Virus record (IMG/VR): IMGVR_UViG_3300034107_000725
Location: 32,001-96,000 of that record
Length of the DNA stretch: 64,000 nucleotides
Reading direction: 5' to 3' (one strand)
Source of the DNA: a virus
Shown here: one piece after another, positions 1 through 64,000 of the stretch
Position numbering within the stretch: the stretch's first letter is position 1
Layout of the letters: each line of letters begins with the position of its first letter
Notes under the pieces: generated by a model
The model's input: the letters and a program-made list of their open reading frames with translations, nothing else
The model's database searches: none
What the model was told of the DNA's origin: nothing
Position numbers and translations under genes: made by a program

Positions 1-1
1 C

Positions 2-535
2 AATAATCCAACTGCTCCCGTACAGCCGCAACCTTCGTCTCCGTCATTAGAGGCACAACAGCTCAGATTACAGGTAGCCCAGCAGACTGCTATGATCAAC
101 TCGATGGTTTCTCGACTCAACATGCTGACAGATAAAGCTGTAGTACCCGAGACAAAACCCGTTGAGCCTGTGACACCGCCAGTTGACGTAGACGCCATTC
201 TGTCAAAAGCGTTTCAAGGGCTTCAAATTCCGTTTTTTAACAGCGACAAGCCGGAACGCCCACAGTATGAAACCTATTTTGAGATGGCGAAAATGGGTAC
301 AATGGCGGCTCGCTACCATGCTGTGATACTGGGCCAAGACTGTTTGGCTCTTGTCTATGACACACGCTTTGCTGACGGTTTTCAGTATCTACCGCCAAAC
401 TTGGGCGAAGAGTTGATCACAGTCTCGGTTCCGAAGCTCAAAGAAGCAAACTGTGTATGCTCTTCGTTGGGGCTACACTGGACGCTCGGTTGTCTGGATG
501 TTGTCATCCTCATTCGACACAAGGGAGAAGTTTGA
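2..535 (+). CDS. Hypothetical protein, 5'-truncated by the window edge
   Basis: The frame of ORF 92..535 is open back to position 2; its TGA overlaps the next ATG at 535. Confidence 0.7.
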   Translation, partial: NNPTAPVQPQPSSPSLEAQQLRLQVAQQTAMINSMVSRLNMLTDKAVVPETKPVEPVTPPVDVDAILSKAFQGLQIPFFNSDKPERPQYETYFEMAKMGTMAARYHAVILGQDCLALVYDTRFADGFQYLPPNLGEELITVSVPKLKEANCVCSSLGLHWTLGCLDVVILIRHKGEV

Positions 536-744
536 TGGCTATGGAAAAGAACGGTGCGATCAGTAACGAAACTCCAAACTGCGGCAACAACTGTGGCTGC
601 TCCAAGCAGGCCAGTGCACGGCAGCAAAATTTGACTCCGGGATCTCTGTTCCCGGATACGATTAAAGAAGCCAACGCAATGGACGACGATATCACTAAAA
701 GAGCTGTAGAAGCCGTTCGTGCTTCCACAAAAGTCACACAGTAA
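535..744 (+). CDS. Small protein (69 aa) with three K-x-A motifs
   Basis: ATG at 535 preceded by AGGGAG; contains CGNNCGC, KQA, KEA and KRA. Confidence 0.65.
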   Translation: MAMEKNGAISNETPNCGNNCGCSKQASARQQNLTPGSLFPDTIKEANAMDDDITKRAVEAVRASTKVTQ

Positions 745-768
745 TTGTAGCTCACGGAGGATCGGCGA

Positions 769-2685
769 ATGTCATCGCTTGTTTCTAGCGGTAGTCCTTA
801 CTTCAGCCGCGGTGCTGGTGCATCCTACGGTGAAACAGGATTTGCCGATCCTTGGAATGATCTAGCAACTACCCAGATGCCGACGACCATGAAGTCGGCA
901 CTGTGGTGGTCTGAGTATATCTGGACGGTGCATGGTACCTACCGGATGGCTATGGAGCGGATTGTAAGCTACTTCCTAACCGACGTAGAGATTGGCGGCG
1001 AAGCCAGCGACGAAGAGAAGAAGAAGTACGAAGGCTTTCTTAACGATCAGCTACAGATCATGCCGTTTCTGGGCATGGCGATGAGAGACAGATTATGTTA
1101 CGGAAATGCCTTCGTCAGCGTGGTCGTGCCTTTTCGTCGTTTTCTACAGTGTCCCAAGACGGGTGATATGTATCCGCTCAAGGTCGCGTACAACAACTTT
1201 GATTTCAAACTCAACGATGAGTTTGAATTCATAGCTACCTGTCCTAAGACTGGCTGGCGTGGAGCTTGGCAGGTTGTGGACAAGCCGCGAGAAGAAGCAG
1301 AGCACATCATTCTCAAACGCTGGAATCCACACGAAATCGAAATCCTGCACGATCCTTATACAGATGAGGCTGCTTATCTGTGGCGGATCCCTGAGTACTA
1401 CAAGCGGATGGTAAAAGAAGGTAATCTGTTTCACCTAGAACGCTGTAGCCGTCAAGTGATGGAAGCGATCCGGCACAACAAGCTGTTTAGGTTCAACCAA
1501 GATGCCATCTTCCACCTGAAGGAACCAACTCTGGCCGGTATTCGAAACATGGGTTGGGGCTTACCTCGCAGTCTGACAAACTATCGTCAAATCTGGTACG
1601 TACAAGTGCTGCGACGATACAACGAAGCAATTGCTCTGGATTACGTGATTCCTTTTAGGTTAATCACACCGGGTAACAGTGGTGGTGCAGGTGCGGGCGG
1701 CATCTCAACACAAGACCCGATGTCGATCTACGCTGCTGGAGACTTCAGGTCTCAGGTGCGGAACATGATCAACAAGCGTCGCCGAGATCCTGCCAGCTGG
1801 CAGATGTTACCGTTTCCAGTGAACTATCAGATGCTGGGTGGCGACGCCAAACAGCTGGCACCTACAGAAATGATTCAACAAGGCACGGAAACCCTGCTGA
1901 ATGAAACCGGTGTACCGGTGGAGTTCTATCAAGGGTCGCTGTCTTTGCAGGCTGCCCCAGTGGCTCTACGGCTGTTTGAAAGTACACACCGCAGTCTTGT
2001 CTCCGATGCCAACATGCTACTGCGTTGGATCTGCGAATCCATCGGACGGATCATGTCTTGGGAGAAAGTGGACTGCCATCTTCAACGTGTCACAATCGCT
2101 GATGACATGCAGAAGCAAATGTCGGCTCTCCAGCTGATGATGGGCCAACAACTCTCTGGGCATTCCGGACTCAAAGCAATCGGATACGACTGGGAGACAG
2201 AACAAAATCTTATTGCAGCCGAAGCTCGCAAGCAGCAAGAGCTTCAGGCCCGACAACAAGAAGAAATGGAACAAGCCGGTTTTGCCGCCGAAGTGGCCAA
2301 GGGAAACAACCCAAACGCAGCGATGGCACAACCCGGCGGTGGGGCTCCGCAGCCAGGTGGAGGTGCTCCTCAACAGGGTGGAGCTCCGCCGCAAAGTGGT
2401 CCAGATATGGCGGCAGCTGGTGGGTCTCCCGTTACCAACTATATTCAAACCATGGGTGCAAATGCTGCGGTTACGCCAAACGATCTGCAATCCGCAGCAG
2501 GGCAACTGGCTCAAGAACTGCTTGGATTGCCAGAAGGCGTGAAAGACTCGCAGTTAAGACAGTTGAAGCAGTTCAATCCGACGTTGCACTCGTTGACACG
2601 TACTAAAATGGATGAAATGCGACAACAGTTTCGCACTCAAGGCGGAGCCATGCTACAACAACAACAGATGGGCGGAGGCCAGTAA
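769..2685 (+). CDS. Phage portal-like protein with a Gln/Gly/Pro/Met-rich C-terminal tail
   Basis: GGAGG RBS; portal-like succession of motifs (LCYGNAFV, RWNPHEIEI, IFHLKEP, GWGLPR, EAIALDYVIPFRLI); low-complexity tail. Confidence 0.7.
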   Translation: MSSLVSSGSPYFSRGAGASYGETGFADPWNDLATTQMPTTMKSALWWSEYIWTVHGTYRMAMERIVSYFLTDVEIGGEASDEEKKKYEGFLNDQLQIMPFLGMAMRDRLCYGNAFVSVVVPFRRFLQCPKTGDMYPLKVAYNNFDFKLNDEFEFIATCPKTGWRGAWQVVDKPREEAEHIILKRWNPHEIEILHDPYTDEAAYLWRIPEYYKRMVKEGNLFHLERCSRQVMEAIRHNKLFRFNQDAIFHLKEPTLAGIRNMGWGLPRSLTNYRQIWYVQVLRRYNEAIALDYVIPFRLITPGNSGGAGAGGISTQDPMSIYAAGDFRSQVRNMINKRRRDPASWQMLPFPVNYQMLGGDAKQLAPTEMIQQGTETLLNETGVPVEFYQGSLSLQAAPVALRLFESTHRSLVSDANMLLRWICESIGRIMSWEKVDCHLQRVTIADDMQKQMSALQLMMGQQLSGHSGLKAIGYDWETEQNLIAAEARKQQELQARQQEEMEQAGFAAEVAKGNNPNAAMAQPGGGAPQPGGGAPQQGGAPPQSGPDMAAAGGSPVTNYIQTMGANAAVTPNDLQSAAGQLAQELLGLPEGVKDSQLRQLKQFNPTLHSLTRTKMDEMRQQFRTQGGAMLQQQQMGGGQ

Positions 2686-2776
2686 TGTGTGATAGGCTTG
2701 TAGCCTGCTAGAATACTACGATTGCCAAATCGATATCCTGGCGGGCACCAACACGCACAAAAGGCAGGCTCACAAT

Positions 2777-3574
2777 ATGATTAGGATTGGATTTATCTGC
2801 CCAACATATGACGCTCTGTCGTTGGCCAGCTACACTCATAAGGCGTTGGAGTCGTTCTTCGACACAACGCCTTCAGGTGTTGCTATTGTCGTAGACGACG
2901 GTTCAAAAGGTTGGACGAAGGAATACGCGGATTCTTTGTACGAGATAGGAAACCAACAAGCAGGAACAGAGACACATATTATTAGGTTTAAAGAAAAAGG
3001 AGGTTTGACTAGAAGCTGGAATGCCGGGCTAAGAGAGGCAGATGAGTTAGGGTTGGACTACGCGATAGCCGGTAACAACGATGTGATATTCTCGTACCGC
3101 TGGTACGAGGGTTTACTTCATGCCTTGACTAATGGCTATGATTTGGTGGGTCCGCTATCCAACGCCCCTGGAGTGACAGCACAGGGTTTGCAGGAAATTC
3201 AGCGGTATATCCCTACGTATGAAGCTACAGACGACTTGGTAGCGATAGATAAAGTCGCAGCTGAGTTAAAACGTAAAAACACTGGAAAGGTGGCAAAGTG
3301 TACTGTCAACGGATTTTTTCTGATGGCAGCTTTGTCAACGTGGCGGGTGGGCAAATATGACGATGCAAACTACTTTTGCCCGGTAAACGAGAAGATGCCT
3401 TCGGGTCGACCCAATCTTACACCGCTCATGACTGGTAATGAGGACGAACTACAGCACAGATGGCGGGCCAAGGGTTTGAAATCGGCTGTAGCTTTGAGCA
3501 GCTTTATTTTCCACTACAGAGCGGTTTCACGTGGCGAACGATACAAGAAAGGTCTTTGGTATCGACAATCATGA
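2777..3574 (+). CDS. GT-A fold glycosyltransferase (GT2-like)
   Basis: FICPTY, IVVDDGS, GLTRSWNAGL, NNDVIF and HYRAVS motifs. Confidence 0.8.
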   Translation: MIRIGFICPTYDALSLASYTHKALESFFDTTPSGVAIVVDDGSKGWTKEYADSLYEIGNQQAGTETHIIRFKEKGGLTRSWNAGLREADELGLDYAIAGNNDVIFSYRWYEGLLHALTNGYDLVGPLSNAPGVTAQGLQEIQRYIPTYEATDDLVAIDKVAAELKRKNTGKVAKCTVNGFFLMAALSTWRVGKYDDANYFCPVNEKMPSGRPNLTPLMTGNEDELQHRWRAKGLKSAVALSSFIFHYRAVSRGERYKKGLWYRQS

Positions 3575-4311
3575 GTAAAACATTAGTTTACAGCTGTGTT
3601 ACAGGTAACTACGACGACCTGCTTTCCGCAATCCTTGCTTCAACAGGTGTGGCGGAGAAAGACGTGCGTTATGTGCTATACACGGATAAAGTGCAACCAG
3701 ATTCTAATATTTTCATCTACACCGCAAAACATTCAGACATCACCTGGGAACTTCACCCGTTACTTTGGCAGCACCCGTCCTGTCCGAGACGAACAGCCCG
3801 ATGGCATAAAATTAACAGTCATCTGCTACCAGGAAGACATAAATACACGATATGGCTTGACGGGTCTCAAAAGATAAAGAAAATTCCGCTGGCCTCTCGC
3901 GTGCTGGCAAGCGTGCCCAATAATACGTTGCTGGCTGCCTTTAAACATCCGCAAAGAAGCTGCGTATACGAAGAAACCTCGGCATGCATGAACCAGAAAA
4001 AAGATGACCCAGCTCTGCTAAGAAGTCAGGCAGGTCATTATCGGAAGGAGGGCTACCCGGAAAATAATGGCATGGTTGAGACTGGTTGTGTACTCCGTAA
4101 AAACTGTACTCAGGTTGCAAACTTTAACAAAAATTGGTGGCAGCAGTTGGAGAAATTCAGTTCGCGAGATCAGATGGGATTTAACTATGCAGCCTGGCAG
4201 ACTGGTATTTCGTATCATCTTCTACCGGGCAGCGGCACTAAATCGGAATTCTTCGATTATGTGAAGCACAAAAGGCGGGGAAGTAAAAGCAACAAAGGCG
4301 ACAGTCAATGA
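3571..4311 (+). CDS. DUF616/TOD1-MUCI70-like glycosyltransferase-family protein (copy 1)
   Basis: VYSCVTGNYD, ARWHK, IWLDGS, FKHPQRSCVYEE, SRDQMGFNY; ATG at 3571 overlaps the upstream stop. Confidence 0.8.
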   Translation: MSKTLVYSCVTGNYDDLLSAILASTGVAEKDVRYVLYTDKVQPDSNIFIYTAKHSDITWELHPLLWQHPSCPRRTARWHKINSHLLPGRHKYTIWLDGSQKIKKIPLASRVLASVPNNTLLAAFKHPQRSCVYEETSACMNQKKDDPALLRSQAGHYRKEGYPENNGMVETGCVLRKNCTQVANFNKNWWQQLEKFSSRDQMGFNYAAWQTGISYHLLPGSGTKSEFFDYVKHKRRGSKSNKGDSQ

Positions 4312-5021
4312 GTAAGCTCTTGGTCTACAGTTGTGTCACAGGCGGTTATGACGACATCTACGCTGGAATACTGGCTTCAACGGGTGCCGAGAGTCCTGAC
4401 GTTCGTTACGTGCTTTACACAGATCAGCTAGCTCAAAATGCTCCACCCAGACAGTTCAAACTCAAAGAATCTGCAATCAGTTGGGAGTTGAGACCACTGA
4501 TCTGGAGTCACCCTCTGTGCAAGATCCGAACAGCTCGATGGCACAAAGCGAACAGCCACCTGCTACCTGACGACGTGGATCATGTCTTGTGGCTTGACGG
4601 CACACAGCGGATTAAAAACATATCGCTATCAACCCAGCTGACAACTCCGCTGCAGACTGTCTGCGAGCTTGCCGCGTTCAAACACCCTGACCGCATATGT
4701 GTCTATCAAGAACTCATGGCCTGTCGCAAATGGAAAAAAGACAACTTTGAATTGATGCAGCGGCAGCTGGAAGGCTACAAAGCAGAAGGCTATCCAGCAT
4801 ACAACGGTCTAGTCGAAACTACTTGCGTATTCAGAGCTCACCGCAGTCCAAAAATCATAGCGTTCAACAGACTTTGGTGGCAGCAGATGGATCAACACAG
4901 CTTCCGAGACCAGCTGAGCTTTAACTATGCCGCTTGGAAGTTGAGTCTCCCTTTTGGTATTATCCCAGGCAACCGAACAAACTCTCCATTCTTTGACTAC
5001 GTACATCACAAGCACGGTTGA
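4308..5021 (+). CDS. DUF616/TOD1-MUCI70-like glycosyltransferase-family protein (copy 2)
   Basis: VYSCVTGGYD, ARWHK, LWLDGT, FKHPDRICVYQE, FRDQLSFNY; clear paralog of the preceding gene. Confidence 0.8.
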   Translation: MSKLLVYSCVTGGYDDIYAGILASTGAESPDVRYVLYTDQLAQNAPPRQFKLKESAISWELRPLIWSHPLCKIRTARWHKANSHLLPDDVDHVLWLDGTQRIKNISLSTQLTTPLQTVCELAAFKHPDRICVYQELMACRKWKKDNFELMQRQLEGYKAEGYPAYNGLVETTCVFRAHRSPKIIAFNRLWWQQMDQHSFRDQLSFNYAAWKLSLPFGIIPGNRTNSPFFDYVHHKHG

Positions 5022-5042
5022 GTTTCACCTCAGGAGCATCCC

Positions 5043-6110
5043 GTGCTTAAAGTCGGTATCTTCACTCCCTACGTCCGCGGCGAGACTACGTTGGCGGCGG
5101 TACAGTTAGCCGACTGGTTGTTGCGGTGTGGCATCGAAGTTACGATCTTGGCCGAAGGTCGTATTGATTCCGGTATCCACCCAGTATGGGATAACAAAGT
5201 AAAACGAGCTACTCGCAAGACAGTCTATGCCTGGGCATATGGCTGTACGCATCTTTGCTGGTTCAGTGCCAACTTTGCAGCTGTGCGTGCAGCTCGACTG
5301 GTTGCACCGGACAGTCCTAAACGACGTACGCAAAACTTCTTCTTCCCCAGTTGGAATGGTTGGGGTCGAGAGCAGGAAGCGATGGTTTTGTTGTGCCAGC
5401 AGACCATATGCCTGAGCCAGGACATGGCATACTGGATAGATAAAAAATACTTTCAAACTGCGGTGATTCGCACGTGGGTCAATCTAGTCTCTCCAGCGTC
5501 TTTACTCTTTCCCAGAGTTGGTAGGCTGGACGTGACTGCAACACGGCTACTGGCAGTGATCACCAAGTCTGTTGAACTGGACATCGGTAACCAGTTGTTC
5601 AGCGTGTTTGACACCCTCTTAGACGGACACTCTGGACTACATGTGACCTTCCTGCTGGAACATTCGCTTCCCAAGGACTATCGAAAACAACTTGCAAATA
5701 TTAAACAAAAGCACGAAGACCGCGTAACTATTGTTACCGGACCACCATACTACGAGTACGTACAGTTAGCCAGACAACACGACTGGGTTTACCTGGCTAG
5801 CACAAGGCACACTTATGGTTCAATACTATCAACACTGATGAGTAGTTCTGTGCCCATCATCTGCCACGACGTCCCACCTGTGAGGAGTTACGTGGCAAAC
5901 AATTTCTCAGGAAAACTGATCAACTGTGACTTGATAGAAAGCCCGGGACCTGTGGCGGTAGTCGAGCTTGACGATGTGAGTCATACATTGGATAGCCTGC
6001 TTATCAGTCCTGACACAGTGATGAGAGCGATACAGACAAATATGGCTATATCACTGCAAAACAAACAAAGAGTCTTTGAACAGTTCATCTTTAGCGAGTT
6101 CATGAAGTGA
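5043..6110 (+). CDS. Divergent GT-B fold glycosyltransferase-like protein
   Basis: N-terminal KVGIFTP and C-terminal LMSSSVPIICHDVPPVRSYV resemble GT4 family segments. Confidence 0.55.
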   Translation: MLKVGIFTPYVRGETTLAAVQLADWLLRCGIEVTILAEGRIDSGIHPVWDNKVKRATRKTVYAWAYGCTHLCWFSANFAAVRAARLVAPDSPKRRTQNFFFPSWNGWGREQEAMVLLCQQTICLSQDMAYWIDKKYFQTAVIRTWVNLVSPASLLFPRVGRLDVTATRLLAVITKSVELDIGNQLFSVFDTLLDGHSGLHVTFLLEHSLPKDYRKQLANIKQKHEDRVTIVTGPPYYEYVQLARQHDWVYLASTRHTYGSILSTLMSSSVPIICHDVPPVRSYVANNFSGKLINCDLIESPGPVAVVELDDVSHTLDSLLISPDTVMRAIQTNMAISLQNKQRVFEQFIFSEFMK

Positions 6111-6685
6111 TTGGACATCCACACAACATTATCGTGGCCGGAACTCCAGGAGCCTGGACAAACACAGTAGCTACTGCGATAGCAAGCCAAGGCTGGGCCG
6201 TTACATGGCCCGGACAAGACCTGAGTAATCCGGAGGTTCAGAAGTTTCTGAACAACAATGCCCAGAATATTGAGATGCACAATATCCACCAGCAGATATG
6301 CGAGTGGCACAATGTTTCTCTTTTCAGCCCCAAGCTGCCTGACTATTACCATCCACCATACCCAGGACCCGCGGAGTACCTTTCCAAGTTTGAAGGCCCG
6401 GTAGTTCTCTCAAGTATCTCACTACCTCCGTTCTTGGACTTATGGGCGAATGCCAGTAACGTGGTGATTCACATCGAGGCCACTGAAGCGGAAGACCTTG
6501 CCATGCTCAACCAGTGGTCGCAAAACAAGTTTGCCCTAGACCACGTCAAAGCAGTTCGTGACAATTACATCAACCGATACCATAGACACCTGAAGTTGTT
6601 TCCAAAGGTGTTTACCATGACCAATGCGGAAGCTAAAGATCGAAAGCTAACCGAGCTGGCTCGATTTTTAAATTCCGCATTTTAG
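6107..6685 (+). CDS. Hypothetical protein, possibly a degenerate sulfotransferase-like fold
   Basis: N-terminal IIVAGTPGAWTNTV occupies the position of the sulfotransferase PSB loop but lacks its R/K-S-G-T residues. Confidence 0.35.
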   Translation: MIGHPHNIIVAGTPGAWTNTVATAIASQGWAVTWPGQDLSNPEVQKFLNNNAQNIEMHNIHQQICEWHNVSLFSPKLPDYYHPPYPGPAEYLSKFEGPVVLSSISLPPFLDLWANASNVVIHIEATEAEDLAMLNQWSQNKFALDHVKAVRDNYINRYHRHLKLFPKVFTMTNAEAKDRKLTELARFLNSAF

Positions 6686-6724
6686 CCCGTAGAACCCTTC
6701 TTCCAAGAAAGCAGAAATCGACTC

Positions 6725-8002
6725 ATGCCAGACGAATCACTAGAACAACAGATGAACGCGTCCTTGAGTAAGGCCGTAGGTCAACCCGTTGCAAGCATTG
6801 CTCCAGCACCTCCGGTAGCTGTGTCAGCACCTACACCACTGGCTCCACCAGTTGGTGCAGTCAACCTGGGGAACATCGCAGCAGCTTTGCACCCCACAGC
6901 ACACCGACAGGCGGCAACGCAAGTCGTCGTCAACGACACGTTCCCATACGATGTTGCTTTCAACATGGCATTCCTGGGTTCAGGCCAAGGCGGAGCCAGG
7001 CTGGCTTCCAGCTTCTACGGTCTGGGCTACAGACGTGTAGGGTTGTTCAACACAGCAGAAAGCGATTTCCAAGGCCTGCCTGAAGAGATTCAACGACACA
7101 CGCTGCCGTTGGGCGGTGCAGCCAAAGATGCTCGGTTCGCCGAGCAGGCACTGGTAGGACACGAAGAGGAAATCTGGGATTTGCTACAGAGGTCCTGGGG
7201 CAACGACACAGACTACGGTTTGATCTGTGTAGGGCTTGGCGGCGGCACGGGCTCAGGCACAAGCGGCAGGCTTGTACAGATCGCTCGAGAATACATGGAG
7301 AGCAAGGGCAAACAACCTCGTGTTGGTGTGATTGCTTCAATTCCTTCCCCTACAGAAGGACAACAAGTCTGTCGTAACGCGATCACAGCATTCCAGCATC
7401 TGCTGGAGTTGAAGGTCAGCCCGCTGATTCTGATCGATAACGCTCGGATCAATCAACTGTACCGTCCAGGCATGTCACAGTTGTACACCGTGGCTAACAA
7501 CACGGTCAGTCAACTGTTTCACCTGTTCAACCAATTAGCAGCTGTACACAGTCCGCTAATTACCTTTGACCGAAGCGAACTGGCTCAGTTGCTGGACAAC
7601 GGCATCTGTGTCATGGGGGCAGCCAGCCTCCAGAACGTCACGAGTCCAGCAGACATCTCTGCGGCCATTCGGGATCAGCTCACCAACAATGTGTTGGCTG
7701 AAGTGGATCTCAAGCAAGGCACAAAGGGAGCCTGCCTCTTTGTCGGGGATCAGAATCACCTGGACAACCTAAGCATGGATTTCTTCGATGCCGGATTCGT
7801 TCAGATGAATCGCACGCTCAAAGGCGGCGACAGTGTGGTTCACCGTGGTGTCTATCTTGGAGCAGCTCCGGGACTTCAAGCCTATGCCATGATAAGTGAT
7901 TTAAAACCCCCAATTGCCACGTTGGCAAAGTTGGCCAAAGAGGCCAATATTACAAAGAATCAACTCGGTGGAATCGCCAAATTCTTGGGCGTAAATGACT
8001 GA
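6725..8002 (+). CDS. Tubulin/FtsZ superfamily GTPase with a Pro-rich N-terminal extension
   Basis: GSGQGGARLA, signature GLGGGTGSG, LILIDN and T7-loop-like TFDRSEL. Confidence 0.9.
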   Translation: MPDESLEQQMNASLSKAVGQPVASIAPAPPVAVSAPTPLAPPVGAVNLGNIAAALHPTAHRQAATQVVVNDTFPYDVAFNMAFLGSGQGGARLASSFYGLGYRRVGLFNTAESDFQGLPEEIQRHTLPLGGAAKDARFAEQALVGHEEEIWDLLQRSWGNDTDYGLICVGLGGGTGSGTSGRLVQIAREYMESKGKQPRVGVIASIPSPTEGQQVCRNAITAFQHLLELKVSPLILIDNARINQLYRPGMSQLYTVANNTVSQLFHLFNQLAAVHSPLITFDRSELAQLLDNGICVMGAASLQNVTSPADISAAIRDQLTNNVLAEVDLKQGTKGACLFVGDQNHLDNLSMDFFDAGFVQMNRTLKGGDSVVHRGVYLGAAPGLQAYAMISDLKPPIATLAKLAKEANITKNQLGGIAKFLGVND

Positions 8003-8054
8003 GTTGTCCTATATCTTTTTTCGACCTGACTACATCCTTGGGAGGAGTTGACCC

Positions 8055-8366
8055 GTGTTTACCAATACAACTGCGTCGTTATCCGGCGAGTTAGCGGACC
8101 TTTTGACACACTTAGAGTCGGCTTACCGGGCCAAACTTGACGTGAAGCCTGGTGTTGTTTGCGATTCTGACGCGTTCTGTCGATGGGCTCACGACTACCT
8201 GACGGACAATCGTCCTTCAGAAGTCTTCCCCGTAGCTAATAACTACGGGGTATTGCTCACAAACGGCCAACGAGTAAAACTGTGTCCAGACGTTCCAGGT
8301 ATTTCCTATACAACAGGAGATATGGCGAATCCGGACACATCAATCTCGATAAGTCGAAAGGTTTGA
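8055..8366 (+). CDS. Hypothetical protein
   Basis: GGAGGAG RBS upstream of a GTG start; colinear with neighbours. Confidence 0.6.
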   Translation: MFTNTTASLSGELADLLTHLESAYRAKLDVKPGVVCDSDAFCRWAHDYLTDNRPSEVFPVANNYGVLLTNGQRVKLCPDVPGISYTTGDMANPDTSISISRKV

Positions 8367-8373
8367 GACACAG

Positions 8374-9090
8374 GTGATTCATCCACTCTTCACCGGATTT
8401 GTCGCGTTTATCATGCAAGAGTTGTCTGACTACTCTTTGGAACATTTCCAAAGTGCTATGCTCGAACGACTTACAGAGTTTCAAGAAGCTGAAACGCCAC
8501 AACTCCTTGACTGGTATGCAGATCTGGAAAGCTACTGGCGAGAGCATCTCGCGGACGAGATGATTGACGAAGACCTTGAATCGTTCAACGTGTTGCTATC
8601 CGCCATAGACCTTGAAGAGTTAATGCAGCTGTCGTTGATCATCCGCCGAGAACTATCGGCGGAGGATTTACCAGATTTAGTGCACACAATCAAAGCCTTT
8701 TCGGCCACCTACACCCTTGAATGGGAAGACGGGCGAAGGCTGGAGTACAACTGCAAACCGATCAAGTTGCAAAATAAGCTGCGATTTGAGACTCCCATGC
8801 TGTTGGATCTAGCCGTTGTGTTTGATCGACAGATTGCAGAGACGCTCATCTCTCCAGGACCGGACACGCTGTACGAGCAAGCGGCCAGGCCTTATGACGT
8901 GGCCAAGTATGACGAGTTGATGAATGTCTTACAGAACCACATCGCTCAAAAGCCTGGCGGCGAGCGTGATCCCTACATTGATGTCTTGGCCCGCATCATG
9001 CATCAGTTTGGGCCCGCTCCCAAATTGGAAGTGGTACTATCGTCCGAAGACGATACCATTGAGTGGTTGGACAACGGAGGCGGTTTCTAA
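8374..9090 (+). CDS. Hypothetical acidic protein
   Basis: 238-aa ORF in operon context; start codon uncertain. Confidence 0.65.
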   Translation: MIHPLFTGFVAFIMQELSDYSLEHFQSAMLERLTEFQEAETPQLLDWYADLESYWREHLADEMIDEDLESFNVLLSAIDLEELMQLSLIIRRELSAEDLPDLVHTIKAFSATYTLEWEDGRRLEYNCKPIKLQNKLRFETPMLLDLAVVFDRQIAETLISPGPDTLYEQAARPYDVAKYDELMNVLQNHIAQKPGGERDPYIDVLARIMHQFGPAPKLEVVLSSEDDTIEWLDNGGGF

Positions 9091-9116
9091 AATACGGAAT
9101 TTGCCAGGAGAATTAC

Positions 9117-9224
9117 ATGGACGTTATTCACAGTATCCTGCTTGTTCTATTGATTTTATGTGGCTTATCCACCGCGAGACTCCTGCATACTTTGTGGGTG
9201 TTTCTCTGGGACGATAAGGATTGA
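9117..9224 (+). CDS. Small single-pass membrane protein (35 aa), absent from the ORF track
   Basis: AGGAG RBS; translates to MDVIHSILLVLLILCGLSTARLLHTLWVFLWDDKD*; fills an intergenic gap. Confidence 0.55.
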   Translation: MDVIHSILLVLLILCGLSTARLLHTLWVFLWDDKD

Positions 9225-9250
9225 TCTACACCTAACATAAGGGGCTGAGT

Positions 9251-9820
9251 GTGACAGGCGACGAACTGAAGTATGAGATGAGCTACTGGGGCAACTGCTG
9301 CAACACGTTCGACGAAGAACAGAAGCAATATGTCTATGCCCGGTTCATGGGATTGGAGGTCAATCACTACAAGATCCAGTTACCAGCTTCAGACATTATG
9401 GACGTAGGTGGAGGACCTGCGAGCATGTTGCTCAAGGTTCCAAACCTTATCCACGGCTTGGTAGTAGATCCGATCGAATACCCTGATTGGACCGTACAAC
9501 GCTATAAGACAAACAACATTACGGTACGCAAAGCGTATGGCGAGAATATACTAATCGACCGTAACTGGGATGAGGTCTGGCTCTACAACTGTTTGCAGCA
9601 CGTTAACGATCCAGAAAAGATCGTAAATAACTGCATGCGGTCTGGTAAGGTTTTTCGAATCTTTGAGTGGATCAACACTCCAGTGTATGAAGGGCATCCA
9701 CACTCTTTGACGAAAGAGATGCTTGATCGCTGGATCGGGCAATCAGGTGGAACTGTGTTGCTGAATGAAAGTGGCTGTGATGGCTGGGCATACTATGGCT
9801 GCTTCAAGACAGGGAATTAA
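9251..9820 (+). CDS. Class I SAM-dependent methyltransferase
   Basis: MDVGGGP motif I, VVDP motif II, WLYNCLQHVNDP. Confidence 0.75.
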   Translation: MTGDELKYEMSYWGNCCNTFDEEQKQYVYARFMGLEVNHYKIQLPASDIMDVGGGPASMLLKVPNLIHGLVVDPIEYPDWTVQRYKTNNITVRKAYGENILIDRNWDEVWLYNCLQHVNDPEKIVNNCMRSGKVFRIFEWINTPVYEGHPHSLTKEMLDRWIGQSGGTVLLNESGCDGWAYYGCFKTGN

Positions 9821-9822
9821 CC

Positions 9823-10182
9823 ATGTGGGTTGTCATGTCCAGTGATGGTCAGATGTCAAAAGCGGAGATGATGAAAGAGCTTAATGAGCTCAGCATCTAT
9901 CCGCTTTTGGTTTACAAGAAGGATGGACGAACAACCGTGCCACTGTTCCCGACGTTGGGACTGGCACTGTCGTTTGCAAAGCGAAATACCCATCGCACGT
10001 GGCCAATTGCTACGATGGAGATAGACGACGACGTGCAAGAGAAACTGGATCAGGAAAACTTGGCCACTGAAGTTTTAACATGGCCTAGTCGCAGGGATAC
10101 GTCAGTTCATGTGCTGTATACAGATCATGAAGTTGTAACGCATTCTTACGGTAACCGCAGTACGGTCATGAAAGGGCTCTGA
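9823..10182 (+). CDS. Hypothetical protein
   Basis: Tightly packed ORF on the coding strand. Confidence 0.6.
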   Translation: MWVVMSSDGQMSKAEMMKELNELSIYPLLVYKKDGRTTVPLFPTLGLALSFAKRNTHRTWPIATMEIDDDVQEKLDQENLATEVLTWPSRRDTSVHVLYTDHEVVTHSYGNRSTVMKGL

Positions 10183-10221
10183 CGGCGGATTTGAACTAGT
10201 TCCATCAGGCGAGGGATAGCC

Positions 10222-10452
10222 ATGGGAATAGATAAGGCGAGTCAGCACGGCAAGCATTTTCGCAAGGTCGCGAAACTTGAGGCCATCAGACAGAAAAAGG
10301 GAGGACGATCACGTTACCGGGACACTCGGTTCTACAGTGAGCGTATGGTAAAGCGGCGAGCCAAGCAGGTAGCCGAAGAATTACACCACAAACGTCAGGA
10401 AGACCTAGAAAATGATGCAGCTGATTCGCGAGATAAGTCAATTCTTCGTTGA
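10222..10452 (+). CDS. Small basic hypothetical protein
   Basis: GAGG RBS; Arg/Lys-rich sequence. Confidence 0.55.
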   Translation: MGIDKASQHGKHFRKVAKLEAIRQKKGGRSRYRDTRFYSERMVKRRAKQVAEELHHKRQEDLENDAADSRDKSILR

Positions 10453-10837
10453 GATCTGGTTGGGCATTGCCTTCTGGTACACCACGATAGGTGTACGCAC
10501 AGGACAAAGGCTGGCAGGTCAAAAGATGGGTGAGATCAGGACAACCGGTGTGAAAACCGTTTGTCGCCGAGTCAACTTGCCTGCCAAGTTTGTTGTGACG
10601 GCGATGATCGAACCGGGCGATGGTACGCTGACTCTGTGTTGTCTTCCTGAGCCAGGCACTCACGGTGATATCACCTGGCTCAATCCTACTCAGATACAGA
10701 TTGGACCAGACGTCCGTGAGTTGATAGACTCTCCCAGCAGTCAGGTCATTGCGGACAAGTCACAAAGGCACCCAGCGGGTGAAACACTTTATCCTGCATG
10801 GCAGGAGAGAATCCAGTTTACAGTTAGGCTAAAATGA
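10412..10837 (+). CDS. Hypothetical protein (true start possibly downstream)
   Basis: Its stop overlaps the next ATG. Confidence 0.5.
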   Translation: MMQLIREISQFFVEIWLGIAFWYTTIGVRTGQRLAGQKMGEIRTTGVKTVCRRVNLPAKFVVTAMIEPGDGTLTLCCLPEPGTHGDITWLNPTQIQIGPDVRELIDSPSSQVIADKSQRHPAGETLYPAWQERIQFTVRLK

Positions 10838-11037
10838 CTATCTTTGAACCAGTTAACCAGCTAGAAGTTGATACGCCTAAAGGTCGTGCGTCAGTGTGGT
10901 TGGTAACGGAGTACGGAACGGAGACAGAAAAGGTTTTTACCTGTATCCTCAAAGAAACGGGTGAGATCTGGGAGTTCACCAACCACGATATCAAAGCAGT
11001 GATAAACATCACTTTTGGGCGAGGAACTGTTAAATGA
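10834..11037 (+). CDS. Small hypothetical phage protein
   Basis: Start and stop overlap both neighbours; VDTPKGRA...GEIWEF is a typical small beta-rich phage protein pattern. Confidence 0.6.
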   Translation: MTIFEPVNQLEVDTPKGRASVWLVTEYGTETEKVFTCILKETGEIWEFTNHDIKAVINITFGRGTVK

Positions 11038-12296
11038 TTGCAGGGCAGAAGATCCGGCTGGCCGGGTTTCGAGTTAGCGGTTTCGCTGCTCGGGATCTGG
11101 CCACGTTCCTTACCTGGCCTGATGTTGAGTTAGTTGCTGTTGCAGATGTAGACCAGCTGGCTGTTGATGCATTCTGTGGCCGGTATCCTGAAACGGTTGG
11201 TTTTCAGGACTATCGTCAGTTACTGGCTGAGTACGGTTCTGCACTGGATGCTGTGATTATTGCGACACCAGATCACATGCATGCACCGATGGCAGCAGCA
11301 GCAATGCAGCACGATTTAGCGGTTTATCTGCAAAAGCCTTTAACCCACACTGTGTATGAAGCAAGGCAGTTAAGCCAGATTGCAAAAGAGCGTAATCTGG
11401 TGACTCAAATGGGTATTCAGATACAGGCTTCCAGCGAGTATCGTACGGCTGTGCACTGGATTCGATCGGGAGTGATTGGGCAGGTTAAAGAGGTGCATAT
11501 CTGGAGCGGCGATAACTGGGGCGACGAGGCAGAAAAACCCATGGCAAATGATCCCGTACCCCAGACGCTTGATTGGGATGGCTGGCTGGGCGTGGCAGAG
11601 TATCGCCCGTATATTGACAGATATTACACGCCGTATGAGTGGCGACGCCGTGTTGATTTTGGAACAGGTGCGATCGGGGATAAAGGTTGTCACTTATTCG
11701 ATCCGCTGTTTTGTGCTTTGGATCTAACTGCTCCAATCTCTGTTTGCAGCAAAGCCAAGCCACCAGGATATAACTGGCGACCACACAATCAAATCAACTA
11801 CACCTTTCCTGAGACAGACCAAACTAAAGGCCCGCTGCCCGTATATTGGTACGACGGTAACAACAAACCACCAAAGCACTTCAATCGCTTGTTTAACAAA
11901 CAGTGGTTTCCAGCTCACGGCTCAATTTGCGTAGGCACAGAAGGCTCGCTGTTTTTGGGTCATCTTTTTGAACCCGTAGTTGTAGGTGGACGACCCGGAC
12001 CAAGGCCTGTGCTGCCTGCGGGAAATCACTACCGCCAGTTTCTTGATGCCGTCAGGGGGCAGGGTAAAACCACAGCAGATTTTGAGTTCTCAGGACCGCT
12101 GACAGAGGCGGTCTTGTTAGGCTGTATTGCGTTGCGGTTTCCCGGAGTTGAGCTGCACTGGGATGCAAAAACGATGACGTTTCCAAACCACCCGGAGGCG
12201 AATGCATTCGTGCATAAAACTTACCGAAAGGGCTGGGAAGTTTCAGGAATCCTTGGCATAATACCTGAGACTTTTAACCACCAACACGGCTTCTAA
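11034..12296 (+). CDS. Gfo/Idh/MocA family oxidoreductase (Planctomycete-like), degenerate N-terminal Rossmann loop
   Basis: DAVIIATPDHMHAP, VYLQKPLTHTVYEAR, DWDGWLG, DFGTGAIGDKGCH. Confidence 0.85.
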   Translation: MIAGQKIRLAGFRVSGFAARDLATFLTWPDVELVAVADVDQLAVDAFCGRYPETVGFQDYRQLLAEYGSALDAVIIATPDHMHAPMAAAAMQHDLAVYLQKPLTHTVYEARQLSQIAKERNLVTQMGIQIQASSEYRTAVHWIRSGVIGQVKEVHIWSGDNWGDEAEKPMANDPVPQTLDWDGWLGVAEYRPYIDRYYTPYEWRRRVDFGTGAIGDKGCHLFDPLFCALDLTAPISVCSKAKPPGYNWRPHNQINYTFPETDQTKGPLPVYWYDGNNKPPKHFNRLFNKQWFPAHGSICVGTEGSLFLGHLFEPVVVGGRPGPRPVLPAGNHYRQFLDAVRGQGKTTADFEFSGPLTEAVLLGCIALRFPGVELHWDAKTMTFPNHPEANAFVHKTYRKGWEVSGILGIIPETFNHQHGF

Positions 12297-12311
12297 CCAA
12301 AAGAAGTTCTC

Positions 12312-12542
12312 ATGGCAACGAAGTACGTACAATTCACAAGCGTAGAGATTCGCCATCTCCAGGAAGTCTTGCAAGAATGTAAGTTGGTTGGCAATTATAG
12401 TGGCGAACGGGAACAATATTGGAAGCGGCATGATCGGATTGTCAATAAACTGTCAAACGGAACAACGGATAACCCAAACAGTATTCAAGAACACCGAGAG
12501 CGTGCGATTCAGAAACTAATCGAAGCCAATCGAGGACGTTGA
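12312..12542 (+). CDS. Hypothetical protein
   Basis: Colinear ORF in a small-gene cluster. Confidence 0.55.
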   Translation: MATKYVQFTSVEIRHLQEVLQECKLVGNYSGEREQYWKRHDRIVNKLSNGTTDNPNSIQEHRERAIQKLIEANRGR

Positions 12543-12543
12543 A

Positions 12544-12780
12544 ATGAGCAATGCCGAAGTGCCAGACAGCGAACTGCTTTGTGAAGAATGCGGTGATACG
12601 CTGGAAGACTGTGAGTGCGATGACGAGTTCTGTGACATTTGCGGCGGTCTGATTGGGGACTGCGACTGCGACGAAATCGACGACAGTGATTTCGACGACT
12701 ATGACTATTGTGTCGCCTGTGGTGATGAGATTGATAACTGTCAATGCTCCGAAGAGGAAGAGGAAGACGAAGAGGAGTGA
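12544..12780 (+). CDS. Highly acidic Cys-rich protein with three CxxCG-x5-CxC repeats
   Basis: CEECGDTLEDCEC, CDICGGLIGDCDC, CVACGDEIDNCQC; poly-Glu tail. Confidence 0.65.
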   Translation: MSNAEVPDSELLCEECGDTLEDCECDDEFCDICGGLIGDCDCDEIDDSDFDDYDYCVACGDEIDNCQCSEEEEEDEEE

Positions 12781-12867
12781 TCCGTCACTCCTGATTGTTT
12801 GACGAATGCAGCTTGTTGCTCATTCATGGTTGGTGCAATCTCCGTTGCGTTTTGAGGAAGGATAGTA

Positions 12868-13077
12868 GTGTTTATGATCACGCTAGCAGACATCGCAGGT
12901 ATTCGTGACCAGTACGAAGGCAAGGCAGTGGCTTTGGCTTTGTGGAACGAACGTAACAAAGAAGTGACTGGCATGGTTTGCCACGTTGAGGGTGATGTAG
13001 AAACCTCAAGGCAGCTGTGGCAGGACATCCCTGGCACCGTCTTCATGACGGAAAGCAATGAAGGGGGAGCAGAATGA
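12868..13077 (+). CDS. Hypothetical protein
   Basis: GAGGAAGG upstream; its stop overlaps the next start. Confidence 0.55.
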   Translation: MFMITLADIAGIRDQYEGKAVALALWNERNKEVTGMVCHVEGDVETSRQLWQDIPGTVFMTESNEGGAE

Positions 13078-13457
13078 ACAGCATTTTCGCTGCCCGCAGA
13101 CAGTACTTCAAACACAAGAGAATTTCGATGGATCTCAAAGACCACACGCCTACAACAGAAATTCTACGGTTAACAGTAGATCGTCTGGTAGACGCGTACA
13201 ACAAATATGGTAAGGCACAGGATCCCAACTGGCAGCCAGCCACTGCCGAAGAGTGGATCAGGACTTCAAGGCAGTTCTTCGTGTACGATCAGCTGAGAAA
13301 GATAAATATCGTACCAGGCGAAGTCAACCTGAGTTCAGCCTATGGTGAACCTGTCTGTAGCGGTTCTCCCTTGCTGGGTACAGCCTGCGGCAAGTGCGAA
13401 CGCTGTGCAATTGCAAACCGTAAGAACATACGACGACGTAAGCACAAGTCAACTTGA
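13074..13457 (+). CDS. Hypothetical protein with a C-terminal C-x8-CxxCxxC motif
   Basis: VCSGSPLLGTACGKCERC. Confidence 0.6.
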   Translation: MNSIFAARRQYFKHKRISMDLKDHTPTTEILRLTVDRLVDAYNKYGKAQDPNWQPATAEEWIRTSRQFFVYDQLRKINIVPGEVNLSSAYGEPVCSGSPLLGTACGKCERCAIANRKNIRRRKHKST

Positions 13458-13483
13458 TTTAAAGCCACTGATCAAGTTGACTT
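13446..13483. repeat. Perfect 13-bp inverted repeat
   Basis: AAGTCAACTTGAT (13446-13458), 12-nt spacer, ATCAAGTTGACTT (13471-13483). Confidence 0.85.
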
Positions 13484-13488
13484 TACTT

Positions 13489-13516
13489 TTGCCACCACTC
13501 CTCCCAGTGGTGGCAA
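13489..13516. repeat. Perfect 11-bp inverted repeat (hairpin)
   Basis: TTGCCACCACT, loop CCTCCC, AGTGGTGGCAA. Confidence 0.85.
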
Positions 13517-13538
13517 TTTAATTACTACAGGAGAGAAA

Positions 13539-13772
13539 ATGACTGAGACACTTGAGAAGAAGATTCGTAAAGCAGTTGCCAAGCACTACGAGCCTGTGCA
13601 GGTATGTTATCCAGCTGATCGACAGAACGACGCGGGATATCAGTTGATTGGTGGGCAGTGGTGTTATCCGCTGGATGGGTGCGATGCGGTTGAGAACATG
13701 ATTGATACGCTTGTGCTGGTTTTAACGAACTCGAGGGTTATACTCACAGGAACAGAGGAGGAAGTGCGATGA
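13539..13772 (+). CDS. Hypothetical protein
   Basis: AGGAG RBS; its stop overlaps the next start. Confidence 0.65.
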   Translation: MTETLEKKIRKAVAKHYEPVQVCYPADRQNDAGYQLIGGQWCYPLDGCDAVENMIDTLVLVLTNSRVILTGTEEEVR

Positions 13773-14086
13773 ACGATGCAATCTCTATCATGCTGGTAAC
13801 ACTGAGTGTGTCAGCGGTATGGGCAGCTTATCTGGCTCCGTGGATACGTAGATGTTCAGTGAACACGGATGAGTTGAACATCGACTTGGCACGGGCAAAG
13901 AGAGACCTACGTGAGTTGCAGTTGAAGCTGTGCATCTCACGACTCAAGTTTCGGTTGGTGACAGCAGAGCTTAATAGACAACGAAGGGATTCAGATGTCA
14001 TACAAGCCGAGATACCAAGTGAAACCGAAACAGTTGAACTCACGGTTTCTGACGTTGGTGGAGACGGAGACGATAAGGGGATCTGA
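13769..14086 (+). CDS. Membrane-anchored coiled-coil protein
   Basis: GAGGAGG RBS; N-terminal hydrophobic helix followed by a heptad-like segment. Confidence 0.6.
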   Translation: MNDAISIMLVTLSVSAVWAAYLAPWIRRCSVNTDELNIDLARAKRDLRELQLKLCISRLKFRLVTAELNRQRRDSDVIQAEIPSETETVELTVSDVGGDGDDKGI

Positions 14087-14279
14087 GGTATCGCTGGAAG
14101 ACTTGGCAGACATCCTGACAGCTGCGATTGATAGTGGTGTAGTGAGTCCACCTGTAGAGGCGTTGGTCACACCGCTGGGAGCGTATGCCAAGGACAAGTG
14201 GGGCAATCTCCTACTCAAGCCTCGTGGCGACAAGGTGCCGGGATACACGGACAAAGACTGGGTACACTACAGGAAGTAA
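13995..14279 (+). CDS. Hypothetical protein (start uncertain, overlaps upstream gene)
   Basis: Only plausible plus-strand ORF filling 14086-14279. Confidence 0.4.
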   Translation: MSYKPRYQVKPKQLNSRFLTLVETETIRGSEVSLEDLADILTAAIDSGVVSPPVEALVTPLGAYAKDKWGNLLLKPRGDKVPGYTDKDWVHYRK

Positions 14280-14308
14280 ACTGGGTTTATTCTCAACTGG
14301 GCAGGACG

Positions 14309-14722
14309 ATGAAAACTCGAAAACAGTTTAACAAACAAACTCAGTCAGGGCCGAATGCCGCCTCACAGCCTCGCGTCCTCGAGCTGCTTGAGTGGCCTGC
14401 TGTACACCACTCAAGCAGACGCTATGAGGTCTGTAGGCTCTACGACACGAGTCCGGACGCCCTCCCAAGTTTAATTTGCGAACAGTGGGAGCAGGTTTCA
14501 AACCCGGAATTTAACCATCTTATTCTTCAACCCATACCCAGCATGCAGTCATTGGCTCGACGTTGGGCAGATCGCTTCAGCAGACTTGGACACAGCCGAA
14601 ATGTTCTGGCATACTTGACCGGGCCAGAGATTAAAGAAACGGTTGTCACGCTCTACCGGCCAGTGTGCACAGAGATTGACAAGGCTTTTCTCTGCTTCTA
14701 CTACCTTCACTACAGAGACTAA
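14309..14722 (+). CDS. Hypothetical protein
   Basis: AGGA RBS before ATG 14309, within ORF 14198..14722. Confidence 0.55.
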   Translation: MKTRKQFNKQTQSGPNAASQPRVLELLEWPAVHHSSRRYEVCRLYDTSPDALPSLICEQWEQVSNPEFNHLILQPIPSMQSLARRWADRFSRLGHSRNVLAYLTGPEIKETVVTLYRPVCTEIDKAFLCFYYLHYRD

Positions 14723-14724
14723 AG

Positions 14725-15480
14725 ATGCCTATACGCACTGACTCGGTTTCAAGCCTACCCAAGTTTGAACTCCCGATCGTGATACCGGTGTTCAACGGTG
14801 TGACCTACCTCTCAAATACGATCGACTTCTTCAAGGCTCGCGGCTTTGACGAGTACTTGATCTTGAACAACGGGTCAGCGTATCCACCGTTGGAAGAGTA
14901 TCTCAGCAAAGTGCCGGACGGTGTCACTGTGCTGGACCTGCCACACAACCCAGGACCGCGAGTTTTCAACGATCCTGGAATCTACAGCAGACTGCCAGAG
15001 CAGTTTATCCTGACAGACCCTGACTTGGGATTTAAGCCTGAGCTGGATAGGGAATCTGTCCTGCACCTGTTCGAACTGTGCGAGCAGTACAAGCGGTATA
15101 AGCTGGGTTGTGCTCTAAATATCTGGACCGAGGAACCGAGCTGCGTCGATACAGACATAACTACAAAGAAAGGTGAGACCACGATACGCAATATCGAGGA
15201 CAAGTATTACAGACAGTTCCTCGGGGTTACGAAGTACGGCGATACAATCTACGACGCTCCCATCGACACTACGTTCGCGGCTTACGATAAAAGATACTCT
15301 GCAGGTAAGGCTTCCGGAACAAGTGGACGTATCGTTGGTCGCTACTCGGCAGAACACTACGGCTGGTATGACGTGCCACCCATTCCGGCAGACGAATACG
15401 AATACTACAAGGTAGCCGTTAGTACGACTCAGTTTGCTTCCACAGAGTGGGTCAAGAGCGGTAAGAAGTACACATACTGA
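14725..15480 (+). CDS. GT2-like glycosyltransferase-family protein
   Basis: IVIPVFN, LILNNGS, FILTDPDL, APIDTTFA. Confidence 0.7.
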   Translation: MPIRTDSVSSLPKFELPIVIPVFNGVTYLSNTIDFFKARGFDEYLILNNGSAYPPLEEYLSKVPDGVTVLDLPHNPGPRVFNDPGIYSRLPEQFILTDPDLGFKPELDRESVLHLFELCEQYKRYKLGCALNIWTEEPSCVDTDITTKKGETTIRNIEDKYYRQFLGVTKYGDTIYDAPIDTTFAAYDKRYSAGKASGTSGRIVGRYSAEHYGWYDVPPIPADEYEYYKVAVSTTQFASTEWVKSGKKYTY

Positions 15481-15487
15481 GGTGCTC

Positions 15488-16096
15488 ATGCCGCACAAAA
15501 CGTCGATCAATCAGTTGGTGGAACATGTCTATTGTCTCAACCTGACAAGACGACCTGATCGATGGGCTATGGCTGAAGCCGAGTTTGGGAAAGCCGGTAT
15601 CACAGGCGTTGAAAAGTTTGTTGCAACAGATGGACAAAAAATGCACGCCAGCAAGCTCAAGCCAGGAGCGATGGGACTGACACACACGGTCATGCGAGTG
15701 TTTCACGACGCTGTGCAGAAGGATTATTCAAGCATCCTGATCTTGGAAGACGATGTTGAATTTGCCACAGATCTAAATGAGTCGTTGAGCTGGGCACCTG
15801 ATGACTGGGAAATATTACACTTTGGCGGCAACCACTCACGAGGCAAGCCGAAAAGGCTCAACAATAAGATTGCAGTACCTCACCAGACTTTGGCCTCGCA
15901 TGCCATTGCATTCAAAAGCTGCACGTATGCAAAACTGTTAAGTTTGCTGAACTACGAGAAACAGGTGGTGGATGTCACTTACTCTCGCAACTTGCATCAA
16001 TTCAAGAGCTACGTCTTCGTGCCGTCCATAGCGTGGCAGAAACCATCTTACAGTGATCTTGCAGAGGCGTTTGCCGACTACCCGTTCCTTAGGTAA
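15488..16096 (+). CDS. Glycosyltransferase family 25
   Basis: YCLNLTRRPDRW, FVATDG, ILILEDDVEF. Confidence 0.85.
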   Translation: MPHKTSINQLVEHVYCLNLTRRPDRWAMAEAEFGKAGITGVEKFVATDGQKMHASKLKPGAMGLTHTVMRVFHDAVQKDYSSILILEDDVEFATDLNESLSWAPDDWEILHFGGNHSRGKPKRLNNKIAVPHQTLASHAIAFKSCTYAKLLSLLNYEKQVVDVTYSRNLHQFKSYVFVPSIAWQKPSYSDLAEAFADYPFLR

Positions 16097-16173
16097 CAGC
16101 TGGGCTTGAGTGCAAGCCAAACGATTGTCACAATAAGAATCTAAGGTCAGTTGCCAACACAAGGAGGTGTGCG

Positions 16174-16818
16174 TTGCCATACAAATCAGAAGCTCAACGA
16201 CGCTACTTCAACGCTAATCGCGATAAGTTGGAAGCTGAAGGTGTTGACGTCGACGAATGGAACCAATCCAGTAAGGGTAAAAAAATGCCAGAAAAGACTG
16301 CAATCGAGAAGTTGGCTCGCTGTTGGAAAGGGTACGAACCAGTACCAGGCAAAGCACCCTACAGCGACGATAGCTGTCGCCCTAAAGGGTCAAAGGCTAA
16401 AAAAAAGGATGAGAAGCAGGCTTCTTTAATTCCGGATTTTAACAGTGTCCGAGGACTGGCCAAGCTAGCGGCTACCAGTGTGGCTTACAGCCTTGGAATG
16501 CCTGCGGCGTCATCGGCAATTGGTGCGGGCATGGGTTATCTTGGACATAAATTGTCTGATGCCATCCATCCTTATGAAGATGAGGATGATCGGAGACAAG
16601 CTCGTAATACCTCAATGCTGATGGGAGCGGGTGGAGGTTTGGGGCGAGGCATGTTACACGTAGCTATGCGAAATGCTAACCAAGCGTCCATGGATCCCGG
16701 AGCGTCGACATCCAAAGAGCGTCAGGCTGCGTTTGAGTTTAAGATGAGTCAGCGGGCAAAGGAAAACGCGGCAAAGGTTAATGCCGTGATGGAACGCATA
16801 AAAGCAACCGGCAAATAA
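16174..16818 (+). CDS. Putative virion protein with basic N-terminal modules, K-x-A motifs and a glycine-zipper hairpin
   Basis: MPYKSEAQRR and CWKGYEPVPG modules; KTA, KLA, KQA; GAGMGYL...GAGGGLG. Confidence 0.6.
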   Translation: MPYKSEAQRRYFNANRDKLEAEGVDVDEWNQSSKGKKMPEKTAIEKLARCWKGYEPVPGKAPYSDDSCRPKGSKAKKKDEKQASLIPDFNSVRGLAKLAATSVAYSLGMPAASSAIGAGMGYLGHKLSDAIHPYEDEDDRRQARNTSMLMGAGGGLGRGMLHVAMRNANQASMDPGASTSKERQAAFEFKMSQRAKENAAKVNAVMERIKATGK

Positions 16819-16842
16819 GTAGTTACACACAAGGATCAGATC

Positions 16843-18477
16843 ATGCCAACAGGTGAATTCTTAAAAAAGTTGCTCTTGACTGCGGGGGCACAAGCAAAGC
16901 CTCTTGCGTCAAGTGCCGCCAAGAATATCCTGCCGTCTGCTGTAGCAGGTACGGCAGGATATGCTGCAGCTCCTTCCCTGAGTGACTGGGCGGGTATTGA
17001 TACAGATATGGGCAGGAAAGTCAATCAGGCAGGTACGGCAGCAGCTTGGGCCTTGGCGGCATCACCGCAAGGGCGTATGCACATATTGACGAAAAGCAAC
17101 GTGCGGGGGTTGAACGATCTCAGTAAGTCTACTGGTAGATCTGTTAAAGAATTACTGGAGCAGGATCCAAACCTTGCTCGTAAGTTTGCTCCGATAAGGG
17201 GTCCGTTGCAAGCAGGGTTGGTAGGATCGTTACCAACAACAGCAGCCCACTACGGGGACTCATTTAGAGGATTAAAGAAAAAATTGGACTTGGCGGTTAA
17301 GACACACGCGGACGACCCAAACCTGTTTAACCCGGATTACCACGTTAATAAGCTATTTGACAAAGGTGTCAACAAGCTGCACGGTTACTTGCCGGGAGCA
17401 GGTACAGTGGCAGGCAGTGCTATCGGTAGTGGCTTAGGCGGTGGGATGGGGCGAATTATATCTAACATGCTCTTACCAGTGGGTCACGGTAATCATGATC
17501 CAATGGACGAAAAAGAATACTACCAACGACGGCGGCGTGAACGTATTCACAGTTTGGCAGGCCTGGCTGGCATGGTCGCAGGCGGTGGGCTGGGGGCACA
17601 CTTTGGTTCGCTGTATGCTCCAAATCTAGGCGAACGTATGCTTGCTAAAGCTCGACCGCTCATAGATCAGGCATACAAAACTCCGTTGCGTGATTTTGTT
17701 AGCGAGCAGACAAGTATGCCAAAGCTCCCGGACATGTCTCGGCTTGCTGGTTTAAGCAAGGCTAGCTCAATACGGGAACTGGCAGTTAAAGCCGCTTTCG
17801 ACACTGCGACAATCAAGGATAAGGCGACTCGCCTGGGAAAATCTGTATGGGGCCACACCAAGGATACGGGCAGATATCTTGCTGATATGCCCACACCGCA
17901 AGCTATGGTGGTTGGCTCCGGATTAGGTAGTGGTTTAGGTTACCTGCGACACTCGGTGCGAGAGTTGATAGACCCTGCGGAGAAAGAAGAGGATCGAAAG
18001 ATTCGGCGTAATGCCGCAATGATCAACGGTGCTATGTTTGGCGGCGGTGCTGTGTTAGCCCGCACCGGGATCAATCGATTTAGGGATTATAATAGTGAAA
18101 TGAGTAAGCTCAATGAGCAAGAAGCTAAGCTGGACAGCAGTTTGGCTGATTCAAACGCAAAAAGCATAGCAAAGCAAAAAGCCATGAAGTATCTTGAATC
18201 ACGCAGAGGTCAGCGGGAGTTGGCGGAGCACGAACGACCTTGGTCAATTAATTTTAATCGAGTTAAGCCAACAGCTTGGCCAAAAGAGGCTCTCAAAGCT
18301 ATAGCACCTTACAGCCCAGAGGCACAAGGATATGCCAATTGGTTGCAGGAACACTGGTGGAACGAGTCTGATCCAAACAAGTCCAAACTTGCGTTAGCTC
18401 TACAGGCCCTCGGCAGCGACAAACCAAAATCACCCGGGGCAAAGACAGAACCAGTCATGACCATGGGTGCAAAGTAA
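16843..18477 (+). CDS. Putative virion/ejection protein with several glycine-zipper hydrophobic segments
   Basis: Gly/Ala-rich GxxxG helices separated by charged loops; KAS and KAA motifs. Confidence 0.55.
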   Translation: MPTGEFLKKLLLTAGAQAKPLASSAAKNILPSAVAGTAGYAAAPSLSDWAGIDTDMGRKVNQAGTAAAWALAASPQGRMHILTKSNVRGLNDLSKSTGRSVKELLEQDPNLARKFAPIRGPLQAGLVGSLPTTAAHYGDSFRGLKKKLDLAVKTHADDPNLFNPDYHVNKLFDKGVNKLHGYLPGAGTVAGSAIGSGLGGGMGRIISNMLLPVGHGNHDPMDEKEYYQRRRRERIHSLAGLAGMVAGGGLGAHFGSLYAPNLGERMLAKARPLIDQAYKTPLRDFVSEQTSMPKLPDMSRLAGLSKASSIRELAVKAAFDTATIKDKATRLGKSVWGHTKDTGRYLADMPTPQAMVVGSGLGSGLGYLRHSVRELIDPAEKEEDRKIRRNAAMINGAMFGGGAVLARTGINRFRDYNSEMSKLNEQEAKLDSSLADSNAKSIAKQKAMKYLESRRGQRELAEHERPWSINFNRVKPTAWPKEALKAIAPYSPEAQGYANWLQEHWWNESDPNKSKLALALQALGSDKPKSPGAKTEPVMTMGAK

Positions 18478-18482
18478 CACTG

Positions 18483-18800
18483 TTGAAGTACTTTGAGTTC
18501 AAACCCATATCGATTCTGATGCTCGCCTTGTTTTCAAGCCCGTGTGGGCTGATTCTCCGAGCTTATCTACCGATTACCGCCTGGGTGTTGATCATGGGCG
18601 GTGTTTTCTTTGGTACATGGATTTCTGTGGTGGGTGATGGCTGGTTGCAGTATGTGTTATGCTCCGGCTGGTTCTGTCTGGGTTACGCTCTTTCAACCAA
18701 TGCTCCGGAGATTCACTATGCTAAGACCAACGCTTCACGAGCTGGGTATCCATCACCACACCGACAAAGCCGTTTATCACCTGTTCACCGTGATCTATGA
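18483..18800 (+). CDS. Small multi-pass membrane protein
   Basis: Three hydrophobic segments; its 3' end overlaps the next gene. Confidence 0.45.
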   Translation: MKYFEFKPISILMLALFSSPCGLILRAYLPITAWVLIMGGVFFGTWISVVGDGWLQYVLCSGWFCLGYALSTNAPEIHYAKTNASRAGYPSPHRQSRLSPVHRDL

Positions 18801-19356
18801 CACGTGGTTTTCAAAGATAAGAGACGAGCAGATTCGTTTGTTGGAGATAGGTGTTTTGATCGGCGGCTCGCTACGCATGTGGGAAGAGTACTTTCCAGGT
18901 GCTGAGATTCACGGAGTAGATATTGACGACAGGACAGAACATGCAACCTCCCGCATCTCTGTTTACCGTGCGGATCAAACCAAGATAGAAGATCTAGAGG
19001 CACTACCTCGAGATTGTCACATCATCGTTGACGACGGTGGCCATACGATGCTGCAACAGCAGATAACACTCAACACGTTGTTTGACAGTCATCTCCTACC
19101 GGGCGGCACCTACGTTCTTGAAGATCTGCACACCTCTGACGTGGAACACTATCCGAAGTGGGCAGCCTACGGTTCAAACATGAGAAACAACACACTAAAG
19201 CTGCTGGAAGATTTGCAACGAGGCGTACTTTCAGAGAATAATGAGTATTACATCAGTGGTGCTGATTTCTGTCGATTAAGGGATCAGATCGCTTTTATTG
19301 AGATCGTAAGGGTCAAAGCGGACTCAGTCACGTCACGCATCGTCAAGAAGACATGA
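18718..19356 (+). CDS. SAM-dependent O-methyltransferase (sugar/macrolide methyltransferase-like)
   Basis: HHTDK, LLEIGV...GSLRMWEEYFP, GVDID, IIVDDGGH, GGTYVLEDLHTS. Confidence 0.85.
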   Translation: MLRPTLHELGIHHHTDKAVYHLFTVIYDTWFSKIRDEQIRLLEIGVLIGGSLRMWEEYFPGAEIHGVDIDDRTEHATSRISVYRADQTKIEDLEALPRDCHIIVDDGGHTMLQQQITLNTLFDSHLLPGGTYVLEDLHTSDVEHYPKWAAYGSNMRNNTLKLLEDLQRGVLSENNEYYISGADFCRLRDQIAFIEIVRVKADSVTSRIVKKT

Positions 19357-21428
19357 ACCCTATGCCCACACTGCAAGACTTAGCCAAGGTAGCCGCACTC
19401 CGAAGTGAGGTGACGCTGCAACCACACCAGCAGAAGGTAGTCGACCGCATCAACAGCGGCGATAAACGCCTTCTGCTTTATCACGGACTGGGAAGTGGTA
19501 AGAGTCTTTCGTCATTGGCTGCCGCTGAGGCTGCTGGTGACGATTACGACGTTGTGGTCCCTGCAGCTCTGCGGCCAAACTACCAGAAGGAAGTTGCCAA
19601 GTTTACAGAAGGCTCAAACCCAGAGGTTCTGAGCTACACCGGGATTGGTGCAGGCAAGACATTCCAGACATCACCCAAGACAATCATCTTTGACGAAGCC
19701 CACAGACTTCGTAACCCGGGCACAGCGAGCACACAGGCTGCGACAGAGTTGGCCAATGAAGCGGAGAACCTTCTGCTCCTGACAGGCACACCGATCACCA
19801 ACTCACCGACAGATCTGGCACCACTGCTCTCGATGCTTCGCAAAGAGAAGATCACACCAGAGCAGTTTGAGCGAAACTACATTGGACACCGCAAGGTCTA
19901 TCCAACCTGGCTCAGTCGTCTGACAGGACGAGGCGTAGGTGAAGAAGCCTATGTCAAGAATGAAGACAATTTGCGGGAACAGCTCAAAGGCCTGATCGAC
20001 TATCAGCCCAGCAAGACACCGGAAGGCGTAAACGTCAACGAAGAAACGGTACGGGTGCCGCTGAGTCGAGGACAGTCACGCATACAGCAGGCGGTGAGGG
20101 ATAAGATCCCGCCAGAGTATGCCTGGAAGTTGGACAAAGAGTATCCGCTCACTCGAGAAGAGTTGAGTCGGATGAACTCGTTTCTGACGGGACTACGGCA
20201 GTCAAGCCTCTCGACTCAACCCTTTCGCGGTGATCGTGACCCACTCAACGCGTTTGACGAATCAAGCAAACTCCAAAAGGCGTTTGGAGATTTGCAAGAA
20301 ACACTGAAGACAGATCCACGTAAAAAAGCCTTGGTGTATTCCAACTACATCGACGCAGGCCTGGGTCCATATGCAGCAGCTCTTCAGCGAGCCAAGATCC
20401 CGTATGGCATGTATCACGGCAGCATGCCAGTTGAGGAACGTAAAAAAGCTCTTCAAGACTATAACGAAGGAACACTGAAAGCTCTGCTGCTTGGCCCAGC
20501 CGCTGCGGAAGGCATCAGCACACAAGGCACAAGTTTGATTCAGCTGCTTGATCCTCACTGGCATGAGTCACGAGGACGACAAGCCGAAGGACGTGGGCTG
20601 CGATTCGACTCACACGAAGGCTTACCATCTGAGCTGAAAAACGTAGCGATAAAGCGTTATCTATCGGAAAGTCAGGATCCGTCCTTTATAATGTCACTTC
20701 TTGGTGCACGAAGACAACGCACAGGTGACGAGATCTTAGAACGGCTGGCTGCTAATAAAGAGCAGCTCAATAATCAGTTTCGTAAGATCCTTCAGGAGGA
20801 AGGCAGTTCGATGAATAAGCAATCGTCCCACCGCAGGAATGTTCCAATCGGTATTGCCTATGACCCAGAGATGCACGCGGCGTTGATTCGCTGGGAAAAT
20901 GCCAAAAGCAAGCGGTTGTCACCCGGATTGCAGCGACAAGTGCAGGCAAACCTGGGTTGGACAGGCAAACAAGTGGCGGACGACCTGGATCTTGTTGAGT
21001 TGTTGATGGAGCAGGAAGACGCCAAAGAACAAAGCATGAAAGCCACTGGCCCGATACAGGCGTTGGCCAAGATGGCTGCATGCGGCGACACATGCAGATG
21101 CGGGCAGACTGAGAACGAATGCACCTGCTCTGACGTTGAGAAGCTGGCACGCCTGGTCGCCAAACAGGCTTCCGGTGGAGCCTGGACACGAGCGGAGGGT
21201 AAGAGCGAGTCAGGCGGTCTCAACGCCAAAGGACGAGCCAGCCTCAAAGCTCAGGGACAGAACATCAAACCACCAGTGACCGAAGACAAACCTACGGGCG
21301 AGCGAGCTGGGCGTAAGTCCAGCTTTTGTGCTCGTATGGGTGGCATGAAGAAAAAGCTGACCAGCTCAGAGACTGCCAATGATCCAGATAGCCGTATCAA
21401 CAAAGCACTGAGAAAATGGAATTGCTGA
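19353..21428 (+). CDS. SNF2-family helicase/ATPase with a C-terminal basic phage module
   Basis: LQPHQ, HGLGSGKS, DEAH, LLTGTP, helicase-C (EGISTQG, QAEGRGLR); C-terminal AWTRAEGKSESGGLNAKGRAS...FCARM...RINKALRKWNC (DUF6321-like, from memory). Confidence 0.9.
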   Translation: MNPMPTLQDLAKVAALRSEVTLQPHQQKVVDRINSGDKRLLLYHGLGSGKSLSSLAAAEAAGDDYDVVVPAALRPNYQKEVAKFTEGSNPEVLSYTGIGAGKTFQTSPKTIIFDEAHRLRNPGTASTQAATELANEAENLLLLTGTPITNSPTDLAPLLSMLRKEKITPEQFERNYIGHRKVYPTWLSRLTGRGVGEEAYVKNEDNLREQLKGLIDYQPSKTPEGVNVNEETVRVPLSRGQSRIQQAVRDKIPPEYAWKLDKEYPLTREELSRMNSFLTGLRQSSLSTQPFRGDRDPLNAFDESSKLQKAFGDLQETLKTDPRKKALVYSNYIDAGLGPYAAALQRAKIPYGMYHGSMPVEERKKALQDYNEGTLKALLLGPAAAEGISTQGTSLIQLLDPHWHESRGRQAEGRGLRFDSHEGLPSELKNVAIKRYLSESQDPSFIMSLLGARRQRTGDEILERLAANKEQLNNQFRKILQEEGSSMNKQSSHRRNVPIGIAYDPEMHAALIRWENAKSKRLSPGLQRQVQANLGWTGKQVADDLDLVELLMEQEDAKEQSMKATGPIQALAKMAACGDTCRCGQTENECTCSDVEKLARLVAKQASGGAWTRAEGKSESGGLNAKGRASLKAQGQNIKPPVTEDKPTGERAGRKSSFCARMGGMKKKLTSSETANDPDSRINKALRKWNC

Positions 21429-21466
21429 GTGCTTTTTCTCAACCCTCAACTCGTTAGGAGACTCTT

Positions 21467-21967
21467 GTGAAGCAAGCCGCTGACACTGGCCCACAAAGCA
21501 TGCTGCAAAATCTGGTTTTTAACTGCATCGACCTGAGCTTGCTGTTCAAGCATTGCCACTGGAATGTCAGAGGCGTGATGTTTAAACCACTACACGACTT
21601 TCTTCAAACGGTCTACGAAACTCTGTCTGACATCACTGATGACGTGGCCGAGCGTCAGGTGATTATGGGTACTCCGTCCAGCGGCCTGATAGCTGGAGTT
21701 GTAGCCCAGACAGCCATGGATCCTTTACCGGTCAAATTCCTCTCTCCTGAGGAAATTGTTAACGAATTGACCGACCGGCTTACTCAGCTGGTTGAGCAGT
21801 TCAACGACGCGATACGTACTGAACAGAATCCAGTCACCGGCAATATGCTTCAGGACATGACTGCAAGACTTGAGAAACATTTATGGATGCTTCGAAGTCA
21901 AAAGGCAGAGGTTGAGTATGCCACCAAGGTGGCCCTAGCTCGAGCTGCAGTCCATTTACGAGGTTAA
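21467..21967 (+). CDS. dps: Dps/ferritin-like protein
   Basis: HCHWNVRG, LHDFL, DDVAER and LEKHLWMLRS are Dps ferroxidase-centre motifs. Confidence 0.85.
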   Translation: MKQAADTGPQSMLQNLVFNCIDLSLLFKHCHWNVRGVMFKPLHDFLQTVYETLSDITDDVAERQVIMGTPSSGLIAGVVAQTAMDPLPVKFLSPEEIVNELTDRLTQLVEQFNDAIRTEQNPVTGNMLQDMTARLEKHLWMLRSQKAEVEYATKVALARAAVHLRG

Positions 21968-22002
21968 ATTCCGTTGACAATTCCCCAGGAGGGAACGCCA
22001 TA

Positions 22003-24594
22003 ATGCCACCGCCAACCAAATATGGACCAAACACTCCGGCAAGTCCAGTTGCACCGGCTCCCACACCAGTCGCACCCATTCCGGCAAGTCCAGTTGCACC
22101 AGCAGCCACACGTGTTGCACCAGCAGCCACACCAGTCGCACCCATTCAGCACCGGCCAGCCATAGTACGTAGCACGCCGCAAGGTCTGGTTGCTTCGTTG
22201 GCGGATCAACTGCCTTTAGGGTATAAAAATGAAGCTCAGGCGGCGGCCTCCGCTTATCGGAAGCTCAACCCAAAATTAAATTGGCCTTCGGATATCTCAC
22301 ATCGGGCACTCAATCGGCAAGTTCCGGTGAATTACGTGTCAGAGTTTGATGATCCAAGTACTAACGGACAATACCAACCGGCCACAGATCAAATATCTTT
22401 GCGGGCAGGGCTTAAGCCAAAAGCCATGGGAACGACATTGCAGCACGAGTTGACACACGCAACGCAGTTCCAGGGCAATATACCTGTACAACGCAGTTCG
22501 ACTACGCAGCCTATGCTTCAAAAGACGATGGAGAGCCAAAACTACGATCCTGCTACGGCTAGATCGTATTCAAGCTATATGACGGATCCAACAGAACAAG
22601 AGGCTTTCTTGGCGGGGCTTAAGCGAAATCACTATGTACAAACGGGTAAGCATATACGAACTAAAGATGAAGCTCGAAAAATGCTAATGGACTTGCCAAA
22701 CACACCCGAAAATAAGGATCAAGAGGCGTCTATGGGTACTTTGCTTAGGGCTCCGCAACTAAACAATACACCCGAAGGTGCAGCGGCCAAGGCTCAGTGG
22801 ATTGAGTCGCTCAGTAAAATGCTACCCGGACTGGTCCAAGGTAACTCACTAACTCTCGGCAAGACCGCAAACTTCCCAGGAGGGAACGCCATGATGCCAC
22901 AAGCAGCTCCAAACGGTTTCAACCCAAATGTCTTTAGTCACAACAACTTCTCCGGGACTTTCCCGATGAGTCAGGCTTTGCCCGCTAAACCGAACCCACT
23001 GTCCGCAGCACCACAAATGGGTGGTGTGAAAGCTGATGCCAATGGCATTCAGGCTGCGATGGCCAAGCGAGGCTCGCAGGATAACAGTGCTCCTCGTTGT
23101 TCATCCGCTGGTGAGAGTAAGGGTGTTGGTTACAAGATGGATGATGAAGGTCACACGACTGGTGGCAGTGCGTTTAGCACACTTGACAAATACATGAAGA
23201 AAGCTGGGCTTAATAGCTTTCAAACTCAGTTTTTCGGGCGTCTAATTCAGTCTGGCATGAATGAAGCTCAGCTACATCATGCGGTTAAACAAGCTCAAAT
23301 TCAGTTTGGCGAAAAGGTTGCCAGCGAACTGGTTGACGGATTGGAAAAGCTGGCGGTTACACCTTTCTCAGGTGCGGGTCGTCTGGCAAGAGAATTTGGC
23401 ACTGATTTGCTTAACACAGGAACGCGATATGCCGGTAATGCGATTAACGGTATTGGCGGGTTTGCCAGAGGTTTAGTGGGCAAGAAAGTTGCTCCCGGAG
23501 CGTCCGAGATAGGAGCCATGGCACAGCAGGCAGGACGTAAAGCAAAAACGCTCGGTCGTAAGTATGTGATAAATCAGGACGTGGGTACAGGCATGGCAAC
23601 CGGTGCCTTTAACCCGTACACCAGTACGCTATACGACGAACAGGGAAATCTGGACTTAGCCACTACGGCTCGCAATGCAGCCCTTGGTGGATTGGCTGGC
23701 GGTGTTGTGAAGCAAACTCCACTAAGGTGGAACGCAAGACAACGCCAGGAGCAGCTGATGGCAGGCAGCGGTATTGGGCTTGCTGGAGGACATTTGGCAA
23801 ACGCGTTAGGTGCCGATGTTGATCCGACGCGAGCGGCTCAAATTGGAGGTGCTGCGGGTTTACTTCCTCGCAACATCAGAGGCAGGAACATGTCAAAAGT
23901 TATGCCAAAATTTGATCCTACGGACATCGGTGCCCAGGCAAAGAATGTAAGGGCAGCTGGCCGTTACGCTCGTGACGCAGCTAAAAACGCTCCGGAAGGT
24001 AGTTTGGCAAAGGCTACAATGATTGGCGGCGGTTTGGGGCTGGGCGTAGGTATGCCTATGGCAACTTATGCAGGGCTTTCCCAGATGGGGACCAACGCAG
24101 GAAATGCAGCCATGCAGCAGCCTGAAGTGCAATCAACTCTAAAAAGGTTAAATGCTACACAACAACAGGTGCAGCAAGTTGCAGACAAGGTAAACCGGTT
24201 TGCCGCCCCGTTTCAGGATGACAAAGGCCAGTTCGATCTCATGGGCGGGCTTAGACGCCAGCTCGGTTTAGGCGAAGGCGGCACTGGGTTGGGTGCTGTG
24301 GGTGACTACTTGCGACAAAATCCACAGCTGGCCTCTGCCGGTTTGTTGAGCTTGTTGGGCATGGGTACTGGTTACATGGCTGGCGGTGGGCGTGGTGCGG
24401 CTTTGGGCGGCCTGTCTGCTCCTTTGCTAAACTACTTGGTGCAGTCACAACTTGGCGGAAATACCGCACCTGACATAGCTGGTACAAACCAAGCCGCAGC
24501 TCCTGCGGCTTCAGCAACTCCCGGCGTAGGTGAGTTTGACAGGAATCGGGAGAATGAAATCGTACAGCAACAACTCGGCTATAGTCCTAACTAA
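22003..24594 (+). CDS. Large putative virion protein: Pro-rich repeat, zincin-like HExxH domain and glycine-zipper region
   Basis: LQHELTHATQ plus YMTDPTEQEA; KTA, KKA, KLA motifs; Gly-rich hydrophobic C-half. Confidence 0.65.
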   Translation: MPPPTKYGPNTPASPVAPAPTPVAPIPASPVAPAATRVAPAATPVAPIQHRPAIVRSTPQGLVASLADQLPLGYKNEAQAAASAYRKLNPKLNWPSDISHRALNRQVPVNYVSEFDDPSTNGQYQPATDQISLRAGLKPKAMGTTLQHELTHATQFQGNIPVQRSSTTQPMLQKTMESQNYDPATARSYSSYMTDPTEQEAFLAGLKRNHYVQTGKHIRTKDEARKMLMDLPNTPENKDQEASMGTLLRAPQLNNTPEGAAAKAQWIESLSKMLPGLVQGNSLTLGKTANFPGGNAMMPQAAPNGFNPNVFSHNNFSGTFPMSQALPAKPNPLSAAPQMGGVKADANGIQAAMAKRGSQDNSAPRCSSAGESKGVGYKMDDEGHTTGGSAFSTLDKYMKKAGLNSFQTQFFGRLIQSGMNEAQLHHAVKQAQIQFGEKVASELVDGLEKLAVTPFSGAGRLAREFGTDLLNTGTRYAGNAINGIGGFARGLVGKKVAPGASEIGAMAQQAGRKAKTLGRKYVINQDVGTGMATGAFNPYTSTLYDEQGNLDLATTARNAALGGLAGGVVKQTPLRWNARQRQEQLMAGSGIGLAGGHLANALGADVDPTRAAQIGGAAGLLPRNIRGRNMSKVMPKFDPTDIGAQAKNVRAAGRYARDAAKNAPEGSLAKATMIGGGLGLGVGMPMATYAGLSQMGTNAGNAAMQQPEVQSTLKRLNATQQQVQQVADKVNRFAAPFQDDKGQFDLMGGLRRQLGLGEGGTGLGAVGDYLRQNPQLASAGLLSLLGMGTGYMAGGGRGAALGGLSAPLLNYLVQSQLGGNTAPDIAGTNQAAAPAASATPGVGEFDRNRENEIVQQQLGYSPN
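22036..22146 (+). repeat. Imperfect coding direct repeats (PASPVAPA/PTPVAPI)
   Basis: CCGGCAAGTCCAGTTGCACC at 22036 and 22081; ACACCAGTCGCACCCATT occurs twice. Confidence 0.8.
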
Positions 24595-24617
24595 AGAAGT
24601 ATCCAGGAGACACAACG

Positions 24618-25295
24618 ATGCTTGAGCTACCAACCGTCACAGCAATCTGCTACGAAGGCAGTCGGCTGAGTCCTGACCAGATTAAGTACTATGAATTAAT
24701 GCTGCGGCATGTGAATAGGACTGTCCGGTTCAACTCTATCAAGTTTTTTGCTCACACTCCCCACCAGTTTGAAGGAGTTGAGCAGATTGCCGTGCCGCAT
24801 ACTAGCCGAGCCGACTACAGTCAATGGTGCATTCATAACTTGGGAACATACTTTGACACGGAACACGTGTTAATTTTTCAGTGGGATGGTTATCCGCTGA
24901 ACCCACACCTGTGGACTGATGAATTTTTACAGTATGACTACATTGGAGCCCCTTGGTCCTGGAAGCAGCACCATAGATTTCGCCGATCAAACCCAGAGCA
25001 CCTGGTTGGTAACGGGGGTTTCAGTCTTCGCAGCCGTAAGCTATATCAAGAGCTTTTAAAGCACCCTGTAAGCAAAGAAAACGAGGATCTCTACATCTGC
25101 TGCGATTTGCGACCAAAACTAGAGGCCAACGGAGTCAAGTTTGCACCGATGGACGTAGCCAAGCGGTTTGCCGTTGAGGTGCAGCTTTCCCCTGAGCACA
25201 CGATAACAAATACTTTTGGGTTTCACGGTGGGCATAAAAGCTGGGTCGAAGCCATACCATCATACCCACAGTATGCGAACAACTTCCTGCCGTGA
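24618..25295 (+). CDS. DUF5672-like glycosyltransferase-associated protein
   Basis: VLIFQWDG, YDYIGAPW, VGNGGFSLRS, EDLYIC, TFGFHG. Confidence 0.8.
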   Translation: MLELPTVTAICYEGSRLSPDQIKYYELMLRHVNRTVRFNSIKFFAHTPHQFEGVEQIAVPHTSRADYSQWCIHNLGTYFDTEHVLIFQWDGYPLNPHLWTDEFLQYDYIGAPWSWKQHHRFRRSNPEHLVGNGGFSLRSRKLYQELLKHPVSKENEDLYICCDLRPKLEANGVKFAPMDVAKRFAVEVQLSPEHTITNTFGFHGGHKSWVEAIPSYPQYANNFLP

Positions 25296-25691
25296 GTAAA
25301 ATCGCAGCTTATTTCAGATTTCATGGTGGACATGGAAGTCGGATTGAGGCTATAAATACGTAGTCGCAATACACGGGAAGAGTCTTCCACTATGACCTTG
25401 ACCTGCGAAGATGAGTGAGTAGCCAGCTGGGGTGAGGCGGGTCTCTCAATTACCGGACTACACCAGCTGGTAGGTTGTTTGTCTTATCTTCAGGACAAAT
25501 AACAGGACGTTGCCGGAGGGAACACCTCGCTAACGACGTCTCGGGCAACTGTAACGTGATGGATCCATGGAAGTTTTGACTCCTCCGGGTCTCCTTTTGC
25601 TTCCCCGTCACAAACTTGGAGCCGCTATCGCTCGCAGACGATATGCTTCGACTGAGGTAAAGCCCAAAAGGCCGATGCCAGGTGTGGTTGC

Positions 25692-26465
25692 CTAGCTCAT
25701 CTTTTCTTCTTCAGCTGCAGCTTCGGCTGCAGCTTTTTCTTTTAAGCGGTGCTTGTGAGCAACACCCAGTAGACCCGATAGCCCTGAGTATCTTGTGCCT
25801 TCGAACTGACGGGCGTTGACGCAAACAAACCAGTCCACGATGACGGATTCCAGGCTGGTCTGACGCAAGTGCCGGGATGGCTCGATCACTTCAGTGACAA
25901 CCACGCGATCGCCGTAGTGTTCCATAAACTTACGTTGAGTATCGAGGTTGTCTGTGGCGAGAAAGAGCTTCTCGTCGGGACGCAGTTCAGCATCAAGCCA
26001 CTCAAAGAACTCTTCGTCACGCGTGACACCATCGTGGCCCGTTGCCGGTATCTTGTCGGTTCTACGAGCATGGATAGCCAGATAAGACGGAGTCAGGCGA
26101 CTCATCACTTCATCGATACGAGCCTGAGTGCGAGGTCGGGGAATCATATCGTGGAAGTAATAGTTGCTAAACGGATCGTAAGGAGGAAGAAAATCGTAGC
26201 CTTTGTAGTGTGGTTTTTTTGTATCGTCGGTGAACTCTACCCCAGGAATTGGTTCTAAGTGATCCAGATAGCGTCCAGGACAGTCGGCGTTGGGAACCCA
26301 GCAGACGACCAGGATGTTATTGTTGGCTCGGGAGCGTTGCAGGAAGCTGAAAAGAACACGTATACGGTCGGCAAAACCTGTAGAGGTCTGGACCTTGAAT
26401 CGTTGACCTGCCATGATATCGGGGTCTCCTGTGACATGAATAGGGTGTATTATAGTCCAGCTCAA
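25692..26465 (-). CDS. GT-B fucosyltransferase-like protein (NodZ/O-FucT type)
   Basis: LAIHARRTDK, LFLATDN, IVDWFVCVNARQFEGTRYSGLS. Confidence 0.7.
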   Translation of the reverse strand: MSWTIIHPIHVTGDPDIMAGQRFKVQTSTGFADRIRVLFSFLQRSRANNNILVVCWVPNADCPGRYLDHLEPIPGVEFTDDTKKPHYKGYDFLPPYDPFSNYYFHDMIPRPRTQARIDEVMSRLTPSYLAIHARRTDKIPATGHDGVTRDEEFFEWLDAELRPDEKLFLATDNLDTQRKFMEHYGDRVVVTEVIEPSRHLRQTSLESVIVDWFVCVNARQFEGTRYSGLSGLLGVAHKHRLKEKAAAEAAAEEEKMS

Positions 26466-26491
26466 GTCTTCTGCAAAATACGGAATTTGCC

Positions 26492-27283
26492 ATGAAATCT
26501 GTGCATGCTTACAGCTTCGAAACCACTGGGATGGCGATTATCCCAAAAGCCCTGAGTCTTGAGAAGGTAGCTGAGGCCAAGCAGCTGATACAGAATAACT
26601 GGCCGAGCGGTGCTCCCTGGAAGTTTCCTGTGTTGCACCTGGGCCGAGTCTTCTGGGAGATGATGACGCAGCCTGTGATGCTTGAGCTGTGTCAGCAGTT
26701 CGCCGGAGATCACTTCAGAATGGATCACGCCTTCGGTCTGACAAGTAACGGGGCTCACGCTCAACTCCACGGTGGACCGCAATCCAGCCAGTACTCCTGC
26801 TTCTACTTGCCGCTAAGCGGTGCTCAACATCCTGGAATTGCCGGGCAGTTGAACTTTGGGTTTTGCCTGGAAGGACAAAGCTCGTACACAGGTGGATTTT
26901 GCTATATACCGGGCAGTCATAAGTCTGTTGATCCGAGAGCGGGTCGTGAGGTCCTGGCTGAGGTTTACCGTAACGATTTTACTCATCATTCGATCGTAGT
27001 ACCACGCCTGGCAGCCGGAGACATGATTCTGTTCACAGAGGCTCTGATTCATGGTGATACGGGTTGGCGGAACCTCACACCCGGTAGTTGTCGAATGCAG
27101 GTCTATTACAAGATGACACCCGGGTTCATGTGCTGGCGTGACCCTGCGGAAAATGCTCACCTGTTGCAGTATGCCAAGACAGATTTAGAACGACGAATGA
27201 TGGCAGCACCTTGGACAGGGCGGTATAGTGAGACGGCCACGGCCATGGGCATCACCAACTCAAGACGGGAACCAACAGTATGA
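26492..27283 (+). CDS. Phytanoyl-CoA dioxygenase (PhyH)-like 2OG-Fe(II) oxygenase
   Basis: LHGG, CYIPGSHK, AGDMILFTEALIHG. Confidence 0.8.
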   Translation: MKSVHAYSFETTGMAIIPKALSLEKVAEAKQLIQNNWPSGAPWKFPVLHLGRVFWEMMTQPVMLELCQQFAGDHFRMDHAFGLTSNGAHAQLHGGPQSSQYSCFYLPLSGAQHPGIAGQLNFGFCLEGQSSYTGGFCYIPGSHKSVDPRAGREVLAEVYRNDFTHHSIVVPRLAAGDMILFTEALIHGDTGWRNLTPGSCRMQVYYKMTPGFMCWRDPAENAHLLQYAKTDLERRMMAAPWTGRYSETATAMGITNSRREPTV

Positions 27284-28209
27284 AGCTAGCCGTAATCATC
27301 CGCATCCTTGGTAACGAAAATCCACCACGAGACATCCCCGGTGAACGCGTCAAGGTGTTAAAACACATTTTGGAAAACGAACCGCAGCCTCCTGAAGTCG
27401 TACGGTTCTTCATCCTTAACCGAATCGTTTCAGACGAGTACCGTAAAGAGCTTCAGACTTTGCTGGAGTCTTACCAGCTTCCAGTGGTGATAATTCCGTT
27501 TAACTGGCGGATAAAAACCACTGTGGAATCGGTGGCTATCCACGGAATTGCGATCAACCATGCCCGTAATGTTGCCATTGCCTGTGGGGCAAACGTCGCT
27601 CGTTACACGATCGTGCTTGACGGTGACTGTGGGTTCACGGAAGAAGGTCTGTCTCCAGTGTTAGAAGAGATGAGACGAGACAGGTACAAGTATCTCAGCA
27701 TCCCACACCGAAGAGACGGGCAGGAGCGGCAAGGCGAACCCATGCTGGCGTTTCGTAACGACTCAGAGCTTAGGTTTGACGAGCTCTTGGCGTTTGGGCA
27801 AAAGGATAAATTAGAGCTGCTGTTCCAGCTGGGCCATGATCCAACACCATACTCTGGACACCTTAAGATTGAAGGAGACCAGACCAAGTTGGTAGGCGAA
27901 GTCATACACTACGCGACAGGCGAACCGGAGATTGAAGCGGACAACAAAGCCAGAGAAGCCGCTCGTCGTGCGTCTTTACAGGGGCTTGCAAGACAAATAG
28001 TAAAGCAAAAAGCCGAACGACTGCAGGAACAACGAAGACTCAGATACGAGATAGTCAGGCGGGAATGGGAAAAAAAAACTACAGGCTCTTCCATTCAGCG
28101 ATTTGATGGACACGGCAAACTAGACACTGTTACAATGATTTGCAGCTGTGGTTTGCCACAGTGTAGCTCTTTCAGGGACGAAGGAGGTTCGCCATGCAAG
28201 TATCTTTGA
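27280..28209 (+). CDS. Hypothetical protein, possibly GT-A related
   Basis: INHARNVAI and IVLDGDCGF resemble a GT-A DxD region. Confidence 0.45.
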   Translation: MKLAVIIRILGNENPPRDIPGERVKVLKHILENEPQPPEVVRFFILNRIVSDEYRKELQTLLESYQLPVVIIPFNWRIKTTVESVAIHGIAINHARNVAIACGANVARYTIVLDGDCGFTEEGLSPVLEEMRRDRYKYLSIPHRRDGQERQGEPMLAFRNDSELRFDELLAFGQKDKLELLFQLGHDPTPYSGHLKIEGDQTKLVGEVIHYATGEPEIEADNKAREAARRASLQGLARQIVKQKAERLQEQRRLRYEIVRREWEKKTTGSSIQRFDGHGKLDTVTMICSCGLPQCSSFRDEGGSPCKYL

Positions 28210-28326
28210 AAGGCAGGTGATCGTATCTCGGTCGTGCCCGCCCCAGAAAATACTGTTAGGACGGGCACGATTCGTTCTCTGTGAATTCCAGGCAAGGATA
28301 TCTCTGTGCTAAAGTGGCTTCCGAAG

Positions 28327-28932
28327 ATGTACGACACAGGCTTCGACAAACTTGAACAGATTCTGGCCCAACAGGCACAGATTCTGAAAAATCAAGAAAC
28401 CCTGGGGCAAGAGCTTAAAGCCCAGGTTGTCAAATTGATTGACTTGGTTCAAAAAAACGGAACCAAGAAGAAACCAGGTCCGCTACTCGTAATCATTGCA
28501 GGAGAAGACCAAATGGCTGACAAAATTCTGTTCCGCGTCGTGCTTCCAGCACCATCCGCAGCTGACGTTGTAACACGTGAGCTTACTGTTGACATCAACG
28601 GCACCGTACAGGTGCTGACATTGGCTGTTGAAGATTCCAACCCGCTGGAGTTCAGCGGTGATCAAGGTGCACAGGTTTCTGTCTCCTTGGTAGACATTGA
28701 CGATTTCGGCAATCGTTCAGCAGCAACATCGACGATGCCGCAGCAACTGGCAGATAACTTTGCTCCACCTGCTCCAGGTGATCTTGGTTTTGAACTTGTT
28801 GGTGAGATTCTTGACGACACAATCGAGATCTCAGAAGAAGCAGCTGAACCAGAGATCTCCGCAGTTGATACCGCGGACGACCTGGATGCAGATACGATTG
28901 ATGACTCGGAAGACGAGTTTTTGATTGGCTAA
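28327..28932 (+). CDS. Acidic beta-rich (Ig/FN3-like) protein, possible second start at 28513
   Basis: Beta-strand pattern with DIDDFGNRS and FAPPAPG; acidic tail; GGAG RBS before ATG 28513. Confidence 0.55.
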   Translation: MYDTGFDKLEQILAQQAQILKNQETLGQELKAQVVKLIDLVQKNGTKKKPGPLLVIIAGEDQMADKILFRVVLPAPSAADVVTRELTVDINGTVQVLTLAVEDSNPLEFSGDQGAQVSVSLVDIDDFGNRSAATSTMPQQLADNFAPPAPGDLGFELVGEILDDTIEISEEAAEPEISAVDTADDLDADTIDDSEDEFLIG

Positions 28933-28997
28933 GTTCGGATAATACTGGGACCTGAAGCTGTGGCCACAATTTCAGGTCCTTTCTCTAGATCTCAAGG

Positions 28998-29849
28998 ATG
29001 ACCCTCATGACCGCGATCAGTGATAAAAACCGTGCCCTTGTTTTCAGGGCTTTGCAGGAAAAGAAGGCTTCGAGCAACTTACGTGTCAAGGTAGCTCGAC
29101 ACGTAATCAACATGAAGCTGCTTGAGCGTGAAATCGCAACTTACAATCTCGACAGGCTACAAAAAGCTGCGTCGGACGGACACTCTAAAATTGCTCGTAT
29201 GAAGTTTGCTGCTTTAGTTCTGCAACACCAGGTTGAGAAGCAAGCGTTAGGTCGAGCTCTTCTTGGCGGATTAGCAAGTGGAGCTATTGGCCTGGGTAGA
29301 AGAGCGATTGGCCGTGCTGCGGGCCTAGGTGCTCAGGCGTTAGGTACAGGTGCTAGTGCTATCGGTGCCGGGTTGCGAGCAGGAGTAACAAGAGCTCCTT
29401 TGATGGCAACTGGAGCGGCGGGCCTTGGAGGCGTTTACGCCGGTTCACAGATGCCAAGCAGAGAAGAGATGGGCAACACGTTTCAGAAAAGGGTTATAGA
29501 CCCAGTGTATTACGGAGGAGCTCGTAGGTATAACGATGCTACGTTGCCGTTCCGTAAAGCTCGTGCAGCCGCTGGTGGTGCTATTGAAGGTGCGGGCCAA
29601 GGTGCCCGCAATCTAGTTTCAATGCCAGGTCGCGGACTCAGTGCAGTCAATGACATGCTGCCTGCTAGACAAGACGTCAGTCAGTCATTGGGTACGGGAA
29701 TTGGTGACGCAATGCGGTTTGTAGGGCGACAGTTCACGCCATCGGCAAGACCAAGTCAGCCTCAAGCCAGACCTAATCCGCCTGCTCCATTTGCTGACCC
29801 AGTGAGCAGACTTCCGGAAGGCGTACCGCAGAACGACGAACCAGCGTGA
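28998..29849 (+). CDS. Putative virion protein with six K-x-A motifs in the N-terminal 83 aa
   Basis: KKA, KVA, KAA, KIA, KFA, KQA, followed by a Gly/Ala-rich region. Confidence 0.65.
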   Translation: MTLMTAISDKNRALVFRALQEKKASSNLRVKVARHVINMKLLEREIATYNLDRLQKAASDGHSKIARMKFAALVLQHQVEKQALGRALLGGLASGAIGLGRRAIGRAAGLGAQALGTGASAIGAGLRAGVTRAPLMATGAAGLGGVYAGSQMPSREEMGNTFQKRVIDPVYYGGARRYNDATLPFRKARAAAGGAIEGAGQGARNLVSMPGRGLSAVNDMLPARQDVSQSLGTGIGDAMRFVGRQFTPSARPSQPQARPNPPAPFADPVSRLPEGVPQNDEPA

Positions 29850-29905
29850 TGACAAGTTCGTGATTGATACAAAGTAGAGTCATGGGTCTCGCTACCCCAG
29901 GAGAG

Positions 29906-29939
29906 TGGCAGTCTGGTTTCGACCGGACTGCCATTTTTT
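29906..29939 (+). terminator. Intrinsic terminator
   Basis: TGGCAGTCTGGT-TTCG-ACCGGACTGCCA followed by T6. Confidence 0.85.
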
Positions 29940-29988
29940 ATTGATTATTGGTTAGAATAGCGACTCGATATTCATCCTGGAGCCACGC

Positions 29989-30756
29989 ATGCGAAAAGCG
30001 ATTCTCGTCACCTCTGTTATTGCACCTGAAATGGAGTTGCCGTTAAATCTGGGCAACCGCAGATCCGCATTCACAATTCGTGAGCGACTGATTCAAACCG
30101 TCAGCACACTACACTCGCTAACCGTACAGCAGGGTGATGCTCAGATCTATTTCTGCGATGCCTCAGAGCCTGACTACAGTGAGTTCTTTGATCAGTACTA
30201 CCCCAACGTAAAATATCTGCACTTACAGGCAACAGATCCCACATTGGCTGCTGAAGTCAGAACTGTGGCAAACAAGAGTATTGGCGAAGCTCATATGGTT
30301 CTGTCCCTGTGGGACGTCTATCGCAAGGAACTACTGGAGGCGGATTTTATCATCAAGGCCACAGGTCGGTATTTTTACGAGAACCTGCACAACGAGTACT
30401 TCACCGCAGAGAATCTTGACAAGTTTTTGTTTACCTACCACTCCACTGATCAGCGACCTTGGATTGACCATGAGGGCTTCGACTGGTCGCTGGCCAAGAA
30501 TTTACTCAACCCAACAGAGTATCGGCACGTCTTGAAGACGACTCTCTACGGATTTGGACGGAAACAGACGCTGCGATACTTTAAAGCAGTCAAAGAACTC
30601 ATGTTCAAGCTCTATCGTCCGCAGTACACGTTGTACGATGTCGAAAACTTATTGGCTTGCGAATTAGGTTACGAACTGGCCAGCAATCAGTTTGTTCGCG
30701 TGAATTGGCAGTACTTAGGCTGGAACAGTGTCAGTGGAGAATTTATTAAAATATAG
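29989..30756 (+). CDS. Hypothetical glyco-related protein
   Basis: ILVTSVI, YFCDAS, FIIKATGRYF pattern, similar to GT-like proteins in phage glycan clusters. Confidence 0.5.
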   Translation: MRKAILVTSVIAPEMELPLNLGNRRSAFTIRERLIQTVSTLHSLTVQQGDAQIYFCDASEPDYSEFFDQYYPNVKYLHLQATDPTLAAEVRTVANKSIGEAHMVLSLWDVYRKELLEADFIIKATGRYFYENLHNEYFTAENLDKFLFTYHSTDQRPWIDHEGFDWSLAKNLLNPTEYRHVLKTTLYGFGRKQTLRYFKAVKELMFKLYRPQYTLYDVENLLACELGYELASNQFVRVNWQYLGWNSVSGEFIKI

Positions 30757-30816
30757 TTGTACTCTTTAGGGGGACTCGTTATAGTTTCAAAACCAATCAC
30801 CCCTGGAGTCAATCAC

Positions 30817-31020
30817 ATGACTGATGACTATCCCGTGTCTGATGTTTGCTTCGTGGCTTGGCGGGTTCTGTTCGATCCGCCCGTCCCTTCTGAGTTGTCT
30901 CGCTCTTTGGCTTTCTGGCACTTGGAGCTACAGGCAGGAAATCAGACAGCACAACAAGCCGGGTATGTTACGGACTACACGAAGTTACGTAGCTACTCTC
31001 GCAAGGCTAAACAAAAATGA
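30817..31020 (+). CDS. Small hypothetical protein
   Basis: GGAG RBS before ATG 30817; its stop overlaps the next start. Confidence 0.5.
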   Translation: MTDDYPVSDVCFVAWRVLFDPPVPSELSRSLAFWHLELQAGNQTAQQAGYVTDYTKLRSYSRKAKQK

Positions 31021-31313
31021 ATGAAGAGATACACCCAAAGCGGGCAGCCATCCTGGAGCACATCGAAGCTCAGGAGCTGGAAGACGTAGTCTTGTTGGAT
31101 GGGCTCGACACGGCCATTCTTGGTCTGGTCAAGCTGCACCCCAACGGAGCTACCGTCGTGGCCTATAGCATCAAAAAGATTTTGACTAGCTTGGTCGCTG
31201 ACGGCATGGACGAGGACGAAGCATATGAGTACTTCAATTTCAACATTGAGTGCCTGTATGTGGGTCTAAATACTCCAGTCTTTGTTCAGGATGAGCAGGA
31301 CTTCACTCTTTAG
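31017..31313 (+). CDS. Conserved-looking uncharacterised phage protein
   Basis: LDGLDTAILG...EAYEYFNFNI...TPVFV pattern recurrent in phage genomes. Confidence 0.65.
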   Translation: MNEEIHPKRAAILEHIEAQELEDVVLLDGLDTAILGLVKLHPNGATVVAYSIKKILTSLVADGMDEDEAYEYFNFNIECLYVGLNTPVFVQDEQDFTL

Positions 31314-31355
31314 TCGTATAGGAGACACTATATGCGACATCAGAAAGGTTTCAAC

Positions 31356-31820
31356 ATGCGGAAACTCGTGCTGGCAACAGGTATTTTCTTCGGCGGTATG
31401 GCAACAGCTCAGGCTGTTCAGCCTTTACATGCTGATTTGAATCCCGCGAACTACACGCCATATGTTGACTACTACGACACCGGGTCGCAGCAGACGTTTT
31501 ATTACGACAGTGCTGCTGGCTCATTCTTTGTACGACTTGCACCGGCGACGCAGCCTTTGGCTACAACGACGGTACCAGCAGGTTATGAGCTGGTCTATGG
31601 TGGCAATGACCAGTCGGCTTGTCAGGCCAAAGCAAACTACTTGGCAGCCACCGGCGTGCTTAGCCACGGAAACTACACCATTGGTGCCTTTGAAGGAATC
31701 GGTGTAGGTGGCAATTCGCTATGCAACACATGCGTACCCGGCGGAGCCATGTCTCTGTCAGGTGATGCTTCGGCTCTGTCTGCCACCGGTATGTGGTACA
31801 GGGTGCGGGCGTGGAGATAA
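31356..31820 (+). CDS. Secreted protein with a minimal CAP/SCP-like domain
   Basis: Signal peptide MRKLVLATGIFFGGMATAQA; AKANYLAATGVLSHG, EGIG, WYRVRAW. Confidence 0.55.
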   Translation: MRKLVLATGIFFGGMATAQAVQPLHADLNPANYTPYVDYYDTGSQQTFYYDSAAGSFFVRLAPATQPLATTTVPAGYELVYGGNDQSACQAKANYLAATGVLSHGNYTIGAFEGIGVGGNSLCNTCVPGGAMSLSGDASALSATGMWYRVRAWR

Positions 31821-31908
31821 GGAAACAGCTACCACTCAACAATTCTCTCTTCATTCTAGTACCGTCAAATTTGATGGGTTTAGAATAAGGTTGAGTGGCA
31901 GTTAAAGA

Positions 31909-32040
31909 AGAGTCGCGTGCGGGTAGGAACCGCAACCTAGCTTTGTTTTGTATTTCAAAGCCAGGTCTTCATCAGCTCAATCACGTCAAGCACCTTCGTG
32001 ATAGTGTTGATGAAGAGGAGGTGCAAATCCTCCCGGCTCT
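31909..32040 (+). ncRNA. tRNA-like structured RNA with an oversized variable arm
   Basis: 7-bp acceptor-like stem AGAGTCG/CGGCTCT; arm TGCGG/CCGCA; arm GCTTTG/CAAAGC; long arm CTTCATCAGC/GTTGATGAAG plus ATCACG/CGTGAT; T-like arm GGAGG-TGCAAAT-CCTCC. Confidence 0.55.
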
Positions 32041-32083
32041 TTTCGGTTTCAATTCCGGATTTTGACTCAAACGAGAGGCTCGT

Positions 32084-32932
32084 ATGACAGTAGAAGAACT
32101 GAAGTGGAAGAAGTTCCCAGTATCGAACGACGGATTCGTCTGCTTGGTCGACGTCATGGGCGACGACGCTGCGGTTGCTCAGGCGGCACGAACAAGCTAC
32201 GGTATCGGAACCAAAGCGGTATCGGACGATCGAAGCCTACTCCGGTACCTGATGAGACACTACCACACGACACCTTTCGAGATGGTAGAGCTTAAGTTCA
32301 TGGTACGAGTGCCGATGGACACATGGCGTCAGTGGATTCGCCATCGCACGGCCAGCGTGAACGAATACAGCACACGATACTCAGAAGCGATTGACAGTCA
32401 GCAGACGACGATGGCTGCGGACTGGCGTACTCAGAGTACAGATAACAAGCAGGGATCGAATGGTTATATACCTGCTCATCGGGGTCAGGTGCTGTCGATG
32501 CAGGAATCCGAACTGCATGAGTTGTCCAGATCCATATATCAACAGCGGTTGAACTTTGGCGTAGCCCGTGAACAGGCTCGTAAGGATCTACCACTCTCGA
32601 CGTACACGGAAGCCTACTGGAAACTTAACCTGCACAATCTTCTGCACTTTCTCTACCTGCGTATGGAAGAGCACGCTCAGAAAGAGATTCGTGACTACGC
32701 TACGGTCATTGGCGAGAAGATCATCAGTCAGATTTTGCCAGACACGTGGGAAGCCTTTGAAGATTACCGCAGGAAAGCGGTGCACTTCTCTCGGCTAGAG
32801 ATCATCGCGTTGAAAGAGATACTGGAAACCGTAGACATCCCGGACGGTCTTGTAGACATCTCGACTGAGCACATCAAGAACAAACGGGAACGCACTGAAG
32901 CCATCACCAAGATCCGAAGTCTACTGAACTGA
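32084..32932 (+). CDS. thyX: Flavin-dependent thymidylate synthase
   Basis: HYHTTPFE and signature RQWIRHRTASVNEYSTRYS. Confidence 0.95.
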   Translation: MTVEELKWKKFPVSNDGFVCLVDVMGDDAAVAQAARTSYGIGTKAVSDDRSLLRYLMRHYHTTPFEMVELKFMVRVPMDTWRQWIRHRTASVNEYSTRYSEAIDSQQTTMAADWRTQSTDNKQGSNGYIPAHRGQVLSMQESELHELSRSIYQQRLNFGVAREQARKDLPLSTYTEAYWKLNLHNLLHFLYLRMEEHAQKEIRDYATVIGEKIISQILPDTWEAFEDYRRKAVHFSRLEIIALKEILETVDIPDGLVDISTEHIKNKRERTEAITKIRSLLN

Positions 32933-32941
32933 GATCAATAC

Positions 32942-33613
32942 ATGGCACTGCAACGGCTGATTGTTGGCTGGTCTCGGGGTGGCTTAGGCTACATCACCCA
33001 GCTCTTGACCAGAGCAGGGCTGGAAGTTGGCAACACATTTGACCACACGACGAGCACAGACAACTTGAATGACCGGGTAGCCAGAGCAAAACCGTTCGAA
33101 GTATCACCGTTTGTTGTTCCGTTTTTGTCTAACCCAGCCTTTCATTCGGTTCCAGTAACCTTTGTGTTACGGGATCCGATGAGAGTCTTTAACAGCCTGT
33201 ACTTTCACGGACTGTTTCACTCTGAAAAGTTCTCAGAGGTTAGACATTCAGCGGAACTTCACTTGCCACACATTCGCAGCCTTCAGGGGCGTCCTGCTCA
33301 GACGATCATAGCTTACCTGGATACTTGGTTGCGGCTGGCCAGCCACCATCGTCCAGGCATACCTACACTCCGGGTGGAGTCAGGCCCCATGCTGTTGCTA
33401 AAGTCGTTAACTGGATATGTGCCAGAGTTACTACCATACTGCCCGCCAGACGTGAATGCGTCGTATTGCAGGCAGACAACCTTACCCGACCAGTTACCCA
33501 ACGTAGCTCGTGAACGCATGTCTGCGTTGCTGCTTGAGCTGGGCTATCGTGAGGATTACTGGAGACCCTGGGGCGGACACGCTCATTACGTTACACCAGA
33601 ATGGCACTGCTGA
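32942..33613 (+). CDS. Degenerate sulfotransferase-like protein
   Basis: LIVGWSRGGLGY at the PSB position; FVLRDPMRVFNS is PB-loop-like. Confidence 0.5.
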   Translation: MALQRLIVGWSRGGLGYITQLLTRAGLEVGNTFDHTTSTDNLNDRVARAKPFEVSPFVVPFLSNPAFHSVPVTFVLRDPMRVFNSLYFHGLFHSEKFSEVRHSAELHLPHIRSLQGRPAQTIIAYLDTWLRLASHHRPGIPTLRVESGPMLLLKSLTGYVPELLPYCPPDVNASYCRQTTLPDQLPNVARERMSALLLELGYREDYWRPWGGHAHYVTPEWHC

Positions 33614-34788
33614 TGGAACCGATCATCGTCAACCGTTTTAAGCCTTATCGCAAGATGCGGTGGTGTCGGTCCAACTATCTTTGGCTTGAAACCAATCCTT
33701 ATCTGGAAAAGTATCAAATCAAGGTACACCACGGCGAAGCAGGCCCACAGGAGGTTTTGGTTATACCTTGCCCACACTTGCCGGGCCGTGAGGCTATGGT
33801 TCATGCAGATTACGGACTATGGATACAGCAAGGGCATCTAGGCACGTTTGACTATGGGGATACGCCCATGGTTTGCGACAGCTCTCTGGACTATGCTCAC
33901 TTAGATCCGGCTATCCGATCGTTAATAGGACACCCACAGATACGGGCTTACTTACCGAACACGGATTTTCGGGATCGTACAGTACAGCAGCGAAAAAGCT
34001 GGGGCGGCGAATACTATGGAACGGTACACGTCCGACGAAGACTGTACAACATGGGACCTGATGTGCGGGAAGAGCGTGGACCGTTATCGGCGGAAATTGC
34101 AAACAAGATTCAACCGCTGAACCGTCCGCCTACTCCGCCGTTCTCGGATGAGATCTTTGAGTATATTGCCAGCAAGATCAAGCCGCTTAACCAGCGGCCT
34201 GTGGATCTTTTTTTTAGTGGTCGGACAAGATATCACAAAGACCGCTACGGTAATTATCCAACGGCACACCGCAAAGAATTGGAAGACATGTGGGAGACGT
34301 TGCCAGGTCAGGTCAAAGTCCTTCGTACTTACGATAACTACGACGGAACACTGAAGGACGGCAAACCAATTGAAAAGTACAGTTATCCGTATGAGTATGT
34401 GGACGCCTTGCTTCAAGCCAAAGTGGTAATCAGTCCGTGGGGTTGGTCCCCCTGGTGTATTAGAGACATAGAAGCCCTGGCTTGCGGCTGTATCGTAGTG
34501 AAGCCTGAGTGCAGCAACATGTTGGTTTTTCCAGATATCTACGATCCCAGGAAGCAATTCCTGGTCTGGTGTGACATCACGTTTGCCGGGCTCGCGGATC
34601 AGCTCAACTACATCTACACACACATTGCCGAGATGCAAGACAGGGTAAACCGAGGACGAGAGTTCGTAACCGATGCTCTGTATCCCAACGACAAGTTGTA
34701 TGCAAGCTGGACAAGGGACATACGACAAACACTGGAAAGAGCCTTGGAAAAGCCATCATATACTCAGGCAAAGCATATCGCCCTTTGA
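33601..34788 (+). CDS. GT-B glycosyltransferase-like protein
   Basis: LFFSGR, KVVISPWGW, RDIEALACGCIVVKP. Confidence 0.7.
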   Translation: MALLMEPIIVNRFKPYRKMRWCRSNYLWLETNPYLEKYQIKVHHGEAGPQEVLVIPCPHLPGREAMVHADYGLWIQQGHLGTFDYGDTPMVCDSSLDYAHLDPAIRSLIGHPQIRAYLPNTDFRDRTVQQRKSWGGEYYGTVHVRRRLYNMGPDVREERGPLSAEIANKIQPLNRPPTPPFSDEIFEYIASKIKPLNQRPVDLFFSGRTRYHKDRYGNYPTAHRKELEDMWETLPGQVKVLRTYDNYDGTLKDGKPIEKYSYPYEYVDALLQAKVVISPWGWSPWCIRDIEALACGCIVVKPECSNMLVFPDIYDPRKQFLVWCDITFAGLADQLNYIYTHIAEMQDRVNRGREFVTDALYPNDKLYASWTRDIRQTLERALEKPSYTQAKHIAL

Positions 34789-34950
34789 CCCAAGTTTCTT
34801 TAAATACTAGACGTAAGTTACAATGTTTTATGGTCATACGGTCGCATAAGGATGGCGACTATTTAAGCTATGAACTGTTTTTCAACCGCAGTGGTTTCAT
34901 TACTCAGAATTTGACCGTCACACACACTACCCGTCATGGAGGATTAGTGT

Positions 34951-36285
34951 ATGCAACCTCGGAAACCTTCCGACGTCTCGACAGAGCAAATGTTCGAAAC
35001 CGCGTTACGCCACAAAGGTAACTTGGTGACTGCAGCAGCAGAGCTCGGCTTAGCCAGTCGATCTGTTATTTGGACTCGACTGAACAGGGCAGGAATGCTT
35101 GCAAAGCTACGCGAGTCTACCGGACAAACGCACGTTGTCTCTAAAAAGGAAAACATCAAGATCAAGGAGCAGGCAGACTCCGCCGAGATTGAATACCTGG
35201 GCGACCAGATTCATACAGCGGAAGAACTGCTGGCAAAATCCGGAATTAACATGGACCTTTATGAGGTCGAACGTATCACAGTCAACAACTGGGAAGTAGC
35301 CGGAGCCAAGAAGCAGACAGATGGCATCTGGAAGACTGGATTACGTCAGATCAAGGTTTCACTTCGACGTAAGAGAGACGAGACTATTTCTCTGGAGCGA
35401 TTGCTACAGGACCTGAAATCAAACTCGCCTATTGCTAAAGCCTACGACTATCCAAAACCGTTAGCCCAGACTTATCGACGGGCTTTGGAAGTCTCCATCA
35501 TGGATCCGCACTTTGGTATGCAGTGCTACCAGGGAGAAAGCGATCATGATTGGAATCTGGAAATCTGTAGCAACATCTGTATGTGGGCTATCGATTCGCT
35601 GATTAAACGAGCAGAGGGTTATGGTCAGTTTGAGGAGATCGTCTTTCCTTTCGGTAACGACTTTCTTCACCATGACAACATGATGCACACGACGACCAAA
35701 GGCACGATACAACCGGAAGCCATGGCGTTCCAGTACGTGTATGAGCATGCGATACGCTTGGCAGTGACCATGGTAGATCGACTGGCTCAAATCGCTCCAG
35801 TGCGTGTAATTCAGGTTTCAGGAAATCACGATTACGTGGCTTCTTTTAGCCTTGGACACGTGTTGAAAGCGTACTATAGAAACAACGAGAATGTTTCGGT
35901 GGAGGTGAATCCTTCGCCGTACAAGTTCTACAAGTTCGGAGCAAACCTGATTGGCTTTGACCATGGTCACCATATCAAAGCTGGGAAACTGGCAGGGCTC
36001 ATGGCTCAACACTGTCGTGAGCACTGGGCGACCACCAGCTTTAGAGAATGGCATCTGGGCGACCAACACCGCAAGGGCACAGGCAGTCCCGTGGTTATGG
36101 AAGAGCAGGGAGTGAGCGTAGAATACCTACCAGCTCTGACACCGCCTAACGGCTGGCACAAGCTCAAGGGCTTTAACTGGCAACAACGCGGGGCGATGGG
36201 TTTTGTGTGGGATCACGACGAGGGACCGATTGCACGGTTACAGGTCAATCTTGACAGTTACACCGGCAAGCCTATGGGTACTTGA
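34951..36285 (+). CDS. HTH plus calcineurin-like metallophosphoesterase
   Basis: N-terminal TAAAELGL HTH; DPHFG, GNDFLH, GNHD, FDHGH, GDQH. Confidence 0.8.
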   Translation: MQPRKPSDVSTEQMFETALRHKGNLVTAAAELGLASRSVIWTRLNRAGMLAKLRESTGQTHVVSKKENIKIKEQADSAEIEYLGDQIHTAEELLAKSGINMDLYEVERITVNNWEVAGAKKQTDGIWKTGLRQIKVSLRRKRDETISLERLLQDLKSNSPIAKAYDYPKPLAQTYRRALEVSIMDPHFGMQCYQGESDHDWNLEICSNICMWAIDSLIKRAEGYGQFEEIVFPFGNDFLHHDNMMHTTTKGTIQPEAMAFQYVYEHAIRLAVTMVDRLAQIAPVRVIQVSGNHDYVASFSLGHVLKAYYRNNENVSVEVNPSPYKFYKFGANLIGFDHGHHIKAGKLAGLMAQHCREHWATTSFREWHLGDQHRKGTGSPVVMEEQGVSVEYLPALTPPNGWHKLKGFNWQQRGAMGFVWDHDEGPIARLQVNLDSYTGKPMGT

Positions 36286-36319
36286 GGTGAGAGTACCATG
36301 ATTACCAAGGAGGGTAACT

Positions 36320-36652
36320 ATGGCTCGACGAGAGTTTGATCATGTGTTACGGATGATCCGCAAGGAATGTCCAATATCAGTACCGATTCGAGTGGTTAGT
36401 CGAAACCTGGAAACCGAGCGGTTGTGCGGGAGTTGCACAACCTATGTGTTCGAGGATAGTTCGATTGAGAAGTTTCTAATTGAGATCGATAACTCTCTGA
36501 CTCGTATTTCTGCGGTGGATACCTTGTTACACGAATGGGCTCATGCGATGGACCAAGATCGCAACGGAGTAACAACAGATTCCCACCGAGATAGTTGGGG
36601 ACTTTGCTATGCGGAGGCATGGCGGGCTTACACAACTAAGATACCGGAATGA
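36320..36652 (+). CDS. Small zincin-like (HExxH) protein
   Basis: LLHEWAHAM; GGAGG RBS. Confidence 0.65.
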   Translation: MARREFDHVLRMIRKECPISVPIRVVSRNLETERLCGSCTTYVFEDSSIEKFLIEIDNSLTRISAVDTLLHEWAHAMDQDRNGVTTDSHRDSWGLCYAEAWRAYTTKIPE

Positions 36653-36674
36653 CCGGTGTAAAATTTAACAGGCC

Positions 36675-36711
36675 AAAAGAGTTATCCCGCCGGGTGACTC
36701 TTTTTTTTTTT
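36675..36711 (+). terminator. Intrinsic terminator
   Basis: GAGTTATCC-CGCC-GGGTGACTC-type stem followed by T11. Confidence 0.8.
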
Positions 36712-36793
36712 ATGAAAGAGGGTTGACGGTGTAACCCAAAGGGGTTACAAATTGATTTGTCTAATTCTGGATTTTAAAACCAAGGATCCACTC

Positions 36794-37612
36794 ATGCCTG
36801 CTCCACTGGTCTCTTGTATTCTGCCTTTCGCAAACGCACAGCGAATAACCCTGGTTCGTAAGGTAGTTAACAACTTTATACGGCAGCACTACACTCCTTA
36901 TGAGTTGATTATCGTCAACAGCTCTGGGACCAAGGTGCTGACCAACAACGACATGGACACCCCGGAAATGCGGGATGCCGGTTGTCGTATTACTGAAATA
37001 GTAGCCTCCTCGGGGCTGAACGCCTCGACTATGAAAAACATAGGGCTGAAGAACGCGATTGGTGACTGGGTGACCTGCATCGACGATGACGATTACTACC
37101 ACCCGACTCGGTTAATGTTTCAGATGGCTCATCGCCGTGAGCATAACCCTTGCATGCTGAAGTATCAGCTGCGGGTAGATCTCTCAGAGGCTTTAAGCAG
37201 TACGCTTGAAAGTGACCTGCAAGCGGTGCAACCTAAGCTCCACTTGTTAAAACGGGAAGACGGTATTCCATGTACCATGCTGTTCCCTAGGATTGAAATC
37301 TCTACAGGGCATAACTGGATATTCGACGAGCGACTCAATACCGGAGAGTACGGAGAGCTATTAACTCGAATGCATCGGCGAGGGCGGAACGGCGTTGTGT
37401 GCGACAACATGCACAGTCCGTTAATCACTGGTTTACATTGGCCGATGCTGTCCATTGCTGTGTATCACGGTGGGAATGAATTGACTCGAGAGCAGTTCTT
37501 TCCGCAGTCTGATCCACTGGTTGGGCAATTTGGCGTACCAACGGGACTCAATCCCACAGACATGGAACAGCTTAAGATCGTTCTGCAATCATATAATTTT
37601 CAAATTCTCTAA
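36794..37612 (+). CDS. GT2-like glycosyltransferase
   Basis: LVSCILPFAN, IIVNSS, VTCIDDDDYYHPTRL. Confidence 0.8.
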   Translation: MPAPLVSCILPFANAQRITLVRKVVNNFIRQHYTPYELIIVNSSGTKVLTNNDMDTPEMRDAGCRITEIVASSGLNASTMKNIGLKNAIGDWVTCIDDDDYYHPTRLMFQMAHRREHNPCMLKYQLRVDLSEALSSTLESDLQAVQPKLHLLKREDGIPCTMLFPRIEISTGHNWIFDERLNTGEYGELLTRMHRRGRNGVVCDNMHSPLITGLHWPMLSIAVYHGGNELTREQFFPQSDPLVGQFGVPTGLNPTDMEQLKIVLQSYNFQIL

Positions 37613-37630
37613 TGTGTTTTAGCTAAGGAC

Positions 37631-38407
37631 GTGACGATGGCATGGTACAACCAGGAAAAACCTGACACGATGAATTTTGTCGTAGCAGGTAATTACCACT
37701 CAGGTTATGGTTTGCTCCAGGCGGCATTGTCCGCTCACCCTAGCGTTGTTTGTCACGGGGACGTACTGCACACGGAAGATAAGATTCGGCAAATCGAGCA
37801 TGAGAGCTATTTTGGCGATTCAGGTAGAGTGCCGGATTGGTACGTCCCAACACATTTGAGTGCAGAGCAGTATCTAAACAACAAGATCTTTGACAACACC
37901 TTGCACCAAGAGCGAGCAGTCGGCGTAAAGATCAACTACTGCAACTTCGTCCAGCACGATTTGTGGGACTATGTTGATCAGAAGTGTCGTCAGGGTGACT
38001 TCTATCTTGTACACGTCGTGAGAAATCCCATCGCTTGTTACGTAGCCTGGAAGCAAGCTCAAGGTAACAATGGATTGTTAGGTCCTGCGGTTCGCAGTCA
38101 TACAGTGTTTGTGGAGCCTCAAGAGCTAACCCAGTTTGTGCGGGAGCACGAAGCAGTGAAGCTCAAGATTGATCGGTTGTGTTCCTCGCGTGCAGTGATA
38201 CTTTATCACGAGATGCTTTTGGACTTTCGGGGCACGCTGGAGAAGTTGCTTCCTTGGATGGAGCTACCGTTTAGCTCTGCTTGTGTCATTAACCAGGCTC
38301 GGGTAAAACGACGAGACATTCGTAGTCGGGTTTCCAACTGGTCGCAGCTCAAGACTGCACTACCTCGGGACGTATTGGCATACCTCGAAGACCCTACGCT
38401 TTTTTGA
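37631..38407 (+). CDS. Stf0-like sulfotransferase-family protein (altered PSB loop)
   Basis: HSGYGLLQAALSAHPSVVCHGD, GVKI, VVRNP, YHEML. Confidence 0.7.
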   Translation: MTMAWYNQEKPDTMNFVVAGNYHSGYGLLQAALSAHPSVVCHGDVLHTEDKIRQIEHESYFGDSGRVPDWYVPTHLSAEQYLNNKIFDNTLHQERAVGVKINYCNFVQHDLWDYVDQKCRQGDFYLVHVVRNPIACYVAWKQAQGNNGLLGPAVRSHTVFVEPQELTQFVREHEAVKLKIDRLCSSRAVILYHEMLLDFRGTLEKLLPWMELPFSSACVINQARVKRRDIRSRVSNWSQLKTALPRDVLAYLEDPTLF

Positions 38408-38421
38408 TCCTCAAGGACACT

Positions 38422-38643
38422 ATGACAAAGCCAAAGAAGGAAAATCCACCGTTGACGGATCGCGAGTGGCAAGTTGTACGACTGATTCAACAGAATAAGA
38501 AGTACAGAGAGATTGCAACAGAATTGGGATTGGGCTACGAGACTGTGAAGACTTATGCCACGCGTATTCGTCGCAAGCTCAATCTGACGTCTAAAGTGGC
38601 GGTTGCGTTGTGGGCACAAGAGAAAGGAAAGTCTGATGGATAA
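38422..38643 (+). CDS. LuxR-type HTH DNA-binding protein (stand-alone)
   Basis: LTDREWQVVRL...IATELGLGYETVKTYATRIRRKL. Confidence 0.85.
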   Translation: MTKPKKENPPLTDREWQVVRLIQQNKKYREIATELGLGYETVKTYATRIRRKLNLTSKVAVALWAQEKGKSDG

Positions 38644-47432: not shown

Positions 47433-47843
47433 GTGTCAGCTTCACTTAATCTTTCGCAGGCTGTTGATGCTGTGGTGGCTTCTTACAAAGCCAGCGTAGC
47501 TGATGGGCGTTTGACGTTTCACGAAATACTGACATTGGTCTATAACGCTACAGCTACTTTCGTGAAACTGGTAGAATCGATAGATCAGCGACCTGGCGAT
47601 ACCAAAAAACAAGTCGTGCTCAATGCAATTGACTTGTTTTATGCTACCGTTGTAGCTCCTATCGACATTCAAGGTATACCTAACTTTCTGGAAGGTGCCA
47701 TGGATGCCGTAATCAAGGCATTTATCTTGGCACTGGCTAGTGCCTGGATCGACGCTATCGTCAACATCTTTAACAAAATTGGCTGGGGTGCCGAGACTAC
47801 GCCTTCAGGGGCTGCGGCTTTGCAAGCTCCACTGATTTTTTAA
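47433..47843 (+). CDS. Hypothetical helical protein
   Basis: AAGGAG RBS before a GTG start. Confidence 0.6.
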   Translation: MSASLNLSQAVDAVVASYKASVADGRLTFHEILTLVYNATATFVKLVESIDQRPGDTKKQVVLNAIDLFYATVVAPIDIQGIPNFLEGAMDAVIKAFILALASAWIDAIVNIFNKIGWGAETTPSGAAALQAPLIF

Positions 47844-47867
47844 AATCCGGAATTAAAGGAATACGAC

Positions 47868-48266
47868 ATGTCGCTGGTGATCGGTAATATGACTGGTGTG
47901 GTCTTCTTCGGACCCAGGGATCAACCTAAGGCGGTACGCTGGTGGGCTGAACGCGGACAACTACACTGGGAAGATTCCCGGACGAATGCATACGACACAG
48001 TGTCGGTTCGAGAATTCCTACTACGGCTACAGGGTATCAGTGATATGCTGTCCAATGGCCGTAAAAAAGAAAATCAAGGCTTCATGCACTCGGATGAAGT
48101 CGAGCGACATATGCGGTTTATCGAGGAAGCCTTAGAACTTGTACGGAAGGCCAAGGAACAAGGAATTCCGGAAGATCCCAAGGTACGAAGACACAAGGCG
48201 ATGGACCTCCCCGTCACAGTAGTGATGCCGTCTGCTTTGAACAGTGGTAAGGGTGTGACTTTCTAG
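47868..48266 (+). CDS. Hypothetical protein
   Basis: AAGGA RBS; colinear. Confidence 0.65.
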   Translation: MSLVIGNMTGVVFFGPRDQPKAVRWWAERGQLHWEDSRTNAYDTVSVREFLLRLQGISDMLSNGRKKENQGFMHSDEVERHMRFIEEALELVRKAKEQGIPEDPKVRRHKAMDLPVTVVMPSALNSGKGVTF

Positions 48267-48276
48267 GAGAGCAAGG

Positions 48277-48720
48277 ATGCAGACAAAAGAAGCGTTTAAA
48301 CTTGGATTTTTGGCTCGTTGTGTGGAAGAAGGCTTATCGCCAGAACAAACACACACGTTGGCCAAAATGGCAGCAGATCAGCTGGAAAAACGATCACTCA
48401 GTCCTAACCCACTAGGTTGGCTAACCGGACAGGTCACAGCTCCTGTCAAGAACATAACAGACGCCTATAAGGCGGTGCTTGACTCTGCTTCGTCTACTGT
48501 GCCCCTGGCGGCCTTAGCCATGGCGGTGCCTCCGGCTCTTGGCGGCTCTGCAGCTTGGCTCGCAAACCGAGCCACGGACACGGATGCCACAGATATTGAT
48601 CAGGTTAAGCAGAAAGAATTGTCGGATACATATCGTCGGATGGCGGCTCAAATGAACCGACAAAAGCAGCTGCGTAACTACAAGCAGGAACGCAAGCGAA
48701 CAGGTCGGGTCTACTTGTAA
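48277..48720 (+). CDS. Putative virion membrane-associated protein
   Basis: KEAF, KMA, EKRS; central hydrophobic helix. Confidence 0.6.
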   Translation: MQTKEAFKLGFLARCVEEGLSPEQTHTLAKMAADQLEKRSLSPNPLGWLTGQVTAPVKNITDAYKAVLDSASSTVPLAALAMAVPPALGGSAAWLANRATDTDATDIDQVKQKELSDTYRRMAAQMNRQKQLRNYKQERKRTGRVYL

Positions 48721-48728
48721 GGACTCAT

Positions 48729-49094
48729 ATGTCAAATAGCTTGGTGAAATTCACCAGCCGCAAGGATGGCAACGGCAGGGGTAATCTATACTGGGAACGG
48801 GCAGACGTGGATGGTCTACCGTTTCGAGGACACTCGGCTCCAACTTATCGAAATGAGGAGTTTGAGGATCGGGTTGTAAGGGTAGCTGATCCAAAGAATG
48901 GTACGTTCTACACCGGTGATCCGGAGCAAAACGCAGCTTATCTCAAGGTCATGGATGGAATTGCTAACTCTTGGTATCACATGGTATTTGTCGAGCGATG
49001 GCGAGCTGAAGGCGACAAGTACCATCATGTTTATGTAGAATGGCTGGAATACTTCCTGGAAGACGGGAAGCCCGCACCGTACGAGCCGAACTAA
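48729..49094 (+). CDS. Hypothetical protein
   Basis: AAGGA RBS; colinear. Confidence 0.65.
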   Translation: MSNSLVKFTSRKDGNGRGNLYWERADVDGLPFRGHSAPTYRNEEFEDRVVRVADPKNGTFYTGDPEQNAAYLKVMDGIANSWYHMVFVERWRAEGDKYHHVYVEWLEYFLEDGKPAPYEPN

Positions 49095-49106
49095 TTCAAC
49101 AAGGAT

Positions 49107-50000
49107 GTGACTATGGACGTTCGAACAGCAAAGGCGTTGCTTAAACAGATTCAACAGGTGAAGCAAGCAGAGACCGGAAATGTCACGGTGGCGGGTTTAC
49201 CTGCACCAGCATCACCAACTCCAACTTCGTTTTCTTTTCTGGCTCGTAATATGCCAAATTTGTTACCTGGCAGCCTGCCTAAAGATTTGGCTAAGCAACA
49301 AAATACTAAGCTACAGTCAGATACTCAAAAGGCCATCATTAGAACTATGATGTTGGCAGCTGGCGGAGGTGCTGCTGTGCGTGGACTTACAGGCTTAACT
49401 AATATGCTAGGCGAATCACCACAAATTGCCTCAACAGGTCGTACTGTAGAAATGCCTGTCGCATATGCCGAGGAGCCGAAACGTAAAAAAAGGATGAAAC
49501 AAGCAGAGGCATTCAAATCGAGTGTCGACACTTATAACCAGGGAGCTACAAACAAAATTGGGTTGAACTACTACATACCGGGCATGCTGATCGGCGGCGG
49601 GTTAGCGGCTTACGGCGGCTGGAAGGGTGTAGACCATCTGCTAGATGCTCAACGGCGTAAGCATACAAATGAGGACATGGAAGCAGCAAAACAGGAATAT
49701 GAAGACGCTCTGCTCGGGGCATATAAAAAAGCAACGGATACGGCACTAGATCAAACCTTTGAGCGTTATGAAAAACAAGCATATCTTGAGAATATACCGG
49801 GAGCTTTACAAGGTGCCGGACTGGCTTACACGGCAGCGTCACTTCCAATCGGTTACATGATCGTTAATGACATGATGAAAAAGAACAGCAAACAAGCCTT
49901 GTTACAAAAAGCTCTGCAAGAGCGAGCTCGTCGTCAAGCCATGACACAGCCACCAGAAATTTATGCGATTCCACACTCACCCAACGAGGAGAGCGAATAA
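49107..50000 (+). CDS. Putative virion protein with K-x-A motifs and hydrophobic Gly-rich helices
   Basis: KQA three times plus KKA; three hydrophobic segments. Confidence 0.6.
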   Translation: MTMDVRTAKALLKQIQQVKQAETGNVTVAGLPAPASPTPTSFSFLARNMPNLLPGSLPKDLAKQQNTKLQSDTQKAIIRTMMLAAGGGAAVRGLTGLTNMLGESPQIASTGRTVEMPVAYAEEPKRKKRMKQAEAFKSSVDTYNQGATNKIGLNYYIPGMLIGGGLAAYGGWKGVDHLLDAQRRKHTNEDMEAAKQEYEDALLGAYKKATDTALDQTFERYEKQAYLENIPGALQGAGLAYTAASLPIGYMIVNDMMKKNSKQALLQKALQERARRQAMTQPPEIYAIPHSPNEESE

Positions 50001-50003
50001 GCG

Positions 50004-53000
50004 ATGCAACCGCTCACGCCCAATCTGCTTGAGCCGGAATCCTCATCGCTGTTGACTCCGGCTGCATCTATCCAGCCGTTACCGCCTGCTCCCGATTATC
50101 GGGAGTTTGGTGATACGGTAAAAACGCGTTCACGTATTTATGACAACGTACTGAACGCGGCTAAGAACATACAGCCCGTGTCGAACGACCGCCACACACT
50201 TCGGTTGGCGGATGTGGATTACATGGATTCAGATCGGGTCAGCAAGCGGGATCAGAAGGCCGCTATTCTGAACGGCTTGACCCGCGGGCGAAGGCTACGT
50301 GGTACGTGGGAACTGGTGGACAACGCCAGTCAGCAGGTGCTTGATAGTAAGCGGTCTGTGCTTATGACCGTACCTCACCTCACCGAACGCGGTACGTTCA
50401 TTAACAATGGCACAGAGTACACATTAAAGAACCAACAACGCTTGCTCCCTGGCGTCTACACGCGGGAACGTGATAACGGTGAAATTGAATCACACGCAAA
50501 CGTCTTGCCGGGCAAGGGCGTGTCTCACCGTTATTTTCTAGACCCAGAAAAAGGGCAGTTCAAGATTCGCCTGGGACAAGGCACCGTCAGCCTGATGCCT
50601 TTGCTCAAGTCTATGGGTGCGACTTCAGAACAGATTAAAAATGCTTGGGGCAAAGATCTTTATGCCAGTAACTTCAACAGCGATGACGCTGGCGAACACA
50701 AGAAGCTCCGGGCCAAGTTTCTAAATGCTAAAGAGCTTCAAGGGGATGAGCAGGCACAGCGGGCAGCTCTTGTGCAAAAGTTTGCCAACATGGAGCTGGA
50801 CCCAGAAGTCACAAAGCGAACGCTGGGTAATCCACATGCAGGACTGACCCTGGACGCTGTGATGGATATTACCAAAAAGCTAATTCAGGTCAGTCGTCGG
50901 GAAGCCGAGCCGGATGATCGTGACGCGTTAACCTATCAGAGCTTCCTTGGCCCTGAAGATCTACTTGCAGAAAGAATTTCGCGAGATAAAGGTGGTTTAC
51001 GCCGTCAGCTTTTATGGCAAATGTCGGGGCAAGGCAACCTCCAAAAAATGCCATCTTCTGCCTTGCACAAGCAGCTTCAGGCTGCCATTATGGGTTCCGG
51101 GCTGGGTCAAGCGATCGAAGAAATTAATCCGGCAGAGCTGTACGACAAGTCAACAGCTGTGAGCCGCCTAGGCGAGGGCGGTATTCCTTCCACGGATGCT
51201 ATTCCTAAAGAATCGCGTAGCGTTCAGCCCAGTATGTTCGGATACGTGGACCCTGTGCGAACCCCAGAATCGGGCAAGGTAGGAGTGGACACCTACCTTG
51301 CTCGTGGGGCTCGCAAGGGTTCCGACGGCAAACTTTACGCTCAGTTTAACGACGTTAGAACCGGTGAAACCATTTACAAAACACCGCAAGCTGTTGCGGA
51401 TTTGACTTTGGGTTTTCCTGGAAGCATGCAGCAACTCGGGAAACGGGTAGCCGCTATGCGTAACGGAAAAATGGTCTACGTGCCAAAGCACGAGATAGAC
51501 TTAGAGTTACCAAGCATGGAAGAAGCGTTTAATCCGCTTTCCAACATGATACCTATGAAAAGCCAGGTCAAAGGTCAGCGACTGGTGATGGCGTCTCGAA
51601 TGACCACACAGGCGTTACCTATCGCAGGGGCCGAAGCTCCACTGGTTCAGTCGGCGATACCAGGCACAAACGGACAAAAGAGCTACGAAGAGCTTTATGC
51701 CGGTGCGATGGGTGCGTTACGTGCTCCGCAGGGCGGAACGGTGACCGGTGTAGACGATGACGGCATTCATGTGCGATACGAGGACGGTACTTCAGACACA
51801 CATGAGATGTATCAGAACTTCCCGTTTAACCGTAAAACTTTCATACATCAGACGCCAGTCGTAAGGCCTGGAGACCAGTTTGGTCCAGACCAGTTGCTGG
51901 CCCAGTCCAACTATACTGATAAGACAGGGGCAACGGCTTTAGGGCGTAACGCTCGTACTGCTTATGTCTCGTGGCAAGGCAAGAACTTTGAAGATGCCGT
52001 CGTAATTTCTGAAGGCTTTGCCCGGAAAATGGCTTCTGAGCACATGTATCAGAACAGTCTGGAAGTAGACGACAAGACTCAGCTGGGTAAGCATAATTAC
52101 ATTCAGAAGTTTCCTGGTAAGTTCGATAAGGCAACTTTGGCAAAAATGGATGATAGCGGCGTGATTAAGCCTGGAACGGTGGTACACTACGGCGATCCTC
52201 TCATTCTGGGAACTTCGCAGCGGGAAACCTCGTACAACAAAGTCCACAAAAAAGGACAGGCAGGACACACCGATGCAGCAATCATTTGGGATCATCACGA
52301 CGACGGGACCGTTACCGATGTGGTCATGGGCAAAACGGGACCGACTGTCGTTGTTAAAGCGACGTCAGCCATGCAAGTTGGCGACAAACTCTCTGGGCGG
52401 TACGGAGACAAAGGAGTCATTGCTGATGTCATCCCAGACCATCAAATGCCACATGATAGTGACAAACAACCCTTCGAAGTCCTGTTGAATCCACTTGGTG
52501 TCATCACCCGAACCAACCCGGCTCAGATGTCTGAGTTGTACCTGGGTAAACTAGCAGCCAAGCTGGGACGACCTATCAAGGTCCAAGACTTTGATTCAAG
52601 CAAAGACATGGGCGAATGGGTTTCACAAGAACTGGCCCGTGAAGGTTTGTCTGACTTGGAAGACATCAACGACCCGTCTAAAGATCAGAAGATCGGCGGT
52701 ATTGCTACGGGTCATCGGTTTTTTATGAAGCTGCACCACACGGCTGAGTCTAAGGGACAAAGCCGCGGTGGTGGAGCTTACACAGCGGATGATGCACCGG
52801 CTAAAGGTGGGTCAGAAGGCTCAAAGCGAATTGGGATGTTGGATACAAACGCCTTGTTGTCTCACGGAGCTACGGCAACGCTACAAGACGTGAGTGCAGT
52901 TCGTGGACAGAAGAATGACCAATACTGGATGCAGTTCATGTCCGGCTACAATCCAACAGCGTCCAAGGTACCGTTTGTGTATCAAAAGTTTGTCAATCAA

Positions 53001-54443
53001 CTCAAGTCTGCTGGTGTTAACGTCGTCAAGCAAGGCACACAGACAAACATCATGGCGTTGACGGATAAGGATGTGGATGAGCTGGCCGGTGATCGCGAAC
53101 TCCAAAACGCGGAAGGCGTAGACTGGAATAAGGGGCTCAAGGAAATTTCTGGCGGCTTGTTTGACAAGTCGAAGACCGGAGGTCACGGGGGCAATCGTTG
53201 GAGCTATATCAAGCTGCACGAGCCGTTGCCAAACCCGGTGATGGAAGAACCCATCCGGCGTATGCTAGGTTTGACACAGAAACAGTTTCAAGGCGTAATC
53301 TCAGGCACGGAACCGTTATCTAAGTACGGCACAGGTCCGCAGGCTTTACAAAAGGCCCTGTCCGGAATGAATGTTGATGCTGAGATTGAGAAAGCCCGTA
53401 ACGCTATTTCAGCGGGTCGGGCCTCAGACAGGGATGCGGCGGTGAGGAAGCTAGGATACCTGAAGAGTGCTAAAAAGCTGGGTCTCCATCCTGGCGATTA
53501 CATGCTTACAAAAGTGCCTGTTCTGCCTCCTATGTTTCGACCCGTCAGCATGATGTCAAACGATATGCCACTGATTAACGATGCTAACTACCTTTACAAA
53601 GAGTTATTTGAGGCAAATAACAACCTCAAAAGCATTCAGAGCGAATTAGGACATGAAGCATCCGGGCTGGAACGAATGGCGGCGTACAATGCCTTCAAAG
53701 CTGTCACGGGTTTAGGCGATCCAATTAGCCAGAAAAGTCGAGATAAGAACGTCAAAGGTGTGCTTCAGTCTGTGTTTGGTTCCAGCCCCAAGTTCAGTAC
53801 ACTACAACGCAAACTGATTTCCACCACTGTGGATAACGTCGGGCGGGCGGTGATCACCCCCAATCCGGATCTGGACATGGATTCGGTCGGCCTGCCCGAA
53901 GAGAAAGCCTTCAAGGCGTATGAGAAGTTCGTCACCCGGCGGCTGGTCCGTCAGGGTATGTCGATGAGAGTGGCTCGCGAACACATTGCAAACAAATCGA
54001 AGCTGGCACGCAATATTCTGCTTGAGGAGATGGATCATCGTCCGGTATACATCAGCCGGTCTCCTGTTCTTCACAAGTTTGGGATTTTGGCAATGAAGCC
54101 AAGACTAACCAAGGGTGATACACTTCAGGTTAGCCCTCTCATCGTTAAAGGCTTTAACGCTGACTTTGATGGCGATGCTATGAATTATCACGTACCGAGC
54201 ACAGAAAAGGCCCGACAAGAAGCTCTTGACCGACTTCTACCTAGCCGAAACTTGTTCAGTCTGTCAGACTTTAAATCCGTGATGCACGCTCCGGCAAACG
54301 AGTTTGTCGGCGGTTTGTACCACGCTACGAAATCCGTTAGCGATCGCCCTAAAAAGATCTTTCGATCGCTACAGGATGCTAAGCGGGCCTACGCACGGGG
54401 CGATATTTCTATCGACGATCGCGTGCAAATCCTAGAATCTTAA
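50004..54443 (+). CDS. Multi-subunit RNA polymerase: beta subunit fused to the N-terminal half of beta'
   Basis: Beta motifs GTFINNGTE, RTPESGKVG, NFEDA, GDKLSGRYGDKG, LLNPLG, MKLHH; beta' motifs VPVLPPMFRP, GRAVITP, SRSPVLHK and catalytic NADFDGD (54156-54176). Confidence 0.95.
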   Translation: MQPLTPNLLEPESSSLLTPAASIQPLPPAPDYREFGDTVKTRSRIYDNVLNAAKNIQPVSNDRHTLRLADVDYMDSDRVSKRDQKAAILNGLTRGRRLRGTWELVDNASQQVLDSKRSVLMTVPHLTERGTFINNGTEYTLKNQQRLLPGVYTRERDNGEIESHANVLPGKGVSHRYFLDPEKGQFKIRLGQGTVSLMPLLKSMGATSEQIKNAWGKDLYASNFNSDDAGEHKKLRAKFLNAKELQGDEQAQRAALVQKFANMELDPEVTKRTLGNPHAGLTLDAVMDITKKLIQVSRREAEPDDRDALTYQSFLGPEDLLAERISRDKGGLRRQLLWQMSGQGNLQKMPSSALHKQLQAAIMGSGLGQAIEEINPAELYDKSTAVSRLGEGGIPSTDAIPKESRSVQPSMFGYVDPVRTPESGKVGVDTYLARGARKGSDGKLYAQFNDVRTGETIYKTPQAVADLTLGFPGSMQQLGKRVAAMRNGKMVYVPKHEIDLELPSMEEAFNPLSNMIPMKSQVKGQRLVMASRMTTQALPIAGAEAPLVQSAIPGTNGQKSYEELYAGAMGALRAPQGGTVTGVDDDGIHVRYEDGTSDTHEMYQNFPFNRKTFIHQTPVVRPGDQFGPDQLLAQSNYTDKTGATALGRNARTAYVSWQGKNFEDAVVISEGFARKMASEHMYQNSLEVDDKTQLGKHNYIQKFPGKFDKATLAKMDDSGVIKPGTVVHYGDPLILGTSQRETSYNKVHKKGQAGHTDAAIIWDHHDDGTVTDVVMGKTGPTVVVKATSAMQVGDKLSGRYGDKGVIADVIPDHQMPHDSDKQPFEVLLNPLGVITRTNPAQMSELYLGKLAAKLGRPIKVQDFDSSKDMGEWVSQELAREGLSDLEDINDPSKDQKIGGIATGHRFFMKLHHTAESKGQSRGGGAYTADDAPAKGGSEGSKRIGMLDTNALLSHGATATLQDVSAVRGQKNDQYWMQFMSGYNPTASKVPFVYQKFVNQLKSAGVNVVKQGTQTNIMALTDKDVDELAGDRELQNAEGVDWNKGLKEISGGLFDKSKTGGHGGNRWSYIKLHEPLPNPVMEEPIRRMLGLTQKQFQGVISGTEPLSKYGTGPQALQKALSGMNVDAEIEKARNAISAGRASDRDAAVRKLGYLKSAKKLGLHPGDYMLTKVPVLPPMFRPVSMMSNDMPLINDANYLYKELFEANNNLKSIQSELGHEASGLERMAAYNAFKAVTGLGDPISQKSRDKNVKGVLQSVFGSSPKFSTLQRKLISTTVDNVGRAVITPNPDLDMDSVGLPEEKAFKAYEKFVTRRLVRQGMSMRVAREHIANKSKLARNILLEEMDHRPVYISRSPVLHKFGILAMKPRLTKGDTLQVSPLIVKGFNADFDGDAMNYHVPSTEKARQEALDRLLPSRNLFSLSDFKSVMHAPANEFVGGLYHATKSVSDRPKKIFRSLQDAKRAYARGDISIDDRVQILES

Positions 54444-54473
54444 CCAGATCAGATTGACAAGGAGATCATAACG

Positions 54474-55187
54474 ATGGGACTGAACCTCGAGCTTCTTAAA
54501 CAAGCCCGATATAACGTACGGGAGCTGGAAAAATCAGCATTTGTAGCTGCCGGTGACCCGTCAATGGGTGGAGATCCTGCGGCTATGGCTGGTGGCGGTG
54601 CTCCTCCTATGGACCCAGCTATGGCTGGCGGTGCCCCTCCAATGGATCCGGCGATGGCTGGCGGTGCCCCTCCAATGGATCCGGCGATGGCGGGTGGTGC
54701 TCCTCCTATGGATCCGGCGATGGCTGGCGGCGGCGATCCAATGGCTGCAATCATGCCGATGATTCAGCAAGCGGTACAGCAAGCAATGGCAGCCAACGGT
54801 GGCGGCGGTAGTGGTCCACAAGCAGGCGGGCCCGGAATCAAACCCAAGATCGACGTCAACGTCGAAATCATGCAGATGAAGAAGATGTTGGCCAAGATGA
54901 TGGACGCCATGGGAATCCACATGCCCGTAGCCGACATGGTGGCCACACCAGAAGATCTCAATCAGATTGCACAAGGTGGAGCCGGTTTCGCCGCAGCTAC
55001 GCCTGATAACGGTGGCGGACTGGGAGCCATCAAGCCGATACAGGCTATGAAGGCCGCAGAAGACTGGGAAAGCGGTGTAGCCTTTACACCTCCTTCCGAG
55101 AATTCATTCCAGCAGTCACACAACGTCACAAGAAGTACGGCAAACATGGCAACAGCGTTATTGCTGCGTAACCGTATGACGGGTTGA
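54474..55187 (+). CDS. Low-complexity Met/Gly/Pro/Ala protein with tandem repeats
   Basis: AAGGAG RBS; KQA, KSA, KAA; MDPAMAGGAPP repeats. Confidence 0.7.
   Translation: MGLNLELLKQARYNVRELEKSAFVAAGDPSMGGDPAAMAGGGAPPMDPAMAGGAPPMDPAMAGGAPPMDPAMAGGAPPMDPAMAGGGDPMAAIMPMIQQAVQQAMAANGGGGSGPQAGGPGIKPKIDVNVEIMQMKKMLAKMMDAMGIHMPVADMVATPEDLNQIAQGGAGFAAATPDNGGGLGAIKPIQAMKAAEDWESGVAFTPPSENSFQQSHNVTRSTANMATALLLRNRMTG
54609..54740 (+). repeat. Coding tandem repeat, 4 x 33 bp (MDPAMAGGAPP)
   Basis: Units start at 54609, 54642, 54675 and 54708, differing mostly at third codon positions. Confidence 0.9.
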
Positions 55188-55203
55188 GCAGAAGGACAGT
55201 TCG

Positions 55204-55428
55204 ATGTTCTTTGTCGAGATATTGGAAAGTATCGGGAAGCCTCCCTTGCGGGTGGAGGCTTCTCAGGTGGTTATTCGAATGGCTGACGGTACTCCCGTCA
55301 GTGTAGCTGCGGTCTTTGGCACTGCAAGCAGTGTTTTGGTTTCACACTGTGAAGACCCAAACTTTAACGCAAACTTGCGTAAGCTGGGCATCAATGAAAC
55401 CGTTATCTCTACTAGACTGAAGGTATGA
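55204..55428 (+). CDS. Small hypothetical protein
   Basis: AAGGA RBS; tightly packed. Confidence 0.65.
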   Translation: MFFVEILESIGKPPLRVEASQVVIRMADGTPVSVAAVFGTASSVLVSHCEDPNFNANLRKLGINETVISTRLKV

Positions 55429-55429
55429 C

Positions 55430-56140
55430 ATGTCCGACCCGACACGATCTGCTGATAAGGCTTATTACGCTTCCCGAACTCCGTTAGATATACGGGGCAC
55501 TCGCGAAGGGCGATCAAATCCGCCAAAATTCCCAAGCTATCAGCACAAAGGTTACGACTCCACCGCGTCGTCTGACAAATACTATGCGGTGCAACCGGCT
55601 AAAGTGGATGCTCCTGTAGCTCAGGCCGTGCGGCAGAAACCTGCACGGAACACAGTAGCACAGAAAACCGAGCTGATTATCACAGATACGGATAATCTGT
55701 TACGGCGGTTAAGCGATATACTAAGAGATAACGATGTTGAGGTCGTTGTTAAAGGCGATGCAGAATTGATCCGACAGGCACGAATGATTTTGGATTTATC
55801 TGTAGGCCGAAACGAGTTTACACGACAGCAGGCAGACTCTGTGTCATTCGCGGTGGTTGAAGCAAAGATCACAGTACCCGACGTAGCGGTTGTGGACGTA
55901 GCACCAGAACCAGTAGTAGAGGTAGCCGCAGAGCCAGAGCCAGTAGCAGAACCGGAACCAGAAGTAATTCCGGAGCCCGTGATACGGGATGAAATTGCTG
56001 AACTTCTGGCAGCACCAACACCGGTTGTCAAAAAAAGTAAGCCTAAGCAGGTCAGACAGGCCAAGAAGCCCGAGGCTAAAACTATCACGGAAGATGACAT
56101 CGCTGCCGCTCTTGGCCTAGGCGATGATAGCGACGACTAA
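55430..56140 (+). CDS. Hypothetical protein with a Pro/Glu-rich C-terminal linker
   Basis: Colinear ORF; EPEP repeats. Confidence 0.65.
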   Translation: MSDPTRSADKAYYASRTPLDIRGTREGRSNPPKFPSYQHKGYDSTASSDKYYAVQPAKVDAPVAQAVRQKPARNTVAQKTELIITDTDNLLRRLSDILRDNDVEVVVKGDAELIRQARMILDLSVGRNEFTRQQADSVSFAVVEAKITVPDVAVVDVAPEPVVEVAAEPEPVAEPEPEVIPEPVIRDEIAELLAAPTPVVKKSKPKQVRQAKKPEAKTITEDDIAAALGLGDDSDD

Positions 56141-56152
56141 GAGGCTGTTTGC

Positions 56153-59100
56153 ATGCTGAATACGACTGTCGGCCAACTGTTGGTAAACGAATCACTGCCT
56201 GAAGACTTGCGGGACTATAACCGAGTCCTGGACAAGAAAGGTATGGGTGCGTTGTTACAGCAGGTGGCTCGACAGTATCCAGAAAAGTACCGTGAAGTGT
56301 CGTTTCAGCTGAGTCAGGTTGGGCAGAGGTCAGCTCAAGACCAGGGGGGTATGTCGTTCGGCATGCGTCACCTGAAACGAAGTAAGATCGCCAACGAAAC
56401 TCGGAAACGGATTCAGGGGCAGCTAGACAACATCTTGTCTGATGACTCGCTCACAGATCAGCAACGCAACGATCTGATTGTGAAAACAGTTGGACGTGAG
56501 AGCGAACCGCAGCAGAAGGCAGTGCTGGAAGAAGCCATTCAAGCCAAGAATCCGTTAGCAATGCAAGTGCTTTCAGGTAGCCGCGGTAAGCCTATGAATC
56601 TTGCCAGCTTGCTGGCAGCAGATATGCTGTACTCGGACCACAGGGATGAGGTTATTCCAATTCCGGTGCTTCGCAGTTACAGCGAAGGCTTGTCCCCGGA
56701 AGAATACTGGGCTGGAACTTATGGTGCTCGTCGCGGGATCATCGCAACTAAGTTTGCCACTCAGGAAGCGGGATTTCTGAGCAAACAGTTAAATCAAGCA
56801 GGTCACCGGCTGGTCGTAATGGGTGAAGAGGGTGACGAAGATCCGGAAGCACCTACTCGGGGTTTGGTCGTTGATACTGACGACATGGACAACGAGGGTT
56901 CGCTTTTGGCTCGGGACGTAGGACCGTACAAGCGAAACACCCCACTTACCCCCAAGATTCTCAAACAACTACAGCGACTTGGCAAAAACCGGATTTTAGT
57001 CAGGTCGCCGATGGTTGGTGGTTCTCCTGAGGGTGGTGTTTATGCTCGAGACGTTGGTATCCGTGAACACGGTACCTTGGCAGGGTTAGGCGAGCAGGTC
57101 GGACTTCAGGCAGCTCAGGCTTTGTCTGAACCGATTAGCCAAGGGCAGCTTTCGGCAAAGCACTCTGGCGGCGTTGCCGGGCAGGAAAAGGCGGTTGGTG
57201 GATTCCAATACATCAATCAGCTGATTCAAACGCCCAAGAAGATGCAGGGTGGAGCTGCTCACTCTACATTGGACGGTACGGTGCAGCGAGTAGAACCTGC
57301 TGCTGCCGGTGGGTTCAACGTAACGATTGACGGCAAGCCGCACTATGTAGGTGAGGGCTTTGGTGTCAAAGTTAAAAAAGGGGATAACGTCGAAGCCGGG
57401 GATGTGCTTAGCGACGGTATTCCCAATCCAGCGGTCATCACTCAGTACAAAGGTGTTGGTGAGGGTCGCCGTTACTTTGTCAACGAATTCCGCAAAGCTA
57501 TGTCAGCTAGCGGTATGCAGGGACACCGCCGCAACATTGAGTTGCTGGCACGCGGATTAATCAATCACGTTAAGCTCACGGAAGAGACTGACGATCATGC
57601 TCCGGACGATATCGTCCCGTATTCTACGTTGGAGCATACATACAAGCCACGGGAAGGCCATGAGCGTCTAACGCCCAAAAAAGCGTTGGGCCAGTATCTG
57701 GAACGTCCGGTGTTGCACTACACCATTGGCACTAAGATTCGCCCGTCGATGCTTAGAGACTTCGATGATTTCGGAGTCCAGGCAATCCCGGTGCATAAGA
57801 ATCCGCCACCGTTCGAGCCACATATGGTACGAGGTATGTACCAAATGCAGCACGATCCGGATTGGATGACCCAGATGTACGGTTCCGGACTCAAAAAGAG
57901 TCTGCTGGAATCCACAGCACGTGGAGCAACCAGCGAGGAACGGGGTACCAGCTTCATCCCCAGCTTGGCGTCAGGCACTGATTTTGGCGAAGTCCCAGAT
58001 CGTGCAGTGATTCAGCCTAAGCCTGCATATTCATTGCCTAAAGTATCCATTCCTGACTTGGAGCCTGAAAATTCAGGATCCACGTTCTTTGGAGGCCGAT
58101 ACAAAGTAGGCATGCAAAAAAGGGCGGTAGAAGCGACCCCACCCAAAGTCGAGGCTCCGGCCTCCACATCTATGTCGGCTCCTACCGCCCCTACTCCCTC
58201 CCCGTCGAATGCCGCAGAGTTGGGTAGCAATAATATTATGTCCCCGGCTACAACTGTCCAGCCCAAACTGGATACAGTGACTCAGCCGATTCAACCGCCA
58301 GCGGATATACCACAGGCAAGCCAGACTCCTAGAGCAAGCCAGACTCCTCCAGCCAGTCAACCGCCGCCAGCCAGTACACCAGCACAGGTTCGGGCAGATG
58401 TGATGCAGGCTTCAAGAACCGCAACTCCGCCTCCGATTCAAGAACCTTTGCCGCAGATTAAAAGACCGTCAACTAAGATGCCAGAGCTATCTACTGGAAC
58501 CGCATCCACTTCTCGGCTAACCAGTTCTCGGCTAGGCTCACAAACAGCAGGCATTCCATGGTGGCGGGCAACAGCAAAGCCGACAGACACGACATGGAAT
58601 AAAACAGAAAATACCGAATTCCATTCTCAGCCTAACTCTGTGTTAGGTGCGACACCGTCTGTGGCCAACCTGGCTGCGAGTCGTTCCTACGCACCAGAGC
58701 CTCCAGCTGCACCTGTAAAGGGTTATGCAGATTATGCTCAAGACGCCTGGGACGCGTTTAAAAACCCTGTAACAACGATTAGTAATCAACTCTACGGTAC
58801 GCCGGAACCTACTGCGGGTAACTCGTTTTCCGATGATGGAAATCTGTTGGCTCGCTCTGGGGTAAATATGGGTCTTAAACAAATGATGGGCCGCTCTGCC
58901 CCGGCTGCGATTACTGCAGCAGCTGAAGCTGCAGTTCCATTGTCTCGGGTGGGTCGATTGGCAGCCGGAGCTCGAGCTTTGTTGCCGGGGTTTTTACCTG
59001 GGGCCAGACTGGCAGCCGGAGGTGCCGCAAGTGCTGCGGGTGGTCTATCTTTGGCACCGGCAGCGATAGGCTTTGCTGCGGTTAACGCAGGCACTGAGCT

Positions 59101-59335
59101 GCTTGACGCAGGCGGTCTTTTGCCAGAATGGGCGGGTGGAGATGGTTGGGGTACTATGGGCTGGGATCAAACTGGCTTCGAAAACGACTTTAAAGATCGG
59201 AGTATACCGGGGGCTGCCTTACATACCGTTATGAACCCACTTAAAAGCATATGGGCTGGCGGTACACGACTAGGTGATGCAGGTTATAGGGGAACGAGCT
59301 GGCTGTACGACAAGTTTAGAGGCGGGGCAAAATAG
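56153..59335 (+). CDS. RNA polymerase beta' C-terminal half with a ~400-aa non-RNAP extension
   Basis: TTVGQ, SGSRG, bridge helix TYGARRGIIATKFATQEAGFLSKQL, trigger loop AAQALSEPISQGQLSAKHSGG, GDVLSDG; then a P/S/T-rich linker and Gly/Ala hydrophobic tail. Confidence 0.9.
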   Translation: MLNTTVGQLLVNESLPEDLRDYNRVLDKKGMGALLQQVARQYPEKYREVSFQLSQVGQRSAQDQGGMSFGMRHLKRSKIANETRKRIQGQLDNILSDDSLTDQQRNDLIVKTVGRESEPQQKAVLEEAIQAKNPLAMQVLSGSRGKPMNLASLLAADMLYSDHRDEVIPIPVLRSYSEGLSPEEYWAGTYGARRGIIATKFATQEAGFLSKQLNQAGHRLVVMGEEGDEDPEAPTRGLVVDTDDMDNEGSLLARDVGPYKRNTPLTPKILKQLQRLGKNRILVRSPMVGGSPEGGVYARDVGIREHGTLAGLGEQVGLQAAQALSEPISQGQLSAKHSGGVAGQEKAVGGFQYINQLIQTPKKMQGGAAHSTLDGTVQRVEPAAAGGFNVTIDGKPHYVGEGFGVKVKKGDNVEAGDVLSDGIPNPAVITQYKGVGEGRRYFVNEFRKAMSASGMQGHRRNIELLARGLINHVKLTEETDDHAPDDIVPYSTLEHTYKPREGHERLTPKKALGQYLERPVLHYTIGTKIRPSMLRDFDDFGVQAIPVHKNPPPFEPHMVRGMYQMQHDPDWMTQMYGSGLKKSLLESTARGATSEERGTSFIPSLASGTDFGEVPDRAVIQPKPAYSLPKVSIPDLEPENSGSTFFGGRYKVGMQKRAVEATPPKVEAPASTSMSAPTAPTPSPSNAAELGSNNIMSPATTVQPKLDTVTQPIQPPADIPQASQTPRASQTPPASQPPPASTPAQVRADVMQASRTATPPPIQEPLPQIKRPSTKMPELSTGTASTSRLTSSRLGSQTAGIPWWRATAKPTDTTWNKTENTEFHSQPNSVLGATPSVANLAASRSYAPEPPAAPVKGYADYAQDAWDAFKNPVTTISNQLYGTPEPTAGNSFSDDGNLLARSGVNMGLKQMMGRSAPAAITAAAEAAVPLSRVGRLAAGARALLPGFLPGARLAAGGAASAAGGLSLAPAAIGFAAVNAGTELLDAGGLLPEWAGGDGWGTMGWDQTGFENDFKDRSIPGAALHTVMNPLKSIWAGGTRLGDAGYRGTSWLYDKFRGGAK

Positions 59336-59416
59336 TGTTTGGGTTGCGATGTTAGCCCACGTCGGGCTAAACTGAGTTATCCATCTATCTCTTTTTGTAA
59401 AATCCAGGTGATCAGG

Positions 59417-59641
59417 ATGTTCAACGGAATAATGCTTGGCGGTATCAGCGAGAAGTATGCGGGTGCTTACCTCTTGCCTCCAGCCAAACGGAAGAAGAAA
59501 AAGCCACAACCCGATGAAGTTGATCCAGAAGTGCTGGATAAAGTGGCATCTGCCGTTGTGCGTAATCAACAGGCTATCATGCAACAACAACTGGCGGCAG
59601 GCGACCTGGGCGGCGGCTGGAATCCATACGACCAAGTCTAA
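59417..59641 (+). CDS. Small hypothetical protein
   Basis: AGGA RBS before ATG 59417; KYA and KVA motifs. Confidence 0.55.
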   Translation: MFNGIMLGGISEKYAGAYLLPPAKRKKKKPQPDEVDPEVLDKVASAVVRNQQAIMQQQLAAGDLGGGWNPYDQV

Positions 59642-59691
59642 GCCAACATCACTTCTCTGGAACTGACGAGCTGTTGCTCACGGAAGGGACC

Positions 59692-62199
59692 ATGCAAACA
59701 CAACTGAATAAGACAGCCGCCCTCGGCGGCAGCGGCGGCGAAACCGAATTTGAACAGGCTTTTTCTAGCCTGGCCTATGCCTATCTACGGGATAAAGCCC
59801 CACGGTTGCTAGATTTCATGGTCGGTTTTCAACTAGTCGACCGCAATGAAGATAACACCAAAGCGATGGGTATCTTCGGATTTCAAGTTGGCAAGCAGTG
59901 GCTATATGCCCCAGTGTTCTTCTTAAACGGCGATCTCAAAGGTCACGAGTTGCTCTACATGAAGAACAACGACTCCTTTGTGCCGCTGAAGGAAAACTGG
60001 ATTAACTACATTATGAGCCGCAAGCCCCACATCTTGGGCGAGCAATCTGCCTCAAAGTTGCGAGAGCTTGGTGGCGTTTATCCGGATATCCGGACGCTTT
60101 CAATCCCACCTTCAATTGGTGGTGGCAAGCGTGCCAGTGATAACAGCTGGCTTCAAGGCGTGATGCCGATGCTGGCTGCTTTCAAAACCAAAGCGGCTAG
60201 CTCACTCTATCGTGGAGCAGGGAACCGCAAGCTCAATCAAGCTGCTGTAGTTGCCGATCCGTTCGGTGCCGCTTTGGCAAAGCAGGCTTCAATTCTGGAT
60301 TTTAACAACGTCATGCCACAGAGTCTGGAACTGATCAAGATGGCTCACGCTATCTCTGAACGGTACCCGACAATCAAACTGGCGATGCAGAAGTTCTACG
60401 GTGTAGACTGCTTCTCACGCTGGAGCAAAGACCTGCGTAACAACCTGGAGAAGGAAGCCAGCAACATTCTGCCCGTGCAGATTGCGGCCAAACCTTATAT
60501 GCCGGGCAATTTGTTGATCCCAACAGAACGACCAGCCGGACCAATCGATCACGTCAAGCAGGGCAAACTCAATCTGGATGCTCCAGAATACGTGTTTGAA
60601 CGTGGTGGATTTATTGTCGATACGCTTGATGTCAGATTCCAGGTTGAACGGGAATCTGCCGGTATTACAGACAGTCGTGCCGACGACGAAGTATCGAAGG
60701 CTTACAACACTCAAGTTGACGTGCGGATGACCAATCCAACCGAAACCAACTTGTACCGTGTGCTGGAACGTCCAGGCAAGTTCAGCAAGATGCTGGTTGT
60801 GATGCACGGCAGCAGCAACCGTGGACGAGAACCATTTGCCACGTTGGTACGACTGGAAGACAACGGCGACGGTGGTGATAAGGCCTGGCTCAACAGCCAT
60901 GCCACCAACATCTTTGCCGATCAGACCGCGGAACGCGATGAGTGGCGGGAATGGTTTGAAAGCCTGCCAGGCTCGGAATCGTTGCAAGACGGCGGTGAAT
61001 ACATCGCAGTTTCCGAGGATGGCTCGGGTACTGTGCCGTTCCATGTGCAGTCTAACTACGGCGACGGACGTCACCGTGTGGACTTCCGCACTCACGTCAA
61101 CTTCGACGAAGCTCGGCCCAGCACGATGCCTCGTTTGCAGAAGATCACCGATCCGTTTACGGAGGAAGGTTATCACATGCCGAGCACGTACGGTGCCATG
61201 CTGTACACCGATAAAGAGGGCAAGAAAGGTACACGGCTGCGAGCAATTGCCGGTGAGCTTCGCGTGCCTGACTCTTTCAAGTTCCTTAAGCTATCGGAAC
61301 CGCAAAAGCCCAGATCTGGCGAATTGATGCCTTGCTCCAATTACAACAGCCGCAGCGACATGCCGCCGATTCAGCTTGGTAAGATCGACGACATCCAGCT
61401 CTTCTTCTACGAAAAGACGGCTGGGTTGCAGTTGTTAAACAACAGCACAGACGTCTACATTGACTCGGTGCTGGGTTCAGAGCGGGTCAGTCTTAAAGAA
61501 GCCGCGTGGCATCTGGTAAGCGTGCATGGTCTTCGCGAGAAGGCAGCTCGTGAGCTGCTGGAACAGTCAGAACGTAAGGGCAAAACCAGTTACCGGATCG
61601 AGTATGCTCCGGGTTACGGCAATCAAAAGCAGGCTGGACCAAACGACAGCGTGCTGGCTGGCGGCCCAGATGCCCCAATCTTTGACGACTTTGCTGAAGA
61701 GCGAAGTGTTGAAAACTACGGGCCTCGTACTTCTGCTCCAACTCAGTACGGCGGTGAAGCTGCTTACCGTTTGAACCACTTGAGTGCAGATCAAACTGAC
61801 CCAGGTGTATGGAACCCATGGCAGAACTACGAAGCAGAAGACTTCCAGAAGAATGTACAGAAAGCTCAACAGGCTGGAGCACAGGGACAGAAGGAAGTCT
61901 TTGATACTTCGATGATCTCCGGTATGCTCAAGTCCGTTCGGCAGGATTCGCTGGTTGAACGTCACCTGGCTCCGCTGGTTGAATCTTTAGACGCCTTAGG
62001 CCGCCTGTTGATGAACTTCTACTGGCACGGCGAAGAGTTTGAAGATCGCTATGGTAAAAGCGATATGCCTGAGCTGGAAGATAGCCTTCGAAATTCCTTC
62101 GAGGCCTTGGGTGATGTTACGCTCTTCCTGAAAGAGAAAACTGTCGAATCGCCGTTTGATAGCGGTGATGTCAATCTCGAAGAAACTTCAAGGAACTAA
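59692..62199 (+). CDS. Large putative virion protein with periodic K-x-A motifs
   Basis: KTA near the N-terminus, then KAA, KQA, KEA, KTA, KQA; conserved-looking N-domain (GFQLVD...PVFFLNG). Confidence 0.7.
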   Translation: MQTQLNKTAALGGSGGETEFEQAFSSLAYAYLRDKAPRLLDFMVGFQLVDRNEDNTKAMGIFGFQVGKQWLYAPVFFLNGDLKGHELLYMKNNDSFVPLKENWINYIMSRKPHILGEQSASKLRELGGVYPDIRTLSIPPSIGGGKRASDNSWLQGVMPMLAAFKTKAASSLYRGAGNRKLNQAAVVADPFGAALAKQASILDFNNVMPQSLELIKMAHAISERYPTIKLAMQKFYGVDCFSRWSKDLRNNLEKEASNILPVQIAAKPYMPGNLLIPTERPAGPIDHVKQGKLNLDAPEYVFERGGFIVDTLDVRFQVERESAGITDSRADDEVSKAYNTQVDVRMTNPTETNLYRVLERPGKFSKMLVVMHGSSNRGREPFATLVRLEDNGDGGDKAWLNSHATNIFADQTAERDEWREWFESLPGSESLQDGGEYIAVSEDGSGTVPFHVQSNYGDGRHRVDFRTHVNFDEARPSTMPRLQKITDPFTEEGYHMPSTYGAMLYTDKEGKKGTRLRAIAGELRVPDSFKFLKLSEPQKPRSGELMPCSNYNSRSDMPPIQLGKIDDIQLFFYEKTAGLQLLNNSTDVYIDSVLGSERVSLKEAAWHLVSVHGLREKAARELLEQSERKGKTSYRIEYAPGYGNQKQAGPNDSVLAGGPDAPIFDDFAEERSVENYGPRTSAPTQYGGEAAYRLNHLSADQTDPGVWNPWQNYEAEDFQKNVQKAQQAGAQGQKEVFDTSMISGMLKSVRQDSLVERHLAPLVESLDALGRLLMNFYWHGEEFEDRYGKSDMPELEDSLRNSFEALGDVTLFLKEKTVESPFDSGDVNLEETSRN

Positions 62200-62202
62200 G
62201 CA

Positions 62203-62856
62203 ATGGCTTCAGGTTATTCACGGGTTGTCCCGTTCTCTATCATCTGTGGCACTCCAGCTTGTATCGAGCTTCCAGCACCGCCTCGCGGCGTGCTGGAACG
62301 CTTAATCATTACACAAAAAGCTGGGGATCCAGAAGCCGCGATTATCAATGTTTATGATCGTAAAGGGGCTTGCATTGCCGCCAGCGATCTGAATGTGACT
62401 GAGTCCGGCCTAGTGGCTACCATAGGAAATGATACGGGGTTTACCGCCGTAGCGTTTTCAGCTGATCATCATTTGATTGTAGGCAATCAAATTGAGATCA
62501 AGGGCAGTGATGTGACAGACTACAACACCGACCATTTGATTGTGGAAGTGGCCGACACTGACATAGTGATTACGGATGTGGCCTACACTGCTAACGGTAC
62601 GGGAGGATTGTGGCAGACGCTACCATTCAATCCAACCAACAAGCCGATCACGCATTTGATGCTGACAGCTAACGTGACTAGCGGTGAAGATCTTGTGCTG
62701 TTCGATATTCATCGAGCTTACGAGAACAAAGACAATCAAAGCGAAACGATGCGATGCCGCCATTCGTCTCTCTGGTTGGAATTTCTAACCGTAGGTGCAG
62801 TGGAGCCCAGTGATTGGGAAGTTGCATACACCTGCCAGGCAGATACTGTAATTTAA
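62203..62856 (+). CDS. Hypothetical beta-rich protein
   Basis: AAGGA RBS; colinear. Confidence 0.65.
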   Translation: MASGYSRVVPFSIICGTPACIELPAPPRGVLERLIITQKAGDPEAAIINVYDRKGACIAASDLNVTESGLVATIGNDTGFTAVAFSADHHLIVGNQIEIKGSDVTDYNTDHLIVEVADTDIVITDVAYTANGTGGLWQTLPFNPTNKPITHLMLTANVTSGEDLVLFDIHRAYENKDNQSETMRCRHSSLWLEFLTVGAVEPSDWEVAYTCQADTVI

Positions 62857-62866
62857 GGGGAGCTGT

Positions 62867-63877
62867 TTGAAGGTCTACAGGGACATAAGACTCGCTGATC
62901 CATTTCTTCGTCCGTACTGGCGTCATGAACGCGTAGTACGGATGTTAGGTAGCGTGCCTCCAGCACGGTGTCGGCGATATGACGATATCTGGATTCAAGA
63001 GTACAAGAAGTTCTTATTTGCATGGCGACGCGGTGTAGAGCATCGCGAACGCCTGCTTTATGAGAACCCGGGCTTGTACTATGCTTACAACCTGTATGAC
63101 CGCATGCATATTGAGCCAGACATGGCTCTCATGATTGAAGCTCGCCTGTTAGCGGGAAGCACTCCGGAAATGATTGCAAACGAGTGCAAGACCATTCCGG
63201 AAACAATCGAGTGGTACGAACGTCTGTTTTTCAACGTATTGGACTTTCTACCTCATCACGATTGGATTCTTAAAAACGTACTCCTACCCGCGTCTGATCG
63301 TTTTGTCGACCCTTCGATTGACGCAGTCACGAGCCTGAGAAATCCCACGGAAATCGTGCGACCATACCTGGACATGACACTGAAATTTTTCGCTTACTTT
63401 GGCGGACCGCTCGTTTGCGATATCATGATAAGTGGATTTCGACGTAACAACCAGGTTCAAAATCCAGAAGATCTTACGGACTACTTCAACGATCATTTTG
63501 CCAGTCAGCTACAACGCCGCAGTGCTCAAGCTGCCGGACAGTTTGAAATCAACAAGTACAACATCATGGAGTTGTTCACAACTCACACGAGACTTATTGA
63601 AGTGCAAAGATCCGGCAAGAATCCCGAAAATCGACACAACGATTTTGAAATGAACATCAACGAAATGTTGACCGCAATTCCTTGGACTGCCGGTAAGGCC
63701 AGCAAGACTCTGTATGAAGGTTCTATGATTGGACTGTATGATGACAGTGCGATCGAACTGGATTCGGAAGAAACAATCTTAACTGGTGTAGGTATGGAAT
63801 TGGAATCAGCCAGAGAAGCCAAAGCCACTCGAGTTTACAGCCAGGGGGAGCCACAACGCGATGCAAAGTCTAAGTAA
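62867..63877 (+). CDS. Hypothetical protein
   Basis: GGGGAG RBS before a TTG start; 336-aa ORF. Confidence 0.7.
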   Translation: MKVYRDIRLADPFLRPYWRHERVVRMLGSVPPARCRRYDDIWIQEYKKFLFAWRRGVEHRERLLYENPGLYYAYNLYDRMHIEPDMALMIEARLLAGSTPEMIANECKTIPETIEWYERLFFNVLDFLPHHDWILKNVLLPASDRFVDPSIDAVTSLRNPTEIVRPYLDMTLKFFAYFGGPLVCDIMISGFRRNNQVQNPEDLTDYFNDHFASQLQRRSAQAAGQFEINKYNIMELFTTHTRLIEVQRSGKNPENRHNDFEMNINEMLTAIPWTAGKASKTLYEGSMIGLYDDSAIELDSEETILTGVGMELESAREAKATRVYSQGEPQRDAKSK

Positions 63878-64000
63878 ATCGGACGAGCAGAAACTACTGG
63901 ACGGAGTCAAACAGGCTGTAGCCTTGGTTGACGATAAGGGTCTGACACCAGATGCCGCTTTGCAAAAAGTAGCAGAAGACCTGCAATATTCCCCCGGTTT
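63861..64000 (+). CDS. 3'-truncated protein (MQSLSKSDEQKLLDGVKQAVALVDDKGLTPDAALQKVAEDL...)
   Basis: GGGGGAG RBS; open to the window end; KQA and KVA motifs. Confidence 0.6.
   Translation, partial: MQSLSKSDEQKLLDGVKQAVALVDDKGLTPDAALQKVAEDLQYSPG

What the first reader, a model, noticed from the sequence alone, without database searches (positions are those of the whole stretch)
535..64000. Recurrent K-x-A motif as a candidate processing or packaging code for virion cargo
Seen: K-x-A (often preceded by E, L, M or V) is concentrated in virion-type ORFs. In 28998..29849, six of the eight lysines in residues 22-83 are K-x-A. The 69-aa ORF at 535 has three. The 59692 protein has them periodically, and they recur in 16174, 46343, 49107, 54474 and 63861. 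They also sit at folded-domain edges: KQA|Dps|KVA, KVA|SNF2|KQS, KSA|SET and RNAP beta'-C|KRA. Known: T4 gp21 and phiKZ gp175 prohead proteases cut many head proteins at short degenerate motifs. Inference: a Lys-x-Ala-specific maturation protease or targeting signal sorts and releases a large set of packaged proteins, including enzymes. Isolated K-x-A also occurs by chance (for example in nrdJ and GT2), so the signal lies in clustering and position.
Basis: partly seen in the sequence, partly recalled or inferred. Interest (0 to 1): 0.85.

Follow-up and report, generated by a model that had tools for sequence, protein, structure and literature searches.

The report
Lys-x-Ala head-protease cleavage code
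In this uncultured 194-kb phage and its relatives, the short signal Lys-x-Ala is packed into the proteins that build the capsid and also sits at the joints of shuffled cargo proteins; it is most likely the cutting signal of the phage's own capsid-maturation protease, a familiar kind of system with a specificity not yet described, and no cut has been measured.

Summary
K-x-A is in real excess, but only in certain proteins. In the head-assembly module (window 59674 onward, mostly beyond the window end) there are 75 sites against 27 expected. That is rank 1 of 400 a-x-b pairs (z 9.2). The excess is gap-specific, directional and in-frame only.

The excess is conserved. It holds in orthologues from four relatives, in 120 plus 120 metagenomic homologues, and in the cultured Salmonella phage Arash. 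Motif Lys and Ala are more conserved than other Lys and Ala.

The rest of the window (535-59641) has no count excess (87 vs 81). The signal there is positional:
- Six of eight Lys in residues 22-83 of the 28998 protein are K-x-A.
- There are conserved N-terminal sites in the 40740-59641 block, including the SET protein.
- K-x-A flanks small modules (DUF6321, Dps, SNF2 and others) that are arranged differently in relatives.

A 494-aa protein just past the window has the T4 gp21 prohead-protease fold (Z 8.1) and itself carries 17 sites. The same blind statistic applied to T4 recovers I/L-x-E.

Best reading: K-x-A, cut before A/S, is the cleavage motif of this protease. This is a new variant of a known kind, and cleavage is unproven. 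The scan reported the same motif on related phage genomes before.

The parts
541..744 (+). Small Cys-rich protein (67 aa from the conserved start) with 3 K-x-A sites
   Evidence: homologues in G001, G002, G004 and G005. The first and third sites are kept.
16174..16818 (+). Modular cargo-type protein. It has an N-terminal module ending in K-x-A, then a Cys/Trp mini-module flanked by K-x-A on both sides.
   Evidence: the same modules occur in other ORFs and in another order in relatives, always with K-x-A flanks. By count there is no excess (4 vs 3.2).
19353..21428 (+). SNF2 helicase fused to a C-terminal DUF6321 domain. There is a site at K12 and three sites (K573, K597, K604) in the joint before DUF6321.
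   Evidence: (Pfam). In G001 and G002 the SNF2 and DUF6321 parts lie in separate ORFs. DUF6321 is preceded by K-x-A in 5 of 5 genomes.
21467..21967 (+). Dps/ferritin-like protein with K-x-A at K2 and K154, on either side of the Ferritin domain
   Evidence: in G004 and G005 the domain is fused to other N-terminal parts and keeps K-x-A upstream and near its C-terminus.
22003..24594 (+). 863-aa protein with a DUF6782 metallopeptidase-like domain and a cluster of sites at K429, K438 and K449
   Evidence: This is a rival candidate enzyme for cutting the cargo joints.
28998..29849 (+). 283-aa protein whose residues 22-83 hold six K-x-A sites, with none after residue 83. Probably a leader or propeptide followed by a retained domain.
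   Evidence: p 5e-5; the K-x-A-rich segment is shared with longer proteins of G001 and G002.
40740..41306 (+). 188-aa protein with an N-terminal K-x-A at K26
   Evidence: conserved in 3 of 3 orthologues.
41557..42063 (+). SET-domain protein (domain at 41692-41922) with a K-x-A at K29, ahead of the domain
   Evidence: PF00856, 24.9 bits; every orthologue has an N-terminal K-x-A, though not in the same alignment column.
46343..47422 (+). 359-aa protein with 5 K-x-A sites (0.9 expected)
   Evidence: orthologues have 11 vs 3.7 (p 0.0016); four of the five sites are conserved.
48277..48720 (+). 147-aa protein with a conserved site at K30 in an L-A-K-x-A-A context
   Evidence: 2 of 2.
49107..50000 (+). 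297-aa protein with an N-terminal site at K19, and no count excess
   Evidence: 2 of 3.
54474..55187 (+). 237-aa protein with N-terminal sites at K9 and K20
   Evidence: 2 of 3 each.
56153..59335 (+). RNAP beta'-C subunit plus a ~400-aa extension. The K-x-A at K656 lies at the core/extension border.
   Evidence: RNA_pol_Rpb1_5; the G004 orthologue ends at 654 aa. G001 keeps K-x-A at this point, while G002 has K-x-G.
59692..62199 (+). 835-aa head-module protein of unknown fold with 11 K-x-A sites in two clusters
   Evidence: 120 homologues average 11.8 vs 4.4; no informative fold match; its N-terminal part weakly matches Arash gp218, an abundant virion protein.
63861..64000 (+). Start of a 461-aa head-module protein that runs past the window end. 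It has 14 K-x-A sites in residues 17-314 and none in the last 147 residues.
   Evidence: orthologues 44 vs 15.2, p 1.5e-9.

Best explanation
K-x-A is the recognition motif of the phage's own prohead (capsid-maturation) serine protease. The fuller consensus is hydrophobic-(E)-K-x-A-(A/S)-(A/D). The cut is probably after the Ala, between A and A/S.

The protease is the 494-aa protein encoded 2.4 kb past the window end (genome 98409-99893). It has the T4 gp21/assemblin fold.

Proposed course of events inside the assembled procapsid (inferred):
1. The protease removes about 24-34 residues from the N-terminus of the capsid protein.
2. It dices itself and the scaffold-like proteins, which carry a site every 20-35 residues, into peptides small enough to leave or to stay as internal peptides.
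3. It trims N-terminal leaders from internal proteins encoded upstream (window 40740-63861).

Less certainly, it also separates the modules of the shuffled multi-domain proteins at 16174-29849 (SNF2, Dps, DUF6321 and mini-domains), which would be packaged cargo.

Shown here: the enrichment, its conservation, its positions, and the protease fold. Inferred: that the motif is cut at all, where in the motif the cut falls, and that the window's enzymes are packaged.
For: The signal:
- Head module: 75 vs 27.1 expected, z 9.2, with the next pair at z 3.0. K-x-A-[AS] is 44 vs 5.5.
- The excess is specific to this spacing and direction. In the same proteins K-A, K-xxx-A and A-x-K show no excess.
- Only the coding frame is enriched, at 6.0 per kb against 1.0 and 0.4, and synonymous codons are mixed.

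Conservation:
- Counting orthologues only, p runs from 2e-12 to 6.5e-6 for six head proteins.
- 120 protease homologues average 16.6 vs 4.0, and every one is enriched 2.9- to 5.6-fold.
- Motif K is conserved 82% against 64% for other K. Motif A is conserved 84% against 58% (Fisher 3e-10 and 3e-22).
- Whole sites are kept 76% of the time against 40% expected in the head module. Elsewhere the figures are 24% and 24%.
- At conserved sites the first position is K in 87% and rarely R. The third is A in 89%.

Position:
- The capsid protein has sites only at K22 and K32 among 21 Lys.

The protease:
- Residues 17-230 match T4 gp21 (5jbl_A) with Z 8.1, rmsd 3.6 over 137 of 165 residues. Herpesvirus proteases come next (Z 4.8 and 3.8).
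- N102-H103 and S166-M167-A168 are invariant in 37 sequences.
- One relative carries an intein inserted directly after S-M-A.

Independent replicate:
- In cultured phage Arash (capsid protein 29% identical), K-x-A is the top pair in gp218-225 at 42 vs 17.9. Its tail and early genes show nothing.

Method control:
- The same blind statistic on T4 gp67/68/21/22 ranks I-x-E and L-x-E first and second. K-x-A ranks 15th there.

Cargo:
- 54 of 113 internal homology breakpoints lie within 8 residues of a site, against 22.4 expected.
- Four small modules keep K-x-A flanks in all genomes despite different order and fusion partners.
- N-terminal 30 residues of non-head proteins hold 38 sites vs 22.5 expected. 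There is no C-terminal excess.
Against: - No cleavage product has been observed. The Arash virion proteomics used trypsin and a tryptic search, and the paper does not mention processing.
- The protease matches no Pfam S77 or S78 profile and no PDB sequence profile. The assignment rests on a predicted fold of moderate confidence (pLDDT 75).
- Sites in the protease model show no preference for loops or helix ends (12 of 17 against a 71% background).
- Upstream of 59674 there is no count excess.
- The breakpoint test counts related genomes more than once.
- A metallopeptidase-like domain in the cargo region could cut the joints instead.
Confidence: 0.7

Rival explanations
1. K-x-A is a conserved docking or targeting signal and is not itself cut. 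It might bind the inner capsid shell, the scaffold or the protease. Cleavage, if there is any, would happen elsewhere.
For: The enrichment and conservation tests show selection on the motif but not scission. The motif also lies inside folded parts of the protease domain.
Against: The motif density in proteins that must be removed, its restriction to the capsid protein's N-terminus, its place at module joints, and the P3-x-P1 form shared with the T4, phiKZ and assemblin sites all fit cutting better.
Confidence: 0.1
2. There are two systems. The head protease uses K-x-A in the head module. The joints of the 16174-29849 multi-domain proteins are cut, if at all, by the embedded DUF6782 metallopeptidase-like domain or by a host enzyme, and the K-x-A sites there are incidental.
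For: One search found DUF6782 in the 22003 protein. Iyer et al. 2017 (PMC5512222) predict autoprocessing of polyvalent proteins by zincin-like peptidases. The cargo region has only a weak count excess (33 vs 24.9, p 0.07).
Against: K-x-A-[AS] is 2.4-fold enriched there (11 vs 4.6). Breakpoints coincide with sites. Module flanks are kept in 4-5 of 5 genomes.
Confidence: 0.12
3. K-x-A marks lysines modified by the phage SET-domain methyltransferase (41557-42063), not cleavage sites.
For: A SET domain is present. The motif strictly prefers Lys over Arg. From my own knowledge, the H3K27 site used by the chlorella-virus SET enzyme has a K-S-A context.
Against: The complete Arash genome has no SET match at E <= 1, yet it shows the same enrichment. 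The motif's distribution (scaffold, protease, capsid N-terminus, joints) is that of protease substrates. The SET protein itself carries an N-terminal site like the other putative cargo proteins.
Confidence: 0.03
4. The pattern is a by-product of Ala/Lys-rich helical composition, or of chance.
For: The enriched proteins are Ala-rich and largely helical. Single sites are expected about once per 240 residues.
Against: Expectations were computed from each protein's own composition. The signal is specific to spacing, direction and reading frame. Sites are conserved above background while sites elsewhere are not. The signal also occurs in the beta-rich protease domain. The T4 control does not show it.
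Confidence: 0.05

Closest known systems
Phage T4 prohead core: gp21 protease, scaffold gp22, gp67/gp68, and the capsid protein gp23 propeptide
   Same: The protease fold matches (Z 8.1). The protease gene sits beside the scaffold and capsid genes. A short P3-x-P1 motif is over-represented in the protease, the scaffold and the capsid N-terminus. The same statistic recovers I/L-x-E in T4. In T4 the scaffold and the protease are degraded to peptides (established knowledge).
   Different: There is no sequence-profile match to Peptidase_S77. The motif is Lys-x-Ala rather than Leu/Ile-x-Glu. The protein is 494 aa, with a Cys-rich insertion and a 260-aa helical C-terminal half. The capsid protein is only 315 aa.
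Giant phages phiKZ (gp175) and SPN3US (gp245): the A/S/G-x-E motif with N-terminal propeptides on many head and ejection proteins, including virion RNAP subunits
   Same: Many head proteins carry the motif. There are N-terminal propeptides, sometimes with several motifs. Multisubunit RNAP genes lie next to the head genes, and RNAP subunits are abundant in Arash particle preparations (PMC10052503; PMC10585845).
   Different: The P1 residue differs (Ala, not Glu). The capsid proteins are unrelated. Processing is experimentally shown in those phages and not here.
Herpesvirus assemblin (maturational protease)
   Same: It belongs to the same fold superfamily (VZV protease Z 4.8, HCMV protease Z 3.8). 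P1 is Ala and P1' is Ser, as in the HCMV substrate ...Asn-Ala-Ser-Ser... (PMC13486704). That matches A followed by A/S here.
   Different: Assemblin has a hydrophobic P3 (Val/Leu, from my own knowledge) and cuts at two sites in the scaffold. Here P3 is Lys and there are dozens of sites.
Polyvalent proteins of phages and conjugative elements (Iyer et al. 2017), and the P1 Dar proteins
   Same: These are multi-domain proteins that combine SNF2 ATPases, metallopeptidase-like domains and small domains in variable order. They are predicted to be packaged and proteolytically released.
   Different: That work names no joint motif and mainly invokes embedded zincin peptidases. Here the modules are spread over several ORFs, and the joints carry the same motif as the head module.

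Membership tests
Prohead serine proteases of the gp21/HK97 gp4/assemblin fold (MEROPS S77, S78, S21) | Assemblin-type fold of the catalytic domain | tested here: met
   5jbl_A has Z 8.1, rmsd 3.6 and 137 of 165 residues aligned, well above the unrelated rows. VZV and HCMV proteases follow; the top three Foldseek rows are gp21, though weak (E 0.07).
Prohead serine proteases of the gp21/HK97 gp4/assemblin fold (MEROPS S77, S78, S21) | Match to the family sequence profiles (Pfam Peptidase_S77 or Peptidase_S78) | tested here: not met
   no match, even at E 10; no PDB sequence match.
Prohead serine proteases of the gp21/HK97 gp4/assemblin fold (MEROPS S77, S78, S21) | Catalytic His followed by Ser, conserved and close together in space | tested here: inconclusive
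   H103 and S166 are invariant in 37 sequences, in the right order. An intein sits directly after S-M-A in one relative. Their spatial arrangement and equivalence to the gp21 catalytic residues could not be read from the tools.
Prohead serine proteases of the gp21/HK97 gp4/assemblin fold (MEROPS S77, S78, S21) | Gene lies within the head module, next to the scaffold and major capsid genes | tested here: met
   the gene order is conserved in five relatives and in Arash, where gp222 lies upstream of gp226, the capsid protein.
Prohead serine proteases of the gp21/HK97 gp4/assemblin fold (MEROPS S77, S78, S21) | Cleaves capsid, scaffold and itself at a short shared motif | not testable with these tools
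   Only the statistical footprint is shown.
T4-type internal proteins with a cleavable capsid-targeting leader | N-terminal leader that ends in the protease motif and is conserved among relatives | tested here: inconclusive
   N-terminal excess of 38 vs 22.5. Sites are conserved 49% vs 35% expected in the 40740-59641 block. I looked for no common leader sequence beyond a hydrophobic/E context, and found none.
Polyvalent proteins (Iyer et al. 2017) | Several unrelated conflict-type domains (SNF2, metallopeptidase and others) in one polypeptide, with variable architectures | tested here: met
   SNF2+DUF6321, a DUF6782-containing 863-aa protein, and modules re-fused differently in relatives, up to a 1292-aa protein in G001.
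Polyvalent proteins (Iyer et al. 2017) | Delivered with the DNA (packaged in the virion) | not testable with these tools
   The Arash particle proteomics lists 116 proteins, but the coverage figures are odd and the purity is unclear.

The most novel reading that the evidence does not exclude
One Lys-x-Ala code does two jobs. It destroys the assembly machinery (protease and scaffolds). It also dices a set of freely re-fused polyproteins into fifteen or more packaged mini-proteins and enzymes, including SNF2, Dps, a SET methyltransferase and an RNAP subunit. Gene fusion and fission in this phage clade would then be neutral, because the functional units are the pieces left after cleavage. That would be a polyprotein strategy like that of RNA viruses, operating inside a DNA phage capsid.
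Probability: 0.35. Interest if true: 0.75.

Novelty: new variant of a known kind. Interest (0 to 1): 0.6.

Why it matters
This phage clade is large. About a thousand protease homologues exist in metagenomes, and nearly all of its head proteins are unannotated. A predicted cleavage code does several things:
- It predicts mature protein ends.
- It separates proteins that are discarded from proteins that are kept.
- It flags candidate packaged proteins, among them a chromatin-type enzyme set (SNF2, Dps, SET) and a virion RNA polymerase.
- It extends the known range of specificity of gp21/assemblin-type proteases from P1 Glu to P1 Ala with P3 Lys.

A cultured member, Salmonella phage Arash, already has virion mass-spectrometry data, so the prediction can be tested directly.

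Tried and rejected
- Pfam and PHROGs on about 50 proteins of the head module and window were almost blank for head proteins.
- PDB searches for the protease with a single sequence and with a profile found nothing.
- A position-weight matrix built from 58 sites was overfitted and I dropped it.
- I tested whether sites in the protease model prefer loops or helix ends. They do not.
- Fold searches for the 835-aa protein in the PDB and in the viral library gave no informative match, so whether it is a portal is undecided. Arash annotates a different gene, gp204, as portal.
- Megablast of the RNAP gene against the phage collection found no match.
- The composition, DNA-motif and SET-methylation readings were considered and rejected, as set out under the rival explanations.
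- Literature searches found no report of a K-x-A prohead-protease motif. That covers the held library only.


Full report
**Context.** The window is genome positions 32001-96000 of a 193,990-bp phage contig that is transcribed almost entirely on one strand. PHROGs and Pfam leave nearly all head-region proteins unnamed.

**Is K-x-A in excess?** I computed expectations from each protein's own composition.
- Genome-wide, K-x-A occurs 320 times against 248 expected (z 4.5). That is rank 4 of 400 a-x-b pairs. The three higher pairs come from a Gly-repeat giant protein.
- The excess comes from a few proteins:
  - a 494-aa protein, 17 vs 4.2;
  - a 445-aa protein, 16 vs 4.8;
  - the 461-aa protein that starts at window 63861, 14 vs 3.8;
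  - the protein at 59674, 11 vs 3.6;
  - a 146-aa protein, 7 vs 1.8;
  - the 46343 protein, 5 vs 0.9;
  - the 28998 protein, 6 vs 1.8.
- Without the top ten proteins nothing remains (231 vs 224).
- Grouped by region:
  - head module (genome 91674-104154): 75 vs 27.1, z 9.2, with the next pair at z 3.0;
  - cargo-like region (window 16174-29849): 33 vs 24.9;
  - everything else: 212 vs 196.
- All window ORFs upstream of 59674 together show 87 vs 81.

**Nature of the signal.**
- In the enriched proteins K-A, K-xxx-A and A-x-K are not enriched. K-xx-A and K-xx-S are enriched only because position +3 is Ala or Ser in 58% of sites. Position -1 is Glu in 32%.
- At the DNA level only the coding frame is enriched, and synonymous codons vary.
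- The same blind ranking on T4 gp67, gp68, gp21 and gp22 puts I-x-E and L-x-E first and second, which is the experimentally known gp21 motif. K-x-A ranks 15th there. The statistic therefore finds real protease motifs, and K-x-A is not a general property of scaffold proteins.

**Conservation.**
- Five IMG/VR relatives were found. Four of them were fetched whole.
- Counting only the orthologues, six head proteins stay enriched, with p from 2e-12 to 6.5e-6. The 46343 protein gives p 0.0016.
- Motif Lys and Ala are more conserved than other Lys and Ala in the same proteins.
- As whole sites, 76% are kept in the head module against 40% expected. In the 40740-59641 block the figures are 49% and 35%. 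In the rest of the genome they are 24% and 24%, a clean null.
- 120 metagenomic homologues of the 494-aa protein average 16.6 sites against 4.0 expected. 120 homologues of the 59674 protein average 11.8 against 4.4.
- Thirteen sites in the protease family are near-fixed, while many others come and go.
- Lys is rarely replaced by Arg.

**A cultured relative.** The capsid protein and the 494-aa protein match Salmonella phage Arash and three Vibrio phages at 28-40% identity. In Arash gp218-225, K-x-A is again the top pair at 42 vs 17.9. Its tail and baseplate genes (31 vs 29.7) and early genes (31 vs 35.1) show nothing. The Arash paper reports tryptic virion proteomics. RNAP subunits are among the most abundant proteins. 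The paper says nothing about a protease or processing.

**The protease.**
- An AlphaFold model of the 494-aa protein has pLDDT 75.
- Residues 17-230 match T4 gp21 with Z 8.1. Herpesvirus proteases come next.
- H103 and S166 are invariant.
- One relative has an intein inserted immediately after the S-M-A triplet. This is consistent with S166 lying at a functionally important site, such as the catalytic serine.
- No other S77 or S78 protease is detectable in the genome.
- The capsid protein (315 aa, 88-92% conserved) has K-x-A only at K22 and K32.

**The window's own proteins.**
- The 28998 claim holds exactly.
- The small ORF at 535 is a conserved gene and keeps its sites.
- Proteins in the 40740-59641 block often carry one conserved N-terminal site. 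These include 40740, the SET protein at 41557, 46343, 48277, 49107, 54474 and 59339.
- Genome-wide there is an N-terminal excess outside the head module, 38 vs 22.5, and no C-terminal excess.
- The 16174-29849 region is made of modules: an N-terminal module, a Cys/Trp mini-module, a basic Leu-Trp module, DUF6321, Dps and SNF2. In relatives they occur in other ORFs and in other orders.
- Each module keeps K-x-A flanks in 4-5 of 5 genomes, often in an L-A-K-x-A-A context.
- Internal homology breakpoints lie within 8 residues of a site 54 times out of 113, against 22.4 expected. That test counts related genomes more than once.
- The RNAP beta'-C protein has a site where a shorter orthologue ends.

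**Interpretation.** The pattern is that of a prohead-protease code. Sites are dense in the proteins that must be removed. A few N-terminal sites occur in proteins that stay. Sites also mark the joints of probable cargo polyproteins. Ala at the third position followed by Ala or Ser resembles the Ala-Ser scissile bond of assemblin substrates. N-terminal propeptides with several motifs parallel SPN3US. Variable multi-domain cargo parallels the polyvalent proteins of Iyer et al.. The SET-methylation rival is weakened because Arash lacks a SET domain but has the motif. Cleavage, the exact scissile bond and packaging all remain untested.

**Earlier notes of this scan.** Other notes describe the same motif in the next window of this genome and in several related phage genomes, with similar conclusions. 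My tests were run independently and agree with them.

Noticed in passing
L014:2066-4690 (relative G005): The protease homologue carries a ~380-aa intein-like insertion (Hint plus homing-endonuclease type) directly after the invariant S-M-A and before a Cys.
   Followed up: partly
genome 98409-99893 (L003:8409-9893), residues 170-200: The protease domain holds a conserved Cys cluster (C176, C179, C190, C195, C200). This looks like a zinc-ribbon insertion and is not present in T4 gp21.
   Followed up: no
window 56153-59335: The RNAP beta'-C subunit carries a ~400-aa C-terminal extension, first Pro/Ser/Thr-rich and then Gly/Ala-rich and hydrophobic. It is absent from the G004 orthologue and longer in G001 and G002.
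   Followed up: partly
genome 105906-114998 (outside the window): A 3030-aa protein with Gly-repeat (collagen-like) composition dominates the genome-wide A-x-G, G-x-T and G-xx-G statistics.
   Followed up: no
window 59674-59692: The ORF probably starts at 59692. The 99%-identical database protein is 835 aa long.
   Followed up: partly
window 25692-26465 (- strand): This is the only long minus-strand ORF (257 aa) inside the otherwise plus-strand cargo region.
   Followed up: no
relative G005, 12505-13257 (- strand): The ORF stops about 15 residues into its DUF6321 module. This may be a truncation or a frameshift relative to G004.
   Followed up: no
PMC10585845, Table 2: The Arash virion proteome lists 116 proteins. 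Several show 100% coverage from 2 unique peptides, so the table cannot be used to judge processing or purity.
   Followed up: partly

Follow-up and report, generated by a model that had tools for sequence, protein, structure and literature searches.

The locus at positions 50004-59335 of the window (the whole 64,000-nucleotide stretch analysed, positions 32,001 to 96,000 of IMG/VR record IMGVR_UViG_3300034107_000725) raises the question of how a phage RNA polymerase came to have its beta and beta' subunits joined at one place and beta' cut at another, and what such an enzyme would serve for. To our knowledge, two kinds of phage multisubunit RNA polymerase have been described, namely the divergent many-piece enzymes of phiKZ and AR9 and those of the multisubunit-RNAP-encoding Caudovirales (mReC) with separate beta and beta', and the fused-and-split layout is a third beside them. 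In this uncultured 194-kb phage genome the polymerase is encoded as two proteins, a beta::beta'N fusion and a separate beta'C. The fusion gene (50004-54443; plus strand, as are all window features given below) starts with ATG and encodes 1479 aa comprising the whole of beta and the N-terminal catalytic half of beta', while the beta'C gene (56153-59335) encodes 1060 aa and starts at a TTVG motif. Pfam places the beta domains Rpb2_3 and Rpb2_6 and, after them, the beta' domains Rpb1_1 and Rpb1_2 in the first ORF, and Rpb1_5 in the second. Among solved structures, residues 120-1034 of the first chain match bacterial beta (E 2e-64), its residues 1082-1476 match beta' 142-562 or cyanobacterial gamma 184-557, and residues 2-492 of the second chain match beta' from ~552-659 onward. 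The window enzyme matches bacterial beta' with an E value of 1e-34, and it is 25-30% identical to bacterial enzymes. These Pfam and structure alignments bear out the initial annotation, which had proposed that a phage lineage carries a bacterial-like enzyme whose beta is fused to beta'N and whose beta'C has a gene of its own. Judged from their sequences, the two ORFs would encode a catalytic multisubunit RNA polymerase core of bacterial type that is predicted to be active, with beta' running in chain 1 to the end of the catalytic barrel module and chain 2 supplying what remains, the C-terminal clamp part included; we hold this reading with moderate confidence when it is taken jointly with a two-chain enzyme, a phage sigma factor, delivery in the virion, and a fusion that preceded the cut.

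The beta part (50004-53030) shows homology to the fork and Rif regions. The E. coli insertions SI1 and SI2 are missing from it, and its flap tip is 8 residues shorter. Within this part lies the GDK..GDKG lysine motif of the beta barrel (52380-52418), in which both active-site lysines are present (GDKLSGRYGDKGV at residues 793-805; GDK..GNKG in E. coli), with an Rpb2_6 match at E 6e-46. Beta joins beta' without a spacer. At the junction (53028-53049), the end of beta (..AGVNVV) is followed after about 5 residues by the equivalent of beta' residue ~20 (..IMALTD); in the E. coli alignment, the end of beta (E. coli 1342) corresponds to residue ~1009 and beta' residue ~20 to residue ~1015. The reading frame, which had been described beforehand as running from beta into beta' with a junction near 53020-53060, continues through the NADFDGD catalytic loop (54156-54176, residues 1385-1391) and stops after ..VQILES (54414-54443), at the equivalent of E. 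coli beta' ~553, leaving beta' incomplete in the beta-bearing chain. The remainder starts 1709 nt downstream, where, again as first described (a gap of 1.7 kb), TTVGQ opens the second gene and both the bridge helix (56705-56791) and the trigger loop (57101-57181) lie within the 1060-aa ORF. The beta'C core (56153-57997), with the last conserved beta' block at 57833-57988, is followed by a 445-aa C-terminal tail (57998-59335) consisting of a P/T/S/A-rich linker and then a Gly/Ala-rich hydrophobic module (residues ~885-1055). This module is common to other tail-bearing relatives; many relatives have no tail, including the nearest one (L014) and Salmonella phage Arash.

Could such a layout be an assembly or sequencing artefact, or a gene in decay? 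The same uninterrupted junction was found in more than 120 clusters at 90% identity, the same two genes in at least 150 clusters at 50% identity and at least 515 IMG/VR contigs, and the same layout in four isolate genomes (Salmonella phage Arash and Vibrio phages D69, D148, and D181). This recurrence over hundreds of independent assemblies and four isolates, all with the same open frame, excludes chance and misassembly, including an artefact at the junction, which the initial annotation had named as a possible refutation together with a survey of related contigs as a check. Further, all catalytic motifs are intact, and an artefact or decaying gene is hardly credible. The fused-and-split layout is the hallmark of a very large phage clade.

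A different explanation is that a split intein or an intron joins the products, the functional enzyme being a single chain. Inteins are indeed very common in relatives' copies of both polymerase genes. In the window, however, the end of chain 1 and the start of chain 2 fall at exactly homologous beta' positions with no extra intein-like residues, and none of the three small ORFs in the gap, all of them conserved, is a homing-endonuclease gene. Two distinct proteins, gp206 and gp216, were identified in Arash (PMC10585845). Relatives also place the two genes far apart, ~21 kb and ~83 kb in two records of at least 94% completeness, a separation that marks them as truly separate genes and helps to make a joined product very improbable. 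As for the ORFs in the gap, the first (54474-55187, 237 aa) is Met/Pro/Ala/Gly-rich, contains a 33-bp tandem repeat (54593-54744), and is kept between the polymerase genes in many relatives, whereas the third (55430-56140, 236 aa) is acidic, Pro-rich, and confined to the closest relatives. The second (55204-55428, 74 aa) is kept in 14 related loci and is predicted to adopt a small beta-rich fold (pLDDT 90.8); it was considered as a candidate small subunit and set aside, the confident model having no PDB match.

Fusions and cuts of these subunits are known separately from cellular genomes. Helicobacter and Wolbachia carry complete rpoB-rpoC fusions and retain alpha and omega; they resemble the window enzyme in having beta and beta' in one reading frame and differ from it in including the whole of beta'. 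In cyanobacteria and plastids, beta' is cut into RpoC1 and RpoC2 in the linker after the catalytic barrel, as it is here, but beta has a gene of its own and the enzyme keeps alpha, omega, and its zinc sites. The position of the cut also differs, as had been pointed out at the outset: cyanobacterial RpoC2 starts ~10-12 residues further on, after TTPGR, whereas the window enzyme is cut before TTVG (residues 21-23 of the 1060-aa ORF match RpoC2 residues 9-12).

Phages phiKZ and AR9, RP13, and IME392 share with the window genome the absence of alpha and omega and a beta' cut in the same linker, which in the phiKZ/AR9 enzymes follows the same barrel domain (PMC7598289). The phiKZ/AR9 type, set apart here by published description, has beta in two or three pieces, whereas the window beta is whole and fused. 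Phages of the phiKZ type encode two polymerase sets, one version of which is packed in the virion, and no sigma, while the window genome has one set and a sigma (PMC7598289, PMC7824862). In RP13 (a Ralstonia phage) and IME392 (an E. coli phage), beta' is cut ~35 residues upstream of the window cut. All these phage polymerases have a split rather than a fused beta, and they are much more divergent than the window enzyme. The statement in the initial annotation that phiKZ-type enzymes are split differently and are far more divergent is thus correct for beta and for divergence, while beta' differs only in detail, within the same linker.

The mReC (Weinheimer and Aylward 2020, PMC7481178) are likewise uncultured and tailed, and their bacterial-like beta and beta' can be picked up with COG0085 and COG0086 models. 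In those entries of their supplementary table that were read, beta is in every case a different protein from beta', and the survey filter required NADxDGD in the COG0086 protein (PMC7481178). The window does not encode beta and beta' as two proteins of 800 aa or more with NADxDGD in the beta' protein; its NADFDGD sits in the beta-bearing protein, so the layout would not fit the mReC filter, and a survey of this type would miss the fusion gene, which is now annotated only as 'beta' or 'hypothetical'. The capsid and terminase families of mReC are PF07068 and PF03237 (PMC7481178); the capsid protein of this genome does not match PF07068, and its terminase falls in PF05876 instead.

The layout of the window enzyme is that of Arash, i.e., a beta::beta'N chain of ~1450-1530 aa ending before TTVG and a separate beta'C of at least 600 aa. 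Arash encodes gp206 (1525 aa), gp216 (606 aa), and the sigma gp10, and it shares with the Vibrio phages D69/D148/D181 (OQ632216, OZ195729, OZ196545, OZ196140 for the four isolates) and with the window genome the same fusion, the cut before TTVG, a gp10-like sigma, the lack of the first zinc domain, and polymerase genes beside head genes. These isolates differ from the window enzyme in being only 25-29% identical to it and in keeping the four cysteines of the second zinc site. Arash differs further in having nine genes on both strands between the polymerase genes, a helicase right after beta'C, and a tail-less gp216. The Arash paper names gp206 simply 'beta' and makes no mention of a fusion (PMC10585845). 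Identical architecture, which the initial annotation had said would reduce novelty, is therefore already deposited for Arash and D69/D148/D181, without recognition of the fusion there. In the literature searched (rpoB-rpoC fusions in phages, mReC follow-ups, and jumbo-phage reviews), we found no description of the layout.

Zinc sites and a second group of enzymes bear on the order in which fusion and cut arose. The beta' zinc-binding domain (E. coli C70, C72, C85, C88) is deleted in the alignment at 53148-53216, and this first site is deleted throughout the clade, in split and single-chain enzymes. The second site (E. coli C814/888/895/898) reads G, G, Y, D in the window enzyme; basal members retain it, and the crown group that holds the window enzyme has lost it. 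Five loci (L087, L091, L092, L094, and L095) encode a single-chain beta-beta' as one ORF of 2057-2119 aa, except that L095 measures 2869 aa, a length we take to be due to inteins. L094 and L095 come from contigs of 162 kb and 204 kb that are binned with a Leptolyngbyaceae MAG and a Bacteroidales MAG, respectively. At 32-35% identity to the window enzyme, the single chains have the same beta/beta' junction and have also lost the first zinc domain, but their beta' is uncut and they retain the second zinc site.

We inferred a tree by a quick search under LG+G4, with a limited set of bacterial sequences as the root and leaving aside Rhizobium phage RHph_Y65 and Vibrio phage 1.031.O, which have an unsplit beta'-like gene and no Rpb2_6 match. 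When mReC sequences were sought for it with a bacterial beta' alignment as the query, only six bacterial-like IMG/VR fragments were returned. Support was 100 for the phage clade, 96 for the split group, and 93 for the single-chain group. In the best tree, split and single-chain enzymes are sister groups, with the window enzyme grouping with Arash and D69 in the split clade. The identical junction in the single-chain sister group argues that the fusion came first and the cut second, and the pattern of zinc sites, which agrees with the tree, counts for the same order. Fusion thus probably preceded the cut in beta'; this is the favoured order rather than a decided one, as an alternative tree with Arash and D69 outside a group of single-chain and crown enzymes is 23.7 log-likelihood units worse with an AU p of 0.084. 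Beta and beta' would have fused in an ancestor shared by the entire phage clade, one that had lost the first zinc domain as well; beta' would then have been cut once, before TTVG, and the crown group holding the window enzyme would later have lost the second zinc site. Of the 'independent fusion-plus-split event' first proposed, the fusion and the split in a phage lineage stand, while the single event apparently resolves into two separate ones, single-chain sisters being known.

The survival of the alternative tree in the AU test also lends something to the opposite history, in which beta' was cut from the start, having come down from a split phage polymerase like that of RP13, IME392, or phiKZ, and the single chains are secondary re-joinings. 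Other phage polymerases do cut beta' in the same linker. Nevertheless, the exact cut is unlike theirs, given that the N-terminal piece of RP13 and IME392 stops ~35 residues earlier, and the window enzyme is much nearer to bacterial beta' (E 1e-34) than to the RP13 and IME392 enzymes (E 1e-13 to 1e-14). The best tree places split and single-chain enzymes as sisters, and with unsplit bacterial beta' as the outgroup two events (fusion and cut) are enough, compared with three for an ancestral cut. We consider an ancestral cut unlikely, though it deserves a hearing. The split and single-chain sister groups amount to a natural experiment on where in beta' a cut is tolerated.

As stated in the initial annotation, no alpha, omega, or sigma gene lies in the window. 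A sigma-70-type ORF of 244 aa was found elsewhere in the genome (genome positions 139070-139804), ~53 kb downstream. It is similar to Arash gp10 (E 1e-15), matches Pfam Sigma70_r3 with 29.7 bits against a cut-off of 25.3, and matches regions 2-3 of SigA, RpoD, and RpoS in the PDB (E 7e-6). Some of its 193 homologues are on contigs of 204,384, 204,794, and 233,405 bp, sizes that match contigs with the polymerase genes. Alpha and omega were not found, the 194-kb genome having no match to PF01000, PF01193, or PF01192, and searches of the genome for a second polymerase set and for a T7-type enzyme found neither. The two-chain enzyme is the sole recognisable RNA polymerase of the genome. Its pairing with the sigma is putative: the two chains and the phage's own 244-aa sigma would form a holoenzyme without alpha, omega, or a zinc site, in which the covalent beta-beta' link would stand in for the assembly role of the alpha dimer. 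The enzyme is near enough to bacterial polymerases for these to serve as its models, although it is without alpha, omega, and zinc sites, and it has a covalent link where bacteria depend on alpha for assembly.

What would this enzyme be used for? The polymerase genes lie on the head-gene strand, flanked on one side by a portal homologue and on the other by homologues of Arash gp218 and gp222 and of the major capsid protein. In purified Arash virions, gp206 had the highest spectrum count of all proteins, and gp216 and the sigma gp10 were also present (PMC10585845). The position in the head-gene block and the abundance of both chains and the sigma in Arash virions make packaging probable. Both window chains lack cysteine altogether (0 of 2539 residues, with ~30 expected from the genome's 1.4%, P ~1e-13), as does the sigma-70-type protein, which we count for virion delivery; the portal homologue has 6 cysteines, so cysteine loss is not general to the virion proteins of this genome. 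Sigma-70 promoter-like and terminator-like sites are at background level in a scan of 46000-64000, and the lack of an excess in the head-gene block is counted on the same side. That no phage promoter motif was found weighs on the other side. By analogy with Arash, the enzyme is probably packaged and delivered with the DNA. It would be made late, at the same time as the head proteins, and enter the capsid; having travelled into the cell along with the DNA, it would carry out early, and perhaps all, phage transcription without need for the host RNA polymerase.

The Arash data also leave room for a non-virion enzyme, made by the host RNA polymerase after infection for middle and late genes, as with T7 RNAP or the non-virion enzyme of phiKZ, the copies in Arash particles being carry-over. 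The particle preparation contained 116 of 252 proteins, including many metabolic enzymes such as ribonucleotide reductases and ligases, and its authors allow for carry-over of abundant proteins (PMC10585845). Against this, the genes sit on the same strand inside the head-gene block without excess promoter-like or terminator-like sites, and such a position fits late expression, too late for a middle-gene polymerase unless it is carried into the next cell. Moreover, gp206 tops the Arash virion spectra with the sigma present too (PMC10585845), and an enzyme confined to the cytoplasm would hardly account for the total loss of cysteine from three proteins. A purely non-virion role therefore seems rather improbable to us.

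If virion delivery is the function, a broader proposal may be made, although only tentatively and with doubt prevailing over assent. The clade would have a minimal zinc-free and cysteine-free RNA polymerase of bacterial type, in two chains (or a single one in the sister group), with its own sigma and no need for alpha or omega. Packed in the capsid and passing the tail with the DNA, it would free these 160-235-kb aquatic and enteric phages of any dependence on the host RNA polymerase from the first minute. A stepwise adaptation of a cellular-type enzyme to packaging and ejection would then be recorded in the series from a single chain to two chains to loss of the last zinc site. Given that cultured phages, Salmonella phage Arash and the Vibrio phages, carry the layout, direct tests are possible of alpha-less assembly, of the packing and ejection of a large protein, and of sigma direction.

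Gene order around the polymerase pair is maintained among related loci. Upstream, a 297-aa ORF (49107-50000) ends 3 nt before the fusion gene and occurs only in nearer relatives; it has no Pfam match, and its Atlas matches are below noise level. K-mer enrichment in 60-73 intergenic stretches of the genome, in which no phage promoter motif was found, yielded nothing beyond Shine-Dalgarno words, runs of T, and a weak CTAGCT signal. Downstream, an 841-aa ORF (59674-62199), with a moderate fold model (pLDDT 65.7) and no meaningful PDB match, follows directly after beta'C in approximately 50 of 80 related loci and is weakly similar to the Arash virion protein gp218.

The window (bases 32001-96000) lies in a 193,990-bp IMG/VR virus record estimated to be 94% complete, and a renewed check of its sequence found two polymerase ORFs on the plus strand with the positions and sizes initially described, namely chain 1 (50004-54443, 1479 aa) and chain 2 (56153-59335, 1060 aa). 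Pfam domains, matches to solved structures and alignment to E. coli RpoB and RpoC, by which the anatomy of both chains was mapped, upheld the reading of β fused to the N-terminal part of β′, with a separately encoded C-terminal part. Chain 1 carries Rpb2_3, Rpb2_6, Rpb1_1 and Rpb1_2 in this order, and chain 2 matches Rpb1_5. Among solved structures, residues 120-1034 of chain 1 resemble bacterial β (best E 2e-64) and residues 1082-1476 resemble β′ 142-562 or cyanobacterial γ 184-557, while the β′ similarity of chain 2 starts at its residue 2. According to the alignment, β is complete, with SI1 and SI2 of E. coli missing and the flap tip eight residues shorter. Conserved β ends at about residue 1009 and β′ begins at about residue 1015 (E. 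coli ~20), placing the junction at nt 53028-53049, where the bacterial β C-terminal tail and the first ~20 β′ residues are missing. Furthermore, the β′ zinc-binding domain is deleted from chain 1, which carries NADFDGD at residues 1385-1391 and ends at E. coli β′ ~553. Chain 2 starts at ~570 with M-L-N-T-T-V-G-Q and contains the bridge helix, the trigger loop and the last conserved β′ block, up to about residue 612. In its tail (residues 616-1060), a linker rich in P, T, S and A leads into a hydrophobic module rich in Gly and Ala, whose best 19-residue hydropathy (1.53) is borderline for a membrane helix. Many tail-bearing relatives have this module (35-57% identity); it is lacking in L014, the closest relative, and in Salmonella phage Arash. 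Between the polymerase genes, a 237-aa ORF contains a 33-bp tandem repeat (54593-54744, 4.6 copies) coding for a repeated GGAPPMDPAMA peptide.

The layout is neither an assembly artefact nor rare. A query with the junction region (residues 850-1350) retrieved more than 120 clusters at a 90% identity threshold, 57-99% identical and approximately 1475-1490 aa long, in which PF00562 and PF00623 occurred in one protein and PF04998 never did; the survey of related contigs proposed initially thus showed a recurring junction. An exhaustive profile-free search gave at least 150 clusters at a 50% identity threshold (all listed ones 44-67% identical), with one match spanning the junction in most intein-free clusters, and at least 515 IMG/VR contigs code for a relative. 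The C-terminal β′ was a protein of its own in more than 120 clusters, of ~620-665 aa or, with a tail, ~980-1340 aa. The neighbourhood of the gene pair keeps its gene order among relatives. In two records at least 94% complete, the two genes are ~21 kb and ~83 kb apart, and they are therefore truly independent. Four isolates share the layout: Arash (gp206, 1525 aa; gp216, 606 aa) and Vibrio phages D69, D148 and D181. With hundreds of contigs and four isolates, an artefact at the junction is ruled out, and the supposed event of one lineage proves to be the mark of a large clade. As to novelty, the same genes had already been deposited for isolates, and no paper describing the layout was found among open-access papers and preprints. 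Overall, the interpretation in the initial annotation was largely right, with five corrections. Given that cultured hosts exist, direct tests are possible, which makes the system of solid interest.

In five more distant loci, with 32-35% identity, a single ORF of 2057-2119 aa spans β and the entire β′; in one of them it has 2869 aa, an excess taken to come from inteins. These single-chain sequences are uninterrupted where the window's enzyme is cut, and their β/β′ junction is homologous to its junction in the alignment. We inferred a maximum likelihood tree (IQ-TREE quick search, LG+G4; 44 rows, 2006 columns) rooted by 20 bacterial RpoB+RpoC rows; its sampling was limited to sequences other than those of Helicobacter, Wolbachia, phiKZ-type phages and the multisubunit-RNAP-encoding Caudovirales (mReC), and 28 rows failed the test of letter composition. 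The phage clade had an SH-aLRT support of 100, 20 split enzymes including those of Arash, D69 and the window formed one group (support 96), and four single-chain enzymes were its sister (support 93). As the bacterial outgroup has an unsplit β′, the simplest history is one fusion followed by one cut. An alternative tree, with Arash and D69 outside a group made up of the single-chain enzymes and the crown group, to which the window's enzyme belongs, was 23.7 log-likelihood units worse and was not rejected (AU p 0.084); therefore, the order of fusion first and cut second is favoured, not settled. Both halves of the proposed fusion-plus-split event are thus present, and the single-chain sister group suggests that they were two separate steps.

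Cyanobacteria cut β′ in the same linker, and as initially noted the site differs: RpoC2 starts ~10-12 residues later than chain 2, after TTPGR. In Ralstonia phage RP13 and E. coli phage IME392, the N-terminal β′ piece ends ~35 residues earlier than chain 1 and the C-terminal piece begins correspondingly earlier than chain 2, and phiKZ/AR9 enzymes are cut after the same barrel domain according to a review (PMC7598289). The remark that phiKZ-type enzymes are split differently thus needs qualifying, as β′ is cut nearby in these phage polymerases. Cutting this linker is therefore a recurrent solution, and what sets the window's enzyme apart is that the cut is paired with an entire, fused β. In the mReC survey of Weinheimer and Aylward, β and β′ are separate proteins in all table rows compared, and the filter demanded NADxDGD in the β′ protein (PMC7481178). 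Given these features and the different capsid and terminase families of mReC, the clade probably lies outside mReC and would have escaped that screen. Another re-partitioned polymerase, 27% identical to the fusion protein, occurs on a 7.1-kb contig from an 'uncultured bacterium' bin (L096, ORF 164-4855); its 1563-aa ORF runs from E. coli β ~497 through the β end into β′ ~939, a 398-aa ORF comes next, and the cuts differ in place from those of the window's enzyme. The cultured Rhizobium phage RHph_Y65 (MN988525) and Vibrio phage 1.031.O (MG592415) have an unsplit β′-like gene (1127 and 1263 aa, respectively) and no Pfam Rpb2_6 match anywhere in either genome, hence their β partner is very divergent or absent.

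Rpb2_6, Rpb1_2 and Rpb1_5 each match the genome only once. Across all of it, Pfam searches gave no match to alpha (PF01000, PF01193) or omega (PF01192), extending what had been stated for the window, nor to Sigma70_r2. The lack of a T7-type match in the genome is a weak negative, as the control for this family matched nothing anywhere. A sigma gene is indeed missing from the window but not from the phage: a tblastn search with the annotated sigma factor of Arash (gp10) hit a 244-aa ORF outside the window (genome 139070-139804), which reaches the Pfam cut-off for Sigma70_r3 and resembles regions 2-3 of SigA, RpoD and RpoS (PDB, E 7e-6). It has 193 homologues, some of which also match Sigma70_r4 and some of which lie on contigs equal in size to the polymerase-bearing ones. 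The hexamer CTAGCT (e.g., window 41523, genome 101291 and 137336), frequently extended to A/C-CTAGCT-C/T, precedes several start codons by 34-45 nt and is ~6-fold enriched in intergenic DNA genome-wide, which makes it a possible phage promoter element, though a weak candidate.

Chain 1, chain 2 and the sigma-like protein have no cysteine at all; elsewhere in the genome the share is 1.4%, which predicts ~30 over the 2094 conserved residues (P ~1e-13). Cysteine is also absent from 51 of the 78 fusion proteins and 39 of the 56 C-terminal β′ proteins of related loci, and most fusion proteins with cysteine carry inteins. All aligned phage enzymes, single-chain and split alike, have lost the first zinc site by deletion. 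The second (E. coli C814, C888, C895 and C898) is preserved in the single-chain group, Arash, D69 and the two next-branching split lineages (L069 and L090) and replaced in the crown group; on the tree, this distribution is consistent with one late loss. In the cellular β′ of a Candidatus Saccharibacteria MAG (L098, rpoC), the eight zinc-site positions likewise hold no cysteine, with P, D, I, N at the first site and N, A, P, S at the second, so zinc-free β′ is not confined to phages.

The virion polymerases of N4 and phiKZ travel into the next host, and production late in infection together with head proteins would make sense for an enzyme of that kind. The complete loss of zinc sites and cysteines would suit passage through the tail and refolding. 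Both polymerase genes share a strand with head genes; a portal homologue lies upstream (769-2685), and downstream are homologues of the major capsid protein, gp222 and, at weak similarity, gp218 of Arash; the polymerase may thus be made late alongside head proteins and then be carried into the next host. Mass spectrometry of purified Arash particles detected gp206 with 3516 spectra, the most of all proteins, as well as gp216 (1210) and the sigma factor gp10 (467); the authors suggested a role in early transcription and also allowed for carry-over, and their list of 116 particle proteins includes metabolic enzymes (PMC10585845). We consider a packaged, sigma-dependent, alpha-less two-chain polymerase somewhat probable. 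The main rival, the same enzyme acting outside the virion as a middle or late polymerase, appears unlikely. Promoter-like and terminator-like sites were not over-represented in the polymerase-head block. Six other large proteins low in cysteine may likewise be ejected or lie inside the virion: two in the window (16843-18477, 544 aa, no cysteine; 22003-24594, 863 aa, one) and four elsewhere in the genome (97224-98396, 390 aa, none; 99935-101272, 445 aa, none; 105906-114998, 3030 aa, three; 131073-136076, 1667 aa, none). A 691-aa helicase 30 kb upstream of the polymerase genes (19353-21428) is a homologue of Arash gp217 (33% identity, E 7e-58), whose gene directly follows that of the C-terminal β′ in Arash and whose product is abundant in virions (1148 spectra; PMC10585845).

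The window's two polymerase genes are intein-free. Inteins are very frequent in both genes of relatives, with products of up to 3350 aa, LAGLIDADG and intein-splicing Pfam matches, and recurrent match break points, one of them just after NADFDGD (residues ~1393-1400); D181 and D148 have a homing-endonuclease gene within the fusion gene region. Outside the window, genome positions 1-127 recur at 193470-193596, ~520 nt from the terminus; this points to circularity of the assembly or to a terminal repeat, although the record is classed as linear without end repeats.

Follow-up and report, generated by a model that had tools for sequence, protein, structure and literature searches.

The beta' subunit of bacterial RNA polymerases (RNAPs), such as those of E. 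coli, Salmonella and Thermus, is a single chain apart from beta and carries two zinc sites: Zn1 (C70/C72/C85/C88), in the N-terminal clamp zinc-binding domain (ZBD), and Zn2 (C814/C888/C895/C898). From E. coli work it is known that beta' cannot fold and assemble properly without the second site. In a structural paper on phiKZ RNAP, the N-terminal beta' zinc domain is called common to all multisubunit RNAPs (msRNAPs), after Lane and Darst, with AR9 as a noted exception (PMC7618050).

The msRNAPs of the jumbo phages AR9 and phiKZ are bacterial-type two-barrel enzymes in which beta' is split. The AR9 non-virion RNAP (nvRNAP) is missing the N-terminal ZBD (PMC7618050), whereas the phiKZ nvRNAP keeps it (gp55 C58/C60/C73/C76). 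With just 2 Cys, the beta'N of the phiKZ virion enzyme (gp180) cannot form a Cys4 ZBD. Neither the virion nor the non-virion RNAP of phiKZ is Cys-free (0.61% and 1.16% Cys). Absence of Cys is known from another quarter: the virion RNAPs of N4 (gp50) and DEV (gp71), together with the whole Schitoviridae ejection operon, are without Cys, and passage through the periplasm is the suggested explanation (PMC11445570). These N4-like polymerases of podoviruses are packaged and ejected.

Two further groups of phages have RNAPs homologous to the cellular subunits. The multimeric-RNAP-encoding Caudovirales (mReC) are metagenomic tailed phages for which RNAP beta and beta' have been used as a phylogenetic marker (PMC7481178); the words zinc, cysteine and virion did not come up in a text search of that paper. 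The second group comprises Salmonella phage Arash, with gp206 (beta-beta'N), gp216 (beta'C) and the sigma factor gp10, and Vibrio phages D69/D148/D181. In Arash virions gp206 is the top protein at 3516 spectra, and gp216 (1210 spectra), gp218 (1149 spectra) and gp10 (467 spectra, 100% coverage) are also found; 116 of 272 proteins were detected in these "virions," and the authors allow for carry-over of abundant enzymes (PMC10585845).

The single msRNAP of an uncultivated tailed phage

The window analyzed here is a 64,000-nucleotide stretch (positions 32,001 to 96,000) of IMGVR_UViG_3300034107_000725, the ~194-kb genome of an uncultivated tailed phage. This genome carries one msRNAP set only, and the products of P0001 and P0002 are the sole msRNAP of the phage. 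P0001 (50004..54443, + strand; 1479 aa) joins beta and the N-terminal half of beta' in one reading frame, with Pfam matches to Rpb2_6 (6e-46), Rpb2_3, Rpb1_1 and Rpb1_2 (5e-24). An AF2 model of its residues 961-1479 matches residues 17-553 of E. coli beta' at a Z of about 22. NADFDGD, the Mg-binding motif of the double-psi beta-barrel that marks a bacterial-type beta', is intact at aa 1385-1391 (54156..54176, + strand) and aligns with the bacterial motif. P0002 (56153..59335, + strand; 1060 aa) is the C-terminal half of beta' and matches beta' proteins of the PDB at 1e-34 (phmmer). Its core, aa 1-620 (56153..58012, + strand), matches Pfam Rpb1_5; the AF2 model of the core has a mean pLDDT of 81.6, and Foldseek ranks beta' of Thermus and E. 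coli as its best matches (E 5e-27, TMq 0.63). The phage protein shares the fold, NADFDGD and the Pfam domain order (Rpb1_1, Rpb1_2, Rpb1_5) with bacterial beta'. Judged by motifs and predicted structures, its catalytic core and fold are intact. The remainder of P0002 is an Ala/Pro/Gly/Ser/Thr-rich tail of about 440 aa (58013..59335, + strand). In a relative, L022, beta'C is 658 aa long, and 4 nt beyond it begins an ORF of its own, Cys-free and 629 aa in length; BLAST found no similarity between the P0002 tail and this ORF.

How does this enzyme compare with those of other phages? Going by the description in the mReC paper, the window very probably lies in or next to that lineage, whose members are of roughly the same size. 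The enzyme is two-barrel with a split beta', as in AR9 and phiKZ; however, the beta and beta' of those phages come in 4-5 pieces with no sigma, whereas the window has a beta-beta'N fusion and its genome a sigma70-family gene. No tblastn similarity to the AR9 and phiKZ msRNAPs was seen at the thresholds used. The Arash/D69 RNAPs share both the beta-beta'N fusion and the separate beta'C gene, at 25-29% identity over 96% of the length.

Both beta' zinc sites have lost their ligands

To compare the clamp ZBD, we aligned P0001 with Salmonella beta' using MAFFT (locus L006). A gap of ~32 residues opens between GGLFD and NRWSYIKL and removes exactly the stretch that holds C70, C72, C85 and C88, so that P0001 has no N-terminal clamp Cys4 ZBD. 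The original prediction had put the loss, all four Cys included, at about 35 residues, a close figure. The ZBD is replaced by a short Gly-rich loop, GGLFD-x3-TGGHxG-xx-W...IKL (53151..53216, + strand), whose first residues, GGLFDKSKTGG, begin at aa 1050 of the 1479-aa ORF 50004-54443 (nt 53151). The loop is modeled at pLDDT 84-90 and is of constant length in all 104 relatives in which the anchor motifs were found (121 scanned). Its His is kept in 101/104 sequences of the window clade and is Pro in the Arash clade.

The second site had also been predicted to lack Cys, and the alignment of the C-terminal half bears this out. VVMGEEGDED (aa 221-230, nt 56813-56842) and RSPMVGGSPEGGVYARD (aa 284-300, nt 57002-57052), both in ORF 56153-59335, contain G227, G289, Y297 and D300, which line up with C814, C888, C895 and C898. 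The counterpart of the first ligand, E226-G227-D228 (56828..56836, + strand), falls in a clade-variable, variable or gapped column. At the former Zn2 knuckle (G289, Y297 and D300; 57017..57052, + strand), the 263 window-clade sequences read G in 203 and S in 34 at the C888 column, and Y in 234, F in 8 and L in 7 at the C895 column; at the C898 column, D occupies all 253 that align. AF2 gives this region (P0002 residues 241-300) a pLDDT of 87-94. The Cys4 set of Zn2, missing from P0002, is absent from 263/263 window-clade proteins and present in 120/120 Arash-clade proteins.

Perhaps zinc is still held at one or both sites through His, Asp or Glu? The original prediction of a zinc-free msRNAP invited a search for alternative Cys/His ligands. 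There is no Cys, and the only conserved candidates near the two sites are the loop His and the Asp of the C898 column; the near-constancy of the first and the invariance of the second are what such a reading would build on. Since this leaves a lone His at one site and a lone Asp at the other, neither could form a tetrahedral site by itself. The remaining columns of Zn2 hold Gly, Tyr or variable residues, the loop His stands among glycines and gives way to Pro in the sister clade, and a conserved set of three or four ligands was not found. We consider zinc binding through non-Cys ligands extremely unlikely. With every Cys eliminated, the ZBD deleted and the Zn2 knuckle rebuilt, canonical zinc binding is impossible and folding must be zinc-independent. 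The AF2 models are confident over both altered regions without metal and match bacterial beta', although such models carry no ligand information. We infer from sequence that the phage RNAP carries no bound zinc. By analogy with E. coli biochemistry, altered promoter-spacer contacts, termination and assembly are plausible consequences of the loss.

Cys is absent from the whole enzyme and depleted around it

Across the 2,539 residues of P0001 and P0002 there is not one Cys, whereas the genome as a whole encodes 1.27% (binomial P = 8e-15), so the missing Cys are not due to chance; in Salmonella, beta has 7 Cys (as annotated) and beta' has 15. Having no Cys at all, the phage RNAP has lost both beta' zinc sites. 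The absence extends further. P0001 to P0004 and ORF 49107-50000 each have 0 Cys, the nine ORFs at genome positions 79868-94199 together contain 3 Cys, for a total length of 4,542 aa (P = 2e-21 against the 1.27% genome-wide), and the sigma70-family phage sigma factor (genome 139070-139804) has none. The original prediction considered only the eight ligand Cys; these are indeed gone, but it understated a loss that takes in every Cys of the enzyme and reaches neighboring genes and sigma.

A 297-aa Cys-free ORF directly 5' of the RNAP gene (49107..50000, + strand) is conserved in L022 and has no family match. Between the beta' halves lie a 237-aa Cys-free ORF (54474..55187, + strand) with four PPMDPAMAGGA-type repeats, an L022 counterpart at 61% identity and no Pfam or PHROG match, and a 236-aa Cys-free low-complexity ORF (55430..56140, + strand) whose N-terminal 140 aa are conserved in L022. 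Genes at this position are not conserved between the window and Arash/D69 clades. The 841-aa gene 3' of beta'C (59674..62199, + strand) has 2 Cys, counted over the 835 residues that start at its first Met, and its N terminus resembles the virion protein Arash gp218 and D69_0266 (tblastn). The Cys-free block is kept in L022. Against the packaging reading, some homologues of virion-associated proteins do contain Cys: there are 6 in the portal (window 769-2685) and 7 in a helicase homologous to Arash gp217. Searches of 27 neighboring or Cys-free ORFs against PHROGs and Pfam mostly gave no match and named only ribonucleotide reductase, helicase, sigma, Baseplate_J and a collagen-like fiber; for a 445-aa Cys-free ORF (L009), the ESM Atlas gave nothing but unnamed viral clusters, at values under 0.9. 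When the Cys-free block was scanned for hydropathy, it showed weak hydrophobic segments only, one of them within the beta'C tail.

Conserved suppression of Cys in a polymerase and its neighboring genes is what N4 gp50 and DEV gp71 display (PMC11445570), and the window shows it too. Unlike the window enzyme, however, the N4-like virion RNAPs are single-subunit, T7-like proteins of ~3,500 aa, of unrelated fold and with no ancestral Cys4 sites. The window RNAP, being of the two-barrel multisubunit type, is therefore a functional analogue of the N4-type class and not a member.

The Arash/D69 sister clade keeps Zn2

Among the best 120 beta'C homologues (58-99% identity), intein-free proteins have 0 Cys, a few having 1-2, and 88/120 homologues of the fused beta-beta'N subunit have 0 Cys. 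The Arash/D69 clade resembles the window in its deleted ZBD with a TGGxxG turn in place (alignment), its phage sigma, the siting of the genes in structural modules and a near-total depletion of Cys. It differs in one respect: beta'C has exactly four Cys, the Zn2 ligands, in 113/120 proteins, where the window clade has Gly, Tyr and Asp and P0002 no Cys at all. It had been asked whether all related phage RNAPs share the loss; for the ZBD both clades do, but for Zn2 the Arash clade does not. The common ZBD deletion and the four-Cys beta'C together suggest that the whole lineage was purged of Cys, with Zn2 the last site to go. Among the best 150 of 4,050 matches, all at least 49% identical, we saw no form that bridges the clades with and without Zn2.

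Could the sites be primitively absent, the lineage having split from cellular RNAPs before they arose? A deep, possibly pre-bacterial branch of such phage RNAPs has been argued (PMC7481178), and in these data the ZBD, taken by itself, looks the same whether deleted or primitively absent. Zn2, however, occurs with identical C...C-x6-C-x2-C spacing in the Arash/D69 clade and in bacteria, and its absence from the window clade is therefore derived. We regard primitive absence as very unlikely.

Habitat offers another explanation. In zinc-scarce waters such as the open ocean, zinc might be dropped from the most abundant enzyme, the loss of Cys being secondary and unrelated to packaging. Members of the window clade do stem from aquatic metagenomes, Tara Oceans among them, and Zn2 is lost only in this clade, not in the sewage or coastal Arash/D69 clade. 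Metal economy would account for the eight ligands, but not for the other Cys, the Cys-free non-RNAP neighbors or sigma; the rest of the proteome has an ordinary Cys content (1.27%), and the Arash clade keeps Zn2 yet is already purged of all other Cys. We find this explanation improbable.

Packaging and ejection as the likely cause of Cys loss

Both zinc sites were lost most likely because the RNAP is packed in the virion and ejected into the host: we give a probability of about 0.6 to a virion-packaged, ejected holoenzyme whose zinc sites went in a general purge of Cys. Both large subunits and the Cys-free phage sigma would be packaged in the capsid, enter the host with the DNA and start early transcription. 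Thiols and zinc-thiolate clusters would be liabilities during extracellular storage, tail passage, exposure to the oxidizing periplasm and refolding, and this is probably the selective reason for the loss of Cys. The conserved Gly-rich turn stands in for the deleted clamp ZBD, and the Zn2 knuckle is rebuilt from Gly, a Tyr that is near-invariant and an Asp that is invariant. The zinc-free msRNAP originally predicted thus holds at the level of sequence (0 Cys, ligand columns lost); as to its cause, the evidence favors suppression of Cys in packaged, ejected proteins.

Packaging and ejection in the window phage are suggested by analogy; the nearest relative with a virion proteome is Arash, whose RNAP shares no more than 25-29% identity. 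Downstream of the RNAP genes, and on their strand, are homologues of the Arash major capsid protein, gp218 and gp222, and the sigma gene is homologous to Arash gp10 and adjoins a baseplate gene as in Arash.

Alternatively, the RNAP could act inside the cell and not be a virion enzyme at all, its zinc sites having gone through relaxed constraint or for regulation, for example to evade host factors docking on the ZBD/RNA exit channel, with the absence of Cys a quirk of the lineage. The AR9 nvRNAP is also without a ZBD (PMC7618050), so packaging is not required for ZBD loss, and with a single msRNAP set the enzyme presumably must serve later transcription too. However, drift does not keep 2,539 aa free of Cys in hundreds of lineages, nor does it bring an invariant Asp/Tyr replacement; the homologues are dominant virion proteins in Arash (PMC10585845), and the genes are sited in structural modules. 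We judge a purely intracellular role unlikely.

We also considered a general rule that all packaged msRNAPs are Cys-free and rejected it: the phiKZ virion RNAP, with no possible ZBD, has 16 Cys in 2,614 aa. Loss of Cys is not obligatory for packaged msRNAPs; Arash-clade enzymes also keep Zn2.

Implications

In the open-access literature searched, we found no earlier report of a zinc-free or Cys-free msRNAP. Here a whole, very diverse natural clade has neither zinc site and no Cys, and in its sister clade the Zn2 ligands are all that is left. The chances seem to us about even that this is a large, abundant, uncultivated phage clade whose metal-cluster-free, thiol-free msRNAP holoenzyme evolved for packaging, ejection through tail and envelope and unassisted refolding, with the Gly/Tyr/Asp motif substituting structurally for the Zn2 cluster. 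If so, the Arash clade (Zn2 kept) and the window clade (Zn2 replaced) would be a before/after pair for evolving away a Cys4 site. For biochemistry, the enzyme is a candidate bacterial-type RNAP that would be insensitive to oxidation and to chelators. The link between Cys purging and ejection becomes testable, and what is known of N4-like single-subunit polymerases would extend to multisubunit enzymes. Total absence of Cys would then mark ejected phage proteins from sequence alone, those of myovirus-like phages included, and suggests a cheap sequence rule to predict packaged cargo in the "dark" proteomes of marine phages.

The RNA polymerase genes

The whole IMG/VR virus record, of which the window covers bases 32001-96000, comprises 193,990 bp and is rated 94% complete. 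At window positions 50004-54443 it carries a 1479-residue ORF (P0001) with matches to Pfam Rpb2_3 and Rpb2_6 and then to Rpb1_1 and Rpb1_2. This domain order identifies an in-frame fusion of RNAP beta to the N-terminal half of beta'; the catalytic NADFDGD motif is at residue 1385. The C-terminal half of beta' follows at 56153-59335 (P0002, 1060 residues, Pfam Rpb1_5). Two short ORFs lie between these genes. One (54474-55187) encodes four tandem PPMDPAMAGGA-type repeats and has a counterpart at 61% identity in the relative L022; a family match was looked for and none was found. Across the entire record, queries with Rpb2_6, Rpb1_2 and P0002 recovered this single msRNAP set and no second one.

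The beta' split (54443/56153) falls near the point at which cyanobacteria naturally divide the subunit into rpoC1 and rpoC2: the model of the N-terminal half aligns to residues 8-558 of the 617 of Synechococcus gamma, and gamma chains are its best PDB sequence matches. P0002 also ends in a fused low-complexity tail of about 440 residues (58013-59335), rich in Ala, Pro, Gly, Ser and Thr. In L022 (about 78% identical), the C-terminal beta' subunit has only 658 residues and is followed, 4 nt on, by a separate Cys-free 629-residue ORF (L022:11982-13871), to which the P0002 tail shows no similarity by BLAST. Within the clade, this subunit ranges from about 620 to more than 2,000 residues.

Both beta' zinc sites are affected

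The original prediction held that both beta' zinc sites were deleted or substituted and proposed a zinc-free msRNAP. The three sequence strings that it quoted are all present where it placed them. For the clamp zinc-binding domain (ZBD), it had claimed a loss of about 35 residues and four cysteines. When we aligned P0001 with Salmonella beta' (L006), about 32 bacterial residues, including C70, C72, C85 and C88, were left unmatched between GGLFD and NRWSYIKL. Scanning 121 clade sequences, we observed a GGLFD-to-PNPV spacing of 30 residues in all 104 that had the anchor motifs; the conserved core of the replacement loop is T-G-G-H-x-G ... W.

The second site (Zn2) was likewise borne out as Cys-free. 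The columns of C814, C888, C895 and C898 correspond in the window protein to residue 227 (a variable column), G289, Y297 and D300, and HMMER alignments to solved beta' chains agree with MAFFT/hmmalign alignments on these positions. Across 263 clade sequences, the C888 column is Gly (203) or Ser (34), the C895 column is Tyr (234), Phe (8) or Leu (7), and the C898 column is Asp in all 253 sequences aligned there, while the C814 column is variable. AF2 models built from natural alignments gave pLDDT values of 84-90 around the ZBD-replacement loop and 87-94 for residues 241-300 of the C-terminal subunit. The N-half fragment model aligns to E. coli beta' 17-553 (Z about 22), and the C-half model matches bacterial beta' (Foldseek E 5e-27, TMq 0.63). 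We conclude that the window RNAP very probably has no canonical zinc sites.

The E. coli ZBD and the flap jointly line the channel through which RNA leaves the enzyme, and the ZBD also takes part in interactions with spacer DNA, with sigma and with antitermination RNAs. What its loss would entail for the window enzyme, we can only infer. The beta flap-tip region (window about 52500-52620; P0001 residues ~830-870) has 8 residues fewer than that of Salmonella beta and does not resemble the flap-tip helix in sequence; as expected, it is not followed by the proteobacterial beta insertion. A shorter, dissimilar flap tip fits a predicted remodelled exit channel.

The sister clade retains Zn2

Do all related phage RNAPs share the loss of both sites? 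For the ZBD, the loss extends to the sister clade of phages Arash and D69, which have the same fusion of beta to the N-terminal half of beta' and the same deletion, with the turn TGGPxG; the Zn2 cysteines, however, are kept there. The Arash and D69 fused subunits contain 1 and 2 Cys, respectively, and their C-terminal beta' subunits contain exactly four, in the pattern C-x51/52-C-x6-C-x2-C, aligned with the bacterial Zn2 ligands. Homologues of the Arash subunit, gp216, have exactly these four Cys in 113 of 120 cases and five in the other 7. Judged by sequence, the entire lineage has been stripped of cysteine; in the Arash/D69 branch the structural Zn2 ligands alone survived, whereas in the window branch they were replaced too. 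Since Zn2 is common to bacteria and the Arash branch, its absence from the window clade is derived. The missing ZBD could reflect either deletion or primitive absence, which fit the sequence data equally.

The family of the C-terminal subunit is very large: phmmer returned 4,050 representatives of 50%-identity clusters at E up to 1e-3, and the best 150 of these are all at least 49% identical. The closest 120 proteins (58-99% identity) are essentially all Cys-free, apart from longer, multi-Cys members that bear inteins or homing endonucleases and a handful with 1-2 Cys. The fused subunit has no Cys in 88 of its 120 closest relatives, and most of the others are long and intein-bearing. L022 shares the gene order and the Cys-free block. 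The window clade has no cultured member in the INPHARED copy searched; the best matches there, with 25-29% identity, were Salmonella phage Arash and the Vibrio phages D69, D148 and D181.

Inteins or homing endonucleases (Pfam PF14528, PF05203, PF14890, PF03161) occur in both RNAP genes of many clade members. Intein-type insertions are found in homologues P0034, P0036, P0037, P0170, P0181, P0229 and others, with recurrent insertion points near residues ~194-210 and ~334 of the C-terminal subunit. D181 and D148 carry a homing endonuclease within the fused gene.

Cysteine is absent well beyond the zinc sites

Cysteine loss goes further than the original prediction saw. P0001 and P0002 contain no Cys at all, and neither do the two interposed ORFs or an upstream 297-residue ORF. 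Cys makes up 1.27% of residues in a simple gene call of the whole genome, but nine consecutive ORFs (genome 79868-94199) contain 3 in 4,542 residues (binomial P = 2e-21; 8e-15 for the RNAP alone). The phage sigma, which lies outside the window (genome 139070-139804; PHROG 351 and Pfam Sigma70_r3 matches), likewise lacks Cys, and so do the two small ORFs that follow. Besides this 244-residue sigma, a 105-residue open frame at window 38452-38580 (genome 70452-70580) may encode a second, minimal sigma-like protein; its Pfam Sigma70_r4 match scores 25.6 bits, above the cut-off. Two large Cys-poor proteins are encoded in the structural region outside the window: a 3030-residue collagen-like tail-fibre protein with 3 Cys (genome 105906-114998) and a 1667-residue protein with no family match and no Cys (genome 131073-136076).

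Proposed packaging and ejection of the polymerase

Mass spectrometry of purified Arash particles detected gp206, the fused subunit, more than any other protein (3516 spectra, exceeding the capsid protein), along with gp216 (1210 spectra) and the sigma gp10 (467 spectra, 100% coverage); the authors' alternative was carry-over of abundant enzymes (PMC10585845). In the window genome, sigma is a gp10 homologue, and a baseplate-J homologue comes directly after it, as it does in Arash. The gene after the C-terminal beta' subunit resembles that for the Arash virion protein gp218, and homologues of gp222 and the major capsid protein lie further on, on the same strand. In N4-like phage DEV, the ~3,400-residue virion RNAP and other ejection-operon products lack cysteine across 191 genomes, and an earlier proposal cited there attributes this to passage through the disulfide-forming periplasm (PMC11445570). 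The N4 enzyme is believed to make this passage either unfolded or like beads on a string, regaining its fold inside the cell (PMC13434306). Together, the Arash particle data, the gene context and the N4-like precedent make a coherent case for packaging and ejection. The window enzyme would be packaged in the particle and ejected into the host, and both zinc sites would have been lost within a cysteine purge, any change in promoter or terminator handling not being primary. We place the probability of this reading at roughly 60%.

Is cysteine loss then a universal trait of packaged msRNAPs? The phiKZ virion RNAP rules this out, as its subunits contain 16 Cys in 2,614 residues (counted on GenBank record NC_004629). 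Its beta'N-like subunit gp180 has only two Cys (152 and 430) and so cannot hold a Cys4 ZBD. In the non-virion gp55, the four cysteines C58/C60/C73/C76 are present as a cluster, in agreement with the published structure. ZBD loss may be common among packaged msRNAPs.

Nor does the purge extend to every particle protein: the window portal homologue (769-2685; 6 Cys) and helicase contain Cys, though their Arash homologues were detected in virions. The portal homologues of Arash (L001:6926-8665) and D69 (L002:6922-8703) have a CxxC...CxxC arrangement (Cys 123/126/152/155 and 125/128/154/157) that suggests a predicted zinc knuckle. Given the phiKZ counts and these Cys-containing proteins, a further clade-specific factor may be involved; candidates are a prolonged stay in oxic water, the host envelope and metal scarcity.

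ZBD loss in a phage msRNAP has been published for AR9 (PMC7618050), as have the Cys-free ejected RNAPs of N4-like phages (PMC11445570), the mReC lineage and Arash. What is apparently new, with no prior report found in the open-access literature searched, is the combination: a Cys-free, bacterial-type holoenzyme in which both zinc sites are gone and Gly/Tyr/Asp stand as a conserved substitute, together with a sister clade arrested at the point where Zn2 alone is left.

Follow-up and report, generated by a model that had tools for sequence, protein, structure and literature searches.

A phage RNA polymerase β′ subunit carries a modular C-terminal tail behind a joint motif that is enriched in neighboring head genes

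What is a tail of ∼400 aa doing at the end of a phage RNA polymerase (RNAP) subunit? The question is raised by a single ORF in the 193,990-bp (∼194-kb) genome of an uncultured lake phage, which lies within the 64,000-nt stretch of DNA that we analyzed (hereafter, the window; features are listed in Table 1). Packaged RNAPs start phage transcription without the host enzyme, and the loading of a large multisubunit enzyme into a capsid is poorly known. The initial annotation of the window had proposed that the polymerase is packaged in the virion and that its tail, described as ejection-protein-like, either tethers it to the head or ejection apparatus or is removed at a K-R-A site.

Table 1. Features of the β′C-tail locus (positions are those of the window)
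Feature	Coordinates	Strand	Basis
β + β′N fusion subunit, 1479 aa	50004..54443	+	Pfam Rpb2_6, Rpb2_3, Rpb1_1, Rpb1_2
β′C-tail ORF	56153..59335	+	1060 aa, uninterrupted reading frame
β′C core, aa 1–653, ending in conserved FFGGRYKVG (58085–58111)	56153..58111	+	Pfam Rpb1_5, phmmer, homolog ends
Joint M654-Q-K656-R-A658 (K656-R657-A658, 58118–58126), proposed head-protease site	58112..58126	+	Split loci, K-x-A conservation, bridging contig
P/S/T/Q-rich variable linker, probably disordered, aa 659–936	58127..58960	+	Composition
N-N-I-M-S-P, one conserved short linker motif	58229–58246	+	Motif comparison of fused tails
Conserved tail module, aa 937–1055	58961..59317	+	Profile match, alignments A1 and A2
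Gly/Ala-rich hydrophobic helix of module, aa 954–980	59012–59092	+	Borderline, Kyte–Doolittle 1.53
LLPEWAGGDGWGTMGWDQ within tail module	59117–59170	+	Conserved; NPLK also in module
Small conserved ORF between tail and 841-aa gene	59339..59641	+	Position shared with relatives
841-aa head-block protein, K-x-A-rich, two N-[IV]-[LM]-P motifs	59674..62199	+	Synteny with Arash gp218

Judged from its sequence, the core of the ORF is the C-terminal half of a bacterial-type multisubunit RNAP β′ (β′C). Pfam RNA_pol_Rpb1_5 (PF04998) matched aa 179–360 (E = 5.5e-20), and a phmmer comparison with solved β′ chains covered aa 2–492 (E = 3e-34); the matched β′ domains are those with the bridge helix and trigger loop. 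Homologs without a tail (620–665 aa) share the sequence through SGTDFG...FFGGRYKVG (aa 606–653) and then end; the initial annotation had let RNAP homology end near SGTDFG, and these homologs indeed stop shortly after that point. The RNAP genes are embedded in a block of head genes, all co-oriented, in the order β–β′N fusion, two small ORFs, β′C-tail, and then the syntenic counterparts of gp218–gp222 of the cultured phage Arash. Rpb2_6 matched only once across the 193,990 bp of the genome, which indicates one multisubunit RNAP set.

Behind the core, the frame continues through M654-Q-K-R-A658 into a linker rich in P/S/T/Q and then a module rich in Gly and Ala, and it stays open for all 1060 aa, confirming an ORF composed of an RNAP part and a tail of ∼400 aa. 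The tail start given by the initial annotation (58112) is the ATG of M654. The closest homologs, with cores 98%–99% identical, also have one single ORF, in which tail identity is 67%–74%; by this comparison, the tail is changing much more rapidly than the core. Could β′C have been joined to the next gene by error, through an overlooked stop codon, a frameshift, or chimeric assembly? The window differs from relatives with two genes by only a short indel at the joint (11 nt around the stop codon), so that a minor sequencing error might, in principle, look like a fusion. We nevertheless regard an artifact as extremely improbable. Fused homologs number 88 out of 156 family members and are diverse and drawn from many samples; a contig from a single lake-water run not flagged as a source of the DNA spans 57600–58319 and bridges the joint with zero differences or indels; and 16 lake-water runs contain at least 97% of the sampled words of the stretch, although 15 of these 16 may be the source of the DNA. 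The fused family members and the independent contig lead us to reject the missed stop or frameshift that the initial annotation had named as grounds for abandoning its reading. In the RNA libraries, we saw only small contigs (57678–57851, 58109–58368, and 59473–59700), possibly containing DNA and without transcript ends.

The composition of the tail agrees with the earlier description of a long P/S/T/Q linker after MQKRA followed by a Gly/Ala-rich stretch: the P+S+T+Q fraction is 0.38–0.62 across aa 641–800, and the G+A fraction is 0.50 over aa 921–1000. The linker contains a short motif, [DNS][IVL][ML]P, that was found in 65 of the 88 fused tails, mostly 35–55 aa past the core end, at a frequency of 0.19 per 100 aa in tails versus 0.03 in cores. 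This motif also adjoins K-x-A in the tails of other lineages and in the 841-aa head protein. The module that follows is conserved; a profile common to the fused tails and the separate gene of one split locus (L059) matched the tail of the window (E = 3e-42), and the G, GW, and P columns are invariant in module alignments A1 and A2. AlphaFold2 on a 13-row alignment predicted helices only (pLDDT 50), and a four-copy complex prediction of the module gave no answer (score 0.02).

Searches beyond the family returned little. Pfam, PHROGs, and the ESM Atlas gave no match for the tail or for the split gene. A phmmer search of the tail against the whole library gave six matches, all of them C-terminal fragments of β′C-tail proteins and none a stand-alone gene, and nothing scored in a word-index search for aa 870–1060 among shorter proteins, in which low-complexity words probably swamped the signal. 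The likeness to neighboring virion-type ORFs held for the shared Gly/Ala-rich hydrophobic composition and failed for homology: the module profile, run over all ORFs of the genome, recovered the tail alone, and we discarded the neighboring Gly-rich ORFs as paralogs. Kyte–Doolittle analysis of the tail found no hydrophobic segment besides the borderline one at aa 954–980. Given a module with no confident fold and borderline hydrophobicity, a membrane role is speculative, and with no Pfam, PHROG, or Atlas match, "ejection-protein-like" stays an analogy with known ejection or internal virion proteins such as T7 gp14–16 and P22 gp7, gp16, and gp20.

The family itself was more informative. Of its 156 members, 88 are fused, 25 are of the split type, and 43 are short; the closest marine relatives encode the tail as a gene of its own, immediately behind β′C. 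At the split loci (L024–L031 and L059), β′C ends in ...FFGGKFNVGxK and a stop codon, and a 254–842-aa ORF starting MDKQAVE begins 2–4 nt after the stop or, in L059, with an ATGA overlap. The split junction reads ...VGAK, TAG, CC, ATG, MDKQAVE and aligns with VG-MQKRAVE in the window, which puts M654 opposite the start codon of the separate gene. The split downstream ORFs hold the same linker, module, and coiled coil as the fused tails, and 20 of the 25 split-type β′C proteins have a C-terminal Lys. The tail is absent altogether from a complete 204.8-kb relative with a core 77%–80% identical (G001) and from the β′C of cultured Arash and Vibrio phage D181. Since relatives have the tail split off or lack it, the enzyme does not include the tail and does not require it for packaging. 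We therefore rejected membership of the polymerase fold, for which there was also no RNAP family match past aa 492–653, and any requirement of the tail for packaging the RNAP; the tethering role offered by the initial annotation gained no support. A FastTree phylogeny rooted on tail-less outgroups placed fused lineages basally and required at least eight changes, although the deep tails share no homology, which limits how the order of fusion and fission can be read. Scans of viral, genome, and metagenome sequences returned no locus of the 629–633-aa clade (P0090–P0117).

The joint retains K-x-A while the surrounding sequence varies freely. The motif occurred in 35 out of 40 distinct 55-aa segments across the junction (16.1 expected, z = 6.4), where the only patterns ranking above it came from the conserved FFGG motif, and in 30 out of 33 junctions under a second definition of the segment (16.4 expected). 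Its density was 1.99 per 100 aa at the joint versus 0.19 in the remaining tail sequence; three to five junction types lack it. The residue following Ala is V, D, or E at the joint, and A or S is preferred at head-protein sites. In split forms, K-x-A occupies residues 3–5 of the separate tail protein, where a cut separates nothing, so its conservation could partly reflect an inherited N terminus. The Met preceding the motif is often retained in fused forms, in which an internal start would also be possible.

The same motif pervades the head genes. Across six head-cluster proteins encoded just downstream from β′C-tail, K-x-A ranked first of 400 gapped dipeptides (69 observed vs. 19.1 expected, z = 12.9; runner-up z = 3.8), with per-gene z-values of 4.2–7.4 in head genes; RNAP ORFs were at expectation (9 observed vs. 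8.6 expected in the β–β′N ORF, no enrichment). Orthologous head genes of Arash, Vibrio D181, and distant metagenomic clades are likewise enriched. In having a joint motif that is also over-represented in head-cluster proteins, β′C-tail resembles the precursors processed by head proteases (substrates of the T4 gp21 or φKZ gp175 type). The phage also encodes a scaffold-like 445-aa protein. The 841-aa protein contains 11 K-x-A (3.5 expected, z = 4.3) at positions conserved in its orthologs; it had no match in Pfam or PHROGs, and its syntenic counterpart, Arash gp218, is annotated "structural protein." ORFs of 90–102 aa lie in other loci (L001, L035, L039, and L040) at the position equivalent to that of the small ORF preceding it. 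The removal of the tail at K-R-A, one of the two fates considered by the initial annotation, gains indirect support from the conservation of K-x-A across very different junctions, from its huge enrichment in adjacent head-assembly genes, and from sister phages in which separate genes break exactly there.

We then have a weak candidate for the head maturation protease, based on structural modeling, in a 494-aa ORF located 7 kb downstream (98409–99893 in genome coordinates) that is a homolog of Arash gp222 (hhalign probability 99.8%) and has invariant His and Ser residues. Residues 55–176 of the model (pLDDT 44) gave a weak fold match to T4 gp21 (5jbl; Z = 4.5, rmsd 4.4, 109 aligned), and weak matches to the VZV (Z = 4.4) and HCMV proteases (Foldseek probability 0.2–0.3) were mutually consistent with it; Foldseek reported nothing at E ≤ 0.001. 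Sequence searches for a prohead protease came back empty: Pfam S77/S78 did not match the 494-aa protein, nor did Pfam match 13 of its orthologs; hhalign did not match it to T4 gp21; PF03420 was unmatched in the genome; and a PDB sequence search found nothing. In the Atlas, S77/S78 clusters appeared for this ORF only at 0.89.

In other lineages, the tail is a string of modules, with K-x-A and D/N-I-L/M-P motifs between them. One relative (P0087) carries an InPase (pyrophosphatase; PF18823, E = 4e-57), and another (L067) carries an acylphosphatase, a P-loop kinase, and DUF5661. Each enzyme module is bracketed by K-x-A, which is hard to explain without cutting. The tails of different clades are nonhomologous, some being unrelated enzymes, a pattern more in keeping with exchangeable cargo than with a factor dedicated to the polymerase. 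These chains recall the phage polyvalent proteins, in which unrelated modules are strung together among virion genes and are predicted to be packaged and injected, with InPase as a signature domain (PMC5512222). P0087 and L067 share this character, having unrelated enzyme domains on one chain in a virion-gene context; the tail of the window, unlike polyvalent proteins with their two or more effector or enzyme domains, has no recognizable enzyme domain. The scaffold differs as well: it is an RNAP subunit here, whereas polyvalent proteins usually have a MuF or portal-associated one and bring their own metallopeptidase (PMC5512222).

Whether the polymerase enters the virion can be approached through its nearest cultured homologs, Arash gp216 (β′) and gp206 (β) and Vibrio D181 VPHD181_0271 (25%–30% identity with the β′C core). 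In purified Arash particles, gp206 ranked first and gp216 fifth by spectrum count, among 116 proteins that include evident cytoplasmic enzymes and for which the authors mention possible carry-over (PMC10585845). Like the window, Arash and D181 have a split RNAP within the head block and K-x-A-enriched head genes; unlike the window, their β′C is 606–609 aa long and tail-less, and Arash has a helicase gene directly downstream. The Arash paper contains no processing data (PMC10585845). By analogy, the polymerase of the window is probably virion cargo: its genes lie inside the head block, the genome has a single RNAP set, and the β and β′ of Arash are abundant in particles. The packaging claimed by the initial annotation stands to the extent of this analogy.

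Loading by way of a protease motif has precedents. In T4, short targeting peptides and cleavage motifs load passengers into the prohead and are then removed by the head protease gp21; copies of the cleavage motif abound in the scaffold proteins, and the signal is N-terminal, ∼10 aa long, and cut after Glu. In the window, by contrast, a polymerase subunit bears the passenger on its C terminus, with K-x-A and N-I-M-P as the motifs. Phages φKZ and SPN3US resemble the present proposal in having a multisubunit RNAP that travels in the head and has to be ejected, but their head genes have no detectable sequence relation to those of the window phage. The protease motif of the φKZ/SPN3US type ends in Glu, not in Lys-x-Ala. 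The gp21-like prohead protease of SPN3US, gp245, trims many head proteins at a short motif, with several motif copies in propeptides; of the 14 cuts mapped, 13 take off an N-terminal propeptide, and the sole C-terminal cut is the protease's own (PMC10052503). Its nine substrates list no RNAP subunit, and no polymerase–cargo polyprotein is described (PMC10052503).

From these comparisons we infer, with a confidence slightly better than even, that β′C-tail is a polyprotein of capsid cargo, which the head protease cuts at K-R-A. The precursor would have two parts, the β′C half (aa 1 to ∼656) and a separate protein (aa ∼657–1060), and because both share one chain, they would be produced one to one and enter the assembling head together. 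The head maturation protease, likely the 494-aa gp222 homolog, would cut at K656-R-A658. The released C terminus of β′C would then match that of naturally separate β′C (...VGxK), and in the freed tail protein a helical module, hydrophobic and rich in Trp and Gly, would follow a disordered linker bearing a docking-type N-I-M-P motif. It is the more likely reading that the β′C C terminus serves across the phage group as a loading site for variable cargo, which would differ by lineage: a helical module here, and pyrophosphatase, acylphosphatase, or kinase modules elsewhere. The helical module may provide membrane-active help during ejection. A broader version, which we advance tentatively and consider doubtful, is that the β′C C terminus is a general dock on which modules with K-x-A and N-I-M-P linkers ride in, to be freed by a Lys-x-Ala protease, with the cargo of the window acting as a membrane-active helper for polymerase and DNA crossing the envelope.

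Alternatively, the tail could stay attached as a flexible C-terminal arm that anchors the polymerase in the head or portal or inserts into the host membrane at ejection, as in N4. The N4 vRNAP (gp50) is packaged unprocessed, with its catalytic part flanked through flexible linkers by large noncatalytic regions; encapsidation depends on the CTD, and the NTD has been linked to injection and membrane association (PMC13492108; PMC5512222). The tail of the window similarly consists of a ∼280-aa linker and then a hydrophobic module, and the fused state is the commonest in the family (88/156). We still find an attached arm unlikely, given that the covalent link is dispensable, with at least two clades encoding the tail separately and G001, Arash, and D181 lacking it; that a head-gene motif persists at a joint where all else drifts; and that the enzyme modules of other tails are individually bracketed by K-x-A. 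Moreover, gp50 is a single-subunit, T7-like, uncut enzyme with required flanks, in contrast to a bacterial-type β′ half with a tail that is dispensable in relatives and probably cut off.

Somewhat less likely again is a tail that is not capsid cargo and works inside the cell as a polymerase partner, either assisting assembly or regulation or anchoring transcription to the membrane where the DNA enters. The fusion would then be tight translational coupling of interacting proteins, and K-x-A would be the inherited N terminus of the partner. Adjacent, coupled genes that occur fused or split do point to a shared function or complex (Rosetta-stone logic); cleavage at residues 3–5 of the split protein would be pointless; and the Met often kept before the motif permits an internal start. 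A dedicated partner is, however, difficult to reconcile with clade tails that are nonhomologous or are unrelated enzymes, or with the loss of the tail from a complete genome with a 77%–80% identical core. The gene also lies in the head block, the 841-aa head protein contains the linker motifs too, and the InPase module family has been described in predicted virion-packaged proteins (PMC5512222). We thus return to the polyprotein cut at K-R-A as the reading we favor.

New here are the tail as a separate abutting gene in marine relatives, the tail-less forms, the K-x-A motif common to joint and head genes, and the enzyme tails on β′C. At this locus, the same proteins occur in three natural arrangements, namely fused, split, or without the tail. 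Its joint motif is common to the head-assembly proteins of cultured Arash and Vibrio D-phages, making a new head-protease specificity and a polymerase-borne cargo route directly testable. If the proposal is true, K-x-A and N-I-M-P linkers would be a rule for recognizing polyprotein boundaries in a large and abundant group of uncultured aquatic phages, and they would provide a means of loading foreign proteins into such capsids.

The phage genome (193,990 bp, from lake water), of which the window is a part, encodes a single polymerase set, and the + strand holds nearly all genes of the window. The polymerase is divided between two ORFs (see table). In the second, Pfam Rpb1_5 matches aa 179-360, and solved bacterial beta' chains align with aa 2-492 (phmmer); its closest cultured homologues, from Vibrio phage D181 and Salmonella phage Arash, are only 25%-30% identical. 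In the 237-aa ORF between the two genes, a 33-nt unit that codes for PPMDPAMAGGA occurs in 4.6 tandem copies. The scaffold-like 445-aa head protein has a comparable region of (M)DPAAMGG repeats (BLASTP 44% over 52 aa, E 0.001, single comparison), and this likeness may connect the RNAP operon with the head scaffold. Distant tail-less clades (L011-L017) have additional ORFs (497 or 1162 aa) between beta-beta'N and beta'C, with no counterpart in the window's phage.

Coordinates of the polymerase ORFs and associated features (window positions unless marked genome)
Feature	Position	Remark
Beta plus beta'N fusion ORF	50004-54443	
237-aa ORF	54474-55187	between both RNAP genes
33-nt tandem repeat	54593-54744	within the 237-aa ORF
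Beta'C-tail ORF, 1060 aa	56153-59335 (+)	N-terminal part is the remainder of beta'
Metatranscriptome contig, 260 nt	58109-58368	
Scaffold-like 445-aa head protein	genome 99935-101272	
315-aa ORF	genome 102422-103369	outside the window

The initial annotation had described a long tail on beta'C beginning at a K-R-A site, and this observation is correct as written: the sequence runs FFGGRYKVG-M-Q-K-R-A-V-E-A, and the annotated tail start, 58112, is the ATG of M654. Behind this joint, the P/S/T/Q content is 38%-62% until about aa 800, Gly plus Ala make up 50% of aa 921-1000, and there is one borderline hydrophobic segment (aa 954-980). A search of 5.8 billion proteins revealed a large, metagenomic beta'C family. 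Among 156 classified members, 88 had a tail of at least 150 aa, 25 ended right after the FFGG motif, and 43 were otherwise short. The nearest relatives (cores 98%-99% identical) keep the same single ORF. The stretch was present in 16 lake-water runs, 15 of them a possible source of the same DNA, and a contig from the sole remaining run spans the joint with zero differences. Together with the fused family members, these data exclude a missed stop or frameshift at the joint, and we consider it very improbable that the fusion is an artefact of any kind. A freshwater metatranscriptome library gave a contig exactly over the tail's first 260 nt, with its start 3 nt upstream of the M654 ATG; transcript ends cannot be read from contigs, and DNA may be present in the library.

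Split relatives encode the equivalent of the tail as its own gene; the tail is therefore a protein in its own right, joined to beta'C in the window's phage. In the marine relatives (L024-L031; core about 78% identical), beta'C ends in FFGGKFNVGxK and a stop codon, and 2-4 bases later another ORF, at most 842 aa long, starts with MDKQAVE; in L059, the two genes overlap as ATGA. The window's VG-MQKRAVE aligns with the VGAK-stop-MDKQAVE of these relatives, making M654 the counterpart of the separate gene's start codon, and at the DNA level the fused and split joints differ by a short indel. The separate proteins are built like the fused tails: a long disordered linker first, then a module that combines a helix rich in Gly/Ala, the Trp/Gly-rich stretch LLPEWAGGDGxGNxGWDQ, and NPLK. 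This shared build ends in a coiled coil (about 210 aa) at the C-terminus, a part missing from the window's shorter tail. Some relatives can dispense with the tail. In one of them, a complete genome of 204,794 bp with terminal repeats, beta'C is 654 aa long and the next head gene comes immediately after it, and a tail profile that matched once in each of two positive-control genomes had no match anywhere in this genome. The tail is also missing from more distant clades, Arash (beta'C of 606 aa), and D181 (609 aa). In a FastTree phylogeny of the cores rooted on tail-less outgroups, at least eight changes of state are required, with split clades nested among fused ones.

In fused forms, the sequence past the core varies freely, and K-x-A (Lys-x-Ala) is nearly always present. 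It occurred in 30 of 33 junction-distinct 70-aa windows (16.4 expected), and, when all 400 gapped dipeptides were scanned without bias, in 35/40 windows (16.1 expected, z 6.4), outranked only by patterns of the conserved FFGG motif. Per residue, K-x-A was ten times lower in the remainder of the tails. A C-terminal Lys was found in 20 of 25 split-type beta'C proteins.

Gene-by-gene comparison with shuffles placed K-x-A enrichment only in the block just downstream of the polymerase genes (z of 7.4, 6.6, 6.1, 4.3, and 4.2 for the 494-, 445-, 461-, 841-, and 146-aa ORFs, respectively); the polymerase ORFs were at expectation. Six head-block proteins pooled had 69 occurrences (19.1 expected, z 12.9), the top of 400 patterns (runner-up z 3.8). 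The enrichment was repeated in orthologous genes of Arash, D181, and distant metagenomic clades, and K-x-A positions were conserved among orthologues of the 841-aa protein. Scaffold or core proteins full of the protease motif are a known pattern in T4 and SPN3US (PMC10052503). The extended logo of the head-gene sites was (L/F)-E-K-x-A-(A/S)-(A/D). Herpesvirus assemblins, of the gp21 fold, cleave after Ala in (V/L/I)-x-A↓S, and the small residue behind Ala in our logo would fit a cut after Ala. FEKLAS and LEKQAI both lie within the first 35 residues of a 315-aa ORF resembling the major capsid protein, consistent with a short N-terminal propeptide removed at K-x-A. The 494-aa ORF is homologous to a structural protein of Arash, gp222 (99.8% probability in hhalign), and may be the head protease. 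This is a weak hint from a poor AlphaFold model (pLDDT 44): among the fold matches of aa 55-176, every protease or phage protein is a capsid protease, namely T4 gp21 (Z 4.5), VZV protease (Z 4.4), and, by Foldseek, HCMV protease. Sequence methods found no protease match for this ORF.

Tails of the deep clades have no homology to one another. Among the tails of other lineages, that of P0087 has an InPase pyrophosphatase (E 4e-57) behind the joint and ahead of the usual module, and that of L067 has an acylphosphatase, a P-loop kinase, and DUF5661; InPase has been described in phage polyvalent proteins, for which virion packaging was predicted (PMC5512222). K-x-A brackets each module, often paired with D/N-I-L/M-P (e.g., KVA-NDDILP...KFA and KKA-KDEDNIMP-ILT-KHA). 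The N-I-M-P motif was present in 65 of the 88 fused tails, usually 35-55 aa past the core (NNIMSP in the window); in clades with a tail, but not in those lacking one, it also adjoins K-x-A within the 841-aa head protein. Within the window's own subclade, tails are 67%-74% identical versus 98%-99% for cores. Similarity to the window's tail is patchy, which suggests recombinational swapping of modules: P0005 is identical over the first 87 residues and only 47% identical afterwards, and the tail fragment P0123 is 56% identical to the window's module. P0123 in turn shares 61%-75% identity with the L002 and L003 tails; the core of these two phages is about 70% identical to family members of the short form. 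Inteins (LAGLIDADG_3, Hom_end_hint, Hint), at least one per gene, interrupt the core of many beta'C genes of the family (P0009, P0067, P0074, P0076, P0083, P0084, L015, L016, and L070), including a 2248-aa ORF with three LAGLIDADG_3 matches (L016). Family contigs L070 and L069 were binned in MAGs labelled Candidatus Nanopelagicales and Gemmataceae, labels that may point to hosts or result from binning errors.

The most economical reading, to which we attach moderate confidence, makes beta'C the leading member of a cargo polyprotein. The polymerase would be packed in the head and take along any modules fused behind beta'C, and the head protease would free these at K-x-A. Packaging itself is probable: the genes lie in the head block and Arash beta and beta' are abundant in purified particles, ranking first and fifth by spectrum count in a preparation of 116 listed proteins for which the authors allow for carry-over (PMC10585845). 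The tail is not what packages the polymerase, as shown by relatives that encode it separately, by those that have none, and by Arash, which also lacks it; this part of the initial annotation is not supported. Were the tail instead an uncleaved arm, the model would be the N4 virion polymerase (PMC13492108), an alternative we think unlikely. Somewhat less likely again, the tail protein could be an intracellular polymerase partner with a merely inherited K-x-A; in its favor, the motif forms residues 3-5 of the separate protein, where a cut achieves nothing.

Under the cargo reading, the window's module might have a role in membrane passage during ejection, a guess prompted by its one hydrophobic helix and Trp/Gly-rich stretch; we found no known family, no confident fold by structure prediction, and no paralogue in the phage genome for it. 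There is precedent for packaged polymerases, for processing by head proteases, and for polyvalent cargo proteins. What appears to be new, within the material searched, is the natural series of fused, split, and absent tails, the linker grammar of K-x-A plus N-I-M-P, and the use of a bacterial-type RNAP subunit to carry a cargo tail that can be cleaved off and interchanged.
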